From contig JBEKDT010000007.1 in assembly GCA_050014195.1 (NCBI GenBank), positions 128,001-192,000 of the forward strand: DNA of 64,000 bases. The letters are read 5' to 3'. The position numbers and the translations under genes were made by a program. The stretch is from Desulfomonilia bacterium. Lineage in GTDB: Bacteria; Desulfobacterota; Desulfomonilia; UBA1062. The notes under the pieces were generated by a model that did no database searches, was not told the DNA's origin, and saw only the letters and a program-made list of their open reading frames with translations. The stretch's first letter is position 1. Each line of letters opens with the position of its first letter. Shown here piece after piece: positions 1 through 64,000 of this stretch.

Positions 1-2188
1 AGCTTGCAGAGTGCCACATCATCGCGTGGCTTATGGCCTTGGCCATAGGGTGCTGAATCCGCTCAATGTCATCTTCCCATCGTGCACAGATTTGAGGTAA
101 GCACTCTGTATTCAACGTCAATGCAACCCGAAATTGTAACCCTCTCAGAATCGCCCCGGCCATCGCATCATCCGTGATGGATTGTCCGGTCTCGAGTGCG
201 ACAAACGGCAGCCATAGGAGTTGTCGCTCAACTTCACATTTTGCATCTTTACCATCTATTAATTGGAGTCGTATCGCTGTCTGGGCGAGCCGTCGAGGTT
301 CACCTCCAATGTATGCGTGGAAAAGAAGTGCGGCAGCCTCAAATGAGTCAAGTGTGTGTTTGGCTAGGATGGCGTCATGCAGGCAGATGTGTGCCCATTT
401 GCGTTTCTCCGGAGACCAGACATCTATCGCGACTCCGCTGAGTAGCGCCGTAGTTCGAAACCACTGACCTTCGACCAGCTCAAGCCATTTCCCAGTGAGA
501 TTGTCGAGGACATCCCCCCCGTTTGTAAGCCCCTCAACGGCCTCAGCCAGTCGAATCGCAATTGATCTGTGCATTAGTATGGAGCATTCAGAAACCATAT
601 AGACAAACTCAGCAATAGGGCCAGGCACAGAGTCGCTGAGTAGCTGTCTGGCCATCTGATGAACTGAAGTCACCGCCGATGATTGTGTGACGAGGTCAGT
701 TGCATTAGGTCTTGGCCAGTTGCGAGCAGCAATTTCGGCTAACCGAACCTGGACAAGTTTAGGATGGCCTCTCGTCCACGCCGTAATGAGAGTGCTCCAG
801 TACTTGGCAATCTCATGTGGACAACCGTGTTCGATGCACAAAGTCTCAGTTTCATCGGAACTGAGCTCAGGTACTTCGAGAAGCTCGATGTCGTTGAAAT
901 CCTGTACAATGGCCGAGTCGCTAGTTCCCCCTCGTGCGGTAAGAAGGATGCCTCGCCCTGAAGAACAAGCTCGATGCAAGACCAACGCAAGCGAATCTCG
1001 ATAGACACGGTGAGCCGACGGGCTGATATCCAGGTCATCGATAATAATTAAACTTGGGCAATACCCACTTTCGATTTGGCCTGCTAGTGCGAGAAGCACG
1101 CTGTCGACTTGGTCGACCATTCTCTCGGTTAGATTGATCCACCATGCCTCAGGGCACAGAGTTGAAGTAACAAGCTGTGCAGCTGTTGTCTTACCCTTGT
1201 AAACTGTACCAGTCAGCAAGACGACCTTGCGATGCTTGACCAAATCCTTCAGACGATGCGTGAGTGCAGGTCTTCTAAGTAGAGGCTCGGGCGGTCTTGG
1301 TGACTTCTCAAGCAAGAGATTAAGTAATCCCAATCCAGGCTGTACTTTAAAAATCAAAGCTTGGAGCTGATCCACCGCCACCGGTAGGTATATAGTGCTT
1401 GCTGTTTCGACCTGGCGAAGCAAATCGCCTCGGGTCAGATACCTTCTTGCAAGCGAGGGCTCCACAATAATCTCCCAGAAGCGGGACTCGAGATACTTTC
1501 GCACGGTTGGAATTAAGGCCAAAGAGCGTCGTTGATTGCTAAGGAAGACTGAGATACGGTCGTCAACACTTCGTTTGACTACATCAAGGTCCGGCTGATT
1601 GGTGAGCCAATGAAATCTTTGGATAAGACGTTTCTGGGCATGTTCTGGTGTTGTAGAAGTCAGGAACGCCTGTAACGGGCTGCTTTTATCCAGTTTTGAA
1701 ATAAGGTACTTTATCACAACAATGGCTAATTCGAGATTAGTCTGAGCTGCTCGCCAAACCTCAATGCCTTTTAAACCATCAAAGTTAGCATCCTGTTCCA
1801 TAGCAATGGAGCTGGTGGTCAGAAAGTGAAAGTCGATTTGTCGGTTCGATTCTTGGCTGGACAGGGTCCAGAAGTTCTCTAACGCCTCATGCGCTTTGGC
1901 GGTACCTAAAGAGATAGTCCCCATGTTCCGCTTGACTTGAACTGTGATAGCGGAATCAGTCCTGACAATGTCGAAGTCTTCTGCGCCTTCAAGGTAGATG
2001 ACTTCATCTGCATCAACTAACCGGAGCCATGCATCAATAGACCACCAAGCTTGATATACGTCCCCATAAGTTGAAGATACAGCTTGCCGCCGAGGGTCCC
2101 CAGCTAGTTGTTCAGGAAGACCTGTGATTTTTGCAAGAATATCGTCAATGTCTGGCAGACCACCAAGTCTAGATTCATGGTCAGGCAT
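1..2188 (-). CDS. Avs-like antiviral protein: N-terminal PD-(D/E)xK (Cap4/DUF4297-like) nuclease + STAND P-loop NTPase; 3' end outside window
   Basis: Manual translation from ATG 2188 is open to position 2 (>=729 aa); absent from the ORF track because there is no stop in the window. Motifs YQAWW..IYLEGAEDFDI..VQVK, Walker A GTVYKGKTT, Walker B IIIDDLD, GHPKLV. Confidence 0.8.
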   Translation of the reverse strand, partial: MPDHESRLGGLPDIDDILAKITGLPEQLAGDPRRQAVSSTYGDVYQAWWSIDAWLRLVDADEVIYLEGAEDFDIVRTDSAITVQVKRNMGTISLGTAKAHEALENFWTLSSQESNRQIDFHFLTTSSIAMEQDANFDGLKGIEVWRAAQTNLELAIVVIKYLISKLDKSSPLQAFLTSTTPEHAQKRLIQRFHWLTNQPDLDVVKRSVDDRISVFLSNQRRSLALIPTVRKYLESRFWEIIVEPSLARRYLTRGDLLRQVETASTIYLPVAVDQLQALIFKVQPGLGLLNLLLEKSPRPPEPLLRRPALTHRLKDLVKHRKVVLLTGTVYKGKTTAAQLVTSTLCPEAWWINLTERMVDQVDSVLLALAGQIESGYCPSLIIIDDLDISPSAHRVYRDSLALVLHRACSSGRGILLTARGGTSDSAIVQDFNDIELLEVPELSSDETETLCIEHGCPHEIAKYWSTLITAWTRGHPKLVQVRLAEIAARNWPRPNATDLVTQSSAVTSVHQMARQLLSDSVPGPIAEFVYMVSECSILMHRSIAIRLAEAVEGLTNGGDVLDNLTGKWLELVEGQWFRTTALLSGVAIDVWSPEKRKWAHICLHDAILAKHTLDSFEAAALLFHAYIGGEPRRLAQTAIRLQLIDGKDAKCEVERQLLWLPFVALETGQSITDDAMAGAILRGLQFRVALTLNTECLPQICARWEDDIERIQHPMAKAISHAMMWHSAS

Positions 2189-2777
2189 ATCTATAATCTT
2201 TCTCTAATACCAAGGGGCGGGGTGATGTTCTCGTATTCTGAATACCGGTACGAAAACCTGCAATGGAGCCACCATTGAAATAATACAACATTAATGGTGT
2301 TGAGGAGAGATCTTTCATCTCATTTTTCACCCAAAAAATAACTAAACAGCACTTCTGGAACAATCCACCATTATGAACCGAAGTATAATTGAAGTATATC
2401 CGTATATTGAGTCCGTGGCAATATGCTATTATAATTCATAAACAACATGGTTCTAGTGTAATACTTGTGAGCAGGATGAAGTAATAATAGCTCGTTGACC
2501 TTGACTGGAGATAATGTGCCATACACAACGCTTCCCCCATACTGAATATTTCTTTTGATAATCTCTACAAGTCGATGAACAGGATAGCCTTTAGATTTCC
2601 TGTAAAATATTGCTCATAATTTGAGCTACATCGCATTATTTCAGAATCACCTGCATGATTGCATCTCCCCAAAATCGTGATGGAAGAGTAGGTGGAGAGA
2701 AAATGCATTAATAGCTATACAAAAGGTATCTTTCCTATAGCGATATGTGTTATAGTGATTATCTGAGAGGGGTTGGA

Positions 2778-3839
2778 ATGGGTGAAAATCAGCATCAAAT
2801 CGCTATACGAAATAATTCTTATGAGATCAGCATCCCTGAAGGTGATCAGGACACCTTATACTTCTGGCTGAAAAATTATCTCGAGCATGCCGTCACTACC
2901 GCAGAGAACTCCCGCAAAGTTCAGGTGAGGGACCTATCGCTCTTCATCCGGTTCGCTGAAAAAGAAGGCGCTCTCATGAGATCGGTGTGGACTCCCAGGT
3001 TATCCCGGGCGTTCATAGACTTCCTGAGGACAACCCTCAGGTCCGGAGGACAACGGTACTGGGCAGACAGGACTATCAACCGGATCCTGGCGCACGTGAA
3101 GACCTTTGCGAAGTGGATCCACAAGCTTGCTCCTTTTCCGCTTGGGAACCCCATGGGGAATATCAGGCTCATGGGGGTAGGGGAGAACCTCGATATCGAA
3201 CGGGCATTCTCCGATGGCGAACGTCGCAAGCTGCTCGATGCTGCAGACCTTCTGCCTTCGGTCTGGGGGAAGAGTAGGGACCGTAGGAGAAATAAGAATA
3301 CTGAACCTGTGGCCAGGCCCAGGAGGAAGTACGCACGCCCATGGCGCAACCGGGCCATGATGTATACCTTGATCGAAACCGGCATGCGCAGGGCTGCATT
3401 AGTGAATATCAATATCAGTGACATTGACTGGGATCATCATCTTATCATTACAGTAGAGAAGGGTGGGTATTCCCATTCCTATTCAATCAGTGATCAGGGA
3501 TTGAAGGCGATCCTAGATTATCTGGCCGATGAGCGTGAAGTGGATAAAGGAGAGGGATTGAATGCTCTGTTCCTGCCGGCAAGTACCATCCGGAACAGCA
3601 GTGGCCGTCTTACACCCCTCGTGGTCAACCATGTATGGGACGAGGTGTGCACTCTTGCCCAGGTCTCAGGTAAAACACCGCACTCTGCCCGGCATGCTAT
3701 GGGGAGGCACATTATTGAGAAGACCGGGAACATTGCTGCAGTCCAGAGGCAGCTTGGGCATAGGAATGTAGCTTACTCGGTGCAATATGCGAGGGTGTCA
3801 AATAAAGAGTTGAGGGATGTGCTAAATAATCGATCATGA
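2778..3839 (+). CDS. Tyrosine recombinase/integrase (XerC-like)
   Basis: ETGMRR, HSARH, LGH and C-terminal Y catalytic motifs; start moved to ATG 2778 after a GAGAGGGG RBS. Confidence 0.9.
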   Translation: MGENQHQIAIRNNSYEISIPEGDQDTLYFWLKNYLEHAVTTAENSRKVQVRDLSLFIRFAEKEGALMRSVWTPRLSRAFIDFLRTTLRSGGQRYWADRTINRILAHVKTFAKWIHKLAPFPLGNPMGNIRLMGVGENLDIERAFSDGERRKLLDAADLLPSVWGKSRDRRRNKNTEPVARPRRKYARPWRNRAMMYTLIETGMRRAALVNINISDIDWDHHLIITVEKGGYSHSYSISDQGLKAILDYLADEREVDKGEGLNALFLPASTIRNSSGRLTPLVVNHVWDEVCTLAQVSGKTPHSARHAMGRHIIEKTGNIAAVQRQLGHRNVAYSVQYARVSNKELRDVLNNRS

Positions 3840-3926
3840 ATCCTTTGTCATGCTTAACTCTGTTAAACGATCCATTAATGCGTATGTAGGAACATTGAAT
3901 AATCTAATGGTATTCTATTAGTTCAT

Positions 3927-5537
3927 ATGCTTTACGACCATATAGGCTATCTATATGTAAGGAAACAGAATGGTCAAGCAAGGATGAAGAAGAGCGGTGA
4001 TTCCAAGAAGATTGAACGTCGTTTCCGTGAACTTCACACTACTCTGTGTGCTCTGATCGATAAAGATCCAAAGTTGGCAATCAAAGCTGCTCATGCGTTA
4101 ACTCCTGATGATGTTTTAAATGAACAAAACATCAATGCAATAAGGGCAGGGATACTGATTGACGCAGGAATTTATGGGAATGATGTTCAAACCGTAGATG
4201 AAGGTATTGCCTTATATCAATGTATTTTGGATAGCGTTCCAAACAGAGGCGACTTCCAATACTGTCTGGCTAACGGACTTGTAGGAAAGGCTGATCTCCT
4301 CTCATACTCAGGCCCAGAATGGTTCTGCTTAACAGCAGAACTGCGACGAAGGGCTAGATACCTATACCGATTCGCAGGAGAAGAAGAGATTGGTTCTGTT
4401 ATTGCCTCACGATCACTCACCAATCTTGGTAATTCCCTAATAAAAGCTTACCGATTTATCGAGGCATACGACTGTTATCTGAGTGCATTAAAGCATGACA
4501 CCTCTAATGGAGTTGCTCTGACTGGTGCTGCAAGAATTCTTCTGCGATTCGCCAACGAAGGCACTGGGGACCGTGGTGCCTTACTCGCTGTTGCTGCTCG
4601 ACATTTACAAACTGCGCGAGAGAACCCTGACAGGATTCGTGAGCTAGCTGGAGAGCGAGCGTTCAGAGAATTATCTAAATTGATGAAGACCAAGATTGTT
4701 GGTGGGGCTGTGCCGGACTTGGCTACGGCTACTGATTACCAGCTGTTTGTGGCAAACCATCGTTTGGCCTTGGCTCCAACCATTGAGGGTCTCGACCTAT
4801 CTATGTCACGGTGGGATTCGCTTCGCATCAAGAGCATTACCGAGCATATGAACACCGAGGATTGTATTCCTCCAATCTTCGCGATGTTCAATGTACTCAA
4901 ATCTGACTATTTAACAGCTCGGTTCCTAGCATATCTGGCTTTAGAAGGTGAACTTAACGACAGTGGTAAATACTCCGACACACTGGACTATGCAATCTAT
5001 GGCATGCGGTCTTCGGTTCTTACACTTGCCCAGAGGGCCTGTATGGACATCCTCGACAAGATTGCAGTTGGAGCTAGCGAATATCTTGGTCTCCCAGGCA
5101 ATTATAGGTCAATCAAATTCCCGACGAGATGGTTCCTAAATCCAAATGATGAAGAGCAACTAACCTGGCAATCTGATGTATTCGACGAAATTAAATTAGG
5201 GAACACAGCTTTGATTGCTTTATCTGAGGTCTCTTATGACCTTCAGAAGAGCGGATTCCTGCAGGAGAAGAGGTCGATTCGAAACACATCAACACACCGT
5301 TTTACGGTGCTGCATGACCTTGATAAGAGAACAAGCCGAAAGTGTCGATACATTGACCACTATGTCATGGAAGCTTTCAAGGACCAGTTGATAGAAACTC
5401 TCCAACTTACGCGAGCTGTTTTATTTTACTTTGTCGAAATGATCAATCTTCGTGAGAAACGTCTATCAAGAGATGGGGTGCTGCCTCTACACGTCCCAGA
5501 TCATGACTGGATCCGGGGCGAGGATGATGAGCCGTAG
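3927..5537 (+). CDS. TPR + HEPN (LA2681-like) putative RNase/defence protein
   Basis: TPR-like helices (LTNLGNSL..AYDCY), DTLDY, LDKIA, Rx4H motif RNTSTH; start may be 3984. Confidence 0.75.
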   Translation: MLYDHIGYLYVRKQNGQARMKKSGDSKKIERRFRELHTTLCALIDKDPKLAIKAAHALTPDDVLNEQNINAIRAGILIDAGIYGNDVQTVDEGIALYQCILDSVPNRGDFQYCLANGLVGKADLLSYSGPEWFCLTAELRRRARYLYRFAGEEEIGSVIASRSLTNLGNSLIKAYRFIEAYDCYLSALKHDTSNGVALTGAARILLRFANEGTGDRGALLAVAARHLQTARENPDRIRELAGERAFRELSKLMKTKIVGGAVPDLATATDYQLFVANHRLALAPTIEGLDLSMSRWDSLRIKSITEHMNTEDCIPPIFAMFNVLKSDYLTARFLAYLALEGELNDSGKYSDTLDYAIYGMRSSVLTLAQRACMDILDKIAVGASEYLGLPGNYRSIKFPTRWFLNPNDEEQLTWQSDVFDEIKLGNTALIALSEVSYDLQKSGFLQEKRSIRNTSTHRFTVLHDLDKRTSRKCRYIDHYVMEAFKDQLIETLQLTRAVLFYFVEMINLREKRLSRDGVLPLHVPDHDWIRGEDDEP

Positions 5538-5620
5538 TTTGGATATTTACAATGTGTAATGTGTTACTCAACGCGGATACCCAGTTATAATGACCATTTC
5601 GTCTAATGCACATCATACTA

Positions 5621-6511
5621 CTATTCATTCCAGAGGCTGATCACAGCATTCAGAAAGATATCACAATTTGCATTCGACCATGACGTGTGTGAATTATCAC
5701 GAAGAAGATAATATTGCTCATTTGCGCACACCAGATTGGTCTTATCTGCTTCAGTTTGAATCCAGTCAATTGCATTAACAAAGCAGTCTTGAAAAGAGGT
5801 TGTAAACAAATGATTGGGAACATTGTAAAGGAGGCCTTCAAGGTAGTACGAGGGAGCAGTACCTCCTTTGATGATGCCTTCATCTACAAGTTTTGAACGC
5901 ATATTCTTAAGAATTCGAACCATTGGTTTGAACCACCTTTTGGTACCTTGGTGCTTGGTTGTAAGGTTTGCAGAATGTTGTTTGGGGTAATTTGCAATAC
6001 TTATACCTTCAGAGGTGTAGAAACAGATTCCTTCATAGTAAAGTTGGTCATCTATACTTTTAAACCTGTAGTACCGTCGGTATTGAATTGCAGCAATAAC
6101 ATCAGCCTTTCGACGACTTCCATTAGCGGCAATGGCTATTGCTTTATTTCCGGCGAGAACATTCCGGCCATATTTGTCCTTAAGAACCCTTAACACATCT
6201 CGTTTGAAGTCGTTATACGTGTATGTTGCATCAGGAAATGTACCTTTATAAGCGTTCTGATCATCCGGAGATAACGCACTAAGGTCGCTTTGGAAACAAT
6301 CGTCTAGTTTAATTACAATGTCAACATCACTCTCAGCAAAGATATTTGTATCGTTCCCGTATGAGCCTTGAAGAAACACGGAAAAATTCTTGGCTGCATA
6401 TGGTGTATCAACAGCTACCAACACAGTCTTAATTGTATTGTAAGTGGAACTAGATTGAGTGACGGACCCTTGATGTGACCATGTTTCGAGTTGAGATTCA
6501 AGAATTGCCAT
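5621..6511 (-). CDS. cdnE: CD-NTase (cGAS/DncV-like), clade E-like
   Basis: [41 protein letters not shown]; 14 bp downstream of the patatin gene. Confidence 0.9.
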
Positions 6512-6525
6512 GGCATTTCTCCTGA

Positions 6526-7482
6526 TTAAAGTAAAATATTTTTAAGCTGGGCTTCTCGCGCAGCAAAAGATTCGCGTCCTCTCTGGCGCAATAAGTTTAA
6601 TTTATCTAGGTCATGTTCCAACAGATCGGTTGCCAGTTCCGGCTGATCGAATGTATCGCTGATACGAATAGTGGTGACATCCTTGAAGAGGACTTCACGA
6701 AGCTGATCCATCGATTGTGTATTGATCTCTAATGTTTTCTGTAATAACTGAACGCTAACAAGATTTCTGGCTATGCGCATTTTGAAGCTAGGTTTTGGTT
6801 CAGGATATATACCGACACCAACATTAACTGCTCGGATGTCTTTCCGTTCCTTTTGTAAACCTGAAACAGCTTCAGCAATCGCATACAGAGTTGGGTTATT
6901 TGCACAATAGCCCCCATCGAGGAGCTCAATCTTATCGCCTGTAGCTGTATTAACGATCTTTCTTTTGAAGAAAGGATATGCTGAACAGGATGCTTGTACT
7001 GCATCAGCGATGCTTACTCCAAATCCTGGTATGAATGTCCCTTGGCGGCCATGAGCTTGTTCAATACTTCCTTTAAAAATCATTGGTTTCTCAGTCATCC
7101 ATCTTGTGGTAACAATTCCAATCCTAGTTTTTACATCTTCAAAAGATCGATCGCCGAAGACCTCTTTGGCAAGTTTTGACAATTCTGCAGACCTTGAACT
7201 TGGAAAACTCTTTGCCATGACACTTGGCACATGCGTCTTATACAGGTTGTGAATTTCATCGATTTCATACCCTAGAGCAATAAGCGAAGCTATAATCGCC
7301 CCAGTGCTAGTTCCAAATACAAGATCAAATCGTTTATAAAGAGGACACTTGAGCATGCCCTCGATTTCTTTAAGGACACCCAGCGTATAGAATCCCTTTG
7401 CACCTCCACCGTCAAGTGCAAGTATACGAAAAATACCATCTCTTTGGTACTCGGCCGTCAATCCCGTGGTGAGTTCCCCCAT
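6526..7482 (-). CDS. capE: CBASS patatin-like phospholipase effector
   Basis: DGGGAKG, GTSTG, DGG..NNP motifs; directly upstream of the CD-NTase. Confidence 0.88.
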
Positions 7483-7623
7483 AATGAGCCTCTAGTATAA
7501 GAAATGATTGTTTATCCAGACATTAAGTATTCTACAATATGCTATTTTAAAGCATAATCTATATTGTTGTGGGTTCTTATTAACTTGAATAGCCATTTTT
7601 CATTGCAATAATACATTTCTTCC

Positions 7624-7968
7624 TTAGACAGGTAGTACAGCAACAAGAAAATATTTTAAAGCAGTAGTGACTACCTTATCGATCAAATCATTTTTTAATT
7701 TATCCAAGTCAACTTGGGCAAGTCCTTGTTGCGTTAAAGATTCTAGGGTTATAGAAGGCTTTTTAGAATTAACTAACCAGATAAAATCTTTTTGCGAAAG
7801 CTCACCTGTTGAAAGTTGTTTGGTCCAGCTATCGAGATCATTTTCAAGATTTTGAAGAAAACAATTACAATCCCCAATAGCTTCATCTTTACATGTCTTA
7901 AAACTACTTTCAGCTAATTCCTCAATTTGTCCTTTAAGATCTTTGTAAAAGTCATCAAATGTAGCCAT
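7624..7968 (-). CDS. Hypothetical helical protein (114 aa)
   Basis: ORF with AAGGAG RBS; co-oriented between the lipoprotein and CBASS. Confidence 0.75.
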   Translation of the reverse strand: MATFDDFYKDLKGQIEELAESSFKTCKDEAIGDCNCFLQNLENDLDSWTKQLSTGELSQKDFIWLVNSKKPSITLESLTQQGLAQVDLDKLKNDLIDKVVTTALKYFLVAVLPV

Positions 7969-7996
7969 ATCGATCTCCTTTTATTCAGATGTTAGA

Positions 7997-8419
7997 CTAG
8001 GATCCTTTTTTCCCTTCTTCGAGACGAATTATTGAATCAAAGTGACCGGAGATCACTTTCTTGGCTCCGGTAATAAAAACTGGTGAAAGAGATCCTTCGT
8101 CTTCCCATTTCTTTAAAAATCCACCTAATGAATTACCGTTTGGATCTTTTACGATTTCCCATTGCTTTGTAGTTATTTCGTTTTTAGATTCTGCTTTTGC
8201 ATATTCATATGCTTTTTCCATATCGAGTTTCAGATTTTCTATTTCACTTTTATGGAGTGTAAAAGATTCTGTGGCCTTATCCATTAAGGACAATGCTTCA
8301 GCCTTTATTGCAAGATCTTGCTGGTCTGCTGTTTTATTAAAGGGCGCAATAGTAGAGCATGCGAAAATCATGGTTAAAATCCCAATTAGTAAAGAAAGCC
8401 TTATTACCTGTTTATTCAT
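7997..8419 (-). CDS. Hypothetical lipoprotein
   Basis: Signal peptide with lipobox IFAC; GGGGG RBS. Confidence 0.8.
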   Translation of the reverse strand: MNKQVIRLSLLIGILTMIFACSTIAPFNKTADQQDLAIKAEALSLMDKATESFTLHKSEIENLKLDMEKAYEYAKAESKNEITTKQWEIVKDPNGNSLGGFLKKWEDEGSLSPVFITGAKKVISGHFDSIIRLEEGKKGS

Positions 8420-8562
8420 ATATCCCCCTTTTTAAGGCTTTATTTTTAGTTTGATATTTCCTCTTATATTTTTGACTGCCGGCCGTAGCCTAACCAACAA
8501 TATTACTGTCAGTATTATTTTATTTGACTCTCTCCATTGAATCTGTCATTAATCTCCTATAG

Positions 8563-8605
8563 CGAACAGAATCACATCTATGTTCGATATACACTATATA
8601 GTTCG
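8563..8605. promoter_or_regulatory. Candidate operator: CGAACA-N12-TGTTCG plus a second GTTCG half-site
   Basis: Inverted repeat 8563-8568/8581-8586 and GTTCG 8601-8605 in the divergent intergenic region. Confidence 0.45.
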
Positions 8606-8707
8606 TTAAAGACGATATGTCAAGGGGGAGATTTTCCCTTCTGGCTTTTAACTCCTCATTGAGGACACAACACGATTCTTATTAATGAAATGAAAGGATA
8701 ACAGGGA

Positions 8708-9121
8708 ATGTCATCATTGGGAGAAAGGATTAAAGAGTTGCGGCAATCCATGGGATGGACACAAGATAGGCTAGCTCAAGAGGCTGAAATTAGTAAGAGC
8801 TTTTTGAGCGAAATAGAAAACAATAAAGTTAGCCTTAGTGGAGAAAATCTCCTGAAGATTGCCAATGTTTTGAACACGTCTCTTGATTATTTAATGAAGG
8901 GTAATTATGTCTCAAGTGAAAAAAAACCTTCAAAACCAATTGAAATACCAAGGGAATTATCAGAGTTAGCAGAAGACCTTTCACTATCCCATAAAGCTAC
9001 ACTTGCTCTACTAGAGGCACATAACTCTCTGATTGCTAGGAGAAGTGATAAAGAAAAGACTGAGATGACCAAGGATAATTGGAGGGATTTATTTGAAAAA
9101 CTAAAAGAATATTTAAAATAA
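8708..9121 (+). CDS. XRE-family HTH repressor (CapH/ImmR-like)
   Basis: LGERIKELR..WTQDRLA..ISKSFLSEIEN..LLKIANVLNTSLDYL. Confidence 0.9.
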   Translation: MSSLGERIKELRQSMGWTQDRLAQEAEISKSFLSEIENNKVSLSGENLLKIANVLNTSLDYLMKGNYVSSEKKPSKPIEIPRELSELAEDLSLSHKATLALLEAHNSLIARRSDKEKTEMTKDNWRDLFEKLKEYLK

Positions 9122-9123
9122 AT

Positions 9124-10164
9124 ATGGACAAGCTTAACAATTCAAAAATTATTCAAAAAATAGCTAGTGAACTCGGATTAAAAAGGTATCGAGATGGACA
9201 AAATGCGATCCGAGAGTTCTGTATACAGGAAGTTGAGAATATAAAAACCCAGTTTGGCTTAATTGATAATCTTTCAAAGCTGTTAGAAGTTGTAAGTTCT
9301 TTTCTAAGGATTCGCTTTGAAGAGGTTAATGATGATAATGATATTGAAGCCATAAGTAAGAAATATCTAGCCCAAGGAGAACTAAAATTCGCTGATCTCT
9401 CAAGGGAATTGGATGCATCTACTGATGCAGTAATGATTTGTTTGATGAAAGATAAAGTATGGAGATATTCGGCAGTAATTGATTGTAGAGGATATAAAAA
9501 ATTCAGGGCTTATTTTACTAAATGGCATGAGGTTGCTCACATACTTACAAGATCTCCTCAAACTTTTCTTTTTCACCGAACTCCTTATTTTAAGAGAGAT
9601 CCTGAGGAAATATTGGTCGATAGGATAGCAGGTGATTTAGCCTTTTATACTCCCCTTTTTCTACCCGAATTATTGGCAAGGACAAAAACTACGAAACGGC
9701 TTACATTTGATATAATAGAGGAAATCCGTGAAATTGTTTGCCAAGGTGCAAGTAGAGAGGCAACAATTCGAGGAGCTATCTCAAGAGCACCTTTCCCTCA
9801 ATTAATGGTTATTGCAGATTATGGATTGAAAAAAAGTGAAGAAAAAGAATTATCCTCGAATCAGGGATTATTATTTACAGAGGGGAATGGTCAATTTTTA
9901 CCAAAGTTACGAGCCGTTGATGTTATTGTAAATAAACCAGCTCTTAATATAGGTTTATGGATTCATAAGAACATGGAAGTACCACAAGAATCCATTATTA
10001 GAAAAGCATATGAAGAATCATCTCCAAATGAGATTTATCATAACCGCGAAAACCTAAGCTGGTGGAAACATTCCCGAGGGGGACAGCTTAATAATATATG
10101 TGTTGATGTAGAAGTTACAAAGATAGGCAGACGTGTCTATGCTTTTATTAGTATATGCCCCTGA
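9124..10164 (+). CDS. ImmA/IrrE/CapP-like Zn metallopeptidase
   Basis: FTKWHEVAH (HExxH) plus downstream EE..DRIAG; 2 bp after the HTH gene. Confidence 0.75.
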   Translation: MDKLNNSKIIQKIASELGLKRYRDGQNAIREFCIQEVENIKTQFGLIDNLSKLLEVVSSFLRIRFEEVNDDNDIEAISKKYLAQGELKFADLSRELDASTDAVMICLMKDKVWRYSAVIDCRGYKKFRAYFTKWHEVAHILTRSPQTFLFHRTPYFKRDPEEILVDRIAGDLAFYTPLFLPELLARTKTTKRLTFDIIEEIREIVCQGASREATIRGAISRAPFPQLMVIADYGLKKSEEKELSSNQGLLFTEGNGQFLPKLRAVDVIVNKPALNIGLWIHKNMEVPQESIIRKAYEESSPNEIYHNRENLSWWKHSRGGQLNNICVDVEVTKIGRRVYAFISICP

Positions 10165-10211
10165 TTACCCAAAAAGCGCCGATAACAAGGAATATGTAAT
10201 GTTTGAGAACC

Positions 10212-10410
10212 ATGGTATTCTATATAGATCGTGCCAATATTTATACTTCTGCATGAGGCCATGAAAAGTATAGATCTTATCAGGAGATAGAAGCTTTCCT
10301 TGGCGTGCTAGAGTACATGTTAATCGTAGTAACCTATACTTTCGCATATATATGCCGAAATTTTAAGAGATCTATGCTGTGGCGATCTATTCCTTAAGTG
10401 CAGATCTCAT
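10212..10410 (+). repeat. Degenerate intergenic repeat, copy 1 (matches 16350-16560)
   Basis: 21 bp identical core GAGATAGAAGCTTTCCTTGGC at 10284-10304 and 16423-16443 with co-linear flanks. Confidence 0.7.
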
Positions 10411-10624
10411 TCGAGGCTGTTGAAAAACTCAGGGGCGAATAAAGATAAAAATTTCGACCTCACAGAATGCCCGACATTAGATTTTTCGTGAAAGAGACTT
10501 ATGTTTTGATGGTTCAATTTGGGGATTTTTCCAACTTTTTGGAGTTTTTTGATACCCATCTAAAAGGTTTACTCTTCCAAACATAAGAGCCGTTAACGGA
10601 TAAAAAGCAAAAGGAGGCAATCTT

Positions 10625-11650
10625 ATGGGAGAGCTGTATGTAGGGTTGGATCTGCATTCAGTGAACACGTACGTGGGCATCATGGAAGGTGAAACAAAGA
10701 GAAGGATATACCAGAACAGGCACAGGAATGAACTAGGGGAGATCCTGCAAGCGCTGGAACCGTATCGATGTGAGGTAAAAGGGATCGTTGTTGAGAGCAC
10801 GTATAATTGGTGTTGGCTTGTCGATGGGTTGATGGATGCTGGATATGATTGCGTTCATTTGGCGAATCCAGCTGCAATGAAACAGTATGAGGGGATCAAG
10901 TATAAAGATGACCGTCATGATGCATTCTGGCTCGCTCAGCTACTTATCCTTGGCATCCTTCCTGAAGGATATATCTATCCCAAAGAAGACAGGCCGGTGA
11001 GAGATCTATTGAGGAAACGAGCGTTTTTGATGCGGCACAGGACAGCCAATATCCTCTCATGCCAATCGATGATTGAGAGGAACACTGGGTTACGAATATC
11101 TGGAGCTGGGATCAAGAAGCTCTGTACAGAGGACTTGAGGAAGATCTTCGCTGATGATCATCTATTATTTTCAGGGAAGATGAGTACATTCATCATCGAT
11201 GTCCTGGATCACCATATTAAGAGTATTGAAAAGATGGTGCGCAAGGTCTTGAAGATTCGCCCGGGGTTTGAGGATCTGCTGACCGTCACTGGCATAGGAG
11301 ATATCCTGGCGATGACCATCATGCTGGAGGTGGGGAATATATCCCGGTTCCCTGGGGTAGGCAATTTTTCTTCGTACTGCAGGTGTGTCAACAGCGTTCA
11401 TACCAGCAATGGGAAGAAGAAGGGTGTTGGCAACACAAAGAACGGGAACAAGTATTTAGCCTGGGCATTTATGGAAGCGAGCAATTTTGCCAGGATGCAC
11501 AGTGAACGGGCGAATGCGTACTATCAGCGCAAGTCCCGGGAGACGAATCCTATCATTGCGAGGAAGGCGCTTGCGAACAAGCTTTCCCGTGCGTGCTACT
11601 ACATCATGAGAGATCAGGTTCCTTTCAGGGAGGAGGCCTTGTTCTCATAG
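10625..11650 (+). CDS. IS110 recombinase/transposase
   Basis: DEDD RuvC motifs VGLDLH, VEST, KDDRHDA; TVTGIG; SNGK; GNKYL; AGGAGG RBS. Confidence 0.95.
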   Translation: MGELYVGLDLHSVNTYVGIMEGETKRRIYQNRHRNELGEILQALEPYRCEVKGIVVESTYNWCWLVDGLMDAGYDCVHLANPAAMKQYEGIKYKDDRHDAFWLAQLLILGILPEGYIYPKEDRPVRDLLRKRAFLMRHRTANILSCQSMIERNTGLRISGAGIKKLCTEDLRKIFADDHLLFSGKMSTFIIDVLDHHIKSIEKMVRKVLKIRPGFEDLLTVTGIGDILAMTIMLEVGNISRFPGVGNFSSYCRCVNSVHTSNGKKKGVGNTKNGNKYLAWAFMEASNFARMHSERANAYYQRKSRETNPIIARKALANKLSRACYYIMRDQVPFREEALFS

Positions 11651-11654
11651 AATG

Positions 11655-12050
11655 GCTGGGGTGGTGAATCCGGAGAGACTGTTGGCTGACAACCAGTGTT
11701 TTTTGATTGATCCGCCACCCTATGCCCTAAAACTGAGATTATCCGGCAGGGAAGGATAATCCGTTTCTGATCCGCCTCTGGCATGAACCATGCGAGTTTG
11801 GACAAAGAGCCAAGGATTTTGAAATGAACATTTTGGACATGCCAGGGAACAGACGATTTTCTGGGGCCTGAAAATCAGGCCAAGGGTTACTAAGGCATTG
11901 GCTGTTGCTACGCTCCGAGATCCCTTTTGTCTCTCCGCTCCGCAACAGCCAGGCATGGCAACCTTGATCCCGATGGGTGACCGGTGCGGTTCAGGATAAA
12001 TGAATCGTAACCACATAAGAAAGAAATAACTGGTGTGGTATCGGAGATAG
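11655..12050 (+). ncRNA. Putative bridge/seek RNA of the IS110 element
   Basis: Stem-loops containing segments that match the target site (CTGTTG 11679-11684, GTTTTTT 11698-11704) and the circle junction (ATGGGTGA 11973-11980, GGTATC 12037-12042). Ends approximate. Confidence 0.7.
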
Positions 12051-12433
12051 ATAATCGTCCATGTTGGCGATACGGTAAACTCTGCAAGAGAAAAACGACT
12101 CTTGTATTGGGAGAGCTATTTTCTCATTGACAGAACCTTTTAATGGGCAACAGCCTCTTCTGATACCTTCAAGACAGCTAAAGCACAGATGTCCTCACGA
12201 GATGTGCTCATGTATGACAAGGTCATTTCTAGAAAGATCGTTATATCGATAGCCAAAAAATAAGCTTCTGATGAAGCATAGATATCATTTGAGAACCTGA
12301 TTCGATCCCTTTCATAATGTTATATGATATAGTATCATTTAATTTAAATAATACCGATATATTACTGCGGTAGAACTTATGTAGGCTAATTTAAGTATCA
12401 ACAGTCAAGAACATTGGGATAAATTATTGTCAC

Positions 12434-13195
12434 ATGAATACATTCTTGAAGTATATTAAATTATCTATACTTGCAATATCGATCTTCCTTTGCTCAGGAT
12501 GTGGTTCAATCTTTACATACTCTTGGATGCACTTTGGTACATATATCCAGCCAAAAACAAATAGAGAGAGGATAGATTATTTCATGGGTTCTCGAAGTGA
12601 TAGTTCTTTAATATATTCTCCACTTGCATCTTCAGGGGATAATATTTTAAGAGCACTTGCCATTTTTGATTTTCCATTGTCTTTTACTATTGATACGGTG
12701 TTATTTCCCTTCCTCATTGTTGAAAATACCACCCTTCAGCCCAAGTATCATTTTTTTAAATATCCTTTCGATGTAAGTCGATCAGATAGTAAGCTTATCC
12801 AAGATCTATGGATTTCTGACGATCGTGGTTGTGTACTTTATCTAGAGTTCGACTATACTGATTTGTCGGATGCGGACCGTGTTTTTAAGCTTGTTGGTGA
12901 AGCTAAAGGGCATGATCCTGGGATAGTAATTCCACTCCATCTAAGGATTCTGAACATTGACAACAAGGAATTACCCCCAAAATTAATTCATGAATACACA
13001 GTCTTAACACAAAATCAGTATTCGCATGGTGCTCGGGATTATTGGCGAGAATTATCAAGAATTGCTCTTACTCAAGGAATTTATCGTGTTGAAGTCAGTA
13101 CCATAAAAGAGATTCCCGAATTCTCAGGAATTTCAACATATATTCAAATGTCGAAGCCAATTCCATTCTGGAGCCCATACATGTTCCATGATTGA
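12434..13195 (+). CDS. Lipoprotein, YceK/YidQ-like N-terminus + DUF5625-like C-terminus
   Basis: Lipobox CSGC; DFPLSFTIDTVLFPF motif; C-terminal beta domain. Family names from recall. Confidence 0.6.
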   Translation: MNTFLKYIKLSILAISIFLCSGCGSIFTYSWMHFGTYIQPKTNRERIDYFMGSRSDSSLIYSPLASSGDNILRALAIFDFPLSFTIDTVLFPFLIVENTTLQPKYHFFKYPFDVSRSDSKLIQDLWISDDRGCVLYLEFDYTDLSDADRVFKLVGEAKGHDPGIVIPLHLRILNIDNKELPPKLIHEYTVLTQNQYSHGARDYWRELSRIALTQGIYRVEVSTIKEIPEFSGISTYIQMSKPIPFWSPYMFHD

Positions 13196-13652
13196 CATTG
13201 TGAAATTGATAAAATTTATAGATATCTATAAGCACATGAAGCTCGAATCATAGTATATATAACTCCTAAGAAAGTGCTTTTTTAATTAATATTATCAATT
13301 GGATATAAAAAGCAAAAACTGGAACTTTCTTCCATGAATAACCGGGGCATTGCCTCGGTCGGGGCTGTAATCAAGGTGGACTTTTCAAGATCCCGAAAAC
13401 CTATGATCTCCAAAAGATATTGAAATAAGCCCATCTCGGTGATCTGGTTACGAGAGCCTCACGGTATATGGACTTTCATCAAGGTAATATAAAGAGTACA
13501 AAAAGCAGGGTCCGTAAACCTTGTTTTCCTTACTAAAAACCGATATGAAATAGTGAGATTATCTGGAAAGTCACAGTGATCGTTGTAGTTGAAGAAGATA
13601 ATCTGATTAATTTCTCTAAATGACATAGCATCCATTAAGAAAAAGGATTTTA

Positions 13653-16139
13653 ATGAAAAAACATTTTTCTGTTAGTTTGATGGCCATTCTAATTCTAGTC
13701 TTGACTCTCTCTGGCTGCTATCTCCACAGCCGAGCTTTGACCACAACTTCATCTTCATCCACAAAATATTTTGCCTATGTCGCTGGTGGAGTACGCAATT
13801 ACATCTACGCCTATTCCATTAACGCCACGACCGGCGCGTTGACAGTTGCTTGCGGAAGTCCCTTTGCCACCAGTTCGAGTCCTCAATCAATCACAGTGGA
13901 CCCGATCGGTAAATTCGCTTATGTGACAAGTCAATTTTCAAATAATATCTCGATTTATTCCATTGACGCCACGACCGGTGCGTTGACTAAAATAAGTGAT
14001 AGCCCCTGTGCTGCCGGGTTGAGGCCTCTGTCAATCACCATGGACCCGACAGGTAAGTTTACTTATGTCACAAGTCATTTTTCAAATAATATCTCGGTTT
14101 ATTCCATTGACGCCACGACCGGCGCATTGACAGAAATAAGTGATAGCCCCTTTGCTGCCGGTTTGAAGCCTCAGTCAGTCACCGTGGACCCGACAGGTAA
14201 ATTCGCCTATGTCGCAAATCTTGGTTCAAATAACATCTCCACCTACTCTATTGATGCCACAACCGGTTCTTTGAGAGCTATTAACGGAAGTCCTTTTGCC
14301 GCTGCTTTAAACCCTAAATCAGTCACAGTGGACCCGACCGGTAAGTTCGCCTATGTCGCAAATCTTGGTTCAAATAACATCTCCGCCTACTCTATTGATA
14401 CCACAACCGGTTCTTTGCGAGCTATTGACGGAAGTCCTTTTGCCGCTGCTTTAAACCCTGAATCAGTCACAGTGGACCCGACCGGTAAGTTCGCCTATGT
14501 CGCAAATCATTCTTCAAATAATGTCTCAGCCTATTCCATTGACGCCACGACCGGCGCGTTGACGGAAATAAGCGATAGCCCCTTTGCTGCCGGTTTGAGG
14601 CCTCTGTCAGTAACAGTGGACCCAACAGGTAAATTCGCTTATGTCGTAAATTTTAGTTCAAATAATATCTCAGCCTATTCCATTAATGCCACGAGCGGAG
14701 CATTGACGTCTATTAGCGGAAGCCCCTTTGATACCGTTTCGGAATTTTCATCAATTATTACTGTAAGAATAAAGCATACACTGAGTTGTGGTAGCAATTG
14801 TAACACAGGAAGTGTAGGCACTCCTTCGGTTAAAATGAAAAATACAAATCTTGTAGATCTAACAAGAAATATTTCTTTATGGACATGGGTATCCGGGGAT
14901 ATTTCGGTTGACCAGATCGGGGTTTATGGCACTAAAGGAGTTGCTGCAGCCACAAATAAACCGGGAGGGCGGGTTGCTAGCATAAGTTGGACGGACAGCA
15001 AAGGTAATCTCTATCTCTTCGGTGGGTTTGGATATGACAGCGCAGGAAGTTTGGGATGGCTCAATGACCTATGGAAATATGACAGATCTGACTGGACATG
15101 GGTATCCGGGGATATTTCGGTTAACCAGATCGGAGCCTATGGCACTAAAGGAGTTGCTGCAGCCACAAATAAACCAGGGAGTCGGTGTGAAAGCATAAGT
15201 TGGACGGACAGCAGAGGTAATTTCTGGCTCTTCGGTGGGAATGGGAATGACAGCTCAGGAACGACCAACGGCGGTTATCTTAATGACCTATGGAAATATG
15301 ACGGAACGAACTGGACCTGGGTATCCGGGGATAATACGCAAGGCCAGCTTGGGGTCTATGGCACTAAAAGAGTAACATCAGCCACGAATAAGCCGGGGGC
15401 TCGGATCGGCAGTATAAGCTGGATGGACAGTAGTGGCAATCTCTGGCTCTTCGGCGGAAGGGGATTTGATGGCACAGGCATTGGGTATCTCAACGACCTG
15501 TGGAAATTCGACGGTGCCAACTGGACCTGGGTATCCGGGGATAGTATGGTTGCCCAGAACGGGGTTTATGGTACTAAAAAAGTTGCTGCTGGCACTAACA
15601 AACCAGGTGCGCGGAGTGGGAGCATAAGCTGGATAGACAGCAGCGGTAATCTGTGGCTCTTGGGTGGAGGTGGGTTTGACAGGGCAGGAAATTGGGGTTG
15701 TCTCAACGACCTGTGGAAATACGACGGTGTCAACTGGACCTGGGTATCCGGGGATAGTTACGTTAACCAGATCGGAGCCTATGGCACTAAAGGAGTTGCT
15801 GCAGTCACGAATAAACCAGGGGCACGGTTCGACAGCATAAGCTGGATGGATAAAAGTGATAATCTCTGGCTATTCGGCGGGATAGGTTATGACAACACAG
15901 GAAAATATAGTAGTCTCAACGATCTGTGGAAATTTGACAGAAAGGACTGGATCTGGATATCCGGGGATAGTACTGTTGACCAGAGCGCAGTCAATGGCAC
16001 TAAAGGAATTGCTGCAGCCACGAATAAACCGGGGGCACGGTTCGGCAGTATAAGCTGGATGGACAGCAATGGCAATCTCTGGCTCTTCGGCGGAAGGGGA
16101 CAAGGTGTTTTCAACGACTTATGGAAAGTCTCACCATAG
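13653..16139 (+). CDS. Lipoprotein with lactonase-type beta-propeller and kelch-type repeat domain
   Basis: Lipobox LSGC; ~7 x 47-aa VDPTGKFAYV repeats; ~6 x ~73-aa LWLFGG..LNDLWK repeats. Confidence 0.9.
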   Translation: MKKHFSVSLMAILILVLTLSGCYLHSRALTTTSSSSTKYFAYVAGGVRNYIYAYSINATTGALTVACGSPFATSSSPQSITVDPIGKFAYVTSQFSNNISIYSIDATTGALTKISDSPCAAGLRPLSITMDPTGKFTYVTSHFSNNISVYSIDATTGALTEISDSPFAAGLKPQSVTVDPTGKFAYVANLGSNNISTYSIDATTGSLRAINGSPFAAALNPKSVTVDPTGKFAYVANLGSNNISAYSIDTTTGSLRAIDGSPFAAALNPESVTVDPTGKFAYVANHSSNNVSAYSIDATTGALTEISDSPFAAGLRPLSVTVDPTGKFAYVVNFSSNNISAYSINATSGALTSISGSPFDTVSEFSSIITVRIKHTLSCGSNCNTGSVGTPSVKMKNTNLVDLTRNISLWTWVSGDISVDQIGVYGTKGVAAATNKPGGRVASISWTDSKGNLYLFGGFGYDSAGSLGWLNDLWKYDRSDWTWVSGDISVNQIGAYGTKGVAAATNKPGSRCESISWTDSRGNFWLFGGNGNDSSGTTNGGYLNDLWKYDGTNWTWVSGDNTQGQLGVYGTKRVTSATNKPGARIGSISWMDSSGNLWLFGGRGFDGTGIGYLNDLWKFDGANWTWVSGDSMVAQNGVYGTKKVAAGTNKPGARSGSISWIDSSGNLWLLGGGGFDRAGNWGCLNDLWKYDGVNWTWVSGDSYVNQIGAYGTKGVAAVTNKPGARFDSISWMDKSDNLWLFGGIGYDNTGKYSSLNDLWKFDRKDWIWISGDSTVDQSAVNGTKGIAAATNKPGARFGSISWMDSNGNLWLFGGRGQGVFNDLWKVSP
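13770..14760 (+). repeat. 141-bp coding tandem repeats
   Basis: Repeated gtggacccga..ggtaa.ttcgcctatgtcgcaaat units, some nearly identical. Confidence 0.85.
14875..16130 (+). repeat. ~220-bp coding tandem repeats (kelch)
   Basis: tgggtatccggggata...ggcactaaag...ataagctggat units. Confidence 0.85.
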
Positions 16140-16274
16140 GCCGGTGAAGCGCCTAGTAGCAGTCCAATAAGGTTATCTTTTCATAATGACGACGAAGGTA
16201 TCAGACCATAAAAAAGCACCTGAAGGATAAACGTGGTTATAGATAGCTGTAATAGATGGATGCTTTCATATTGG

Positions 16275-16560
16275 TCTGAAAAGTTGATATATTCGGATAC
16301 CTTCAAAACGACCTACTACAGATAGCCTAACGCATCTATCATTTTTAAGATGGATAATTTCTATATCAACCATGCCACTAGTTATACTTCTGCACGAGGG
16401 TAAAAAATATAGATCTCATCTAGAGATAGAAGCTTTCCTTGGCTTTCTGGAGCACACGTTTATCGTAGATATCGATAGTATGGCTTCGGAAGCAAGTTCT
16501 TATAGATCTTTACAGTCCACCTGGTTCATTGGCGAGTATAGATTGTGTGTAGATATCTTC
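16275..16560 (+). repeat. Degenerate intergenic repeat, copy 2
   Basis: Matches 10212-10410; 16282-16332 also matches 12158-12200 (ttc.gataccttcaa.ac..acagat..cct.acg). Confidence 0.65.
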
Positions 16561-16626
16561 AGTATGATCAGAGCGTTGAGTGTAACAAGATCTACACCTA
16601 TGGCTGACTCGGAATACGTATAAGAT

Positions 16627-18369
16627 TCATTCCAGGATAGAGGCCTGTGCACGTAAAAGGTCATGAAGGGTTACAATACCGGTTATGTTACCTGTTTTAT
16701 CATCAATAACAATGATGACGCCACTCGGTGATTCGATGAATTTATTACCTACATCCTTGACAGTTTGATCCGGATGACAGAATACAGCTTTGGGAATATC
16801 CGGTACTGCTTTATGGGTAATAAAGGATTCCATTTGATTCCGGGTAATAATGCCAACCTCATTATTTTCTAAAAGGATGGGGAAACAATTATAAGGGTGA
16901 TTATCGAGTATCGGCTGAAGATGGTTTTCATCAAGATTATCCACGACAATCGGGTGTGGATTGGCAATAGAAGATATGGGGAGGTTTTGCCAACTCTTGA
17001 TATCAAGAGGAGGCCGTATCTTGATGAGTTCGTGTCCATCCTGCAGCAGTAATGCGTCGTAGAAATTATTCCTGCCGGCTAAATGTGATACGATAACGCT
17101 GATGAATGTTCCAATCATCAACCCTGGTATAAGAGAGAACTGATGGGTCATTTCAAAGACAATTAATAATGAAGTAAGTGGAGCCCTCACTACAGCTCCA
17201 AGACATGTACTCATTCCGACCGCTGATAGAATAATTCGATCAGAAGACGTTAATGGTACCCATTGACCTATGAAACCTCCAATAAAATAACCGCACATAC
17301 CCCCGATAAAGAGCATGGGTGAAAAGATGCCTCCACATCCCCCGAAACTATAAGAGAATATCGTTGCAAAAAGTTTGGCGACCACGAGGATTCCTGCAAT
17401 CCACCAGATGATTTTATTGTCAAGTGCCTGCGAGAGATCCTGATACCCAAGACCGAAGACACCGATCTTCCCCACCGTCAGAAAAACGGAAACTCCTATT
17501 ATCCATGTAAGAATACCGCCACAGCAGGGAATAAGCCAGGCAGGGATACTCTTCTGTCTTTTGAGGTGATCTCGGAAGAAAAGAGTCGTGCGTTGAAAAA
17601 CAACACCAGCCAGTGATGCGACTGCAGCAACTAAAGGGACAAAGAAATAGTGAGTCCAGGTCGCATATTCAATGAAAGGCAGTCTAAAGGCAGGCTGCTT
17701 TCCAATGAAGGCAAACACGACAAACGCCCCGATCAGGGCAGATAAGACGACACGTCCGATAAAACGGTTATTTATATCGCTGACAAACTCCTCAAGGATA
17801 AATGTTATCGCTGCCAGCGGCGCATTGAAGGCCGCGGCTAATCCCGCGGAAGCGCCGATGACAACAGCACTTCGCCGCTGCCGAGCCGGTGTTCCCATGA
17901 TTCCTGCTATATTTGAAGCTATCCCGCCTCCGATATAGACCGTAGGTCCTTCTCGACCAAGGCTGGCACCTCCGCCTATGCTGAGAATGCCGGCTATGAA
18001 CTTAAGAAGGATGGGCCGCCATGGTACATATCCCAAATCCTTCCAGTAAGCCGCCTTTAGTTGTGGAATACCGCTCCCGGCTGCATCAGGGTTGAACCTA
18101 TAGAGGAGAATCCCCACGATAAGGGATGATCCGACAACAAAAATAAAGCTGGCTGCCAGGAAAAAGAGCTTTGAGTGAGTTGAGAATGCAATGAAAGTAT
18201 GTGCATATACATAGTTGAGAGCTGTCATGAAACAAATGGCTGATATACCTGCCAACATGGCATAAATGATTGTTTGAACAAGGGTACGTGTATTGTCAGG
18301 AAGTATTTTCAACAAAGAAAGTAATGAGTTGAATATATCTGTTTTCATGTTCATGTCATCCAAAAACAA
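16627..18369 (-). CDS. ClC-family chloride/H+ transporter with CBS domains
   Basis: GSGIP, GREGP, GGIFSP signatures; many TM helices; C-terminal CBS pair. Confidence 0.93.
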   Translation of the reverse strand: MFLDDMNMKTDIFNSLLSLLKILPDNTRTLVQTIIYAMLAGISAICFMTALNYVYAHTFIAFSTHSKLFFLAASFIFVVGSSLIVGILLYRFNPDAAGSGIPQLKAAYWKDLGYVPWRPILLKFIAGILSIGGGASLGREGPTVYIGGGIASNIAGIMGTPARQRRSAVVIGASAGLAAAFNAPLAAITFILEEFVSDINNRFIGRVVLSALIGAFVVFAFIGKQPAFRLPFIEYATWTHYFFVPLVAAVASLAGVVFQRTTLFFRDHLKRQKSIPAWLIPCCGGILTWIIGVSVFLTVGKIGVFGLGYQDLSQALDNKIIWWIAGILVVAKLFATIFSYSFGGCGGIFSPMLFIGGMCGYFIGGFIGQWVPLTSSDRIILSAVGMSTCLGAVVRAPLTSLLIVFEMTHQFSLIPGLMIGTFISVIVSHLAGRNNFYDALLLQDGHELIKIRPPLDIKSWQNLPISSIANPHPIVVDNLDENHLQPILDNHPYNCFPILLENNEVGIITRNQMESFITHKAVPDIPKAVFCHPDQTVKDVGNKFIESPSGVIIVIDDKTGNITGIVTLHDLLRAQASILE

Positions 18370-18464
18370 AGAAAGAATCTCAACCGGTCACATTATACCG
18401 AACGTGGAGGATCGGAATCCATACCCTTGATCGCATTAATTTATCGCTGTGCATGCAACTTACT

Positions 18465-18773
18465 TTAATGAACCAAACCAAGAACAGTTACTATAGTTAT
18501 CAGACATAAGAAGCTTAAGGCACTGATGAATATCGTGTCTGCATACTTTTCATAGGATTCTTGATTATTGTGAGAACGTATAGAAATATAGGATAATACA
18601 CTTGCAGCCATGAATAAAAGTATCCCTACCAGGCATAAATCATCTAACAAGGTTTTCTCATGCATTCTTGATACCCTGATTATACTGAAAATCAAAAAGC
18701 ATATCCCTAACAGATTCGATGATGCTGACAGGATATGATGGCTCTTTGAATTTTGAGGATTGTTCTCGGTCAT
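18465..18773 (-). CDS. Small 3-TM membrane protein (paralogue of 34768-35076)
   Basis: AAGGAG RBS; HILSASSNLLGICF. Confidence 0.8.
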   Translation of the reverse strand: MTENNPQNSKSHHILSASSNLLGICFLIFSIIRVSRMHEKTLLDDLCLVGILLFMAASVLSYISIRSHNNQESYEKYADTIFISALSFLCLITIVTVLGLVH

Positions 18774-18903
18774 GTTTTGCTCCTTTATGTACGGGTCATG
18801 ATAATCCTGGACTTAATATTCAAAAGGATATGGGGCAGCGCCACGGACGGTGCTCCTTTTGGTTTGTAGCAAAGTCGGCGGCGCCACCACATTGCGGGCA
18901 GTG

Positions 18904-19452
18904 CTATTTATTTACCACTACAAAATGATCTCTTCTGTTTTTTGCCCATGCTTCTTCATTATGCCCTGGATCAAGGGGACGTTCTTTTCCATAACTGATG
19001 GTGGAGATCCGGTCTTTTGCAATCCCCAGTTCAACCAAGTAGTTTTGAGCAGCTTTGGCCCTCCTGTCTCCAAGCGCAATGTTGTACTCTGTAGTGCCTC
19101 TCTCATCACAGTTCCCCTCAATCCGGATTTTTAGATTAGAATGGGCCATCAGGAAAGAAGCCTTATCGTTGAGTATTTTAGTGTCCTCTGAGTTAAGATC
19201 ATACTTGTCGAAATCAAAATGGATGTCCTTGTTCTCAAATGTCTTTATCTCATCTTTTATTTCTTGCATGGCAGATGGTGCTTCAGTTTTGGAAGATTCA
19301 AACGTTGGAGGTGGTGTCTGCACGGATTGCTTTTGCACCGGGGGCTTCACCTCTTCAGTTTTTTCCATTATATTCTTCTTTGCACAGCCAACCGTGATAA
19401 AACCTATTCCGACAAACAAGATAATGATTATATTTAACCATGTTCTCTTCAT
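18904..19452 (-). CDS. pal: Peptidoglycan-associated lipoprotein
   Basis: Lipobox TVGC; IHFDFDK, EGNCDERGT.EYNIALGDRRA, KNRR. Confidence 0.93.
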   Translation of the reverse strand: MKRTWLNIIIILFVGIGFITVGCAKKNIMEKTEEVKPPVQKQSVQTPPPTFESSKTEAPSAMQEIKDEIKTFENKDIHFDFDKYDLNSEDTKILNDKASFLMAHSNLKIRIEGNCDERGTTEYNIALGDRRAKAAQNYLVELGIAKDRISTISYGKERPLDPGHNEEAWAKNRRDHFVVVNK

Positions 19453-19633
19453 GGTATTCCTCCACTGTAGTTAATTGTTGAGTATGAATAGTTACCGCTT
19501 ATTGCTCCGGGGATAACGACCTTATTACAGGTGCTTTATCCTATACAGCCATTATCCCAGACTCAAGACGACCAGATGCCGGGGCAATAGTGAGATGAAA
19601 TATCCCTAATAAATCGTTTGCTCTGTGGGGATC

Positions 19634-19921
19634 TTATTCAGGGGGAGGCCTTGCATATAAGGTGAACGGCTGTTGAAATGACCATGATGAAACAATGTAT
19701 TTATATTCAGTTTGAGAAATTAATATCGTGTTCCTGATTTCAGGACCGAGAGCCGCTATGGGTACTTCTTCGATACTGCCTTTGACATCATTTACCTGAA
19801 AGGACTTAAAATCAAAGTTGGTGGTCGATACACTTCTCACCGGCCTGATAGCTTGACCTGCAAGGCATAGAGAATAACTGAGCCCCAGTATCGAGAGTAG
19901 TATTAATATCTTTTTCATCAC
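19634..19921 (-). CDS. Small secreted protein, truncated paralogue of 19935-20369
   Basis: Similar signal peptide and KGSIEEV segment. Confidence 0.6.
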   Translation of the reverse strand: MMKKILILLSILGLSYSLCLAGQAIRPVRSVSTTNFDFKSFQVNDVKGSIEEVPIAALGPEIRNTILISQTEYKYIVSSWSFQQPFTLYARPPPE

Positions 19922-19934
19922 AATAACCGATTGA

Positions 19935-20369
19935 TTATTTCTTCAACTCCACCTTGATATCTTTATTGGGTTCCTGCAAGATATTCGCTGGTGCTGAACC
20001 TATCTTGGAAGGCTTGATGGAGAGTGCCACTGAATACCCCTCCTTATTGATTTTGTATTTTATCCTCACGAATTGTCCTTTCGTAATCTTATCCAATGTC
20101 GTGGCGTTCCACCCTGGATCATAGATCGTCGTGGTCGGCCGTATGACAAAGGTGTGTTTCTGACCATCCCATGTAATAATCGTGATCTTCGGCCTTACCT
20201 CATTTACTAGATCTTCAAGGACTACCTCCTCAACCTTGCCCTTGATCTCCTTGGACCTTCCGGCCTTTGCCTGTATATCCTTGGTCGGAGCCGATTCAGG
20301 CTGTACGGCAAGGCAGACTGAGGAGATGAGTCCAAAGATGCACACGATCATCAGAATTCTTTTCATCAT
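19935..20369 (-). CDS. Secreted OB-fold-like (DUF5666-like) protein
   Basis: Start MMKRIL.. gives a signal peptide; TTTIYD..TLDKITKGQFVRIKY pattern. Confidence 0.7.
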   Translation of the reverse strand: MMKRILMIVCIFGLISSVCLAVQPESAPTKDIQAKAGRSKEIKGKVEEVVLEDLVNEVRPKITIITWDGQKHTFVIRPTTTIYDPGWNATTLDKITKGQFVRIKYKINKEGYSVALSIKPSKIGSAPANILQEPNKDIKVELKK

Positions 20370-20658
20370 CCCAGCAGGGGAACGGCTGTATATTCCCTGG
20401 CAAACAATGGAAACTGGGGTTATCTGGCAGAACATGTCTTTTCCCATCTTTTCCATGCATTTTCTTTCATTATTATACGACATCATCATTAAAATATGAT
20501 TAGAGATACATTAAATCTTTCTAATAATCCATGACTTTAGATAATTGAACGGGGATTGTGGTATTCTCGGATTTGTTATAACAGATGAAAACAAAGTAGT
20601 CTTTATAGTCGAGTAAGGCCACTTCCGTGAAAGCTGGCACAACAAGGAGAATAAATCC

Positions 20659-21357
20659 GTGAAACGCCAGTTTGTATCCATGATCCTATTGTTTGCAGTA
20701 TTTTACCCTTCCTTAAGCTCAACAGCTGTTGGTCCGACCGGAGAGACAACGCTTAATGAATCCATCCAGGCATTCTCAGCAATCATGACATCTCCTGACA
20801 CAAGTATCCCACCTACACTCCTCCAGACTGCATCCGGGATCATAATCATACCCCATATGGTCAAGGCCAGCTTCCTGATGGGTGTACGATACGGAAAGGG
20901 TGTGCTCATGGTAAAATATAAAGATGGTCATTGGAGCAACCCGGTCATCATCACCATAACCGGAGGGAGCTTCGGACTGCAGATGGGAATACAATCCACT
21001 GATCTCATCCTGGTCTTCACGAGAAGTCAGGCACTGGATATGAAATCTAAGGGGAATGTTCTCTTGGGGGCTGATGTATCCATCGTTGCTGGTCCTTTGA
21101 ATTTCAAGCTGGATGAAAATGACGAAGCCAGCCAAAAGGGAGAAGTCTATTCTTTCTCGAAGGCAGTGGGTCTTAACGCAGGTTTTGCCCTCCAAGGTGC
21201 ATGTATACGCATGGATGATGATGCCACCGCAACCGTTTATGGAAAGAGCAGACTGACTGCCTATGATGTCCTCTGGGGAAGAGCGGTGACGGTGCCATCC
21301 GAGGTGCTCAGATTCAAGGAAAATTTCAACAGACTCACCGACAAGACCTCGCATTGA
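20659..21357 (+). CDS. Secreted SYLF/Ysc84 lipid-binding domain protein
   Basis: IPPTLL..GIIIIP, GKGVL, WSNP, GGSFGLQMG; AAGGAG RBS. Confidence 0.85.
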   Translation: MKRQFVSMILLFAVFYPSLSSTAVGPTGETTLNESIQAFSAIMTSPDTSIPPTLLQTASGIIIIPHMVKASFLMGVRYGKGVLMVKYKDGHWSNPVIITITGGSFGLQMGIQSTDLILVFTRSQALDMKSKGNVLLGADVSIVAGPLNFKLDENDEASQKGEVYSFSKAVGLNAGFALQGACIRMDDDATATVYGKSRLTAYDVLWGRAVTVPSEVLRFKENFNRLTDKTSH

Positions 21358-22333
21358 CACATTGCGTGTAATACAATGGTGGTACCGATTGTGGTCCCAA
21401 CAATCGTATCAAGTTGTTCAGCAGGGTATGGTCAAATTCAGTTAAAGCCTCATCCTTGATGATCTTCAGGGCTTCGAATGGTTTCATGGCGGTCTTGTAG
21501 GGTCGTATGGATGTCAATGCATCATAAATATCTGCAATAGTGCAGATCCTGGCACAAGGGTGGATGTCCGTCATTCCATAAGGATATCCTGATCCGTCAG
21601 GGCGCTCATGGTGTTGCATCGAAATATAAGCAGCCTCTTTGGTAAGCTGACCTGTTTCCATAAGGATGTTATAACCCCATTCAGGGTGCTTCTTGATGAT
21701 GTCCCACTCTTCCTGATTCAGTTTTCCACGTTTCCTGATAATACTTAGTGGGACTTTGGATTTTCCTATATCGTGAAGAAAATATCCATAACTCAAGCGT
21801 TCAATTTCCTCCATCCCTATTGAACGGTCTCCCTTATAGAAACTAATTGCAAGAGAGGTGGCATAGATTCCAACATTGACGCTGTGAGTGTAGGTGTTGA
21901 AATCATACTCCGTTATTGAGATGAGATCGCTGAGCAGCACCTTATTCTTTATGATGTTCTTTAACATGGGCTTGAGTGTTTCCTTTATCTTCTCAACCCG
22001 CTCCGGATTTGGGTTATCAAATGCACTCCTGAGCGCATGGATGGATGAAACATAGAATGTTGCTGCTTTCACCTTAGATGGAAGAGTTGGATCAATGAGA
22101 ATCTCTTTCGTGCGGGAACTTATATATTCTTCAAAGACATTCATCTCCGCCTGACCCCTTATAAATAATTTGCTGAGGCCAAAGCGGCTGAGCTCGGCAA
22201 GGTGCTCTCTGGTCAACACGCATCCCTTCTCAAGAAAGAGCACGAGCTTGTTATCGTGCTTTATAAACAGATCGACGACATTCTTTTCGTTGATCTGAAT
22301 GACATCAATAGGGATAGGACGGAATACATTCAT
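21335..22333 (-). CDS. HD-GYP domain phosphodiesterase
   Basis: HSVNV, LHDIGK, HHERPDGSGYP, DIYDALT.RPYK. Confidence 0.92.
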   Translation of the reverse strand: MNVFRPIPIDVIQINEKNVVDLFIKHDNKLVLFLEKGCVLTREHLAELSRFGLSKLFIRGQAEMNVFEEYISSRTKEILIDPTLPSKVKAATFYVSSIHALRSAFDNPNPERVEKIKETLKPMLKNIIKNKVLLSDLISITEYDFNTYTHSVNVGIYATSLAISFYKGDRSIGMEEIERLSYGYFLHDIGKSKVPLSIIRKRGKLNQEEWDIIKKHPEWGYNILMETGQLTKEAAYISMQHHERPDGSGYPYGMTDIHPCARICTIADIYDALTSIRPYKTAMKPFEALKIIKDEALTEFDHTLLNNLIRLLGPQSVPPLYYTQCVNARSCR

Positions 22334-22516
22334 GCCAAATATTTCGGCATGTTAACTTCTATAGATAAATTGATATATTAGCAGCTTTGGGCATTACTAA
22401 GAACATATATTTCTGCAATAGATAATCGATTTTTCTAACTCTGAAATATGAACATCGTGAGATGAGATTTATGATGGTCAAGATGCTATGGTCAGAGTGG
22501 AAAGATCGACACCTGA

Positions 22517-22903
22517 TCAATATTGTATCGGTTTAATAGATCGAGCTTCTTGGATACCTTCTTTATTGATAATATAGTGCACTCTCACCTGCTGCCCAAC
22601 TGTTAGCTTATCAAACGGTATTGCTTTCCAATCTGGTCCATAAATTGTCGTAGTGGTCACTATAAAGAAGATGTAACTCTTTCCTACTTTATCAGTTAGA
22701 AATATCTTTGGCCTTATTCCTTTTGAAGGATTAGCGAGGTGGATGTCATCTAACTTCCCTATCACTTCTAATGGGGCGATTACTTTCTTAGATACAGGAG
22801 GAGGGGTTCCCCTTTTCTGCTGGGACATGTCTGTATTCTGTCCATTGCAGGAAAAGAGGAGAACCCCAAGGGTGCAGATCGAAATTATTGCAACCCTCTT
22901 CAC
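22517..22903 (-). CDS. Lipoprotein, OB-fold-like paralogue of 19935-20369
   Basis: Lipobox LFSC; RPKI..TTTIY..W..DKL..GQ.VR..Y.INKEG..A.SIKP shared. Confidence 0.75.
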   Translation of the reverse strand: MKRVAIISICTLGVLLFSCNGQNTDMSQQKRGTPPPVSKKVIAPLEVIGKLDDIHLANPSKGIRPKIFLTDKVGKSYIFFIVTTTTIYGPDWKAIPFDKLTVGQQVRVHYIINKEGIQEARSIKPIQY

Positions 22904-22938
22904 CCTCCATTCACTCCTTTATTGTTACCTTGCTTATC

Positions 22939-23319
22939 TTACTCTGCAGGCTTCGCTGGTGGCGTCTCTTCTGCTTTCTTTTCCTTCATAACTGCCTTCT
23001 TCATTGCCTTCTTTGCCTTAATAACCTCGATCTTGTCTGCGTTCAGGGTGCCGGCTGCCGCTGTAATCTTTACCATCTGACCCTTCTTCAGGTTAGCAAT
23101 ATCTTCCGCCTTCACGGTGAAGGTCTTGCCCTTTACATCGATCGTGTTAGCTGTTTTGTCGATCTTGGTAATCTTGCCCTTGATTACATCGGGCTTTGCC
23201 ATCTCTGTCTTTGCAGGCTCTGCCTTTGCTGCTGCGGGTGCTGCTGCGTCGGCTGCGAAGACCATCGTGGTGAAGCACACCAGTGCCAGTACTGCGATTA
23301 AGCTGATAACTTTCTTCAT
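22939..23319 (-). CDS. Secreted Ala/Lys-rich small OB-fold-like protein
   Basis: Signal peptide; KGKITKID..NLKKGQMVKI; GAGG RBS. Confidence 0.8.
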   Translation of the reverse strand: MKKVISLIAVLALVCFTTMVFAADAAAPAAAKAEPAKTEMAKPDVIKGKITKIDKTANTIDVKGKTFTVKAEDIANLKKGQMVKITAAAGTLNADKIEVIKAKKAMKKAVMKEKKAEETPPAKPAE

Positions 23320-23730
23320 GGTTCATTCCTCCTGTGGTTTTTTATTGATGGTACATTCTATACGCAAAGAATGATTAAATGATGATTAGAAGAAGATTAA
23401 AAGATTCTAATATTGCATGGAAGAACAGGGAAAGGCACTGTCCTTATCAAGTAATTATCCTTCTTTAAAAAGAACTCCTGAGATTATCCTAACCATTTTG
23501 TCTTATACTATAGATCTGCGATAGATTAGCGTTCTCAATCACTTACTATCAAGCGTAGATTTCTTCGATAGATAAACGAGTTACAAGATCTTCAAGACTG
23601 GAAATCTCTTGATGAAATATTCACATCAAGATTTTAGAGTAATCTTCAATCCTTGTTTTTTGGAAAATCGATATGAATCATTTCAATCTTTGCATCGTCT
23701 AAGTTGTAATCTCCTCAAAGAGGATTAATC

Positions 23731-24801
23731 ATGAAAAGAATCTTGCTGATACTGTTGCTTTTTGTTCTACCGATTTATTCCGGCTTTACTGCTGACACAA
23801 AATATGAGGTAGCTACCTTTGCAGGCGGCTGCTTCTGGTGCATGGACGCTGCTTTCGAAGATATCCCGGGCGTCATTGAAGTGATAACCGGATACACGGG
23901 TGGGCATACTAAGAACCCAACCTATGAAGAAGTTTCAGCCGGCGGAACAGGCCATGCCGAGGCAATCCAGGTTACATACGATCCAGCTAAGGTTACCTAT
24001 TCAAAGCTCCTTGATGTCTTCTGGAAGCAAGTCGACCCTACAGACCGCAGTGGTCAGATGGCTGACAGGGGATCACAATATAGAACGGTAATCTTCTATC
24101 ATACGGAGGAACAAAAGCGGCTTGCCGAGCAGTCAAAGCAAGTCCTTAAAGAATCAGGTAGGTTTAATAAACCTATTGTCACAGAAATTACAAAGGCAAC
24201 AGATTTCTACCCTGCAGAAGAGTACCACCAGCATTATTTCAAAAAGAATCCACTTGGCTATAACTCGGGACGCGATAACTATCTGAAGAAGGTATGGGCA
24301 GACAACAACAGTGTTTCACTCCCACGATATACAGATAAGGACTACAGAAAACCATCAAAAGTTGAACTGAAAAAGAAGCTCACACCCCTGCAATTCAGGG
24401 TGACCCAGAACAAGAGCACGGAACAACCATTCGATAACGAGTACTGGAATAATGAGCATGAGGGGATCTATGTTGATATTGTGTCCGGTGAGCCTCTATT
24501 CAGCTCTAAGGACAAATACGACTCTGGTACTGGATGGCCTAGCTTCACAAAACCGCTTGAACCTGGAAACATTGTAGAGAGGCAGGATGGAAGCTTGTAC
24601 ATGCTGAGGATCGATGTGAAGGAGGTTAGGAGTAAACTTGCTGACTCACACCTTGGCCATGTCTTTACGGATGGTCCTGCACCAACAGGACTGCGTTACT
24701 GCATGAATTCGGCTGCTCTGCTGTTTATTCCAAAAGAAGACCTGACAAAAGAAGGTTATGGGCGGTATCTTAATCTTTTCAAAAAAGATAATGAGTTCTA
24801 A
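23731..24801 (+). CDS. msrAB: Secreted fused methionine sulfoxide reductase MsrA/MsrB, copy 1
   Basis: Signal peptide; GGCFWC, AEEYHQ, GWPSF, HLGHVF.DGP, RYCMNS. Confidence 0.95.
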
Positions 24802-24960
24802 AGAACTCAACTCCTCATCCTATTCAAGTTAGAGTCGTTTCCTTGATGGTATCGTTGAAGCCTGCAATATTTATAGACATCTCTAATCTCTCTGGTTTTT
24901 TCAAATAAGAACATTATTTCTTAGGGGGAGATCAAAACCGAAACGAAAGGAGCATGATCC

Positions 24961-25269
24961 ATGAATAATGGCTTTCTTATGAGGAAGTTTGCCATTGCAG
25001 GGTGCCTGCTTTTACTCTTGTGCGGGGTGCATTGGACTGCGCAGGCTTCTGATGAAGAGAAAAAAGTGGTATTTGTCGTGGCTTGATATGACGTAGGCAA
25101 AGAGGCCTTGGAGAGGCTTCCAGGTGTAAAAAGGGTCGAAAAAGGATTCCATTTTTTTCAAGAAATAAACACTGTTTTTTATGACCCGTCAAAGATAACC
25201 GTCGACGAAATGGAAAGGGCGTTGAAGAAGGCAGGAACATATAAGAAGACATTGGGAGCGAAACCGTGA
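24961..25269 (+). CDS. Putative secreted selenoprotein with HMA/mini-MsrA-like domain (Sec codon 25084-25086)
   Basis: AGGAG RBS; signal peptide; ...VVFVVA-TGA-YDVGKEALERLPGVKRV..FYDPSKITVDEMERALKKAG; SECIS-like hairpin 25102-25120. Not in the ORF track. Confidence 0.75.
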
Positions 25270-25437
25270 GCATCCTTCCTGTCAAACCGGGAATGAGGTG
25301 AAGGAATGTCCGGGTCGTATCATCTCAGTTTGATGCTCTCTGAAAACTAAAGATAGTTAAGGTATGGGTTTCTTTTTACTCAAGACAAACACTACATAAA
25401 TAACTATAAGTTTCCAATTATTCAGGAGGAATAAAAG

Positions 25438-26511
25438 ATGATCAGAAATATCATGAAAGGATTTATAGCCATATTGCTTGTATTGCCACTATCTACCGGG
25501 AACGCAGCTAATACAAAATATGAACTGGCTACCTTTGCCGGGGGATGCTTCTGGTGCATGGTGCATCCCTTTGATAAGCTCCCTGGGGTGAAGGAGGTTC
25601 TCTCAGGATACACCGGGGGACATACCGTCAACCCCACCTATGAGGAGAACTCATCCGGGACAACAGGCCATGCCGAGTCCATCCAGATAACCTATGACCC
25701 AGCGAAGATATCATATGCGGACCTGCTAGAGGTATTCTGGCGGCAGATTGACCCGACCGATGCAGGGGGGCAGTTTGTGGACAGGGGAAACCAGTATAGG
25801 AGCGCCATCTTCTATCACAACGATGAGCAGAAGAGACTCGCAGAGGAGTCCAGGGACCGTCTCGCAAAGTCAGGCAGATTTACAAAACCCATCGTCACCG
25901 AGATTGTGAAGGCTGGCCCGTTCTATAAGGCAGAAGAATACCACCAATATTACTACAAGAAAAACCCGGTCCGGTATAAATATTATAGGTACAGATCAGG
26001 CCGAGACCAATTCCTTGACAAGGTCTGGGGGAAAGACAGGGAAGATACACCAGCAAAGGTTAAAACAGGTTCATACACCAAGCCGAGTGCAGAGGTCCTG
26101 AAAAAGAAGCTCACACCAATGCAGTTCAAGGTAACCCAGAAGGGTGGAACAGAACCGGCTTTTGATAATGCATATTGGAACAACAAGCATGAAGGGATTT
26201 ACGTGGATATCGTCTCCGGAGAACCACTATTCAGCTCCAAGGATAAGTATGACTCCGGCACCGGCTGGCCAAGCTTTACCCGGCCTCTGGAGCCGGGCAA
26301 TATCGTGGAGAAGCAGGATAATACCCTGTTCACTACAAGGACAGAGGTCAGGAGCAGGCATGCAGATTCTCATGTTGGGCATGTATTCAATGACGGCCCA
26401 CCCCCTACGGGACTGCGCTATTGCATGAACTCGGCTGCCTTGCGCTTTATCCCCAAGGAAGACCTGCAAAAGGAAGGATACGGACAGTATCTTAAACTAT
26501 TTGATAAATAA
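25438..26511 (+). CDS. msrAB: Secreted fused MsrA/MsrB, copy 2
   Basis: [17 protein letters not shown]; signal peptide; AGGAGG RBS. Confidence 0.95.
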
Positions 26512-26577
26512 AATGAATCTTCCTGATAAGATGGATGATTCCTTTTATCATAGGTTGATTCCCTGAGACTCAAATGC

Positions 26578-27279
26578 TCAAGTTAAAGGTCCCGACTGCC
26601 CCTTTATTTGAAGGGATGCCTTGATCTTCTTGTAGACTGTCGGGATCAATGCAAAAAGCCCAAGGAGTGCAAAGGAGATGAGCACACGGGGACTCGCAAC
26701 ATCACGCATGGTATTGATGGATGCAATGCTCGAACCTGCATTCGCATAGACGAAGCTTCCGGGAAGAATCCCCACCATGGTACCTATGATGTAGGTCCTC
26801 AGCTGCAGGCCCGTGATCCCACAGGCAAGGTTGACGAGGAAAAATGGAAAGAGTGGGACTAGTCGCAAAAAGAGGAGGTACGACATCCCGCTTTCGCTGA
26901 GTCCCCTATCCAGGGCCTCCATTTGTTTGCCGAACTTTTTCACCACCCAGTCCCGCAGCAGGTTACGGGCCAGGAGAAAGGCCAGGACAGCCCCCATCGT
27001 GGCCCCGATATTCACCCATATCGTTCCCATTAGCGCCCCAAATACGGCTCCGCCAGCCAGGGTAAGGATGGCCGCCCCAGGCAGGGAAAGGGCGGTCTGC
27101 ACAGTATAGATGACGATGTAGCTCACGATGAAGATGAGCATGTGGTTTGAATAGTAATTCAGGAGATAGTCTCTGTTTGTCTTGAGGCTTTCAAGTGTGA
27201 GGTATCTTCCGAGATCCAAATAGTAAAATATGCCGATCGCGAGGGCAATGATAATGAGTAATGCTATCTTCTTTTTCAT
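26578..27279 (-). CDS. TVP38/TMEM64 (DedA/SNARE-associated) membrane protein
   Basis: LSLPGA..LTLAGGAVFG, FLRLVPLFPF..N motifs. Confidence 0.92.
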   Translation of the reverse strand: MKKKIALLIIIALAIGIFYYLDLGRYLTLESLKTNRDYLLNYYSNHMLIFIVSYIVIYTVQTALSLPGAAILTLAGGAVFGALMGTIWVNIGATMGAVLAFLLARNLLRDWVVKKFGKQMEALDRGLSESGMSYLLFLRLVPLFPFFLVNLACGITGLQLRTYIIGTMVGILPGSFVYANAGSSIASINTMRDVASPRVLISFALLGLFALIPTVYKKIKASLQIKGQSGPLT

Positions 27280-27431
27280 TGGTTCTCCGCTATCGCTTCT
27301 TCTCCATTGAGAGATACAGAATAATCATGATCATCATCCGGGAGCTTGAAAATATCTCCATTTACCATCTGCAGATTTAATAAAGGGAATTGATCACCAG
27401 TATCCAATGCATTTGAACTCACCCTGGCCAT
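27276..27431 (-). pseudogene. Truncated N-terminus of a peroxiredoxin/redoxin-like gene
   Basis: GGAGG RBS; MARVSSNALDTGDQFPLLNLQMVNGDIFKLPDD.. ends before any active site; stop overlaps the TVP38 ATG. Confidence 0.55.
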
Positions 27432-27617
27432 GTTTTTCCTCCAAGATTGGATTATCTTCTGTATAATGATAAGCTTCTAATGTCAGGAATCAAAAAGGTT
27501 GATATTTTTATCATGCCCTGAGTCCTTGTTTAATTCTTATATCTCCCTATCATAATCTACCAATTTGCTGAGAAAAAATCCTAAGCAAAAAACAAACTTC
27601 ATGAACACGGTATCATC

Positions 27618-29126
27618 TTGAGTGAGGGAGGACAGAAGATGCCAACCTTTGATTATGATCTCGGAATCATCGGCGGAGGAGCTGCAGGGCTGACAGCCGC
27701 GGCAGGCAGCGCACAGTTCGGTGCAAAGACCATCCTTATAGAGAAAACAGACAAGCTAGGGGGAGATTGCCTCCATGTGGGCTGCGTTCCGTCAAAGACA
27801 CTCATCCGCACTGCACGGGTATGGGCACAGGCAAAAAGATCCAAAGAATTCGGTCTGCCGGAACTGTTGCTTCCCCCTGTCGATCTCGGTGCAGTCATGG
27901 ACCGAGTACATGCGGTCATAGAGAAGATCCAGCACCACGATTCTGCTGAACGGTTCTGCTCTCTCGGGGCGCGCGTCCGCTTCGGGAGCCCTGCCTTTGT
28001 GGATAACCATGTAGTAAACCTTGACGGTGAACGCATCTCGGCAAAGAGCTGGATCATCGCCACCGGGTCGAGCCCTGCCCTGCCTCCGGTAGAGGGATTG
28101 AGTAGTGTGGCGTTCTGGACCAACGAGACCGTATTCTCTCAGAGGAAGCTCCCCAGGTGCCTCATCGTGCTGGGTGGCGGACCTATCGGCCTGGAGCTGG
28201 CCCAGTCATTTGCACGTCTGGGAGCAAAAGTTATCGTTGTAGAATTCATGGGCCAGATCCTGGGCCCTGAAGACGCTGACCTCGCTGACATCCTGAAAGA
28301 GCGACTTGTTGCCGAGGGTGTGGAAATCCATACCGATACCAAGGCTATCAGAGCAGAATCAAGTGGCGAAATGATTGCACTGACTATTGGGCCTTCAAAG
28401 GGGGAGGGACCAACCCAAGTCATCGAAGGGGATGCCATTCTTGTTGCAGCTGGACGCAAGCCGAATATTGAAGGTCTTAATCTCGATGCCGCCGGAGTAA
28501 AATATACTCCGAGGGGCATCCCTACAAACGACCGGATGAAGACCAATATCTCCCATATCTATGCCTGCGGTGACATCAACGGAGTCATGCCGTTCACCCA
28601 CGTTGCTGGCTATGAAGGCGGGATCGCGCTCACCAACGCCGTGCTCCGCCTGCCTAGGAAGGCGGACTATTCAAAGATCGGGTGGTGCACCTACACAGAC
28701 CCTGAGGTCGCGAGCATCGGGCTCAATGAAAAACGCGCCCAGAAAGAAGGCACCGGGTACCGCGTCATCGAAGAGCACTTTGTAGATAACGACCGGGCAC
28801 TTGCAGAGGGAGAGACGTTGGGCAAGATTAAGATGCTCGTGAGCCCGAAAGGCTCTCTGCTTGGCTGTCAAATCATCGGGGCGCATGCGGGAGAGCTCAT
28901 CCATGAGTGGATAGTGTCCATGGCTGCTGGTATTAAACTTTCAACCATGGCGGGCACAGTGCATATCTACCCTACCATGTCTGAAATCTCCAAGCGCGTA
29001 GCAGGCGACCTATTCGCATCGAAGATCTTTTCGGAAAAGACCAAGACTGTGCTCCGCCTGCTTTTCAACCTCAAAGGCAGGGCGTGCAGCCTGACTGAAG
29101 CAGTTGCTGATAACCTTCACTCGTGA
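27618..29126 (+). CDS. FAD-dependent pyridine nucleotide-disulfide oxidoreductase (MerA/LpdA-like)
   Basis: GGGAAG, GGDCLHVGCVPSK, GGGPIGLE, HIYPT; no C-terminal CC pair; probable start ATG 27639. Confidence 0.9.
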   Translation: MSEGGQKMPTFDYDLGIIGGGAAGLTAAAGSAQFGAKTILIEKTDKLGGDCLHVGCVPSKTLIRTARVWAQAKRSKEFGLPELLLPPVDLGAVMDRVHAVIEKIQHHDSAERFCSLGARVRFGSPAFVDNHVVNLDGERISAKSWIIATGSSPALPPVEGLSSVAFWTNETVFSQRKLPRCLIVLGGGPIGLELAQSFARLGAKVIVVEFMGQILGPEDADLADILKERLVAEGVEIHTDTKAIRAESSGEMIALTIGPSKGEGPTQVIEGDAILVAAGRKPNIEGLNLDAAGVKYTPRGIPTNDRMKTNISHIYACGDINGVMPFTHVAGYEGGIALTNAVLRLPRKADYSKIGWCTYTDPEVASIGLNEKRAQKEGTGYRVIEEHFVDNDRALAEGETLGKIKMLVSPKGSLLGCQIIGAHAGELIHEWIVSMAAGIKLSTMAGTVHIYPTMSEISKRVAGDLFASKIFSEKTKTVLRLLFNLKGRACSLTEAVADNLHS

Positions 29127-29227
29127 TTAATATTAATACGCCATGGAATAGTGTCCTTGACACTTGTTTTTTTGATGATCTTAAAGCGGGGAATATAGTA
29201 CATGATATAAGAAGAAGGAAATGTAGC

Positions 29228-30220
29228 ATGACGTCTTCTGAGCAGATCAGGCTGCTCAATGACAATCCATTGAACATATCGTTTCATAAGAGGATCATCT
29301 CGCCTCTCTGCGCTGATGCCATCGACATACTCCAGATAAATGTGGGTAAAAGATGCAACCTCTCGTGCAGGCACTGCCATGTTGAGGCCGGGCCACACAG
29401 GTCAGAGGTAATGGGCATGCAGGTTTTCGAGAAGTGTCTTCAAGTGCTCCAAGATCACCCGATCGGTACCATAGATATTACCGGTGGTGCTCCGGAAATG
29501 AACCCTGAGCTTCCATGGTTTATTCAGGAAGCTGCCGGATTGAAGCGCAGGCTGATGGTTCGCTCGAACCTCGTTATCCTCCTTGAGAAGCCCTATGAGC
29601 ATCTCATAGACCTTTATGCAGATAATAAGGTCGAGATTATCGCCTCCTTGCCTGATTACCACGAAGAACGGGGCAACAGACAGAGGGGGGAAGGAGTTTT
29701 CAAGCGAATCCTGGAAGTGATGCGACTGCTCAATGAGCGGGGATACGGCAAGCCTGGGAGTAGCCTGATCCTGGATCTTGTCTATAATCCTGTGGGCACC
29801 TACCTGCCCGGGGCGCAGCAGGCCCTGGAGTATGAATATAAAACCAGGATGGAAAGCGAGCACGGAGTCGTCTTCAATACCCTCTATTGCCTGGTCAACT
29901 CACCAGTGGGCAGGTATCTCGACTATCTAATCCGATCGGAGAACTTTGAAGATTACATGCATGCCCTCAATACATCCTTTAACCCATCTACTATTCATTG
30001 TCTGATGTGCCGGAATACCCTGTCCGTAGGATGGGATGGGCACTTGTATGACTGTGACTTCAATCAGATGCTGGGTCTGACGGTTGAATGTACTCCCTCA
30101 AACAATATCAACAATTTTGATTTTGAAAGATTGAGAAACCGGAAGATCGTCATCGGCAATCACTGCTTTTCCTGTACTGCAGGTGCAGGTTCATCATGCC
30201 AGGGAGCTCTTGAAAAATAG
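29228..30220 (+). CDS. arsS: ArsS-like radical SAM protein (DUF3641 C-terminus)
   Basis: CNLSCRHC, DITGGAPE, LMCR, YDCDFNQM, HCFSCTAGAGSSCQG; start moved to 29228. Confidence 0.85.
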   Translation: MTSSEQIRLLNDNPLNISFHKRIISPLCADAIDILQINVGKRCNLSCRHCHVEAGPHRSEVMGMQVFEKCLQVLQDHPIGTIDITGGAPEMNPELPWFIQEAAGLKRRLMVRSNLVILLEKPYEHLIDLYADNKVEIIASLPDYHEERGNRQRGEGVFKRILEVMRLLNERGYGKPGSSLILDLVYNPVGTYLPGAQQALEYEYKTRMESEHGVVFNTLYCLVNSPVGRYLDYLIRSENFEDYMHALNTSFNPSTIHCLMCRNTLSVGWDGHLYDCDFNQMLGLTVECTPSNNINNFDFERLRNRKIVIGNHCFSCTAGAGSSCQGALEK

Positions 30221-30309
30221 TTCACAACTGGAGATACCTTTACTTAGCATAGGTTGATCAAGCGGTAATAAACTTATATCCTCAATATTATGAAAAAGAG
30301 GTGGTAAAA

Positions 30310-30771
30310 ATGGGAGAGATCGTTCACACTTCACGCATCAAAATTTTCCGTGAAAAAGGCCCCACCCGAAGAGCACTCATTGAGGGGTTTAATGAGCCTG
30401 TATATTACGGTGTACATGGTGGGATAAAGAAGTTTTATAAAGTCGAACCTGAAAAGGAGCACGCTGCGACTCTTGATCATATCGTAGCAGCAGTTGCTGC
30501 CTGAATGATGGGAACACTGGCCACGGTGCTGGCCGGAAAAAAGATCCCCACCCCTGAAGATAAATACTGGGCAGAAGTTGAAGGTGATATCGAGGATGTC
30601 AATGGTATACTCAAGATCACCCGGATACGGGTGAATTACCATCTCAGATTGCTTCAGGAGAAAATCGGAGAGGCAAAAGAGGCCTTTTCTCTCTATCTCC
30701 CCTTTTGTCCCGCAGCCCAAAGCGTCATAGGCTGTATCGATATCAGGGATGATTTGATCATAGAGCAATAG
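30310..30771 (+). CDS. OsmC-family selenoprotein (Sec codon 30502-30504)
   Basis: Two abutting in-frame ORFs; AAVAA-TGA-MMGT at the first OsmC Cys position, second Cys in CPAAQS; SECIS-like hairpin 30517-30536. Confidence 0.85.
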
Positions 30772-31054
30772 ACTGTATCATTGATTCGGGACAAGTTAAA
30801 TCATTGAGCTAAGAGTCCGGATGTCAGATCTTGTTCTCCAGATTGTCATTTTTTATGATCCACACAGAACACATAGATTCCGTGATAATCAAAGCCTGAG
30901 TTGAAGTTCTCGATACATAGATAATATGCCAAGGCCAATGGTTATTCCAGAGCATTTCTTTCCAAACGGAACGGTTTGCCCATAGTGAATATTTGTAACA
31001 AATAATCACCAATTGTTCATTAGCCGTGTGGAAGAGTGATATTTATTATTTCTA

Positions 31055-31168
31055 TCAAGGATTTCTTTGGAGCTGCTTATCAAGCTTGTTTTTTGACTTT
31101 TGCTTCTGTTTTTCGATGTTCTGTTTTCGACCCTTTTCCTTATCTTTCTTGCCGCCCTTGTCTCCCAT
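31055..31168 (-). CDS. 37-aa Lys-rich small protein MGDKGGKKDKEKGRKQ...
   Basis: GAAGGAG RBS, ATG 31168, TGA 31055; below the ORF-track cutoff. Confidence 0.7.
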   Translation of the reverse strand: MGDKGGKKDKEKGRKQNIEKQKQKSKNKLDKQLQRNP

Positions 31169-31257
31169 TACGTTTCTCCTTCATTATTAATTGTAATCTT
31201 GCATACTTTTCAAAACCGTGAATTCCACTTTCAGGAAGTACATCAAACGGATGAACC

Positions 31258-31623
31258 TTATTTCTCATCACTGTCATCTAATTTTGCCCTCAATGCAGTG
31301 GATAAGGAGAAGGTAATAGCACGCCTTGGGGATATGATCATTTCTTCGCCGGTCTTCGGATTACGACCTCTTCTCGCTCGCTTCTCCCTTACATGGAATT
31401 TACCAAAACCGGAGAAATTAACATCCTCACCCTTGCTCAGATTGGATTTGATAATCTGAATGAAAGTTTCGATACCTTCAGATGCAGTTACTTTATCCAG
31501 ACCTGTGTTCATGAGTATATCCTCAATAATATCCTCTTTGGTCAGATTCATATGGTCTCCTCTTAAGAATAAAATTCTTACTGTGCTTATAAGGAATATA
31601 CCATATGTAAGATAACATTCCAT
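31258..31623 (-). CDS. IHF/HU-family DNA-binding protein (IHF-alpha-like)
   Basis: SGFGKF..RRGRNPKTGEE; probable start MNLTKED (~31551). Confidence 0.9.
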   Translation of the reverse strand: MECYLTYGIFLISTVRILFLRGDHMNLTKEDIIEDILMNTGLDKVTASEGIETFIQIIKSNLSKGEDVNFSGFGKFHVREKRARRGRNPKTGEEMIISPRRAITFSLSTALRAKLDDSDEK

Positions 31624-31789
31624 AAGTTATCTTCAAACTGACCCCCCCCTCCCTTAATGCTTTGTTGATAGGATTGAGATGGTTTGAAGTATGATCCCGC
31701 ATGCAGCATGAAGATAGGAATATTATAATCAACCTTGCAAAGTAACTTTAACAATCATAGAATCAAATATTATATCAAGAGGAGTTTCC

Positions 31790-32212
31790 ATGAGGAAAAA
31801 GAGTCTGGAGTTCGTTCTGATGGTCAATGCTGTACTGGAGATCAAGGGTGATCAGGCACAGGTTGTTGTAAAAAATATCAAAGTAAAACCATCCATCATA
31901 TCTTTGCCAGTTGAGGCAGCTCCTACCATGAAGAGGAAACGTATAAAGAAGAAGCTCAGTAAATCAATCCATGACATAATCTTAGAATCTGCGAAAAAGG
32001 TCTCCAAGAAAGCAGATGATGGAATCTTCAAATCGGTGGACCTGTTTAATGTGGCAATCAAGAAATACCCTGAGCTGAATAAGAAGAGTTTCAACACCAT
32101 GGTCATATCAGCAGCCCCGGAACACACCTCATGGAAGTATACTCGCAATGGGAAGGACTACTTGGTCTATCTGGGCAAAGGGAGATATAAGCTGAGTGAT
32201 AAGATTAAGTAG
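31790..32212 (+). CDS. Hypothetical basic protein, possible winged helix
   Basis: GAGGAG RBS; Lys-rich; C-terminal GKGRYKL. Confidence 0.65.
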   Translation: MRKKSLEFVLMVNAVLEIKGDQAQVVVKNIKVKPSIISLPVEAAPTMKRKRIKKKLSKSIHDIILESAKKVSKKADDGIFKSVDLFNVAIKKYPELNKKSFNTMVISAAPEHTSWKYTRNGKDYLVYLGKGRYKLSDKIK

Positions 32213-32284
32213 GGTATCAGCTGTCCATTATACGAAAGCAAAAGATTCGCATCATATCTTTTCAATAAATACGAGGAGGCACTC

Positions 32285-32560
32285 ATGACAAAAACAGATT
32301 TAGTTGATGTTATTGCAGGCAAAGCAAAGATATCCAAATCAGCAGCATTGGAAGCCGTAGATGCACTCACAGAGTCAATTACTGGCGCTCTCAAGAAAGG
32401 CGATAAGATCATTTTAGTAGGTTTTGGGACCTTTGATGTTGCTAAAAGGGCAGCCAGAGAAGGTGTAAATCCTCAAACCAGGCAGAAGATAAAGATCAAG
32501 GCAAGCAAGGCTCCTCGTTTCAAAGCTGGCAAGGCACTGAAGGATGTTGTGAACAAGTAG
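32285..32560 (+). CDS. hup: HU DNA-binding protein
   Basis: MTKTDL..GFGTF..AREGVNPQT..PRFKAGKALK. Confidence 0.95.
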   Translation: MTKTDLVDVIAGKAKISKSAALEAVDALTESITGALKKGDKIILVGFGTFDVAKRAAREGVNPQTRQKIKIKASKAPRFKAGKALKDVVNK

Positions 32561-32699
32561 ATACCAGGACTAGCGGTTCTGGCTGCACAGCAGATGGGTG
32601 AAACGCACACACTTCCGCCAAGACAATTAAGACCGATAATGACTTTCGAGAGTTCACAAAAGCCCAGACTGAAGAAATTAAGATACGAAAGAAGAAATC

Positions 32700-33686
32700 A
32701 TGAAATCTATTATCCCTATCCTGCAGGAAATACCATATCAGGCATTACGCGCTGTGATCAGGCTCATCCGATGCCTGCCCTATAACCTCGTGGTGAATCT
32801 TTTTCGATTTATTGGCATCATCATGTGGCTCATAGACCCGTTCCATAGGAAGGTTGCCACAGTCCAGATACGCACCGCCCTTGGCATAGAAAATCCGTGG
32901 CGGCTTGTGCTGAAGGTATTCATGAACCAGACAGAAATAATTGTAGACACGATCCGGTATGCATTTATGAGCGATGAAGAGATCAGAAGCAGGATTGTGG
33001 TGGAGGGGAAGGAGCACGTAGATGAGGCGCTGGCAAGCGGACGGGGTCTCATGATGTTCACGGGCCACATCGGGAACTGGGAGATTCTCGGCCATATGAA
33101 GAAGGTTGTGGGCACTGAGTTTTACGCCATGGCTGATATCCGCAAAAATCCGAAGCTTGAAGCTATAGTGAACGATATCCGGGACCGCTGTGGTGCCATC
33201 GTCCTGCCACCAACGGGCACATTTCACATGCTTATTAATGAACTGAAAAAGTGCAAGACCATCGTCGGCATGATCATCGACATGCGTGGAGACCAGAAAG
33301 ACGACCTGTTCTGCGATATCTTCGGCATGCCGGCGCCTTCCAAATCCGCACCAGCCGCGATAGCACTCATAGGTAATGCCCTGGTAATGCCGGTCTATAC
33401 CATTAAGCAGAAAGGCACCTACCACTGGTACTTTGCCAAGGCTGTGGATACGGCACAGTATGGCGATGGGGATGAGGCTATACAGAAACTGAGTGACTTC
33501 ATGCAGTCCTGGGTGGCTTCTGTTGTCAGAAAACACCCAGAGCATTGGTTCTGGCTATACTCCAGATGGCTCAAACGATCGGACATGAGAAGGGTCATTA
33601 AAAAAAAGTTGGACTTCAAGGAGTACGTCCACAGGAAGATGGAAGCGGTATTGAGTGATCAGAGAGAAGTGAATAATGATTGGTGA
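32700..33686 (+). CDS. Lipid A late acyltransferase (LpxL/HtrB family)
   Basis: GHIGNWE, HPEHWFW..RW. Confidence 0.85.
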   Translation: MKSIIPILQEIPYQALRAVIRLIRCLPYNLVVNLFRFIGIIMWLIDPFHRKVATVQIRTALGIENPWRLVLKVFMNQTEIIVDTIRYAFMSDEEIRSRIVVEGKEHVDEALASGRGLMMFTGHIGNWEILGHMKKVVGTEFYAMADIRKNPKLEAIVNDIRDRCGAIVLPPTGTFHMLINELKKCKTIVGMIIDMRGDQKDDLFCDIFGMPAPSKSAPAAIALIGNALVMPVYTIKQKGTYHWYFAKAVDTAQYGDGDEAIQKLSDFMQSWVASVVRKHPEHWFWLYSRWLKRSDMRRVIKKKLDFKEYVHRKMEAVLSDQREVNNDW

Positions 33687-34292
33687 CTGTGAAATACATA
33701 ATAGTGATCATATGAAGGTGCCAATATAAAAAATCCAGTTTAATGGAGAATAAGACTCCTGTTTTTGCTCGGCAGATGTGTAAATTTCGTGCCGAGGCTA
33801 ATGGTTATTCCAGAGCATAGATTTATTTTGATAATCATCGAAAAAGATGGGCATGAAAAATCATAGATTAATACCATTATCAACAGTTTGATCATATTGG
33901 TGATAACTTCAATAAATGATCGCTTTCAAATCAGTCCTGAAAGTAGATGTATTCAGATGTAATCTAAGCTTGGGGACATCGCATATCAAAGTCCACATTA
34001 CCCATTCTTGGTTCCGATACCCGAGCTACAATAATAATTACAAAGTATGAACAAAGTTACCCCTTGCTATTATGGTCTTCTAAACCGCTATCTTCCTTAT
34101 ATGCAAGACCACCTCCTGAATAAGATTACCTAAGAACAATCTTCGAGCTCTCTTTACCATCATCACTGCTTCGGTATTCAGTCATCTTAAGTCTGATATC
34201 AAGTTACTACATGAGGCATTGATGAATCAAATGGTGCTCTCAGGACTGTAATAGATACCTTCATATGCATAAGATCTATAACGGAAAGAAGG

Positions 34293-34775
34293 TTGCTCAT
34301 GAAAAACTCATGGTTATTTATACTTGTTTTCATGATTCCAGGAACAGAAGTGATTCTTCTGTATAGTGAAAAGATTATTATTGATAAAGAAGACGAGGAT
34401 AATCCCTCTATTCAACAGAAGGCCATACAGCCAATACTTTCTGCTCCAACGTCAAAAGTGAATGAATCTGCTCTCATAAAAAGCGCTACAGATGAGATAA
34501 AGATTTCTGACAGGAATGAAATCCATTTCGATTTTGTCATGCCCACCCTTGAGCCTGATGTGCCAGATATATTGAACCAGAAGCTGTCTTTCATCAAGGT
34601 ACATCCAGATTTTAAATTTTGGATAAAGAGAAATCATGGTGAAGGAGACACAATAGGATCAAAACTTACACTTGGTGACCGTAGGGCTAGGGCTTTCCAG
34701 AACGATCTTGTTCATCAGGGAATGAAGAAAGAACGGGTTTCATCCATAAGTTATGTGGAGGTGAATCATGGTTGA
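34293..34775 (+). pseudogene. Degenerate Pal/OmpA-C paralogue
   Basis: IHFDF, LGDRRA, SSISY retained; lipobox, DERG and KNRR lost. Confidence 0.65.
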
Positions 34776-35076
34776 AAACAATTCAAACTGTCCAAAAAGT
34801 CACCATATTTTATCTGCTTCCGCAAATCTACTGGGCATATGCTTTTTGATATTCAACATTATCAGGGTATCAAAGATGCATGAGAAGACCTTTCTCGATG
34901 ACCTATGCCTGGTAGGGATACTTTTATTCATGGCTTCCAGTTTAATGTCATATAGTTCTATACGTTCTACGACAAAACAGGATTCTTATGAAAAAGCGGC
35001 AGATACTATCTTCATGGGTGCTCTGCTCTTCTTGTGTCTTGTTACTACGGTTACAGCTCTTGGGCTGATCTATTGA
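34768..35076 (+). CDS. Small 3-TM membrane protein (paralogue of 18465-18773)
   Basis: KSHHILSAS.NLLGICFLIF.IIRVS.MHEKT.LDDLCLVGILLFMA shared. Confidence 0.8.
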   Translation: MVENNSNCPKSHHILSASANLLGICFLIFNIIRVSKMHEKTFLDDLCLVGILLFMASSLMSYSSIRSTTKQDSYEKAADTIFMGALLFLCLVTTVTALGLIY

Positions 35077-35092
35077 AGGATAGAACTTGTGT

Positions 35093-35782
35093 TTATTTCC
35101 CTTCCGAGAGTTCCTCAAGGGCTTTATAGTCCAGAATAGTGATCATCCGGCCCTGAACTTCCAGTACCCCATCATTCTGCATCTTTCGCAGCGTCCGGGA
35201 CAGGGCCTCGGGAGTTGCTCCCAGTATCTTGGAAAGTTCCCGGTGGGTGACCGGGAGGTCGATCCTCAGGCCGTTCTCTTCATCCTTCCGGTACAGGGCC
35301 ATGATTAAACCGGCCAGACGCTGGGGAATCTCTTGGAGAGCCAGGGACTCGATGAGGCTCATGGATTCCTTGAGCCTTCGGGACAACACCCGCAGGATGT
35401 TCAGGAGGAGTGCAGGTTCTTTCATGACGATATCTTCAACGGCTGGTCCGGGAATGGTGAGTATGTCGGACTTTTTCAGTGCAAGTGCCTCGGCGGGAAA
35501 ATCATGGGTGGCAAAGGCTGTACACAGGCCGAATGGTTCCCCAGGCCCTAAAAGGTACAGGGTCTGTTCCTTACCTTCTATCGAGCTCTTGGAGAGTTTC
35601 ACCTGCCCTGAAACAACGACAAAGAACTGCTTGACCAGGTCCGTCTCAGCAACGATCACCTCTCCCGGTTGGTATGTCCCGATCAGTATACGCCGGGATA
35701 GAGCCTCCAATACTTTATTGGAGAGCCCTTGAAAAATAGAGATGTCCTGTATCTGTTTCAGAGTATCCATAAAAAATTTCAT
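35093..35782 (-). CDS. Crp/Fnr family transcriptional regulator
   Basis: cNMP-binding fold (GQVKL..GKEQTL..GPGEPFG) + HTH (THRELS..GATPEALSR); no FNR Cys cluster. Confidence 0.92.
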   Translation of the reverse strand: MKFFMDTLKQIQDISIFQGLSNKVLEALSRRILIGTYQPGEVIVAETDLVKQFFVVVSGQVKLSKSSIEGKEQTLYLLGPGEPFGLCTAFATHDFPAEALALKKSDILTIPGPAVEDIVMKEPALLLNILRVLSRRLKESMSLIESLALQEIPQRLAGLIMALYRKDEENGLRIDLPVTHRELSKILGATPEALSRTLRKMQNDGVLEVQGRMITILDYKALEELSEGK

Positions 35783-35783
35783 T

Positions 35784-35803
35784 TCATTGATCTAGATCAA
35801 TGA
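35784..35803. promoter_or_regulatory. FNR-type box TTGAT-N4-ATCAA in a perfect 20-bp palindrome
   Basis: TCATTGATCTAGATCAATGA between the divergent crp/fnr and trxA genes. Confidence 0.85.
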
Positions 35804-35906
35804 CTGTATCGCCATGGGGGTATATGTCTAGCTTCATGGGATGAGATCTTTTTATCATAAGGAAGAATCCCTGAGCAAAAGAAATCACAGATGTAAGGAG
35901 TGAAAG

Positions 35907-36242
35907 ATGGCTGACAAAGAATACGTAATTCATGCAGATGATAACACGTTTGATGTCGCTGTTAAGAAATCTGATTACCCCATCCTGGTAGATTTCTGGG
36001 CACCCTGGTGCGGACCCTGCCGGGCTATCGGGCCTGTGCTTGAAGAGATAGCCAAGGAATATGATGGGCGGGTGAATGTCGTGAAGGTGAATGTTGATGA
36101 GAGTCCTGAAACGTCGAGAAAATTCGGGGTCCGGAGCATCCCAACATTATTGTTCATAAAGCAGGGAAAGGTTCAGGATACCCAGGTGGGATCATTACCC
36201 CGGACACAGCTGGCATCCTTTATAGACAAGAATTTAGCATAA
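35907..36242 (+). CDS. trxA: Thioredoxin
   Basis: DFWAPWCGPC, SIPTL. Confidence 0.97.
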   Translation: MADKEYVIHADDNTFDVAVKKSDYPILVDFWAPWCGPCRAIGPVLEEIAKEYDGRVNVVKVNVDESPETSRKFGVRSIPTLLFIKQGKVQDTQVGSLPRTQLASFIDKNLA

Positions 36243-36277
36243 CAAATCAGTAACATGAGAAAGAAGGAAAATAGTCC

Positions 36278-36499
36278 ATGAACGATTTTTTGCTATTCAT
36301 TCTCATTGTGTTTGTCTGGTACGTACTCCAGAGCTGGTTATTACCAAAACTGGGTGTACCGACCTGAGGGTCAAACCAGTCCTGCCAGGTGGCGGACAAA
36401 ACACCTAAAGGCACAGATAAGAAACCAGGCTTATCCAAGACAGTCTCTCTTGCAAAGGAAATGGTGGATCATGACAAAAAACATGGGAACAGCAGATAA
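36278..36499 (+). CDS. Putative small single-TM selenoprotein (Sec codon 36365-36367)
   Basis: AAGGA RBS; MNDFLLFILIVFVWYVLQSWLLPKLGVPT-TGA-GSNQSC..; SECIS-like hairpin 36379-36397. Confidence 0.65.
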
Positions 36500-36671
36500 G
36501 GCAATCAGGTTACTTTTAGTAATAGTAGTGGCAGTACTTTATCTTACAGGGTCAATAACCGGGGTTGCAGCAATCGTTCTGGGCATCATTGCAGCTATCT
36601 TTATCATCACCAGTCTCATCAGTTTCTGCCCACTGTATGTCCCGTTGAAGATTTCGACGAGAAAAAGATGA
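36471..36671 (+). CDS. DUF2892 (YgaP-like) membrane protein
   Basis: MTKNMGTADKAIR...FCPLY; true start lies inside track ORF 36306. Confidence 0.88.
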   Translation: MTKNMGTADKAIRLLLVIVVAVLYLTGSITGVAAIVLGIIAAIFIITSLISFCPLYVPLKISTRKR

Positions 36672-36786
36672 CAGCCACTCTATTGCTGCCCCTAGCCAGG
36701 CTAGGATGTTCTTATTATTATTAGGAAAATATGTAGAGCATGCACTGTTACACAAGGATATAGAAAATACCAGTCAGGAGGTAGAT

Positions 36787-38082
36787 ATGAGGAGAATCTC
36801 TAGTATTCTGGCATTAACAGTAATGACAATCATGGTGTCTAGTTCAGGAGCACTCGCCACCAACGGTGACAACCTGATCGGCATCGGGCCTATTTCCCGC
36901 TCCATGGGCGGAGTCGGCATCGCAGCCCCCCAGGACGCCATCAGTGCGGTGTTTGCAAACCCTGCAGCCATGTGCGTAGGACCATACTGCCCGGCCTCGG
37001 CCTTTGATTTTGCCGGCACTCTGTTCATGCCAAAGATCAAGGGAGAGGTCGATACGAATGGCAGCATCGTGAAGTCCGATAGTGCGGATACAGAATACAG
37101 TATACCTGCCATCGGTATCAGCGTGCCGATTACCGACAAGCTTCCCCTCTGGAGATTCGGCCTTGCAGCCTACGGGGTGACAGGCCTCGGTGTGGACTAT
37201 CGCGGCAAAGACCTTGACAAAGCCACACTCGGGGGGAGCTATCCTCTTGTTTCCGGGTCATATACCTCTCTCCAGGTCATGAAGTTCGCGCCTGCCATTG
37301 CGTTTGAACCGATGGATAAACTTTCCCTGGGCATGGCAGTGCATATCGACTATGCCACCCTGGATCTCAGGGACGGATCGTCACCGAATTATGGTGCAGG
37401 AGTCCAGCTCGGCGCCCTTTATCATCCCATTGATCCTGTCACTATCGGCCTGAATTATACAACACCCCAGAGAGTGACATATAAGAACGTCGCCGACTTC
37501 GAGCAGAATGGCACGCTCGACAACCTCAAACTCGATTCACCCCAGCAGCTTGGCGGGGGAGTGGCATATGAGAACCCCACAATCATGAACCTGCTCGTTG
37601 AAGCAGATGTGACTTGGGTGAACTGGTCGAACGCAGCAGGGTACTCTGACTTTGATTGGAAAGATCAGTGCGTTTATGCCCTGGGAGTCCAGGTGGAGCC
37701 TGTGAAGAGATTTACCTTGAGGGCCGGATATAACTACGGAAACAACCCGGTCAAGAAACACAACAACTTTAATGGAAGCTTTAATTTCTCCAACCCTCAA
37801 CAGCCGGTCCCCAACAGTGTCAAGAATGTCCAGGGTAGTACCCTGCCCACATACTACTATGAGACCTTCAGGATCATCGGGTTCCCTGCCATTGTGGAAC
37901 AGCATATAACCTGCGGCGCAGGTTATAAGTTTACCGATCGGTTTGCTGTGAACCTCGGTTATATGCATGCCTTTGAGAACACCATCTCTGAGTCCGGTAC
38001 CAACCCCCTGGGCCAGCCGGTCACACTCAAGTCAAAGCTGAGCGAAGACAGCCTTGATTTCGGGCTCACATGGTATTTTTAA
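36787..38082 (+). CDS. OmpP1/FadL-family outer membrane transporter
   Basis: SRSMGG..A, ANPAAM, C-terminal WYF; start at MRRISS after AGGAGG. Confidence 0.88.
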   Translation: MRRISSILALTVMTIMVSSSGALATNGDNLIGIGPISRSMGGVGIAAPQDAISAVFANPAAMCVGPYCPASAFDFAGTLFMPKIKGEVDTNGSIVKSDSADTEYSIPAIGISVPITDKLPLWRFGLAAYGVTGLGVDYRGKDLDKATLGGSYPLVSGSYTSLQVMKFAPAIAFEPMDKLSLGMAVHIDYATLDLRDGSSPNYGAGVQLGALYHPIDPVTIGLNYTTPQRVTYKNVADFEQNGTLDNLKLDSPQQLGGGVAYENPTIMNLLVEADVTWVNWSNAAGYSDFDWKDQCVYALGVQVEPVKRFTLRAGYNYGNNPVKKHNNFNGSFNFSNPQQPVPNSVKNVQGSTLPTYYYETFRIIGFPAIVEQHITCGAGYKFTDRFAVNLGYMHAFENTISESGTNPLGQPVTLKSKLSEDSLDFGLTWYF

Positions 38083-38128
38083 TGCAGGAACAGCTCCGAT
38101 CAACTCGGCAAGATAGCACACAGGAGGC

Positions 38129-41100
38129 ATGAGAATGTCGAATCTCAGCAATACCCATAAGGAATATCTCAAGGAAAAATTCAAGGACCGTGTGAATTTC
38201 GATGACGTGGAGCGAATGCTCTACAGCCACGACATAGCTGCCATGCCGAGTCTTATCAAGCCGCTCATCGGCGATACCACCCCTGATGCTGTGGTGCAGC
38301 CCCAAAGCGAAGAAGAGCTGAAAGAATTGGTGATGTGGGCCGCCAAAAACCATGTCCCGCTCACACCGAGGGGAAAGGCATCATCGGGCTATGGAGGGGT
38401 CCTGCCAGTTGAGAACGGCATTGTGGTGGACTTCTATCGAATGAAAAAGGTGCTTTCTGTCGATAAAGACAAGCTTACAGCAACTGTCCAGCCCGGAATC
38501 GTCTGGGAGGCGCTTGATCATGAGTTGAAGAAGAAAGGCATGACGCTGCTTACCTACCCATCAAGCTACCCGAGCTCAACGGCAGGGGGCTGGCTTGCCC
38601 AGGGAGGTGCTGGCTTCGGTTCATTTGAAGCAGGCTGGTTCAGGGACATCGTGCTGAGCGCCCGTGTCGTGCTCCCCGATGGCATGGTCAGTGTTTTTGA
38701 GGGGAAAGATCTTGATATGATCAGCGATGCGGAAGGCATAACCGGTCTCATCAGCGAGATCACCCTAAAGGTTCAGAATGATGAGCCCATGGATCTGGTC
38801 TCCATCGGCTGTCCGAACCCCCACGATCTCCAGAATCTCATGGAGGCAATGATAGCGCAGGACCTGCCCATATGGTCCATCGTGTTTATCAACCCCAAGA
38901 TGGCTGAAATGAAGAACCAGGCGCCCATCATGGAGCACTGGGGACACCCTGCAGAGGAGCGAGTGCTCCTGCCTGCATCCTACATCATCACACTCACATT
39001 CAGAAAGAAGGACTCCCAAAAAATTATGGACGGCCTCAATAAGATCATCAAGCTATGCGAGGCTGAAATCTTGAGCGATAGAATAGCACACCATGAATGG
39101 AAACACCGATTCAAGCTCATGGTTGTGAAACGCTTAGGCCCAAGCCTTGTGCCCGCAGAGGTGGTCATCCCGCTGTCTGCCTTCGGCGACTTCATGAAGA
39201 AGGTGGAGAGCACCATCCAGCAGCCCGTGGTAAAGGAAGGCGTGGTCATCAGGAAATCCACATCCGGCAAGCCCGAGGTGGTCATCCTCGGATTCATCCC
39301 GAGCGATGAGCGGAAGTTCAGCTACAACTTTGTCTTCCCCCTGTCGCTCACAGTCATGAAGATCGCTGAAAAATATGGCGGACGAGCGTATGCCACAGGG
39401 CTCTATTTCAAGAGCAAGGCAAAGGCAGTCCTTGGGAAGGACCGGCTTGCACGGATGAAATCTTTCAAGAAAAAGATAGACCCCAAGGGTATTCTCAACC
39501 CCGGCAAGGTGCTTGGCGCAGGACTTATCGGGACTGCTGTAAAACTGGCAAGCATATTCGAGCCGTTCATAAGGCCTTTCAGTTATGCCATCATCACGGA
39601 AGTGGGGGAGAGGCCTGAAAAAGATGTTCGGGATATCCCACCTGATGTTGCCTGGTATGCCTACAGCTGCTCCCAGTGCGGCTACTGTGTGGATGAGTGC
39701 GACCAGTTCTATGGTCGGGGATGGGAGAGCCAAAGCCCGAGAGGCAAATGGTACTGGTTGCGCGAGTACATGAAGGGCAAGCAGGAGTGGAACCAGAAGA
39801 TGGTGGATACCTTTCTTGTGTGTACCACCTGTGAGCTCTGCAATTTCCGCTGCTCTGCAGCGCTTCCTATCGAACCCTCCTGGATGAAGCTCAGGGGCAA
39901 GCTTGTAGATGAAGAAAAGAAGATGACCTTCCCGCCCTTTGAGATCATGTCTGCTGCAGCCATGAAAGAAGGCAATATCTGGGCCGGTTATCGTAAGGAC
40001 CGATCTAAATGGTTCCCTGAAGATCTGAAAGAGAAGCACGGACCCGGAGTAACGGCCAAGAACGTCTATTTTGCAGGGTGCACGGCCAGCTATGTGGAAG
40101 AAGACATCGGTATGGCGAGCGTGCGGCTGCTGGACAAGGCAGGGGTGGATTTCACCTATGTGGGCAACAAGGAGAACTGCTGCGGCACTCCCATGCTCGT
40201 TGCCGGCAAGTGGGATGTTTTCGAAGCGATCATGAGGAAGAACATCAAGGCTGTCAAAGAAGCGGGCAGTGACACCGTTATTACCTCCTGTCCTGCATGC
40301 AACATGATGTGGCGACATGTCTACCCGACATGGGCTAAAAAGCTGGGTATCGATTATGACATAACGGCACGCCACTACAGCGAGATCCTTTCGGAAAAGA
40401 TAAGATCGGGCGAGTTCACCTTCCCAGATACGGGGCAGAAGGAGGTCACGGTCACCTGGCATGACTCATGCCATATCGGACGCGTCTCTGGCGTTTATGA
40501 GGAACCACGGGACCTCATCAAGGCGATCCCCCATGTGAAATTCGTTGAGATGGATTATCATCATGCCGAGGCGCACTGCTGCGGGAGCGTGCTCAACCTC
40601 CTCAAGGAGCCCCTGGTAGCCGCGGATATCGGTGAGACGCGCCTGAACGAGGCACTGGATGCTGGAGCCCAGAAGGTCCTGGCCCTGTGCCCATGTTGCG
40701 AGTTCCAGTTCCGGGTCACTGCGGACAAGAAGAAGATGCCCATCGAAGTAGTTGACCTCGCACGGTTCTCCGCGTCCGCCCTGGGGTATGATTTCCCTGA
40801 TCCCAACCCCGAGGTGGCCAAGCAGTGGGCCGTGTTCGAAGCCATGATAGCACTCATGACTCCGCAGGGGTTTGCCGACCTCATGGGCACCATGTGGCCA
40901 GAGCTCATCTCGTCAATGCCGTTCGGCATGGGGCCCATGATGCGCATTATGGGCAAAATCCCGGGTGCACTTGACCTCATGAAGCCCATGTTCCCAATAC
41001 TCTTCCCCAGGCTGCTGCCCATGATGATGCCTAAGGTCATGGACACCATGCTCAAGAAGGTGGGCGAGCGCATCCCCATGCCCGACTACATGCGCGAGCA

Positions 41101-41215
41101 GATGCCTGAACTTATGCCCAAGGTCATGGATAACCTTATGCCTCATATGATAGGTGATGTGGTGCCGCTGGTCACTCAGCCCATGATTAATTATTTAAAA
41201 GGAAAACCACATTAA
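38129..41215 (+). CDS. FAD-binding (GlcD/LDH-like) + 4Fe-4S + CCG-domain oxidoreductase with Met-rich tail
   Basis: PRGKASSGYGG, DPKGILNPGK, CSQCGYC..C, CTTCELC..C, two CCG motifs. Confidence 0.9.
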   Translation: MRMSNLSNTHKEYLKEKFKDRVNFDDVERMLYSHDIAAMPSLIKPLIGDTTPDAVVQPQSEEELKELVMWAAKNHVPLTPRGKASSGYGGVLPVENGIVVDFYRMKKVLSVDKDKLTATVQPGIVWEALDHELKKKGMTLLTYPSSYPSSTAGGWLAQGGAGFGSFEAGWFRDIVLSARVVLPDGMVSVFEGKDLDMISDAEGITGLISEITLKVQNDEPMDLVSIGCPNPHDLQNLMEAMIAQDLPIWSIVFINPKMAEMKNQAPIMEHWGHPAEERVLLPASYIITLTFRKKDSQKIMDGLNKIIKLCEAEILSDRIAHHEWKHRFKLMVVKRLGPSLVPAEVVIPLSAFGDFMKKVESTIQQPVVKEGVVIRKSTSGKPEVVILGFIPSDERKFSYNFVFPLSLTVMKIAEKYGGRAYATGLYFKSKAKAVLGKDRLARMKSFKKKIDPKGILNPGKVLGAGLIGTAVKLASIFEPFIRPFSYAIITEVGERPEKDVRDIPPDVAWYAYSCSQCGYCVDECDQFYGRGWESQSPRGKWYWLREYMKGKQEWNQKMVDTFLVCTTCELCNFRCSAALPIEPSWMKLRGKLVDEEKKMTFPPFEIMSAAAMKEGNIWAGYRKDRSKWFPEDLKEKHGPGVTAKNVYFAGCTASYVEEDIGMASVRLLDKAGVDFTYVGNKENCCGTPMLVAGKWDVFEAIMRKNIKAVKEAGSDTVITSCPACNMMWRHVYPTWAKKLGIDYDITARHYSEILSEKIRSGEFTFPDTGQKEVTVTWHDSCHIGRVSGVYEEPRDLIKAIPHVKFVEMDYHHAEAHCCGSVLNLLKEPLVAADIGETRLNEALDAGAQKVLALCPCCEFQFRVTADKKKMPIEVVDLARFSASALGYDFPDPNPEVAKQWAVFEAMIALMTPQGFADLMGTMWPELISSMPFGMGPMMRIMGKIPGALDLMKPMFPILFPRLLPMMMPKVMDTMLKKVGERIPMPDYMREQMPELMPKVMDNLMPHMIGDVVPLVTQPMINYLKGKPH

Positions 41216-41236
41216 AAGAGAACCAGGGAGGGAACC

Positions 41237-41620
41237 ATGAGAATAGGAAGATCTCTAGGTCTAGTATTCTTACTTATCCTGACAGTAGGAATTATTCAGG
41301 GGTGCTCTCATCGTTGGCATGATTGGGATGATCAATGTTATGGCCATGGTGGAGGAATGATGTGGCATGGTGGAGGCTGTGGGCCAGGCATGATGGGCTC
41401 AGGACCAGGTTACTATCGTTCTGGAGAACCACTAACAATTGATCAAGCCAAATCGACAGTGGAACGTTATATAGCTTTTTCAAGAAATCCTAATATCAAG
41501 GTTGGTCAAGTCACAGAAAAAGACAAATATTTTGAGGCTGAGATTATCACAAAAGAAGGATCTATAGTAGATAAGCTTATGATAGATAAGCAAACCGGAT
41601 GGATGAGATCGGTTTATTAG
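41237..41620 (+). CDS. Lipoprotein with His/Gly/Met-rich segment and PepSY-like domain
   Basis: Lipobox IQGC; HGGGMMWHGGGCGPGMMG; IDKQTG. Confidence 0.75.
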   Translation: MRIGRSLGLVFLLILTVGIIQGCSHRWHDWDDQCYGHGGGMMWHGGGCGPGMMGSGPGYYRSGEPLTIDQAKSTVERYIAFSRNPNIKVGQVTEKDKYFEAEIITKEGSIVDKLMIDKQTGWMRSVY

Positions 41621-42259
41621 ATGAGCTATAGCAAAAAGCGTGATTTTAATAAGGAGGCAGCTTCCTGGGATGAAGAGCCAGGACGGGTAAAGATTGCTAA
41701 TGATATTGCTGATGCCATATCAGATGAAATAATTTTGACCCCAGATATGTCTTCTTTGGACTTTGGCTGTGGCACGGGTCTTTTGACCCTCAGGTTACAG
41801 CCTTTAGTCCATTCAATAACTGGTGTTGACAGTTCCCAAGGAATGCTTGATGTTCTTAAGGCGAAGATTGAAAATAAGAAGCTGACTAATGTAACAACTG
41901 AATACCTGGATCTAGAGAAGGGTGATGTTCTGGGTGGCATTTACCAACTAATTGTCAGCAGCATGACCTTGCATCATATTCAGAATATAAAACCTCTCTT
42001 CGATGAATTCTACAAGATATTATCTCCTGATGGATATCTCTGCATTGCTGATCTTGATCTCGATGATGGGAAGTTCCATGGCACCAATGAAGGGGTATTC
42101 CACTTTGGTTTTGATCGGGCAAAATTGCGTCAGGTTTTTATGGAGGCAGGATTTGATGCTATCCGGGATCGGACTGCTACAGAAGTAATGAAACCAACTG
42201 CTGATGGAATAAAGCAGCTTTTTACAATATTTCTTATGATAGGCCGGGAAAGTCCTTAA
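41621..42259 (+). CDS. Class I SAM-dependent methyltransferase
   Basis: LDFGCGTG, GVDSS, MTLHH. Confidence 0.92.
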   Translation: MSYSKKRDFNKEAASWDEEPGRVKIANDIADAISDEIILTPDMSSLDFGCGTGLLTLRLQPLVHSITGVDSSQGMLDVLKAKIENKKLTNVTTEYLDLEKGDVLGGIYQLIVSSMTLHHIQNIKPLFDEFYKILSPDGYLCIADLDLDDGKFHGTNEGVFHFGFDRAKLRQVFMEAGFDAIRDRTATEVMKPTADGIKQLFTIFLMIGRESP

Positions 42260-42781
42260 TGGTGTTGTAAAACAAATAATCATACAGATTAGTTAATTAC
42301 ATATGCTTATATACATTTCTCTCGATCGAGTTCAGCTGTTTACATAATAAACCGAAGATAACATGCCAGAAGACACAGTTTCTGATTATTGAATATTTGT
42401 AACCACATAATCACCACTTTGCCCACCCCGTTGATAACTTCGATAACTATTCGGATTTGAATACATGCAAAAACCAGAGATATGTTAAAGATATCTTTAC
42501 TTTTAAGGTCCTATGTCTGGAGTATCGATAGTGGCAAGTTATCATAAATTGATCTCTCGGAAAGTACATATAGCTTGTGGTTATCTCTAGTCGGTCATTA
42601 CTGAATATATCATTCGGAGATCTCAATAGGCTATTCAGAATGGCAAAGTATAAAGATCTATAAGAGATGTGGCATGCTTGCTTAGGGCATTAAATCGCCG
42701 ATAATCATTCATATGTTAAATATAATTTGTACATTTCAATAGTTACATATCATTTCCCATTATAGAGGCTGAGGTCTCCCT

Positions 42782-43336
42782 TCAATCAATGTAGCTTACT
42801 GTGCCCTTCCTGCTACGTTCAGCAACAGTGAACTTGTTTTCAGCTGCTGCATAACCAATGATGATAGCACATTTTAGCCCATAACCTTCAGGGATTCCTG
42901 CATATCGTGCAAGGTCACGGTTGTTCTCACCATTCAATGCCAATGTCGGGCTGACAAGGAAGCATGATCCCAAGCCCTGTCCGGTAGCTTCAAGTAGCAT
43001 ATTCTCTGCAGCAAGGGCTGCATTGACAGCACCATAAGGAGAATTATCCGGAGCAGAAAACAGGATCAGTACAGGTGCTCCATATAGAGGCTGATACCCT
43101 GGCAGAGCTGCTCTACTTTGGAGAAATTCAATGCCAGAGTGAACCATTGCATCGAGTGTCCGATCATTTATTTTTCTACGAAGCTCTGAATTACGGACTA
43201 CCGAAATCTGGAATGGCCCAGCATTCGGAGCCCACCGACCAGCTTCAATTATCTTATCTAGATCATCGGCAGGAACTGACTTATCCAAGTAGGCTCTTAT
43301 ACTTTTCCTCTTTGATATTGCTCCTGTGATATTCAT
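42782..43336 (-). CDS. Nitroreductase family protein
   Basis: RKSIRAY, AGRWAP, AAENMLLEA..GLGSC. Confidence 0.92.
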   Translation of the reverse strand: MNITGAISKRKSIRAYLDKSVPADDLDKIIEAGRWAPNAGPFQISVVRNSELRRKINDRTLDAMVHSGIEFLQSRAALPGYQPLYGAPVLILFSAPDNSPYGAVNAALAAENMLLEATGQGLGSCFLVSPTLALNGENNRDLARYAGIPEGYGLKCAIIIGYAAAENKFTVAERSRKGTVSYID

Positions 43337-43456
43337 TCTCGTTCTCCCTCTTGGTCATCAGTTCTGCACAGCAATAGTACTCATAACAGATCTATAGTCA
43401 TGTCACATTCAATAATTCTGCATAAAGACCGATCGTCTCAGGATTGATATCAATCT

Positions 43457-43786
43457 CTATTCGTTATCCATATCTCCATGCTCTTCAAGGACAATGTTAT
43501 CAGCATCTACGGCAACTTCAGCCTCAACCTCATTAACAACCTCGATCACATTATCCCTTTCTTCCAGAGCAAATATAACAGGGGTTGCCTTATTCATGAT
43601 GGCAGATCGTCTATTTCTTTTGTGAATCTCCTTTGCCTCTTTATTATCATTTTGATTGACTCCACATGAAGGGCAAATGGGTTCTGGTCTGCCCAGGTCA
43701 TAAAACTTGAAGCCACACTTAAAACACTTGTATCGTTCACCAAGATCCATCGGAGTAATCTCCTCTTTCTGGGATTGATTCTCCAT
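43457..43786 (-). CDS. FYDLN-acid (TIGR02300-like) Zn-ribbon protein
   Basis: LGERYKCFKCGFKFYDL..CPSCG with acidic tail. Confidence 0.85.
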   Translation of the reverse strand: MENQSQKEEITPMDLGERYKCFKCGFKFYDLGRPEPICPSCGVNQNDNKEAKEIHKRNRRSAIMNKATPVIFALEERDNVIEVVNEVEAEVAVDADNIVLEEHGDMDNE

Positions 43787-43790
43787 GGTT

Positions 43791-44066
43791 CTACTTATTC
43801 ACCACAGCTTTCAGTGGCTTGCCAGCCTTGAACCGAGGAGCCTTGCTTGCCTTGATCTTTATCTTCTCTTTTGTACGGGGATTCATGCCTGTACGTGCCG
43901 CTCTTTTAGCTACATCAAAGGTTCCAAAGCCTATCAGGGTGACCTTATCACCTTTCTTGAGAGCACCAGTAATTGCCTCTGTAAGGGCATCTACTGCTGT
44001 CAATGATGCTGTCTTTGATATTTTTACCTTCCCTGCAATAACATCCACCAATTCTGTCTTTGTCAT
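43791..44066 (-). CDS. hup: HU DNA-binding protein (paralogue of 32285-32560)
   Basis: High identity to the 32285 copy, including the upstream RBS region. Confidence 0.95.
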   Translation of the reverse strand: MTKTELVDVIAGKVKISKTASLTAVDALTEAITGALKKGDKVTLIGFGTFDVAKRAARTGMNPRTKEKIKIKASKAPRFKAGKPLKAVVNK

Positions 44067-44176
44067 GAGTTCCTCCTCGTATTTATTTAAAAGACCATGT
44101 TGGTACGAATGGTTCCCTTATAAAGAACAGCTGGTATTTTATCCAGCCAAATCTCTTAGGATTATAGTTACCACAT

Positions 44177-44459
44177 ATTGGAGTTCAGACCCTTTATATT
44201 GAGCCGGGCAACCCTTGGGAAAACGGCTATATTGAAAGTTTCAACGGTAAGTTCAGGGATGAATTACTCAATGGGAAGATCTTTTATACACTAAAAGAAG
44301 CAAAAATATTAATTGAGCAATGGCGCATGGAATACAACACTGTCAGGCCGCACAGTTCCTTGAATTATCGTCCTCCAGCGCCAGAGACATACTTAACCAG
44401 AGAATTCATAATGGCTGAAGTCTAACTTAAAAGGTGGTACAAGGATTTGGGGCAGGTCA
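44177..44459 (+). mobile_element. IS3-family 3' remnant with right terminal IR
   Basis: Frame IEPGNPWENGYIESFNGKFRDELLN..YNTVRPHSSLNYRPPA, stop 44425; ends GGGGCAGGTCA at 44459. Confidence 0.85.
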
Positions 44460-44612
44460 GTCGATGACTACAGACAAACCTTTGATTCTGTTGAATGACT
44501 CTCACCCTATCACATGCGAATGGGAAAGAGGTTGGAAAGATTATGAACAAACGGCTATACAAGAATCGCTTGCAAGATAGGGACTGCTTGTTCGCCCGTT
44601 CAGGAGACTGAC

Positions 44613-44912
44613 TTGGTCCGCTGGTATTTATACATTGTCCGGACTGTTGATCAATTAATGTATGCTGGAATATCAACTGATGTTCAAAGACGCTTTAAAG
44701 AGCATATCACCCAAGGTCGAAAAACAGCTAAATACCTTCTTGCCCACAAGCCGCAGAGTTTAGCATTCTCACATCCTGTCGGAGATCGGGCCTTGGCTCT
44801 GAAAGTCGAGTACCACTTCAAGCGACTCTCTAAAAAGGAAAAGGAGAGGGTAGTGGATTCGCAACAATTGGTATTTGACAGGGACTCAGGGAAGATCCGG
44901 GTTGCAGAATAA
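44613..44912 (+). CDS. GIY-YIG nuclease (UPF0213-like)
   Basis: WYLYIV..YAGISTDV.RRF.EH..AKY. Confidence 0.85.
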   Translation: MVRWYLYIVRTVDQLMYAGISTDVQRRFKEHITQGRKTAKYLLAHKPQSLAFSHPVGDRALALKVEYHFKRLSKKEKERVVDSQQLVFDRDSGKIRVAE

Positions 44913-44976
44913 ATTGAATGTGAAATATATACTCTATATTGCTAATGTCACATTCTATATTTTACTACTTTGCGGT

Positions 44977-47187
44977 CTACAACATCTCCGCTGATTCCAG
45001 GCCCATTAACGAGCTGATCCTTGCAGCAAGGTTTGTAAGTCTCTTTGTTGACTTCCTGTTTCTGACTGCAATGGAAAGAGCTTTCCCCTGGCCTATGATG
45101 ATCACCAGTTTCTTCCCTCGTGTTACCGCTGTATAAATCAGATTCCGCTCAAGAAGCGTGTAGTGCTGCATGGAAAGGGGTATAACTACCGCAGGATATT
45201 CAGACCCCTGACTCTTGTGTATGCTTGTGGCATATGCCAGTGATACCTCATCCAATTCCCCGAACTCGTAATCAACAGACCTCTTGTCGAACTCAACAGT
45301 GATCACACCTTCCTCTAGACTGATCTCCCTGATTTGCCCGATATCCCCATTGAAGACCTCCTTATCGTAATTGTTCACCATCTGGATAACCTTGTCACCA
45401 GGGGCAAATGTAGTTCCGTAACGAGTTACCCTGGGTTCTCCCTTATCATTGAGCACCTTCTGCAGCTCGGTATTCAGGGAGCGGGTACCAAGACCTCCAC
45501 GGTTCATGGGTGTCAGTACCTGTATATCCTTTACCGGATGGAAGCCAAATCGATCAGGAATACGTTCAGTAACTACATGGAGTAATTTCTTGTAAATATC
45601 CTCGGGTGTCTCTGATGGTATGAAATAGAAATCGGTGGGTTCTGCTTTTTCTGATTTTAATGGCAGCTCCCCTTTATTTATACGATGGGCATTGACAATA
45701 ATCCGTGATGTAGCTGCCTGGCGAAATATCTCTGTCAATCGAATTGTGGGAAGAGCCCTTGATTCAATGATGTCCGCCAATACTGAACCTGGCCCCACAG
45801 AAGGTAGTTGATCCACATCACCCACAAGTATCAATGCAGTATTGTCCGCAACTGCTGCAAGCAGGCGGTTCATCAATACCACATCCACCATCGAGGTCTC
45901 ATCCACGACAACCAAATCAGTTTCTAGGGGTTCTTCCCGGTTTCGTTTGAAGCTAAAGGATCTTGGGTCATACTCCAGCAGCCGGTGAATTGTCTTGGCC
46001 TCCAAACCGGTGGATTCAGAGAGCCGTTTAGCTGCTCGGCCTGTTGGAGCACAGAGTCTGACTTCCACATGCTTTGCCCGGAGAATGTGAAGTATGGAGT
46101 TGACCAGGGTGGTCTTGCCCACACCCGGACCACCGGTGATGACTACTGCTTTACTTCTCAGGGCAAGTTTCAGTGCTTCACACTGGGATTGTGAAAGGTT
46201 CAGGCCCGTTTTCCCCTCAACCCACGGTATGGCCTTTTCGGCATCGATATTAACCCAGGGGGGAGAACCTCGCACAATACGTTCAATGCTGTTGGCAACT
46301 CCCACCTCGGCCCGGTGGAGCGAGACAAGAAAGAGGCATGGCTTGCCGTCTATCTCTTCCTGAACCAGATTCTTTTGAGTGATCTCTTCATGGATTGCCT
46401 CTTCCAGGGTTGCAACAGGGATCTGAAGCAGCTTCTCAGATTCTGTAACAAGTGTTTCCCAGGGGACAGCGCAGTGGCCGTCTCCTGACATTTCCTGCAA
46501 GACATGCCGCACACCTGCCTGAGCACGAATAAGAGATTCAGAGGAAATGCCCAACTTACCGGCTATGATATCAGAGGTCTTGAAGCCAACACCCTGGATA
46601 TCCAGCGCCAACCGGTAGGGATTCTCGGTTACCTTGATGATAGCAGCATCTCCATAGGTCTTATATATACGTACAGCACGAGCTGTACCGGCACCATGAG
46701 ACTGGAGAAAGAGCATGATCTCCCGAACAGCCTTCTGATCCGCCCAGGCAGAGGTGATCTTCTCCATCCGTTTCTTGCCGATACCGGATAGAGTCATGAG
46801 TTTCTCTGGTTCTTCCTCAATAATGGTAAATATCTCAGCTCCAAAGGCTCCCACGAGAACCTTGGCGAAATGAGGGCCAATACCTTTGACCATACCGGAG
46901 CCGAGATACTTCTCAATTCCTTCAATTGTGTTGGGTGGAACTACCTTCAGGTTATTTGCCTTGAACTGCAGGCCGTGAGTCTTGTCATTATGCCAGATAC
47001 CGAGGCATTCGACAAACTCTCCAGGAGTTACGGAGGCAGCTGAACCTACAACAGGCACTAAGTCCTGGTGTCCTTTTACCTTGACCCGTAAGACACAGAA
47101 TCCTGTCTCTTCATTATGGAAAGTGACCCGTTCAACAGATCCTGAAATACGCTCGGTTTGGGGTTCCGCTGAGACGGCTCTTTTCAT
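44977..47187 (-). CDS. recD2: RecD2-like ATP-dependent helicase
   Basis: GSG.VKGIG Hh[42 protein letters not shown]. Confidence 0.93.
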
Positions 47188-47368
47188 CGGTCTTCATCCT
47201 GGAAGAATATTCCCTCTCATCAGGCCATTATTTGTAACGAATCAAAAGACATGATTAGATATCAGAGTAGTAACGGAATAGTTACATAGTCAAGCCTGTT
47301 CTTTGCCTTCTTCATCATCCTCTTAATAGAATACTTTAACATCTTAATATTGTATCGATATCAGTCAG

Positions 47369-48415
47369 TCACCCATGCACTAAGTATAAATAGGGTTGCA
47401 TATTTTCTGATTGTGTTGCTGCCCACTCAAGATAATAAGTACTCATGAGTTGATCTATGATCCCATCCAACCTTCCTGACCGGGAAATTGTCTTCATGCC
47501 AGGCGGCATTGTGCAAATGACATACTCCCGGAGTTTCATTTTATCTTCTTCTCCCATGGCTTGGATTCGCTCCTTAATTCGCTCAAGCTCATCTTTCATG
47601 TTTTGTTCTTCCTTTTTTGTTTCCTTCAAATCACGTTGTGATTGTTCTCCGGCCAATCGTTTCTTTTCTTCCTGGATCCATCCATGCGCAATTTCATCTT
47701 GCCAGCCCTTGTCATTTAGCCAGGTAGTCGGAAGAGGGATTTTGTCCTTTTCTCGATTTCTCCAAAGTGACCGGTTAAGATACTCAATGCATCGTATGAT
47801 AAATATTGCCTGGCGAGGTTCAGGGTTTAGTTGTCTCCATAGCTCACGCGCTCGCTCCTTTTTTTCCTTTCGAGGATATACTGGCCAAAAGGCATTCTCA
47901 AAGAAATCATCGACACGGGTAAAGACACTTTTGACCTTTTCTTGTGTAGAAAAAACCGGAATGGACAATAAAGATTCTTCTAAAGAATCTTTATCTAAAA
48001 CAATACTATGGGTGACATTTTGTCGGGGGGGGGTGACATCCTGACACCGGGGGGGTGATAATTTGTCATGGGAGGGTGACAATTTGTCATGCCCCTCCTT
48101 TTGGCTTCTCTCACTACCAGGAATCATCGATAAATTAACAGTTAACTCTCTTTCGTCCTGACCATCCGGCTTTTTGGAGAACCTCACAATCAGATAGCCC
48201 CTCTCCTCAAGATCTTTGATCCATCGCTGTATACTTCGAGCTTCAACAGAGAGAAGGGCTGCAAAATATGAATTCGAGGCAATAACCCTTTTATCTCCCT
48301 GCATAAATGCGACCTTTGATAATAGAGCTTTTTGCTCAAGAGACAGATCAGGCATCAACAGAAATGGAGCTGTGATAGTAATAAAATCAGTGTTTTTTAA
48401 TTGATAGTTACCCAT
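47369..48415 (-). CDS. Phage/plasmid-type replication initiator (N-terminal HTH)
   Basis: SN.YFA..L.VE.RSIQRWIKDLE.RGYL HTH; FW.VYPRK..K..A..W; internal iterons. Confidence 0.75.
   Translation of the reverse strand: MGNYQLKNTDFITITAPFLLMPDLSLEQKALLSKVAFMQGDKRVIASNSYFAALLSVEARSIQRWIKDLEERGYLIVRFSKKPDGQDERELTVNLSMIPGSERSQKEGHDKLSPSHDKLSPPRCQDVTPPRQNVTHSIVLDKDSLEESLLSIPVFSTQEKVKSVFTRVDDFFENAFWPVYPRKEKKERARELWRQLNPEPRQAIFIIRCIEYLNRSLWRNREKDKIPLPTTWLNDKGWQDEIAHGWIQEEKKRLAGEQSQRDLKETKKEEQNMKDELERIKERIQAMGEEDKMKLREYVICTMPPGMKTISRSGRLDGIIDQLMSTYYLEWAATQSENMQPYLYLVHG
48010..48091. repeat. Four ~21-bp iteron-like repeats GGGTGA(C/T)AWTTTGTC, probable origin
   Basis: Copies at 48010, 48031, 48053, 48074 inside the initiator gene, adjacent to an AT-rich tract. 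Confidence 0.75.
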
Positions 48416-48865
48416 AGAACACTTCCTCGAAGTAACTCTTATCTAACGCTTTGATTATTTTACCATGGTTTGTGATGTTGCGATTTTGAGACGAAGTTAT
48501 GGCGTGGATGTGTACAGATGATGACAAGAAATTATGGAAGCATATGATACTCGAGATCACCATGATTTTGAGAATGGACAGTGATTTATTTTTTATAGAT
48601 ATTCCTAATGCAATGCGCATACATGATCTCTCTTGATTTGGGTGATGGATGGGGAATTCAGATTGAAAGGGCCTGAGTGTGTAACAGATGTGTAGTAGGT
48701 CTACAGATATAGGCCACGGCTTGATGGTCGAGTGATCATATCCCTCCACCATTTTAGATTTACTGAAGGGGTATATTGGGGGCAGATGGTCCGGAAAGCA
48801 AAGTGAGATTAAGGCCTCCATGAGATAAAATCCTAGGCGGCCCAATAAGCTTTTTTCATAGGCCT

Positions 48866-48998
48866 GCTTGCAAACGCTTGCACTTTGCTTGCAGGTTTTT
48901 GGGGTATTTTTAAGGCTATGACTTAATGAAATCAAATAGTTATTGGCGGAGCGCATGGGAATCGAACCCAAGCGATTAGTTGGTACGGATTTGGTACG
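48866..48998. repeat. Integrase arm-type direct repeats on both sides of the att core
   Basis: GCTTGCA x3 (48866, 48876, 48887) and TTGGTACG x2 (48980, 48991). Confidence 0.6.
48944..48970 (-). other. tRNA 3'-end fragment (att core), tRNA-Sec-like
   Basis: Minus strand TGGGTTCGATTCCCATGCGCTCCGCCA: T-arm + acceptor strand + GCCA; no 5' half. Confidence 0.75.
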
Positions 48999-49164
48999 AG
49001 ATTGACTCTCTCGATCTAGTGGTAGCCTAATATGACAGTAGGTAGAGAACCTTTACGCGATAGTCTTTACCTCTGGCTACTTGAGATATTTCAGTACCTA
49101 AAAAAATGGGAGCTTTTGCAGCTCCCAAAAGAGGAGATTTATAGGTATTTGGATCGATATTCAT

Positions 49165-49935
49165 ATGTGGTCGATCACATCTCCTTTCAAGTACCCTTTT
49201 CTCAATGGTCTAATTTCTATAGGCTTTAAATCTATTTGTTTTTTGTTATTGAAAGCGGTAAAATTACTAAGATACAATAAATATTATAGTGAATTATTCA
49301 CTATGATAAAAATGTGTGTGCTTGCAGACCTTGCGATTAGGATTACAGATCAAACATGGGGGGCATGTGCGTTGAGAATCCTCAGATGGAACATAATCTT
49401 TGTTCTTTTATTAATTGGGTGCTCCACAACGAATATAGATTGGGAAGAGGCTCATAATATAGACACGGAGAAAGCATATCAAAATTTTTTACAAAAGCAC
49501 CCAAACAGTGAATACTCAGAACTGGCAAAAGTAAAGCTGGAAACCATTGATTATGAGAATGCAAAAGAAACGGATACTGTGAACGGCTACTCTTTCTATT
49601 TATTGAAATGTCCGCATGGGACACATGTAAAAGAGGTGAGAGCCAGATTAAAAGATATCAGATGTAATGATCCGGGTTATGTTAAAATATTTCCTTCATG
49701 GTTGAAAAAAGGCCTGTCAACAGATCCTAATCGTCACGCCAGTTGGTATTTAGCAAATTCCTATATAGGCATTGAGCCAAATGATATCGGTAGGGGGTAC
49801 AAAGCCGCCGGAGATGACCCGGAGTTTCCCTTGGAATTGGACTGGGGGGCTGGTCAGTTAATTTATTATAGTGGGAAAGGTGTTATCATAGGTCCGAACG
49901 GAAAAGGCGTACTCGTTGGATATCACTGTAAATAG
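49165..49935 (+). CDS. Hypothetical lipoprotein (true start probably ~49371)
   Basis: Lipobox LIGC; AY..FL.KHPNSEY repeat motif. Confidence 0.6.
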   Translation: MWSITSPFKYPFLNGLISIGFKSICFLLLKAVKLLRYNKYYSELFTMIKMCVLADLAIRITDQTWGACALRILRWNIIFVLLLIGCSTTNIDWEEAHNIDTEKAYQNFLQKHPNSEYSELAKVKLETIDYENAKETDTVNGYSFYLLKCPHGTHVKEVRARLKDIRCNDPGYVKIFPSWLKKGLSTDPNRHASWYLANSYIGIEPNDIGRGYKAAGDDPEFPLELDWGAGQLIYYSGKGVIIGPNGKGVLVGYHCK

Positions 49936-49976
49936 ATCATACTTGACGAATGGCGATGTTTATATAATCTAGGCGC

Positions 49977-51836
49977 ATGATCAGCGTAGATAACCTCTGG
50001 AAGGGCTACGGACCCCAGGTGCTCTTCGAGGGGATCAGCTTCAAGATAAACCCCAGGGAGCGTGTAGGCCTTGTCGGTCGCAACGGCCATGGCAAGACTA
50101 CCTTGCTCCGCCTTATCACCGGTGAAGAGGAATCTGATCGGGGTTCAATCGTTATCCCGAAAAATTACCGCATCGGCTATGTCACCCAGCATCTCGGGTT
50201 TACCGAGGATACGGTGCTCAAAGAAGGGATGAAAGGTTTGTCCGAAACCCAGAAAGACCAGCACTGGAAGGTAGAGAAGGTTCTGGCAGGCCTCGGGTTC
50301 TCTACGCTTGACATGGAGCGCCATCCGGACGAATTCTCAGGCGGGTTTCAGGTGAGACTCAATCTCGCCAAGGTCCTGGTCTCAGACCCGGACCTCCTCT
50401 TGCTGGACGAGCCCACGAATTACTTGGACATCACCTCCATCCGATGGATTGAGAGGTTTCTCAATACATGGCCCCGCGAGCTGATCCTCATTACCCATGA
50501 CCGCACTTTTATGGATAGAATTGTAACCCATACCATGGGCATTCATCGCAGGAAGATGCGAAAGATCGAGGGGGACACCGAGAAGTTCTACAACCAGATA
50601 GCCCAGGAAGAGGAGATCTACGAGAAGACACGCGTCAATGATGAGCGCAAGCGCAAGGAGATCGAGGAGTTCATTACCCAGTTCAGGGCCAAGGCCAGAC
50701 TTGTGGGGCTGGTTCAGTCACGCATAAGGCTGCTTGGAAAGATGGGGCGCAAAGAGAAACTAGAAAAGATTAAGTCATTGGAGTTCTCTTTCCGAAGTAC
50801 CTTGTTTTTTGCAAAATATGCATTACAGGCAAAGGATTTGTCATTCTCCTATGACCAATCAATAGAGCTCATTAAGGACTTTAATATCGTCATCCGTCCT
50901 GGTGAGAAGGTCTGCGTCATCGGTCCTAATGGCAAGGGCAAGACCACGCTGCTGAGACTCCTGGCCGGCCAGCTAAAGCCCGATGCCGGTGGGGTTGTCT
51001 ACAACCCCAAGACCATAAAGGGCGTCTTTGAGCAGACAAATGTCAAGTCTCTTGTTGATTCAAGGACTGTGGAAGAGGAGATCATGTACTCGGCCATTGA
51101 TATTGACAAGCAGTCTGCCCGTAATATATGCGGCGCCATGATGTTTGAGGGAGACTATGCAGCCAAGAAGATCGAGGTGCTCTCCGGAGGCGAGAAGAGT
51201 AGGGTGATGCTGGGCAAGCTCCTGGCGACCCCGTTGAACCTCCTGCTGCTGGACGAGCCCACCAACCATCTCGATATGGAAACAAGTGATGCACTACTGG
51301 CTGCGCTTGACAGCTTTGACGGGGCGGTAGTCATGGTCACACACAACGAGATGTTTCTCCACGCATTGGCTGAGCGGCTTATTATCTTCTACCATGACTC
51401 CATTGAGGTATTTGAAGGCGGATACCAAAGGTTCCTCGACAAGGGAGGCTGGGGGGACGAAGAGGTGATTCAAACCATGGTAAAAAAGGAATCAAGACCG
51501 AATCTCGATGATGGAAAGATCAACAAGAAAGAGCTGAGAAAGAAACGCTCGGAGATAATTTCTGAGCGCTCCAAGGTACTGACTCCCCTTGAGAAGAAGA
51601 TTACCCATGCAGAAAATGAGATAGAGCGGCACGAGAATATCATTAAAGAACTGCATGTGTTGTTGCAGCAGGCAACGTTAAAAAAGGATGGGAAGAAGAT
51701 CTTCGAGGTTTCCCATGCCATTCTCGAGAGTGAGCAGGCCATCGAGGCCTGCTTTGCCGATCTTGAGAAAATGCATGCAGCATTTGAGAAGCATCAGGCG
51801 GAATTTGAAGAGAGACTTTCTCTTGTGAGTGATTAG
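49977..51836 (+). CDS. ABC-F family ATPase
   Basis: Two NBDs (GRNGHGKT/FSGG/LLLDEPTN; GPNGKGKT/LSGGE), no TM segments, C-terminal coiled coil. Confidence 0.95.
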   Translation: MISVDNLWKGYGPQVLFEGISFKINPRERVGLVGRNGHGKTTLLRLITGEEESDRGSIVIPKNYRIGYVTQHLGFTEDTVLKEGMKGLSETQKDQHWKVEKVLAGLGFSTLDMERHPDEFSGGFQVRLNLAKVLVSDPDLLLLDEPTNYLDITSIRWIERFLNTWPRELILITHDRTFMDRIVTHTMGIHRRKMRKIEGDTEKFYNQIAQEEEIYEKTRVNDERKRKEIEEFITQFRAKARLVGLVQSRIRLLGKMGRKEKLEKIKSLEFSFRSTLFFAKYALQAKDLSFSYDQSIELIKDFNIVIRPGEKVCVIGPNGKGKTTLLRLLAGQLKPDAGGVVYNPKTIKGVFEQTNVKSLVDSRTVEEEIMYSAIDIDKQSARNICGAMMFEGDYAAKKIEVLSGGEKSRVMLGKLLATPLNLLLLDEPTNHLDMETSDALLAALDSFDGAVVMVTHNEMFLHALAERLIIFYHDSIEVFEGGYQRFLDKGGWGDEEVIQTMVKKESRPNLDDGKINKKELRKKRSEIISERSKVLTPLEKKITHAENEIERHENIIKELHVLLQQATLKKDGKKIFEVSHAILESEQAIEACFADLEKMHAAFEKHQAEFEERLSLVSD

Positions 51837-51913
51837 TGAACAGTGATCACTGATCAGTGAACCGAAAATCGGTTTATCAGTATCCGATCACTTTTTCACC
51901 GCTCACCGGTCAC
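51828..51913. repeat. Heptamer (AGTGANY) tandem repeats in inverted arrangement
   Basis: agtgatt agtgaac agtgatc actgatc agtgaac, then AACCGA-aaa-TCGGTT and tcac-type complements. Confidence 0.65.
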
Positions 51914-53775
51914 TTTTCATAAAACGGCATCGTAATCTCATATGCCCCGCTTGAGAGGCTGGATTTCACAGGAAGGCCCGATTTCTCAAAGACCTTCAAC
52001 ATGGACTTGTTCGATGCAAGCACATCTGCAGTAAACCCCTGAAGACCGCGTTCCTTTGCTACTCGTATGAGCATTTCCAAAAGATATGATGCGATCCCTA
52101 TGCCTTGGTATTCTTCATCAACGACAAAGGCTACGTCTCCATAGGGACGGTTCCTGTCCTTGACAAAACGTGCTTCTGCAATAATGTGCTCCTGGTCCAG
52201 GGGACCCACTAAAGCCACGATGGACAAGATACGGTTGCAATCCACATTTACATACTGCTGCATCTTCGCATGGGGCATGGTCTTGATTGGGCTGAAGTAA
52301 CGGTAATAAACGGCTTGGTCGGAGAAACGGTAAAAAAGGCGGCGCATCTCCTCTTCATCAGAAGGTTTAATGTGCCGGAACCTCACGTCGATACCGTTCT
52401 TGAAGGTATGCCGTGCATTGATATCCGAAGGATATAATGAAGCACATTGCGGCATGAATATCTGATCGGCGTAGAGGATGTTGTTCTTTTTGGCCTCTTC
52501 CACAAGCCGTTCTCTATCCTCAGGGTGAGCTATGTCGATAAGCGCCTGAGCTCGCTCTCTGACGGTTCTCCCCCGGAGATTGGCTACTCCGTATTCGGTA
52601 ACCACCATGTCTACGGACTCCCTTAAGCTCAGCAGGTTGGGGAATTCCTCGACCGACAGCAGGATATTGTGCTCTCCCTTGCGATTTCTGCTGGGCAGGG
52701 CAAAAATGGTGCAGCCTCCCTTTGAGAGTTCGGCTCCGTTGATGAAGTCCATAGCCTCTCCGGGTGTAGCTGCTACTGCGCCCTTTCCTATCTGCATGGC
52801 AATACGCCCTGAGATGTCCACCTTGCGGGCCGGTATGATGGCCATGAACTTCGGATTACGCCCGATCTGGACAGGGCTGAACACGAGGTCGATACCCTGA
52901 AACTCCACGTGCGGGTTCTTGTCGAGCCAGCGCATAAGCTCTTTTGTGCCAAAGGCATATGATGCCAGCGATTTGCCGCGATAGATGCCCTTGTTGCGGT
53001 TGGTCACGGCACCACTCTTGATGAGATCCATGAGAGCATCGGTGAAGAACGGGCTGTGGACGCCAAGATTACGCTTTGCCGTAAGGTGTCTGCCCAAGGC
53101 TTCATAAATAGGACCGAGAGAAAAGGATATGCAACTTCCGTCTTCGATGACCGAAGCTATATTGGCGGCCACCTGATCGAACACATCGTCTACCGGCCAA
53201 CGTGCAAGATAGAGCGGGCTATCCTCGGATTTCACGAGATGGTCGAACTCGTCTATGTGAATGAATGTGTCTCCATAGGTATAGGGAACCTTATCATTGA
53301 TCTCGCCCACTACGAGCTTTGCTTGCTCTATGGCCTGCCGGGCGACATCCACGGATACACCGAGGCTCACAAACCCTGCCTCGTTCGGCGGGGTGACCTG
53401 GATGAATGCTGCATCGATGGGGAGCTGGCCTGACTCGATGAGGGCGGGTATCCGTGAAAACCTGCTTGGTATGAGGTCCACAAGACCCCCGGTGATGGCA
53501 TCTCCGGCAACCCATCCTGAAAAGAAGGTTTTCAGCCTGAACTTTTGATTCTGCAGATCCTTCATGGTGATGAGGTCGCCCAGGCTCACAAGCTGAATAA
53601 GCTCGAGATCCTGCAGAGTCGGCAGATCAGAACTCATGAGGTACTTAACGAGCGTCCTGGGTTCGGCGACTCCGGTACCCAGGAAGATTTTCATGCCGGG
53701 TTCGATCTTTTCCATGACCTCAGCCGGGGTTATGACTTTCTTGTGCCACTGCATTGTATGGATTCCTCTTGTCAT
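51910..53775 (-). CDS. Acetyl-CoA hydrolase/CoA-transferase fused to GNAT
   Basis: GFVSLGVSVD, VVTEYGVANLRG..RERAQALI.IAHP; GNAT QGIGIA. Confidence 0.9.
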   Translation of the reverse strand: MTRGIHTMQWHKKVITPAEVMEKIEPGMKIFLGTGVAEPRTLVKYLMSSDLPTLQDLELIQLVSLGDLITMKDLQNQKFRLKTFFSGWVAGDAITGGLVDLIPSRFSRIPALIESGQLPIDAAFIQVTPPNEAGFVSLGVSVDVARQAIEQAKLVVGEINDKVPYTYGDTFIHIDEFDHLVKSEDSPLYLARWPVDDVFDQVAANIASVIEDGSCISFSLGPIYEALGRHLTAKRNLGVHSPFFTDALMDLIKSGAVTNRNKGIYRGKSLASYAFGTKELMRWLDKNPHVEFQGIDLVFSPVQIGRNPKFMAIIPARKVDISGRIAMQIGKGAVAATPGEAMDFINGAELSKGGCTIFALPSRNRKGEHNILLSVEEFPNLLSLRESVDMVVTEYGVANLRGRTVRERAQALIDIAHPEDRERLVEEAKKNNILYADQIFMPQCASLYPSDINARHTFKNGIDVRFRHIKPSDEEEMRRLFYRFSDQAVYYRYFSPIKTMPHAKMQQYVNVDCNRILSIVALVGPLDQEHIIAEARFVKDRNRPYGDVAFVVDEEYQGIGIASYLLEMLIRVAKERGLQGFTADVLASNKSMLKVFEKSGLPVKSSLSSGAYEITMPFYEK

Positions 53776-53845
53776 GATATTAAACCTAATTCACCTATAA
53801 TGGCATCAGCATATTTTGAAAAGGGGTGAAAATAAATCTGCACAT

Positions 53846-53885
53846 AAAAAAGCCGCCGCCTCATTTTCAAGGATGAGGCGGCGGG
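53846..53885 (-). terminator. Rho-independent terminator after the PPase gene
   Basis: CCGCCGCCTCAT / ATGAGGCGGCGG stem followed by a U-tract on the minus strand. Confidence 0.85.
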
Positions 53886-53910
53886 TCCTGGTGACTGAGT
53901 TTTGTAAGAT

Positions 53911-56349
53911 TTACTTCTTGATCGAAACGCCGGTAATCCGCATACCGTAGAACGAACGGTATACGAAAATAAGGGCGATAACGAAGAACACAACTGCAAG
54001 GCCGGTCCTGAGGCCGGTATTCGTCATGGTTACGGCGATTTCCGTAGCGAGAAGACCGAACAGTGTCGTGAACTTGATGACCGGGTTCAGAGACACCGAA
54101 GAGGTATCTTTGAAAGGATCGCCTACCGTGTCTCCCACAACCGTTGCCTCATGCAGCGGGGTGTTCTTCTCTTTCAGGTCCACCTCGACGATCTTCTTGG
54201 CATTATCCCAGCATCCGCCGGCATTTGCCATGAAGATTGCCTGGAAGAGCCCGAAGAAGGCGATGGCGATGAGGTAGCCCACGAAGAAGTAGGGGTTGAA
54301 GAAGGACAGACTCAGTGCCATGAAGAAGATGACCACAAAGATGTTGATCATACCCTTCTGGGCGTAGATCGTGCAGATCTTCACGACTTCCTTGCTGTCT
54401 TCAATGGAGGCCGTCTTGCTGAGATCAATCTTTTCCTTGATGTACACGACGGCGCGGTAAGATCCGGTTACAACGGCCTGGATGGAGGCGCCGGTAAACC
54501 AGTAGATCACGCAGCCGCCCATCAAAAGGCCGATAATGATTTCGGGCTGGATAAGACTTAATTTGGCAGCAACGTTGCCAAAGATACGCTCGAGCAGGAT
54601 GATGATGCCGAACACCATGGTTGTGGCTCCTACGACTGCCGTTCCAATGAGCACCGGCTTGGCTGTTGCCTTAAAGGTGTTGCCCGCACCGTCGCAGGAC
54701 TCGAGATAGTGCTTGGCATGCTCGAAGTCCGGTGTGAAGCCGAAGTCTTTCTTTATCTCTTCCTTGACGTTCGGCACTGACTCAATCATGGAGAGCTCGT
54801 AGATGGACTGGGCGTTGTCGGATACCGGGCCGAAGCTGTCCACCGCGATCGTCACCGGCCCCATGCCGAGGAAACCGAAGGCCACCAGACCGAAGGCAAA
54901 CACTGGGGCTGCGAAGACGAACTCTGCAGGCATAAGTGCCATGATCGAAGCGTTCTTTGAAACCAGGTATGCGATCAGCATCAGCATCAGGATGATCAAC
55001 CCCTCCCAGAAGGCCGAGAAGTTACCGGCAACGAGGCCTGAGAGGATGTTCAGGGAAGCGCCGCCCTGGCGGGATGCATTCATGACCTCTTCACAATGGC
55101 GGGATTTAGTGCTGGTGAATACCTTGGTGAATTCCGGGATCAGGGCGCCGGCGATGGTGCCGCAGCTGATGATCACGGAAAGGGCCCACCACAGGTCACC
55201 GTATTTCACGGGGTCAAGGTCGCCAAGCAGGACATAGCTTGCACAAAAGGTTACGAAGATGGAAATAGCTGAGGTTATCCAAACTAGATTCGTTAAAGGA
55301 TGTTCGAAGTCGAATTCGACCTTGCCTTTGAAGAGCGAAGTGCTCAAGGCTGTATTGAAGAAGTAGGAGACGAGTGAGGTCAGGATCATAAGGATACGCA
55401 TTGCGAATATCCAGACGATCAGTTTGCCGCCCATTTCCTGATTGCCGAACAGTGCCAGGGCCAGGAAGGAGATGAGGGCAACACCGGTCACACCGTAGGT
55501 TTCAAAGCCATCGGCCGTGGGGCCGACACTGTCGCCGGCATTGTCACCCGTACAGTCGGCGATAACACCGGGGTTTTTGGGGTCGTCCTCAGGGAGGTGA
55601 AACACGATCTTCATGAGGTCGGACCCGATGTCGGCGATCTTGGTGAAGATACCGCCGCAGATCCTCAGTGCGCTCGCACCCAGAGACTCGCCGATGGCGA
55701 ACCCGATGAAGCAAGGCCCGGCAAGCTCTTTGGGGATATAGGCAAGGATCAGGATCATGAAGAAGAGCTCAACACTCACCAAGAGCAGGCCGACGCTCAT
55801 GCCTGAGCGGAGGCAGATGTTGACAATGTCAAGAGGTGCACCTTTCAGTGATGCAAAGGCCGCCCTTGAATTGGCAACGGTATTTATCCTGATGCCGAAC
55901 CAGGCAACACCGTAGGAGCCCATAATCCCTGCTATGGAACATATAAGGATAATGATGATGCTGGATGCTGGTGCGCCCTGGAGTCCATAGAAATAATAAA
56001 CGATACACGCTGCGATGAGTACCCACAGGCCCGCCAGGAACTTGCCCTGCTGTGCCAGATAGGTCTTACACGTTTCCCAAATGGTGTTGGAAACGGAAAG
56101 CATGGAGGCGTGAGCCGGAAGGTTCTTGGTCTGTACATACTGCATGAGACCGAAGAGCAAACCGATGGCACATACCACCAACCCGATATTGAGAATTGTT
56201 AATCCACCGAGGGTGTTGCCTATGAATGCCACATTCGACAGATCAGGAAGCTTGATGTCCGCTTCCCCTGCAAAGGCAACAGGCACCATGGAGAACATAG
56301 CACCCATGGCCAACATGAAAGACCATAAACTAAGCTTTGCTTTACTCAT
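53911..56349 (-). CDS. hppA: Membrane-integral pyrophosphatase (ion-translocating), divergent clade
   Basis: GGIFTKIADIGSDL, DNAGD, GNTFKA, GGCWDNAKK, GDTVGDPFKD. Confidence 0.95.
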   Translation of the reverse strand: MSKAKLSLWSFMLAMGAMFSMVPVAFAGEADIKLPDLSNVAFIGNTLGGLTILNIGLVVCAIGLLFGLMQYVQTKNLPAHASMLSVSNTIWETCKTYLAQQGKFLAGLWVLIAACIVYYFYGLQGAPASSIIIILICSIAGIMGSYGVAWFGIRINTVANSRAAFASLKGAPLDIVNICLRSGMSVGLLLVSVELFFMILILAYIPKELAGPCFIGFAIGESLGASALRICGGIFTKIADIGSDLMKIVFHLPEDDPKNPGVIADCTGDNAGDSVGPTADGFETYGVTGVALISFLALALFGNQEMGGKLIVWIFAMRILMILTSLVSYFFNTALSTSLFKGKVEFDFEHPLTNLVWITSAISIFVTFCASYVLLGDLDPVKYGDLWWALSVIISCGTIAGALIPEFTKVFTSTKSRHCEEVMNASRQGGASLNILSGLVAGNFSAFWEGLIILMLMLIAYLVSKNASIMALMPAEFVFAAPVFAFGLVAFGFLGMGPVTIAVDSFGPVSDNAQSIYELSMIESVPNVKEEIKKDFGFTPDFEHAKHYLESCDGAGNTFKATAKPVLIGTAVVGATTMVFGIIILLERIFGNVAAKLSLIQPEIIIGLLMGGCVIYWFTGASIQAVVTGSYRAVVYIKEKIDLSKTASIEDSKEVVKICTIYAQKGMINIFVVIFFMALSLSFFNPYFFVGYLIAIAFFGLFQAIFMANAGGCWDNAKKIVEVDLKEKNTPLHEATVVGDTVGDPFKDTSSVSLNPVIKFTTLFGLLATEIAVTMTNTGLRTGLAVVFFVIALIFVYRSFYGMRITGVSIKK

Positions 56350-56549
56350 GTCTCATCTCCTTGTTTATTGGTCACTACATTGATACGCCCCTATAACAGG
56401 CGCATTTCTATCCTACCTAGCTCCATTAAGATTATCTTATAATTATCTGATATATGCAGCATAAGCACATGTTCGTGCTTTGATAGACACTACCCCTCTC
56501 CTCAATTCACTCTGCACCTTCATGAGTGAATCATCATTCAGCCCACGAA

Positions 56550-56578
56550 AAGGTACAATAGGTCTTGTTCACTGTCAA
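56550..56578 (-). promoter_or_regulatory. sigma70-type promoter TTGACA-N17-TACCTT for hppA
   Basis: Read on the minus strand ~200 bp upstream of the start codon. Confidence 0.55.
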
Positions 56579-56685
56579 GGCTTTTTTTATGGCTGAGATG
56601 TAATCGATTCACAGAGTTATTCAAATAACTGTTTAATAAGAGAACAGTATTCCAGCATCAATAAAATCCGGTGCATGTCCTCAAA

Positions 56686-57954
56686 TCACTGTCTTAAATA
56701 TTGCATGGTTCCGTCCTGGATGACAGCGACCTTGGCCTCGTTCGGGTAGTCTTTTCCTAGAATTGCAAGTACTTCCGGCCATGTCTTTACTGTTGTAGCA
56801 TCATCAGGGTGGCAAATCAGATCGAGGCCTGTCCTATCGGGGTGAGGATTCAGAACAATGAGTTTTTTCATAAGGAGTTGAACGAACCCTAAAGAACGGT
56901 GGCTGTAGTGCCTTCCGCCATAGTCTGAACCCCAGGCCCTCATCACATAGTGGGGGACTTGTCCTTCGGGTGCATCGGAGATGAGCACGGCAGTGCCCTG
57001 GGCTCCGGGCTTGAGTGTCTGGAGCGCAAGGAGCAACGCGATGGCCGACTCGCTGGCCTTTGCGTAAGAATTGCATACAACAATGTCATAGCCTGTTGAA
57101 AAGGGTATTCCATAGTGATCTTTGGCTTCTTGGGCGCCTGCGGCATGGGTGGCCCGGAAGGTGCCTGTATAAAGATCGGTGATCTGCCCTTTGCGGTTAA
57201 TGAGGCAGTCGAGTTTGAAATTGAGCCCTGCCATGTCGCCTGCAGCATCACATTCTGCACGCATGATATTGTTTTCAAAGTTACCAAGACCGGTCCGGCC
57301 CGGGTCTCGAAAAAGCTGGTTGTGAAACTGGTTGATGGTTTCGATCCCTGCCACACCCGGCATGATGAGTTTAGCCCCACCGCCGAATCCCACATGAACA
57401 TGAGCGGTTATGCACCCGATGCCAATCTTCAGGTCGCAGGCCATGAACTCCCGGTTAAACCAGACCTCCACGCCTGTGGGAGTCCTACCTGCCCGGATGG
57501 TGTTCTGAAAGGGGTCGTGGTTGTAAACGGCGTATTTTTCTACGATCTCATCTCCAAGTTTCTTCCTGGCATTGATCATGTCATAGGCGCCGTGCGAGCC
57601 GAGTGCCCATAAAAATCGGATTTGGTCCCGCTTCATGCCAGCCCCGTGGAGAATATCCAGGACAAACGGCGCAACATCCTTGACCGGGGTAGGCCTGGTC
57701 ATATCGTCGAATACGATGACTGCCTGCTTCTTGGCGTGAGCGAGAGCTGTGAGGGTAGGGCCGTCAATGGGATGGTCGACCTTCTCCTTAATCTGCTCTG
57801 AGGTGAGCCCGGGTTTGTCGAGACCGGGGGAGGTGAGGTTGGTCACATCCCACCTGGCCGGAAAAGTGAGCTCACGCTCGGCGTTTCCGTACCAGAGGCG
57901 TGAGGGGACGGATATTTTCTTCATGGCAGACCCCCATTCGTCTACGTGCTGCAT
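56686..57954 (-). CDS. LarA-superfamily nickel-pincer racemase/epimerase
   Basis: DDMTRPTP, ALGSH, H..VGFGGG.K..PG. Confidence 0.85.
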   Translation of the reverse strand: MQHVDEWGSAMKKISVPSRLWYGNAERELTFPARWDVTNLTSPGLDKPGLTSEQIKEKVDHPIDGPTLTALAHAKKQAVIVFDDMTRPTPVKDVAPFVLDILHGAGMKRDQIRFLWALGSHGAYDMINARKKLGDEIVEKYAVYNHDPFQNTIRAGRTPTGVEVWFNREFMACDLKIGIGCITAHVHVGFGGGAKLIMPGVAGIETINQFHNQLFRDPGRTGLGNFENNIMRAECDAAGDMAGLNFKLDCLINRKGQITDLYTGTFRATHAAGAQEAKDHYGIPFSTGYDIVVCNSYAKASESAIALLLALQTLKPGAQGTAVLISDAPEGQVPHYVMRAWGSDYGGRHYSHRSLGFVQLLMKKLIVLNPHPDRTGLDLICHPDDATTVKTWPEVLAILGKDYPNEAKVAVIQDGTMQYLRQ

Positions 57955-58008
57955 AGAGAACCAGCACTTGAAAAACTTATCTTTTGCTGCATCATCTCAC
58001 AAAAATCA

Positions 58009-58776
58009 TCAGCCGGTAAGTCCGAGCTGGCTCGAGACCTGATGGGAAGTGAACTTAACGGCCTCGATAATGTCCTTATGGCGTTTTGCGATGTTATCAG
58101 GATTGCCCGTGATAGCGAAGGCCGCGATGATCGCACCGGTGTGGTTGAAAATGGGCCCGCCGATGCCGGCCAGACCATTAATGGACTCCTGGTTGTCGAA
58201 GCTCACACCGGAAGTCCTGACCAGTTCGAGTTCTTCAAGGAAACGCTTACGCGTGGTAATGGTGTTGGGTGTCAGTTGTTCGAAGCGGTAATCGGCAAGG
58301 AGGAGGTCCCTTTTGGCGGGATCCATATGGGCGATGAGCATCTTGCCGATGCATGTCGAGTGCATGGGGATTACCGAGCCTGCCTGAGGGAATACCATAT
58401 AACGGTTCTCCGGCTCGATGCGCATGACGATCGTGACCTTGTCGCCCACGAGCATTCCCAGGTTGACCGGCTCCATGAATTGGAAGCAGAGCCGCTCCAT
58501 CCATGCCCGGCCGATGGTGACCAGGTCCATGTTGGTGGCACACTTCATCCCGAGTTGGAAGAGTTGGGGGCCGAGGCGGTACTTACTCGTGAAAGGGTCT
58601 TTCTCCAGGTAACCGATGGCCTCGAGTGTGGCCACAATGCTCGCAATGGTCGTCTTCGCAAGACCAAGCCGTTTGGAAAACTCGGTGATGCCGAGTGATT
58701 TCTTCTCATCGATGAACAAGGCCAAAATGTCTGAGGCCCGTTTGATGGATTGGATCAATCGCTTTCCCTGTTTCAT
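58009..58776 (-). CDS. IclR family regulator
   Basis: QSIKRA..GLAKTT HTH; PMHSTCIGK; TPNTIT. Confidence 0.93.
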   Translation of the reverse strand: MKQGKRLIQSIKRASDILALFIDEKKSLGITEFSKRLGLAKTTIASIVATLEAIGYLEKDPFTSKYRLGPQLFQLGMKCATNMDLVTIGRAWMERLCFQFMEPVNLGMLVGDKVTIVMRIEPENRYMVFPQAGSVIPMHSTCIGKMLIAHMDPAKRDLLLADYRFEQLTPNTITTRKRFLEELELVRTSGVSFDNQESINGLAGIGGPIFNHTGAIIAAFAITGNPDNIAKRHKDIIEAVKFTSHQVSSQLGLTG

Positions 58777-59149
58777 ATGCTCACTACGTATGCGGGTTGT
58801 TTTAAAGAGTATAGCCCATGGTTAAAGAATGAGGAAGGTGATATTTTCTTTTCGGGCATGGATGCATGATGCTGTTTCATTGAAAATCTTCTCCATATCA
58901 TACGCTTCAGTGGTTTTGCGATTGACATGAATGATGAAAAAAACGCAATATATCAGAACGAGGTACGACATTATCGAACACTGCCAAGGGTAAATATGCC
59001 GGCAATGAATACGAGATCGCTCTCAAAAGTAGTGCAGGAGAAGAATGAAGAGTATGATATAATAGTACTGATACAAGCACTAATGTATTTAATAATTCGG
59101 TATATAACAGATGCCTTTGAAGGCACCTTAGTATGATGAAGGAGCTTAC

Positions 59150-60268
59150 ATGACGTTAATTCAGGAATTCCAGCGAGTATCTTCCGATCCCCACGGCTAT
59201 GCCCGGAAAATGAAGGGCCAAGGGAAAAAGTGCATTGGATATTTTTGCTCCTATACCCCGGAAGAGATTATCCATGCAGCAGGCATCCACCCGTTGAGGC
59301 TTTTCGGCGCAAAGGATGACACCAGCATTGCTGACAGGCATCTCCAGGCCTACTGCTGCTCTCTCGTAAGGGGTGCACTCGCAGATGTACTTTCCGGAAG
59401 GCTTAACTATCTTGACGGTGCGGTATTTCCCCATACATGCGATTCCATCCAGAGGTTGTCGGATATCTGGAGGCTGAACACGGCATTTCGTTTCTTTGCC
59501 GATATCGTGCTGCCGGTCAAGCTTACGACCGAAAGCTCCAGGCAGTATCTCGAGGATGTTCTCAGAAAATTCAAGGCCGATCTTGAAAAGGGTTTTTCCA
59601 TCACCATCACCGATGATGACCTCGGAAAATCAATACACACGTACAATATCATCCGCTCATCACTGGAAACTCTTTATGAGATGCACTCGAAGGACACCTC
59701 GCTGTTAACCGGCAGCGATCTGAATGCCATTGTCCGGGCCTCCATGATCCTCGATCGGGGAAAGGCTGCTCAAATGCTGGAAGATCTCGTGCAAGGGCTC
59801 AAGGGGCCATTGCCCGAAACTAAAGTTTCAAGGAAAAGGGTCATGCTTGTGGGCAGTGTCTGCGACCAGCCGGATATATACGATTTACTCGAGCGTGCAG
59901 GGGCGGTGGTTGTATGGGACGATCTGTGCACAGGGTCGAGGTACTTTGAAGGGGCGATCAGCGAAGAGGGCGATCCCATGACGGCAATAGCCGATAGGTA
60001 TTTTAGCCGGATTATCTGTCCGGCCAAGCATTCATCTATTACAGGCCGTGGTGAGAAACTCGTGAAATATTCACAGGGGCATAAAGTCCAAGGGGTTATC
60101 TTCCTCCAGCTCAAGTTCTGCGACCCACACAGCTTCGACTATCCTTATCTCAAGGAGTACCTCGATAAGGAGAACATACCCAGTATGTTGCTTGAGATCG
60201 AAGGCCAGCTCCCGCCCGAGGGACAGTTGCTGACACGGTTCGAGACCTTTGTACAGATGCTTTCATGA
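59150..60268 (+). CDS. 2-hydroxyacyl-CoA dehydratase / benzoyl-CoA reductase subunit (HgdB/BcrC-like)
   Basis: CSYTPEEII.A, PHTCD, DDLCTGSR, KFCDP. Confidence 0.88.
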   Translation: MTLIQEFQRVSSDPHGYARKMKGQGKKCIGYFCSYTPEEIIHAAGIHPLRLFGAKDDTSIADRHLQAYCCSLVRGALADVLSGRLNYLDGAVFPHTCDSIQRLSDIWRLNTAFRFFADIVLPVKLTTESSRQYLEDVLRKFKADLEKGFSITITDDDLGKSIHTYNIIRSSLETLYEMHSKDTSLLTGSDLNAIVRASMILDRGKAAQMLEDLVQGLKGPLPETKVSRKRVMLVGSVCDQPDIYDLLERAGAVVVWDDLCTGSRYFEGAISEEGDPMTAIADRYFSRIICPAKHSSITGRGEKLVKYSQGHKVQGVIFLQLKFCDPHSFDYPYLKEYLDKENIPSMLLEIEGQLPPEGQLLTRFETFVQMLS

Positions 60269-60340
60269 GTGACTGGTGGATAGTGATTAGTGGCTGGTGA
60301 ATTGTGACTAGCTTATATATAGGAGCGGCTTGAGCCGCGA
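60268..60340 (+). repeat. Six heptamer repeats followed by a REP-like palindrome
   Basis: agtgact ggtggat agtgatt agtggct ggtgaat tgtgact; ATAGGAGCGGCTTGAGCCGCGA 60319-60340. Confidence 0.6.
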
Positions 60341-60358
60341 GAGAGATGAGGTGAGATA

Positions 60359-61594
60359 ATGAGCACCCCCGATGCTGATAAGAAAATGAGGAAGTTCAGA
60401 TCCGCCAAGCGGATGCGGGAGATCATGACCGAGTACTACATCGATGCCAAGTCGGCATCACAGACGGGAAAGAAGGTGGCCTGGATCACCAGCGGCGGGC
60501 CCGTTGAGCCACTCATTGTCATGGACGTGATACCGGTCTATCCCGAGAACTATGGTGCAATGATCGGGGCCTCCCACATGGGGAGCGATCTCTGTGAGAA
60601 AGCGGAGGCTCTGGGCTACAGCACCGACCTGTGCTCATACGCAAGGGCGGACATCGCCTGCGCCCGAGAGAACGGAGGGCCCATCGGCGGCCTGCCGAAG
60701 CCCGACATGCTCATCTGCTGCAACAACATCTGCGGGACCGTTCTCAAATGGTATGAGGTGCATGCCCGCTATTTCAATGTACCTCTCTTCATCTTCGATA
60801 CACCCTTCTGCCATACCGAGTTTCCGGAGGTGGCAAGGACATATGTGCGCAAGCAGCTCGATGAATACGTTGCGTTTCTCAAACAGACATGCGGAAAGCC
60901 CTTTGATACGGACAAGAGCATGGAAGTAGGGCGGCTTTCCATAGAAGGCCAGCGGCTCTGGCAGGCCGTGCTCGATACGGCAGCGCACAAGCCCGCCCCC
61001 ATGACGGCTTTCGATGCCTTCTTCTTCCTGGCCCTCATCGTTACATTACGGGGGACAAAGACCGTTGTGGACTTCTATAAAGAGCTCCTTGCAGAGATGA
61101 ATGAACGCGTCGAACAAGGTATCTGGGCGCTGCCGAACGAGAGATACAGGCTCCTCTGGGATAATCTGCCCGTGTGGTACCGTCTTAAATGGCTCTCGGA
61201 TACGTTTGCATCTCATGACGCCTGCCTTGTGGCCGACACCTATACAACCGCCTGGTGCGGCTCAATGAAGTATATTGATGAGAACAACTTCTTTGACTCC
61301 ATGGCTGAGGCCTACACCCGCATATACCTCAATATCGGCATTGACGAGATGGCAAAGACCATCTTTCAGATGATAGACAAGTACGAGGTCGACGGCATGG
61401 TGATGCATTCCAACAGGAGCTGCAAACCGTATTCCTTCGGCCAGTATGATATCCAAAAGATGATCCAGGAGCAAAAGGGTATCCCGTGCATGATGCTGGA
61501 GTCGCATATGGTGGATGAGCGGAGCTTTTCCGAAAGCCAGGCAAGTACGCGCATCGATGCATTCATGGAGATCATCAAACAGAGGAAGGGATAA
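60359..61594 (+). CDS. 2-hydroxyacyl-CoA dehydratase / benzoyl-CoA reductase subunit (HgdA/BcrB-like)
   Basis: YPEN, GYSTDLCSY, PKPD..NNIC, RSCK. Confidence 0.88.
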   Translation: MSTPDADKKMRKFRSAKRMREIMTEYYIDAKSASQTGKKVAWITSGGPVEPLIVMDVIPVYPENYGAMIGASHMGSDLCEKAEALGYSTDLCSYARADIACARENGGPIGGLPKPDMLICCNNICGTVLKWYEVHARYFNVPLFIFDTPFCHTEFPEVARTYVRKQLDEYVAFLKQTCGKPFDTDKSMEVGRLSIEGQRLWQAVLDTAAHKPAPMTAFDAFFFLALIVTLRGTKTVVDFYKELLAEMNERVEQGIWALPNERYRLLWDNLPVWYRLKWLSDTFASHDACLVADTYTTAWCGSMKYIDENNFFDSMAEAYTRIYLNIGIDEMAKTIFQMIDKYEVDGMVMHSNRSCKPYSFGQYDIQKMIQEQKGIPCMMLESHMVDERSFSESQASTRIDAFMEIIKQRKG

Positions 61595-61607
61595 AGGGGG
61601 TATCACT

Positions 61608-62372
61608 ATGGGTATGATCAGGTATGGACTCGAAGACAGGGTATTTGTTGTGACGGGCGGGAGCAGGGGAATCGGACTGGAATTAACAAAGGAGCTGATC
61701 AACCAGGGGGCCAAGGTCGCCATATGCGGCAGGAAGCAGGCGGCCCTGGATGCAGCCCTTGAAACCATTGATGCCGGAGAAAGGGTCATCGCGGTAAGCG
61801 CCCATATCGCCAGAGAAGAAGATGTTGATAAGATGTTCAATATGATAATCGCCAAGTTCAAAAGAGTCGATGCCCTCATTAACAACGTAGGAATGAATCT
61901 CCTCACCCCTGATATCGCCGATACCGAGATTGCTATATGGCAAAAGATCATGGATACGAATCTGAACGGGACTTTCCTCTGCTCCAGGCGGGCTGCAAGA
62001 ATTATGCGGGAGCAGAAAAAGGGTAAGATTGTAAGCATCTCATCCATTGCAGGCAGGAAGGCATCTCCTGCCATGGGTATATACGGCATTGCCAAGGCCG
62101 GGGTTGAGATGCTTACAAAAGTTTTGGCGGCTGAACTTGCCCAGTTCGGCATCCAGGTCAATGCCGTGGCGCCCTCCATGGTGAAAACCGAATTCAGCAA
62201 GCCCTTCTGGTCGAATGACATCATCCATGATCAGATCGTCAAAGGTATCCCTTTAGGCCGTATTGCAGAGCCAAAAGATGTTGTACATCCGGTACTCTTT
62301 TTGGCATCCGATGCCGCGGATTTCATCACAGGACAGACCATTCTCGTGGACGGTGGAGCCACTGCAATCTAA
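61608..62372 (+). CDS. SDR family oxidoreductase
   Basis: TGGSRGIG, NNVG, YGIAK, VDGG. Confidence 0.93.
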   Translation: MGMIRYGLEDRVFVVTGGSRGIGLELTKELINQGAKVAICGRKQAALDAALETIDAGERVIAVSAHIAREEDVDKMFNMIIAKFKRVDALINNVGMNLLTPDIADTEIAIWQKIMDTNLNGTFLCSRRAARIMREQKKGKIVSISSIAGRKASPAMGIYGIAKAGVEMLTKVLAAELAQFGIQVNAVAPSMVKTEFSKPFWSNDIIHDQIVKGIPLGRIAEPKDVVHPVLFLASDAADFITGQTILVDGGATAI

Positions 62373-63155
62373 ATGAACAATAACCATATGCGGACAGCAG
62401 GCATCGACATAGGGTCCATCACTACCAAGGCTGCTGTCATTGATAATAATTCCATTCTCGGCACCAAGGTGATCTTTACCGGGTACAATGTGGAAGTGGC
62501 TGCAAGAAAGGTATTTGATGAATTACTTGCAGAGCTTTCCATTGAGGCATCCTCCATCAGCCACGTCATCTCCACAGGCTATGGCAGGAACAGTGTGCCT
62601 TTTGCTCAAAAGGCCATGACCGAGATCATTTGTCATGGTGCAGGTGCGCATTTCTTAAATGGCGACATCAGGACCGTCATCGATGTGGGCGGCCAGGACA
62701 GTAAGGCCCTTGTGATAGATGCCTCCGGCATGGTGAAGGATTTTGTGATGAACGACAAGTGTGCAGCCGGTACCGGTCGCTTTCTGGAGGTAATGGCAAG
62801 GGCATTGGAGGTGAACCTTGACGACTTTGGTGCACTGTCGCTGAAGTCGGCAAATCCATCCAGGATCAGCAGTATATGCACGGTATTTGCCGAGTCGGAG
62901 GTGATCTCGCTCATATCTCGCGGGGAATCCCGGGAGAGCATTATCTCAGGGATCCACGATTCCGTGGCCTCACGCATCTATGCAATGGCCCAGCGTGTTA
63001 AGGCCCAGTCTCCCATAATGATGACAGGTGGTGTGGCCAAGAATATCGGCGTGGTAAAGGCGCTTGAGAAAAAATTCGGATCATTGATAGAGGTCAACGA
63101 TCTTGCCCAGGTAAATGGGGCCATCGGGGCAGCGGTGTTGGCTGCCCGGATGTAA
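62373..63155 (+). CDS. ASKHA ATPase activator (HgdC/BcrA-D family)
   Basis: GIDIGSITTK, DVGGQDSK, NDKCAAGTG, CTVFAESE, TGGVAKN. Confidence 0.95.
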   Translation: MNNNHMRTAGIDIGSITTKAAVIDNNSILGTKVIFTGYNVEVAARKVFDELLAELSIEASSISHVISTGYGRNSVPFAQKAMTEIICHGAGAHFLNGDIRTVIDVGGQDSKALVIDASGMVKDFVMNDKCAAGTGRFLEVMARALEVNLDDFGALSLKSANPSRISSICTVFAESEVISLISRGESRESIISGIHDSVASRIYAMAQRVKAQSPIMMTGGVAKNIGVVKALEKKFGSLIEVNDLAQVNGAIGAAVLAARM

Positions 63156-63281
63156 TGTCTTTTTAAGGAGCAACTTCTACTGCAAGATTTCCAGTCACAC
63201 CGGGAGAAACCTGCATAACCCTCATATGCTCTCAAGCATCCCCTTTGATATTTCACGTTTGAAGGTGCTCAGACAATCAAG

Positions 63282-63317
63282 AAAAAAGGCGGTGAGAGTA
63301 TTTCTCACCGCCTTTTT
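63282..63317. terminator. Bidirectional rho-independent terminator
   Basis: AAAAAAGGCGGTGAGA-gtatt-TCTCACCGCCTTTTT between convergent genes. Confidence 0.9.
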
Positions 63318-63334
63318 ACAAAAGATTGATCGCA

Positions 63335-64000
63335 TTATTCAGGAGGATACATGGCTTCGATTTGAGATCCGTATTTCTGGTTGATCACCTTTCTCTTGAC
63401 CTTCATGGTGGGGGTCAACTCTCCGGTGTCCTGGGACCATTCGGACTCGAGCAGGGTAAATTTCCTGATCTGCTCCACCCGGGCATAGTCCTTCATATAC
63501 TCAGCGAGTTCATTCTCATAGAGCTTGAGGATCTCCGGCTTGGAGACCAGGTCTTTTTTGCTTGTGAAAGTGATGTTATTGTCCTTTGACCAGGATTCCA
63601 GTGAAGCGTACGAGGGTACGATCAATGCCGAGAGGTATTTCCTGTTGTCACCGATGACCGCCACCTGCTCGACATAGCGCGAGGTCATGAGGGCATTCTC
63701 GATATTCTGAGGGGAAATGTTCTTGCCGCCCGAGGTGACAATGAGGTCCTTGATGCGTCCCGTGATCTTGAGGTAGCCGTCTTTGTCGATCTCTCCAATG
63801 TCACCGGTACGGAAAAATCCGTCCGAGGTAAAGGCCTCTTTGGTGGCTGCCTCGTTCTTATAGTATCCTTTCATGACCTGAGGGCCCTTGATGAGGACCT
63901 CTCCGTCTTCACTGATCTTAACAATGGTATCCTTGACTGCCTGGCCGACGGTTCCGGGCTTGATAAGTTTTGGCTTATTTGCATTGGTTATTGGTGTTGT
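63335..64000 (-). CDS. Long-chain fatty acid-CoA ligase, C-terminal part (5' end outside window)
   Basis: FRTGDIG, GRIKDLIVTSGGKNI, ELTPTMKVKR; frame open to the window end. Confidence 0.92.
   Translation of the reverse strand, partial: TTPITNANKPKLIKPGTVGQAVKDTIVKISEDGEVLIKGPQVMKGYYKNEAATKEAFTSDGFFRTGDIGEIDKDGYLKITGRIKDLIVTSGGKNISPQNIENALMTSRYVEQVAVIGDNRKYLSALIVPSYASLESWSKDNNITFTSKKDLVSKPEILKLYENELAEYMKDYARVEQIRKFTLLESEWSQDTGELTPTMKVKRKVINQKYGSQIEAMYPPE

Follow-up and report, generated by a model that had tools for sequence, protein, structure and literature searches.

The window, a stretch of 64,000 nucleotides of Desulfomonilia DNA, carries at 10550–12147 an insertion sequence that is very probably an IS1111-type element with a 3′ guide RNA, in which one loop (Module 1) reads the target, a second module (Module D) guides the right end of the element, and the circular form goes to sites in a repeat of the host genome; all features described below lie on the plus strand. 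The element looks intact and belongs to an ordinary, already-known class of RNA-guided insertion sequence. An earlier note on this DNA had proposed an IS110-family element with a 3′ non-coding RNA whose guides match its own junctions, and this overall reading is supported by the analysis.

The insertion sequence and its relatives

The element measures 1598 bp, and its boundaries are given by uninterrupted copies of the host repeat, by its similarity to L004, an 86%-identical element in another MAG, and by the end consensus of the family; it has a copy number of 1 in the 4.2-Mb genome. The same lines of evidence, together with a metagenome contig, back the junctions TTTTT|TGATACC and AATGGG|CAACAG that the earlier note had assumed. 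The transposase gene (10625–11650) encodes a protein of 341 aa with a DEDD/RuvC-like N-terminal domain and a C-terminal Tnp domain; it matches PF01548 (DEDD_Tnp_IS110, E 1.1e-8) and PF02371 (Transposase_20, E 8.6e-15) in Pfam and scores 172 bits, against a cut-off of 140, with the NCBIfam equivalog model NF033542, ‘IS110 family RNA-guided transposase’. Its alignment spans the full length of the solved IS621 and ISCro4 recombinases. It has been reported that IS621 has four acidic catalytic residues and a catalytic serine, namely D11, E60, D102, D105 and S241 (PMC11208158). In the phmmer alignment with the IS621 chain 8wt6_A (E 1.7e-6), D, E, D, D and S of the transposase stand opposite chain positions 13, 62, 104, 107 and 243, which we equate with these residues by our own reading, assuming a chain offset of +2.

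The non-coding region is 497 nt long on the 3′ side of the transposase gene, compared with 75 nt on the 5′ side. The left subterminal inverted repeat CCCATCTAAAAGGTT (10555–10569) has its partner at 12134–12147, where the right inverted repeat AACCTTTTAATGGG forms the very end of the element, and a 5-nt extension, TGATA, lies outside the left repeat; the relatives are arranged alike. The IS1111 group has been described as having a downstream non-coding region and a transposase of 330–350 aa (PMC11187229), and the element shows both the long non-coding region downstream of tnp and a transposase within this length range, in addition to the subterminal inverted repeats with a terminal extension at one end (TGATA, left) that are a trait of the group. 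As judged by layout and protein length, the element at 10550–12147 is an IS1111-type member of the IS110 family. Rfam gave no match at E up to 1 over 10100–12500, and a promoter and terminator scan of the linear element stayed at chance level.

Relatives were collected by scanning one genome per species, which gave 599 candidate stretches; 538 of them encode a relative, and 80 of the 538 were kept, yielding 79 loci with protein identities of 52–89%. Common to the relatives are a left end |TGATAATCAT(C/A)TA.., a right end ..CTTGAC..TAATGGG| and a hairpin after the stop codon. Right ends were set by the pattern TTGAC...ATGG, those of L039 and L052 were taken from local alignment, and the truncated L040 was left out. 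Comparisons of guides with junctions used 53 elements (52 loci and the window) with both ends defined and at least 10–12 nt of flank, and four loci that the HMM could not anchor (L050, L051, L054 and L056) were left out of the fixed-register guide test.

The target site and the host repeat

The element lies in a host repeat of about 150 nt (10413–10549, completed by 12148–12157), related copies of which are found on contigs C18 and C9, and the insertion point falls in the right inverted repeat of this host repeat, GAGTTTTT|CAACAGCCTC. Two uninterrupted copies in the same genome read GGAGTTTTTCGACA and run through as ...CTGGAGTTTTTCGACA..., and the left inverted repeat of the interrupted copy itself (10413–10430) is GAGGCTGTTGAAAAACTC, or GAGTTTTTCAACAGCCTC on the minus strand. 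Joining 10542–10549 to 12148–12157 gives GAGTTTTTCAACAGCCTC, the reconstructed empty site. Because the joined flanks equal the reverse complement of 10413–10430, the insert extends from 10550 (TGATACC...) through 12147 (...AATGGG), and no bases are duplicated.

The element L004 of the other MAG can be aligned with the window over about 10544–12158, and outside 10550–12147 the two have only the short target motifs GTTTTT and CAACAG.CTC in common, the neighbours beyond being unrelated; L004, with the target GGTTTTT|CAACAGTCTC, represents this element type at a different, unrelated locus. One metagenome contig reads 10520–10549 exactly and then continues directly into CAACAGCCTC, and that 30-mer is unique in the genome; since the contig departs from the right flank of the window after 10 nt, it was counted as an uninterrupted copy of the target and not as proof of excision. 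Among the metagenome contigs, no circle-junction joint was seen. Allowing at most one mismatch, GGAGTTTTTYRACA occurs at 23 genome sites, compared with 8 for the reversed control. There are about 20 similar target sites in the genome, including a perfect one 130 bp away at 10413–10430, yet the element is single-copy.

The target-binding loop

Taking its fold together with the agreement between its slots and the flanks, the hairpin at 11653–11729 (Module 1) is a target-binding loop of the seekRNA/bridge-RNA type, far beyond chance. It begins three bases 3′ of the stop codon and is the core of the putative seekRNA. Its outer stem measures about 10 bp and is accompanied by a 2-bp CC/GG clamp, and the loop further contains two guide slots and an inner hairpin of the GG/CC type. 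Its fold has z = −4.0, with 0 of 200 shuffles as good; in an RNAalifold consensus of 30 non-identical relatives, compensatory changes occur in 13 of the 16 pairs. The predicted arrangement of the relatives is the same, with an outer stem of about 10 bp, the 2-bp CC/GG clamp and a small inner hairpin, the slots lying in the internal loop. The covariance model matches the window hairpin at 54 bits, the window sequence being part of its training set, and this model found no second copy of Module 1 in the window or the genome.

The 5′ slot holds the right target guide GAGAGACUGUUG (11673–11684), which would pair with the top strand of CAACAGCCTCTT (12148–12159); in the register fixed by the HMM, 10 Watson–Crick pairs, 1 wobble and 1 mismatch are formed over 12 positions. 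The lone internal mismatch is a C in the window target where the L004 site has T, and with the L004 site the same guide forms 10 Watson–Crick pairs and 1 wobble and is perfect over 10 nt. The 3′ slot holds the left target guide GUGUUUUUUGA (11696–11706), which has the same sense as GAGTTTTT (10542–10549) followed by TGA and would pair with the bottom strand; it is identical at 10 of 11 positions and includes a 10-nt exact match to the left junction, GTTTTTTGAT. With equal base frequencies, a match of 10 of 11 at a fixed register is expected with a probability of about 8e-6, by our own arithmetic. The order within the loop is the top-strand match on the 5′ side and the bottom-strand match on the 3′ side, the two overlapping at the insertion point.

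The agreement between guides and flanks extends to the family. The slot register was fixed by a profile HMM made from the hairpins alone, with the flanks unused, and each slot was then compared with its own flanks over 8 non-core positions, counting Watson–Crick pairing only. In the 41 distinct guide pairs, the mean score of the 5′ slot was 4.80 with its own flank versus 3.29 with the flanks of others, and that of the 3′ slot was 4.66 versus 2.72; for neither slot did any of 100,000 permutations reach the observed value, relatedness being ignored in this test. The signal is located at right-flank positions 3–9 and at left-flank positions 1–5 beside the core, and five loci (L018, L029, L032, L074 and L079) fit their right flanks poorly at Module 1.

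The description of this loop in the earlier note holds up well. The strings GGGTGG (11659–11664) and CCACCC (11715–11720), proposed to close it, are present, and the outer stem covaries; the proposed covariation of guide positions with targets in relatives is found for this loop in the 41 guide pairs. CTGTTG (11679–11684) and GTTTTT(T) (11698–11704) match the flanks as had been claimed, but the guides are about 11–12 nt long and not 6–7. CUGUUG and GUUUUUU are the inner ends of two longer guides that overlap on the core, and GUUG of CUGUUG doubles as a stem of the conserved inner hairpin.

The downstream module and the right end

Module D (11960–12033), the second loop of the earlier note, consists of a conserved 5′ block, AACCUUGAUCCCGAUGGGUGACCGGUGCGG, an inner hairpin and a conserved 3′ block, GAAAUAAC-UGGUG. 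In the family, the block reads CCUUGAUCC-Y-GAUGG(G/A)UG-NN-YGGUGC(G/A)G and lies at +74 to +582 from the stop codon. Within it, AUGGG-UG-AC, AUGGGUGAC (11973–11981), reads in the same sense as the right-end terminus followed by the core and the two bases that adjoin it on the right. In 48 of 52 loci, the five letters that precede UG are those with which the right end closes, including two loci with ATGGA in both places; the exceptions are one locus with AUGGA and an ATGGG end, two with AUGGG and an ATGAG end, and one that is aberrant. UG is followed by two letters that agree with right-flank positions 3–4 in 46 of 52 loci and with left-end positions 3–4 in none, and six loci break the right-flank rule. 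These letters take four states (AC, CC, CA and AA), probably through about three independent changes. Among 43 distinct modules, 38 match the right flank, a value reached by 0 of 100,000 permutations with relatedness ignored. In the window, AUGGG-UG-AC stands against the right junction ATGGG-CA-AC, and the two are compatible through wobble.

As AUGGG-UG-AC follows the right end, the core and the right flank, it is best read, from this covariation, as a guide for the right end (the ‘left donor’) with a handshake-like extension. The earlier note had taken ATGGGTGA in its second loop for the circle junction; of that loop, the 5′ element survives as the conserved, guide-like AUGGGUGA(C), the last two letters of which follow the right flank and not the left end. 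It is only by its family conservation and covariation that ATGGGTGA (11973–11980) exceeds chance. Owing to the inverted repeat, GAUGGGU also fits the left end of the window element, as the complement of ACCCATC, so the left-donor reading is not unique for the window element alone.

A candidate for the closing helix of Module D is CCCG (11969–11972) with CUGG (12030–12033), which pairs in 84% of cells in relatives versus 27–59% in slid controls, without covariation; this 4-bp helix, CCYG/CRGG in the family, lies immediately 5′ of AUGGG and 3′ of GAAAUAA. No covariation-supported structure was found for Module D, RNAalifold giving no meaningful consensus, and single-sequence folds in 10 elements were mutually inconsistent. 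An all-against-all column pairing scan of the module is dominated by conserved columns. The bottom-strand guide lies on the 5′ side in Module D and on the 3′ side in Module 1; homologous loops are not expected to differ in this respect, which counts against the main explanation.

The core, the left end and alternative explanations

The left junction of the window element carries a donor-type core TG (10550–10551), and the right junction has CA (12148–12149). In 45 of the 52 loci the right flank starts with TG, often TGA, and TG is also present at the left end. As judged by this distribution, the duplicated TG of the relatives is a crossover core like the CT of IS621. The two slots of Module 1 end on the core (U-UG in the 5′ slot, UG-A in the 3′ slot), and the core positions pair in 0.98–1.00 of representatives when wobble is counted. 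In relatives with a TG core, the 5′ slot would read the core by G-T and U-G wobble and the 3′ slot by Watson–Crick pairing; because the targets of the window element and L004 carry a CA core, the pairing roles of the slots would be swapped in these two. A crossover around a 2-nt core that is mismatched between donor and target, with a heteroduplex of two G-T pairs, might leave junctions such as TG/CA of the window element in one of the segregants after replication. An alternative is that there is no shared core, that the element was simply inserted between T10549 and C12148, and that TG on both sides in relatives reflects a target preference. The window and L004 fit such an insertion, as both have TG on the left, CA on the right and no duplicated bases at their junctions. 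The repeated TG of the 45 loci speaks against it, as do the slots, both of which reach over the core positions, and L078, which has CGA on both sides and shows that the first bases of the ‘left end’ can derive from the target. We consider an insertion without a shared core unlikely, and a TG-type core that is read by both slots is preferred.

On the donor side, the earlier note had described a complete two-guide loop, in which ATGGGUGA would guide the right end and GGUAUC the left end within a closure by UCCCGA/UCGGAGA. All of these strings are present, and the minimum-energy fold of 11945–12090 does pair UCCCGA with UCGGAGA (z = −1.9, with 6 of 200 shuffles as good). In 42 relatives, however, the proposed stem (TCCCGA at 11968–11973, TCGGAGA at 12041–12047) pairs in 47% of cells versus 31–43% in slid controls, and if the helix CCYG/CRGG is the closing stem, GGUAUC falls outside the loop, 3′ of it. 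GGUAUC (12037–12042) was itself rejected as a chance match, as no homologous left-end complement is found in relatives. By our own arithmetic, a stretch of 130 nt should contain about 0.2 6-mers of this kind that are complementary to the first 12 nt of the left end, and the ungapped pairing score of GGUAUC, 7.5, is tied with that of another window site and lies inside the 6–9 range of the best, scattered matches in relatives. At the place of GUGGUAUCGG in the window, relatives whose left end is GATAAT have GGGUGCGAA-type sequence and not AUUAUC; in L004, the left end is GATAGC and GAGAUC stands at the place of the hexamer, so that both have changed without compensation. Across 48 distinct regions between Module D and the right end, the best ungapped matches to the left end were scattered (6–9 of 11) and none was consistently placed. 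As relatives have no consistently placed left-end complement, a full two-guide donor loop is not demonstrated, and we regard the two-guide model of the earlier note as very improbable. By sequence, the window element does not show the right-donor guide of a bispecific bridge RNA, and of the decodable specificity that had been claimed, the target part stands but the donor part does not, with no left-end guide found and the circle junction not observed.

It may also be asked whether Module 1 alone is the guide RNA, equivalent to a short seekRNA, with Module D serving as a scaffold, a processing signal or a protein-binding element, its likeness to the right end being a by-product of the inverted repeat and the protein recognising both ends. 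For ISEc11, the short seekRNA of 82 nt has been reported to support transposition by itself, and the long form is stated to have an unknown role (PMC11187229). This report fits such a division of labour, as do the failure to find a left-end guide, the lack of a covariation-supported helix in Module D, and the near invariance of the ends in the family, which makes the conservation of AUGGGUG uninformative by itself. Module D does not, however, behave as a pure scaffold would be expected to: the letters after AUGGGUG change with the right flank in the 46 loci and never with the left end, and AUGGA accompanies the right end ATGGA in 2 loci, with 1 counter-example. A guide RNA confined to Module 1 therefore appears improbable, and the reading of Module D as a right-end guide is retained. 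As no left-end guide was found and the short seekRNA of ISEc11 was sufficient, the left end may be recognised by the protein. No description of donor-end recognition in IS1111 elements was found in the literature searched, including passages of a 2026 review.

The middle region and a predicted junction promoter

Between Module 1 and Module D lies a hairpin that is built like a target-binding loop and is conserved throughout the family (Module M, 11767–11866); it has an outer stem, the motif GA.CC, two slots with an inner hairpin between them, and UUGGA. Of the 16 pairs predicted from an alignment of 26 relatives, compensatory changes are seen in 7. The 3′ slot tracks the left flanks, with 0 of 100,000 permutations reaching the observed value (relatedness ignored); for the 5′ slot, the register of which is not anchored, 14,305 and 40,599 of 100,000 permutations reach it. 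The slots of the window, AUGCGAGUUUG and AAGGAUUUUGA, show no match to the window target beyond the core and the T run, and the alternative target predicted from them has no exact site in the genome, the best site having 1 mismatch, with 153 matches at up to 3 mismatches versus 70 for the control. Several relatives have two complete target loops according to nhmmer, and the window has no second copy of the loop; in L037, L045, L052 and L060, the actual flank is matched more closely by the second loop than by the first. A continuation of the 3′ slot of Module M into a copy of the left end was considered and dropped, as the AACCA that seems to covary in L025 and L030 is shared by relatives whose left end differs.

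A further hairpin, GGCUGUUGC...GCAACAGCC (11900–11951), has as its arms the right junction G|CAACAGCC and its complement, with 9-nt matches. Matches of at least 9 nt to the right junction occur in 1.3% of non-self pairings, and copies of the right junction in the middle region give no family-wide signal (self mean 6.17, non-self 5.90).

The ends of the element would also form a promoter on circularisation. TTGACA (12127–12132) would supply the −35 half, and the joined ends of the window read TTGACA-N16-GATACC; those of the relatives read TTGAC(N)-N15–18-GATAAT, with GATAAT in 44 of the 53 elements scored. The joined ends of the relatives thus resemble a sigma-70-like junction promoter, and this predicted promoter supports the circle junction that we infer. 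The −10 of the window, GATACC, is poorer and without the final T, and with so poor a −10 the element may be weakly active or inactive.

Proposed mechanism

The 3′ non-coding region would most likely be produced as the tail of the transposase transcript, giving an RNA with three structured modules that the transposase would bind. To the right of the insertion point, the top strand (CAACAGCCTCT) would be bound by the 5′ slot of Module 1; to the left, GAGTTTTT would be paired on its bottom strand with the 3′ slot. The 2-nt core would be read by both slots as well: the donor has TG there and this target CA, and the letters UG of the slots can pair with either version by Watson–Crick or G-U/G-T wobble. 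AUGGG-UG-AC of Module D would guide the right end, extended across the core like a handshake guide. The recombinase–RNA complex would then bring the circle junction AATGGG|TGATACC to GAGTTTTT|CAACAG sites, which lie in the inverted repeats of the dispersed repeat of about 150 nt.

A more general scheme can be offered only tentatively, and we think it possible rather than probable. The clade may use a three-module guide RNA that works as a mirror image of that of IS621: the target loop and Module D of the clade would each have a left (bottom-strand) guide that crosses the core into the partner DNA, and the bottom strand would be exchanged first; the core would be read by UG in both slots, with TG, CG and CA accepted by wobble, and Module M may add a second target specificity. 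If this is true, a donor with a TG core could insert at a target with a CA core through wobble reading, which is the situation of the window element and L004.

Comparison with known systems

The closest described systems are the IS1111-group seekRNA elements ISEc11, ISPa11 and ISKpn4 (Siddiquee et al. 2024, PMC11187229). According to the text of that paper, they resemble the window element in a DEDD transposase of about 340 aa, in subterminal inverted repeats with a terminal extension, in a long non-coding region 3′ of tnp, and in a guide hairpin that adjoins the stop codon and holds the top-strand complement 5′ of the bottom-strand complement, the two overlapping at the insertion point; a target in repeated, foldable sequence and a predicted junction promoter are also common to them. 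The window element differs from these text descriptions in the length of its non-coding region, about 500 nt compared with long seekRNAs of 145–170 nt, and in a second guide-like module about 250 nt downstream with a target-loop-like hairpin between, although the figures of the paper may show comparable loops. The IS1111 structures drawn in PMC11208160 may likewise already show extra modules.

The bridge RNA of IS621 (Durrant et al. 2024, PMC11208160; Hiraizumi et al. 2024, PMC11208158) serves a recombinase of the same protein family. As described in these papers, it is similar to the window RNA in that one guide addresses the bottom strand to the left of the 2-nt core and one the top strand to its right, and in the handshake principle, by which extensions of the guides reach over the core to match the partner DNA (PMC11208160, PMC11208158). 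In contrast, the window RNA lies 3′ of the gene and that of IS621 lies 5′, and the order of the guides in the target loop is reversed (PMC11187229, PMC11208158). In the window, the left (bottom-strand) guides carry the extensions, which in IS621 adjoin the right (top-strand) guides; the core is CT in IS621 compared with TG in the window, where it is mismatched with the target CA (PMC11208160, PMC11208158). A right-donor guide was not found in the window. In the features tested, the window element agrees with the IS1111 group and with the seekRNA/bridge-RNA target loop, and it does not show the full two-guide donor loop of IS621.

RNA-guided recombinases of the IS110/IS1111 type are under development as genome-writing tools, and the IS1111 branch is the less understood one, published work showing how the target is read but not how the element reads its own ends. 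The element and about 50 relatives with readable junctions form a natural data set for this branch, in which target specificity can be read from the sequence. For the host genome, the element is an ordinary single-copy insertion sequence within a dispersed repeat; for the IS1111 branch, the rules suggested are a TG core read by wobble, handshake extensions on the left guides and an additional target-like loop.

Genomic Context and Host Repeat

The IS1111-type element interrupts a dispersed repeat of ~150 nt (window 10413-10549 and 12148-12157), further copies of which lie on the minus strand at two other loci (L002, ~1480-1620; L003, ~1500-1650). The repeat is bounded by 18-nt terminal inverted repeats, GAGGCTGTTGAAAAACTC ... 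GAGTTTTTCAACAGCCTC, and its copies are distinguished by paired changes in both of them, TTG/CAA in the window and TCG/CGA elsewhere; ~20 inverted-repeat-like sites occur in the genome. No Rfam family matched the repeat, which may represent a MITE or some structured element. An intact copy of the target, GAGTTTTTCAACAGCCTC, perfect and unoccupied, is located 130 bp from the element (window 10413-10430, minus strand), and the IS is present as one copy in the genome despite this free site.

Upstream, a gene pair (window 8708-10164) encodes a small helix-turn-helix protein, XRE-like by eye, followed by a 346-aa protein with the HEXXH-like motif WHEVAHIL, and looks like an ImmA/IrrE-type pair. A putatively secreted 828-aa protein (window 13653-16139) contains 'DPTGKFAYV...SNNIS.YSID' repeat units, then Kelch-like 'WTWVSGD' repeats.

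Junction Promoter and Additional Hairpin

Joining window 12127-12147 to 10550-10556 would create a predicted junction promoter, TTGACA-N16-GATACC, in which the -10 is GATACC in the window, GATAGC in the 86%-identical element of another MAG (L004), and GATAAT in most relatives. In the window element, the two left-end bases responsible for the weaker -10 also bring the left end into closer inverted-repeat agreement with the right (CCCAT/ATGGG).

A 9-bp hairpin, GGCUGUUGC...GCAACAGCC (window 11900-11951), has one arm identical to the sequence at the right junction, G|CAACAGCC, and one complementary to it. Its L004 counterpart has a mismatch in the 5' arm, and as a gauge of chance, 9 nt was reached in 1.3% of non-self pairings. 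Possible readings of the hairpin are an additional guide that has decayed, a mimic of the target, or coincidence.

Tandem Target-Binding Hairpins

In some relatives, a complete target-binding hairpin occurs twice in tandem; counted from the stop codon, the tandem hairpin lies at +191 to +262 in L037, +125 to +195 in L050, and +106 to +171 in L060. In L037 and L060 it is the second hairpin, rather than the first, that better matches the site where the element is inserted, which suggests that specificities have been duplicated and are evolving independently.

Follow-up and report, generated by a model that had tools for sequence, protein, structure and literature searches.

Each of the three in-frame TGA codons in positions 23731-42259 of our window, a 64,000-nucleotide stretch of DNA, very likely marks a selenoprotein gene, as judged from comparison with homologues, and with good confidence we assign these genes to two or more functionally independent units that came together on a variable island. 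The 18.5-kb stretch is patched together from at least three blocks and lies in a variable region that carries an integrase. Two of the three selenoproteins are uncatalogued, and the family of gene 2 is already known. The explanation that we prefer as a whole (three Sec genes, units A and C, their proposed roles and Sec insertion) is probable; the specific mechanisms proposed for the selenoproteins are tentative, and a role in metalloid detoxification is a conjecture. The neighbours named in an earlier note on this DNA were found in the window by Pfam/NCBIfam profile matches, and the layout is as follows.

23731-24801, + strand: MsrAB-1, fused MsrA/MsrB (PF01625 1.2e-66, PF01641 4.3e-44)
24961-25269, + strand: gene 1, candidate selenoprotein of 102 aa, Sec42 at TGA 25084-25086, true stop TGA 25267-25269
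25102-25120, + strand: SECIS-type hairpin of gene 1, loop GGA (consensus fold, 16 sequences)
25438-26511, + strand: MsrAB-2 (PF01625 2e-65, PF01641 3.9e-47)
26578-27279, - strand: DedA/TVP38 (VTT-domain) membrane protein (PF09335 2.8e-26)
27618-29126, + strand: FAD-dependent pyridine nucleotide-disulfide oxidoreductase, Lpd/MerA-like (PF07992 8e-60)
29123-30220, + strand: ArsS-family radical SAM protein, Cys form (TIGR04167 416.7 bits, cut-off 300)
30310-30771, + strand: gene 2, candidate OsmC-like selenoprotein of 153 aa (PF02566 34.4 bits, cut-off 27.5)
30517-30536, + strand: SECIS-type hairpin of gene 2, loop CGGUGC (consensus fold, 15 sequences)
31258-35076, strand given as ".": non-redox spacer, from IHF to a small membrane ORF
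31258-31623, - strand: IHF-like protein
31790-32212: DUF7669 protein
32285-32560: HU
32700-33686: LpxL-like acyltransferase
34293-34775: OmpA/Pal-like protein
34768-35076: small membrane ORF
35093-35782, - strand: Crp/Fnr-family regulator, divergent from the Trx operon (PF13545, PF00027)
35907-36242, + strand: thioredoxin (PF00085 2.2e-33, TIGR01068 128.7 bits)
36278-36499, + strand: gene 3, candidate single-helix membrane selenoprotein of 73 aa, Sec30 at TGA 36365-36367
36379-36397, + strand: SECIS-type hairpin of gene 3, GUCCUGCC-AGGU-GGCGGAC
36471-36671, + strand: DUF2892 (YgaP-like TM) protein of 66 aa (PF11127 1.8e-18; ATG and RBS read)
36706-38082, + strand: FadL/TodX-like outer-membrane channel
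38129-41215, + strand: FAD-linked oxidase fused to 4Fe-4S and two CCG domains
41237-41620, + strand: 127-aa ORF, family unknown
41621-42259, + strand: SAM methyltransferase

The DUF2892 protein of the earlier note is present; we amended the placement of its gene, which shares 29 nt with the 3' end of gene 3, and the PF11127 match lies on residues 56-120 of a longer ORF there. The placement on a mobile-looking region is likewise supported: besides an integrase (2745-3836) and an IS110 element (10625-11647), this variable region contains HU/IHF and a gene for a RecD2-like helicase. In a comparison of 15 genomes of the genus the left flank proved unique, whereas 13 of them have the ABC-F gene of the right flank. 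Short repeats (30927-30999 and 33785-33878) bound the spacer.

The TGAs at 25084-25086, 30502-30504 and 36365-36367 were exactly where they had been reported, and the short GG-loop hairpins claimed downstream of them were found as SECIS-type hairpins for all three genes. Homologues of each gene include forms with Cys at the site, and in all three families the frame and the conserved residues continue past the TGA. Because fold energies of the window sequences alone were only modestly better than those of shuffled sequences (z = -2.3, -0.5 and -1.2 for genes 1, 2 and 3), we take the support for the hairpins from comparison across homologues and not from folding energy. In the gene 1 hairpin, whose loop GGA begins 26 nt downstream of the T of the TGA, three of 7 pairs showed compensatory changes (16 sequences); in that of gene 2, one of 7 pairs did (15 sequences). 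The gene 3 hairpin has a bulged C in the stem and the loop AGGU; the minimum-energy fold was a hairpin with G at loop position 1 or 2 (19-26 nt) in 23/28 family members, and the stem sequences differ completely between members. SelA (525 bits), SelB (332 bits), SelD (381 bits, its gene itself carrying one in-frame TGA) and tRNA-Sec (72.9 bits) were all found above cut-offs in the host genome. Sec would be inserted at all three TGAs via the in-ORF hairpins and this machinery. The TGAs might instead be ordinary stops, with the genes as pseudogenes or short leader peptides (gene 3 giving a 29-aa peptide upstream of DUF2892) and the hairpins as attenuators or chance structures. This reading would suit the weak z-scores, the Rfam search, in which the hairpins matched no family, and the gene callers, which end or split all three ORFs at the TGA, as had been noted earlier. 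It is extremely improbable, however, given that the frame runs on in every family, that many homologues have Cys at the aligned position, that the hairpins covary, keep their spacing from the TGA and are followed by no U-tract, that the TGA is kept across phyla and that the host has the full Sec machinery.

Gene 3 belongs to a widespread family that is cut short by gene finders and absent from the selenoprotein catalogues checked: no Pfam or NCBIfam model matched it, and a 2026 inventory of 119 selenoprotein families does not contain it. Its members have 45-75 residues, a single helix and the motif LPxLGVxTU, here LPKLGVPTUGSNQSC followed by a Lys-rich tail. The family was detected in 33/52 genomes of the order and in 184 of the 401 genomes sampled across the phylum, every listed match having an in-frame TGA; it also occurs in several other phyla. 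Among the best 150 of 799 clusters, the site was Cys in 78, W in 20, R in 4 and G in 1, 44 ended exactly at the site and 3 fell outside the counting motif pattern; among 80 loci in named MAGs that represent several phyla, 68 had U, 11 were unparsed and 1 was a false parse. The positive-inside rule predicts an N-out/C-in topology, which would bring the U-x(4-5)-C motif to the cytoplasmic membrane face. There the protein might cycle between selenol and selenylsulfide, recycled by Trx, and take part in membrane-associated chemistry of thiols, persulfides or peroxides. Because a large subfamily (TU-AVPxPRRSAR) lacks the second Cys, the U...C redox pair cannot be the universal mechanism.

SELENOK and SELENOS are eukaryotic small single-pass membrane selenoproteins. 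Gene 3 resembles them in architecture, being very small with one N-terminal helix and having Sec in a short, charged, probably disordered and cytoplasmic tail; it differs in that Sec directly follows the helix instead of lying near the C-terminus and in that the SECIS is inside the ORF.

Gene 2 is, by its sequence, an OsmC-like selenoprotein, a family known since the Sargasso Sea selenoproteome of 2005 (PMC1088965) and listed with the motif UxxT in Table 1 of PMC13188914. Like other members, it has an OsmC domain above the Pfam cut-off, Sec at the first catalytic Cys (position 68, or 65 counted from ATG 30310), a conserved second Cys (in FCPAAQS), Cys homologues and a SECIS. Unlike the listed motif, it reads U-M-M-G-T, with Thr at +4; it is a distant OsmC member (34 bits) and has an N-terminal extension of 55 residues that its own subfamily conserves. 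The site was Cys in 10 and W in 7 of 17 full-length homologues, and 101 of the best 120 database entries were C-terminal fragments of 87-94 aa. Of 401 genomes from the phylum, 53 have the gene, in almost every case with one TGA, and it stands beside ArsS in this genome only.

Gene 1 encodes a predicted secreted 70-residue domain with an HMA/MerP-like fold, a single Sec, no Cys in the mature protein and no CxxC or UxxU pair. With matches of E 1e-18 or better counted, it occurs in 14 of the 401 sampled genomes of the phylum, this one included (TGA form 12, Cys or Ser form 2). Homologues carry TGA in 16 loci, and Cys (P0005, L073) and Ser (L074) forms were also seen; the invariant family motif UYDVGK-ALEGL extends past the TGA. 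In the AF2 model (core pLDDT above 90, beta-alpha-beta-beta-alpha-beta), Sec lies in the loop before helix 1; the fold is shared with NF041115 and MerP/CopZ HMA proteins, as the predicted periplasmic location is with MerP, and structural matches were HMA domains (Z 8-9.8; TM 0.76 to MerP 1osd) and MsrA (Z 7-8.1). The model superposes on residues 6-98 of the selenoprotein MsrA of Clostridium oremlandii (PDB 4lwj; Z 8.1, rmsd 1.6 Å over 68 residues). An hhalign comparison with the neighbouring MsrAB (94.3%, E 9.6e-8) paired U42 with the catalytic Cys of GGCFWC and E68 with the catalytic Glu of HAE, and the YDP..IT strand is common to both. Unlike MsrA, however, gene 1 lacks a 17-residue insertion and the whole C-terminal half, and it has Asp in place of the Trp of CFW. 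This Asp and the absence of the MsrA half with Tyr134 make it doubtful that the protein is a true sulfoxide reductase. NF041115 and NF041383 matched weakly in 21/21 family members, the MerP model in 9/21 and msrA in 1/21; a PDB sequence search gave MerP at E 6.6e-4 vs MsrA at 0.16, and neither Pfam HMA nor Pfam PMSR matched gene 1 at E 0.01 or better. Sequence searches thus tie gene 1 to metal-binding HMA proteins at least as strongly as to MsrA.

We read unit A (23731-30771) as a unit of the envelope that deals with oxidative damage or redox chemistry. Two apparently exported MsrAB proteins, with N-termini judged by eye to be signal-peptide-like (followed by GGCFWC in MsrAB-1), flank the small selenoprotein with Sec at the place of the MsrA catalytic Cys; the FAD/NAD(P)H disulfide reductase with DedA, the ArsS-type radical SAM protein and the cytoplasmic OsmC-like Sec peroxidase would complete the unit. 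Among the 16 Sec loci (14 genomes), MsrA/B adjoins gene 1 in 9 and a Mo-oxidoreductase in 4, so that a periplasmic MsrA/B or molybdoenzyme is next to it in 13/16; neither is present in the other 3, one of which is a 2.2-kb contig. The Mo-enzymes resemble sulfite oxidase rather than MsrP because of their Mo-co dimerisation domain. Within 8 kb of gene 1, the DedA and FAD reductase pair was found in 7/16 loci and ArsS in 6/16, and an AhpD-ArsS pair is often near. A neighbourhood of MsrAB, DedA, FAD reductase, ArsS and an OsmC/Prx/AhpD-type protein recurs in three distant families; of the proposed neighbourhood conservation, recurrence of the 7-kb block around gene 1 is supported and a single 18.5-kb module is not. 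The FAD reductase has CLHVGC and an invariant C-terminal KGRAC, and scored below the cut-off of NF004991 (454 bits vs 620). In the ArsS-family protein, which ends with GSSC, the TIGR04167 match covers residues 64-363; identity to its paralogue begins at 29209, and the true start probably lies downstream of 29123. We tentatively infer that gene 1 serves periplasmic sulfoxide-reducing or molybdenum enzymes as a selenol partner. Oxidised intermediates of these enzymes might be resolved or relayed by it; alternatively, it may itself be a minimal sulfoxide or peroxide reductase. The DedA/FAD-reductase pair would supply or handle the cytoplasmic side.

Alternatively, gene 1 could encode a selenoprotein that binds metals or metalloids in the periplasm, chaperoning Hg, Cu, similar soft metals or selenium species in the manner of MerP and passing its ligand via DedA to the MerA-like reductase as in MerP-MerT-MerA, the Msr genes being neighbours only through a shared envelope-stress response. 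The strongest structural and sequence hits, which are to HMA metal binders (MerP, CopZ and ATPase domains), speak for this reading, as do the matches to the UxxU metal-binding model NF041115 and to MerP, the trio of periplasmic HMA protein, inner-membrane protein and cytoplasmic FAD disulfide reductase encoded together (7/16 loci) and the conserved C-terminal Cys tail that the reductase shares with MerA. Yet gene 1 has one Sec and no second Cys or Sec, and its scores are far under the cut-offs (NF041115 28.7 vs 95, MerP 23.1 vs 92.55). The reductase is likewise below the MerA cut-off (TIGR02053, 340 vs 454 bits) and lacks the NmerA domain and the C-terminal Cys pair. DedA, which takes the place of MerT, has no conserved Cys column and hence cannot act as a thiol relay. 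No MerT, MerR or P-type ATPase is beside gene 1 in 15/16 loci (a cation ATPase is nearby in G069), its partners being Msr or Mo-enzymes and not mer or cop genes, and the Msr/Mo-enzyme adjacency (13/16) is tighter than that of DedA and FAD reductase (7/16). We consider the chaperone rather unlikely.

Still less likely, and in our view very improbable, is the original proposal that 23731-42259 is one selenium-dependent cytoplasm-to-periplasm thiol/metalloid detoxification pathway inherited en bloc on a mobile island. In its favour, all three selenoprotein genes fall into a 12-kb span of a variable region that also has an integrase, an IS element and genes for nucleoid proteins, families of redox/metalloid flavour (ArsS, TehB-like methyltransferase, DedA, MerA-like reductase) cluster there, and in a distant genome (G277) one contig carries both OsmC-Sec and gene 1, 9 kb apart. 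The blocks, however, were duplicated separately: 23756-26546 and 29209-30841 recur at C7:82291-87112 in the same genome, and 35100-36244 and 36829-41205 recur on C1, in a copy without gene 3 and DUF2892. In the two closest relatives having the genes, these are on three different contigs (G036) or also unlinked (G035). OsmC-Sec is without ArsS, Msr, DedA or FAD-reductase neighbours at 13/13 loci outside the genus, with the exception of one distant FAD-reductase-like match, and the same holds for the OsmC-Sec locus of the same-genus G036. Gene 3 is single-copy and present in 184/401 genomes vs 14 for gene 1. Between the redox blocks lie short repeats and some 4.3 kb of genes without a redox role (IHF, HU, LpxL-like, OmpA-like).

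Besides unit A, we distinguish unit C (35093-42259), which we picture as a Crp/Fnr-controlled operon of Trx, the small membrane selenoprotein, DUF2892, the FadL-like channel, the FAD/FeS/CCG oxidoreductase and the methyltransferase (TehB-like match 3.8e-8). The Crp/Fnr regulator is conserved within the genus upstream of Trx and gene 3. Trx is directly upstream of gene 3 in 13/29 loci probed. Outside the genus the neighbours of gene 3 are heterogeneous: CoADR-rhodanese in 3/3 Gemmataceae/Planctomycetales loci, and elsewhere DUF302, DsrE/DsrC, OsmC, MsrAB, Usp and radical SAM proteins.

The earlier note had described three genes with an in-frame TGA (at 25084, 30502 and 36365), each followed by a hairpin with GG in its loop. 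Translation confirmed that all three codons are in frame, and the hairpins were found as described, with GG in the apical loop 20-24 nt past the codon. The genes and the units in which they lie are as follows:

23731-30771: unit A (MsrAB-1, gene 1, MsrAB-2, DedA, FAD reductase, ArsS, gene 2)
24961-25269: gene 1, TGA at 25084-25086
30310-30771: gene 2 (OsmC-Sec, a name used also for its homologues), TGA at 30502-30504
35093-42259: unit C (Crp/Fnr, Trx, gene 3, DUF2892, FadL, FAD/FeS/CCG enzyme, methyltransferase)
36278-36499: gene 3, TGA at 36365-36367

The bacterial SECIS model is a hairpin that lies 16-37 nt from the UGA and has a G as the first or second base of its loop (PMC13188914, section 5), and in comparative folds the hairpins of genes 1, 2 and 3 satisfied this geometry. 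The earlier note had suggested looking for Cys homologues, for conservation past the TGA and for Sec machinery in the host, and all of these were found: Cys homologues aligned at the TGA for each gene, the protein sequence downstream was conserved in the alignments of all three, and selA, selB, selD and tRNA-Sec (selC) were present with scores above the curated cut-offs. The host selD itself has one in-frame TGA. Judging from these sequence features, genes 2 and 3 are almost certainly selenoprotein genes, and gene 1 is very probably one as well. An Rfam scan of the whole window returned no family at the gathering score, but this says little because Rfam is not known to have a general bacterial SECIS model. 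The annotation errors in the three genes are all fixable.

The product of gene 3 has 73 residues: a single hydrophobic helix, then LPKLGVPTUGSNQSC and a tail rich in Lys. The gene was detected in 33 of the 52 genomes of the order by a six-frame search and in 184 of the 401 genomes of the phylum by a profile search, with an in-frame TGA in every row listed from these searches. A word-index protein search gave no match and an exhaustive HMMER search was required, which returned 799 clusters from 1.84 billion representatives. Among the best 150 of the 799 clusters, the Sec site was Cys in 78, a stop exactly there in 44 and W in 20 (R in 4, G in 1, and 3 outside the motif pattern used for counting). 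A pattern scan with one genome per species returned 80 loci, at which the residue was U in 68 (11 unparsed, 1 false parse). Their MAG labels include Desulfomonilia, Smithella/Syntrophaceae, Acidobacteriota/Vicinamibacteria, Myxococcales/Polyangia, Gemmataceae/Planctomycetales, Armatimonadota, Eisenbacteria and others.

The stems of the gene 3 hairpin are wholly different among lineages (CUGCC/GGCAG, UGUCC/GGACA, GUUCCGG/CCGGAAC, GUAUCGA/UCGAUAC), and despite these unlike stems a small G-containing loop lay 19-26 nt from the TGA in 23/28 minimum-energy folds. The peptide beyond the second Cys is unconserved, so that selection there acts on the RNA rather than on the protein, and the hairpin, having no U-tract behind it, is no terminator. 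With its acidic N-terminus and a tail rich in Lys/Arg, the protein is predicted to have an N-out/C-in topology, which would place the Sec at the cytoplasmic membrane surface. A subfamily with TU-AVPxPRRSAR, seen in Myxococcota and Acidobacteriota (loci L130, L131, L137, L142, L144, L146, L149-L151 and others), is without the downstream Cys, so the only residue that must be essential is the Sec.

The gene 3 protein of the window matched no family in Pfam-A or NCBIfam 20.0 at E <=0.01, and only chance-level matches were obtained with 12 Sec forms against Pfam (E up to 10) and with 18 Cys forms against family models (E up to 1). There was no match to the inventory models of small or hypothetical selenoproteins (NF041197, NF049953, NF049942, NF041374, NF045500, PF13798), and no entry in Table 1 of the 119-family inventory (PMC13188914) fits as its counterpart. 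In the literature searched, together with passages of PMC12013277 (deep-Sep), we found no description of a small bacterial membrane selenoprotein. Its homologues are named "hypothetical protein" in databases, and the ESM Atlas gave only "hypothetical protein" for a natural Cys-form homologue (0.89, below the quotable level). By Pfam-A/NCBIfam 20.0, Table 1 of PMC13188914, those passages of PMC12013277 and the literature searches, the family of gene 3 appears not to have been described. An overlapping 121-aa ORF (36306-36671) was ruled out as the real gene, as its DUF2892 match covers the last 65 residues only; an ATG with an RBS for the DUF2892 gene lies inside it at 36471. RNA runs were sought among 24 sequencing runs covering 35800-36900, and none was listed.

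Within the genus, gene 3 lies in a conserved order of Crp/Fnr (divergent), Trx, gene 3, (DUF2892) and FadL. Outside the genus, it adjoins CoA-disulfide-reductase/rhodanese fusions at all 3 Gemmataceae/Planctomycetales loci, and its other neighbours are DUF302, DsrE/DsrC, rhodanese, OsmC, MsrAB, Usp, CcdA, MerR and radical SAM enzymes. Read from these lists, the shared theme seems to be thiol, persulfide and oxidative-stress chemistry.

Gene 2 encodes 153-156 residues (30310/30301-30771) with the Sec within AAUMMGT. Pfam OsmC (PF02566) matched it at 34.4 bits against a threshold of 27.5, and the match spans the TGA. Six-frame searches detected the gene in 53 of the 401 sampled phylum genomes at 60-80% identity, nearly all matches having exactly one TGA. 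The best 120 database proteins comprised 19 of near full length and 101 C-terminal pieces of 87-94 residues that start just past the TGA; the truncated entries attributable to gene 2 alone number in the thousands. At the Sec site, 10 of 17 aligned full-length homologues have Cys and 7 have Trp, and the Trp forms are most simply explained as TGA decoded under code 4 by metagenome gene callers. The hairpin is kept across homologues, with one compensatory pair. The Sec is at the position of the first catalytic Cys, and the conserved Cys of FCPAAQS lies further on. PMC1088965 (2005) reported OsmC-like selenoproteins from the Sargasso Sea, and the 2026 inventory of 119 families includes them with the motif UxxT (PMC13188914, Table 1). 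Gene 2 departs from UxxT, having Thr at +4 in AAUMMGT, so its assignment to OsmC rests on the domain and not on the motif. The predicted product is an OsmC-like peroxidase-type protein, an additional member of a known selenoprotein family.

With the TGA read as Sec, gene 1 encodes 102 residues (24961-25269) with Sec42 and a signal-peptide-like N-terminus, and its actual stop is a second TGA at 25267. It is rarer than gene 2: strong matches were found in 14 of the 401 sampled genomes of the phylum, this genome included, in the TGA form in 12 and in a Cys or Ser form in 2. Cys occupies the site in the homologues P0005 and L073, and the TGA form is also present in two more genomes of the genus and in a second copy within this genome. 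A near-invariant block lies after the TGA (UYDVGK-ALEGL-GV--VEKGF----EINTV-YDP--IT--EM), and the hairpin shows compensatory changes in 3 of its 7 pairs.

The AF2 model of gene 1 has a beta-alpha-beta-beta-alpha-beta fold (core pLDDT >90) like that of HMA/MerP. HMA metal-binding domains ranked first in structure searches with this model (Foldseek, VIA), with a TM of 0.76 for MerP 1osd and Z of 9-9.8 for domains of CCC2a, ATP7B and CopA. MsrA structures were close behind (C. oremlandii 4lwj, Z 8.1, rmsd 1.6 Å over 68 residues; T. denticola MsrAB, Z 7.6; MsrA of Neisseria PilB, Z 7.0). An hmmsearch of the PDB with the gene 1 profile gave 6.6e-4 for MerP and 0.16 for MsrA, and all 21 gene 1 members showed weak matches to NF041115 (UxxU metal-binding selenoprotein) and to the C-terminal region of NF041383. 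That gene 1 is a Mer-like metallochaperone is a serious rival interpretation, which we nevertheless consider unlikely: the mature protein contains a single Sec and zero Cys, with no CxxC/UxxU pair, and it scored below the curated cut-offs of NF041115 (28.7 vs 95) and MerP (23.1 vs 92.55), with no Pfam HMA match at E <=0.01. In an hhalign comparison with the adjoining MsrAB (94.3% probability), the catalytic Cys of GGCFWC was matched by Sec42 and the catalytic Glu by the invariant Glu68; the alignment of U42 and E68 with MsrA, in which AUYDVG stands against a GCFWG-type motif, covers ~61 columns. Unlike MsrA, gene 1 is without the C-terminal half; the full PMSR domain (about 150 aa) is absent and there was no Pfam PMSR match at E <=0.01. 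The sequence profiles agree in placing the predicted protein between HMA/MerP and MsrA, and by those families' own thresholds it belongs to neither. Against the models and literature named above, gene 1 counts as a new single-Sec variant close to HMA-type selenoproteins, with an unreported tie to MsrA and Msr neighbourhoods.

We compared 16 Sec-type gene 1 loci from 14 genomes, taking in flanks of 8 kb on contigs that were long enough. MsrA/B adjoins gene 1 in 9 loci and a molybdopterin oxidoreductase (PF00174 + PF03404) in 4; the other 3 loci, among them a 2.2-kb contig, have neither beside it. The DedA and FAD-reductase pair was found <=8 kb from gene 1 in 7/16 loci and ArsS in 6/16, with an AhpD/CMD gene before ArsS in 5. 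Unit A recurs as a genuine gene neighbourhood, and two distant loci in other sampled genomes were fully annotated:

G246 locus: FAD reductase, DedA, DUF302, Prx, gene 1, MsrA, AhpD, ArsS
G277 locus: OsmC-Sec, two-component system, rSAM/SPASM, DedA, FAD reductase, Mo-enzyme, gene 1

In the DedA-associated FAD reductases (27618-29126 and orthologues), CLHxGC is shared and a C-terminal KGRAC is invariant (7/7), the latter being reminiscent of the mobile redox tails at the C-termini of MerA and large thioredoxin reductases. The alignment of DedA proteins from gene 1 loci contained no Cys common to them. Read-through of the FAD reductase stop (TGA 29124) was ruled out, since 3/7 orthologues end in TAG. 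The ArsS-family protein at 29123-30220 (TIGR04167, 416.7 bits vs a cut-off of 300) terminates ...GAGSSCQGALEK; the family is often a selenoprotein, its motif being GxxU in Table 1 of PMC13188914, and GSSC at this site makes the copy here a Cys form.

The best-supported reading of unit A is an envelope redox/repair unit where the exported gene 1 protein would work with exported sulfoxide-reducing or Mo-enzymes; the adjacency of the genes and a Sec aligned with the catalytic residue of MsrA were observed, and the chemistry itself is inferred. Gene 1, MsrAB or the Mo-enzyme, DedA and the FAD reductase would then be concrete candidate partners for the recycling of exported Msr without a Trx domain, and the recurring set offers a testable role for one of many functionally obscure DedA/FAD-reductase pairs. 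At the G246 locus (L091, contig C4), the ORFs adjoining the gene 1 homologue (5652-6128 and 6748-7113, minus strand) match their profiles only in part, the MsrA ORF matching PMSR from position 62 only and the AhpC/TSA ORF from 54 only; each of them may be another selenoprotein gene that a TGA has split.

Bacterial selenoproteome counts still come from pipelines that require a reasonable ORF length and a Cys homologue. In a joint reading of genes 1 and 3, to which we give somewhat less than an even chance, gene 3 would stand for a large family of single-helix membrane selenoproteins of 45-75 residues (LPxLGVxT-U) that extends across phyla, with members in Thermodesulfobacteriota, Acidobacteriota, Myxococcota, Planctomycetota, Armatimonadota and others, and gene 1 would be an exported "mini-MsrA/HMA" selenoprotein of a new type in an envelope relay. 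The gene 3 family would have been missed by gene callers and selenoproteome surveys because of its small size, and in architecture it would be the bacterial counterpart of small membrane selenoproteins of eukaryotes. Its protein would carry a membrane-anchored selenol on the cytoplasmic face, recycled by thioredoxin or persulfide reductases, and separately the gene 1 protein with DedA and the FAD reductase would form a previously unrecognised envelope redox relay for periplasmic Msr and Mo-enzymes. Close to half of the sampled phylum genomes carry a member of the gene 3 family, yet it is mostly recorded as 29-residue stubs; it would rank among the more widespread selenoprotein families, and very small membrane proteins would be a systematic blind spot of selenoproteome surveys.

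The earlier note had taken 23731-42259 as one module, and this did not hold, as blocks of it are duplicated separately and two congeners with the genes have them on different contigs. The segments 23756-26546 and 29209-30841 (MsrAB, gene 1, MsrAB; ArsS, OsmC-Sec) recur on contig C7 of this genome at 82291-87112 with 89-92% identity, and an AhpD/CMD gene there replaces the DedA and FAD reductase of the window copy. The whole second copy, beyond the window (C7:82291-88354), reads MsrAB, gene 1, MsrAB, AhpD/CMD, ArsS and OsmC-Sec at 82-92% nucleotide identity, and its OsmC paralogue has 2 in-frame TGAs. Among the OsmC-Sec loci compared, ArsS lies beside OsmC-Sec in this genome only. From unit C, 35100-36244 and 36829-41205 (Crp, Trx; FadL, FAD/CCG enzyme) have a second copy on contig C1 that lacks gene 3 and DUF2892, so that the two copies differ by insertion or deletion of the 585-bp segment 36244-36829. 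This paralogue (C1:436891-442532; Crp, Trx, FadL, FAD/FeS/CCG oxidoreductase) has 81-84% identity. Between units A and C there are IHF, HU, LpxL-like and OmpA-like genes and short dispersed repeats. Short intergenic repeats lie at sub-block borders (30927-30999, 33785-33878 and 42366-42403, also 2519-2556), and the roughly 95-nt element at 33785-33878, which looks REP- or MITE-like, has copies on contigs C3, C6 and C24 at 80-88% identity.

The mobile island that the earlier note had proposed is credible as a setting. The region contains an integrase, HEPN, patatin, a CI-like repressor, IS110, GIY-YIG and a RecD2-like helicase, and its G+C is patchy (0.35-0.53). The left flank is unique among 15 genus genomes, and the ABC-F gene at 49977 is present in 13/15. 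We found no convincing att-type direct repeats bounding the island and no tRNA gene within the 64-kb window. On the left side of the variable region, within it, a defence-island-like stretch (2745-10161) holds a phage-type integrase, an LA2681-like HEPN protein, a patatin-like phospholipase and a CI-like repressor. The IS110 (10625-11647) is flanked by direct repeats of 41 and 82 nt about 6.1 kb apart, and 13653-16136 encodes an 828-aa beta-propeller protein (lactonase/Kelch-like) made up of repeats in tandem, 144 nt and about 213 nt long.
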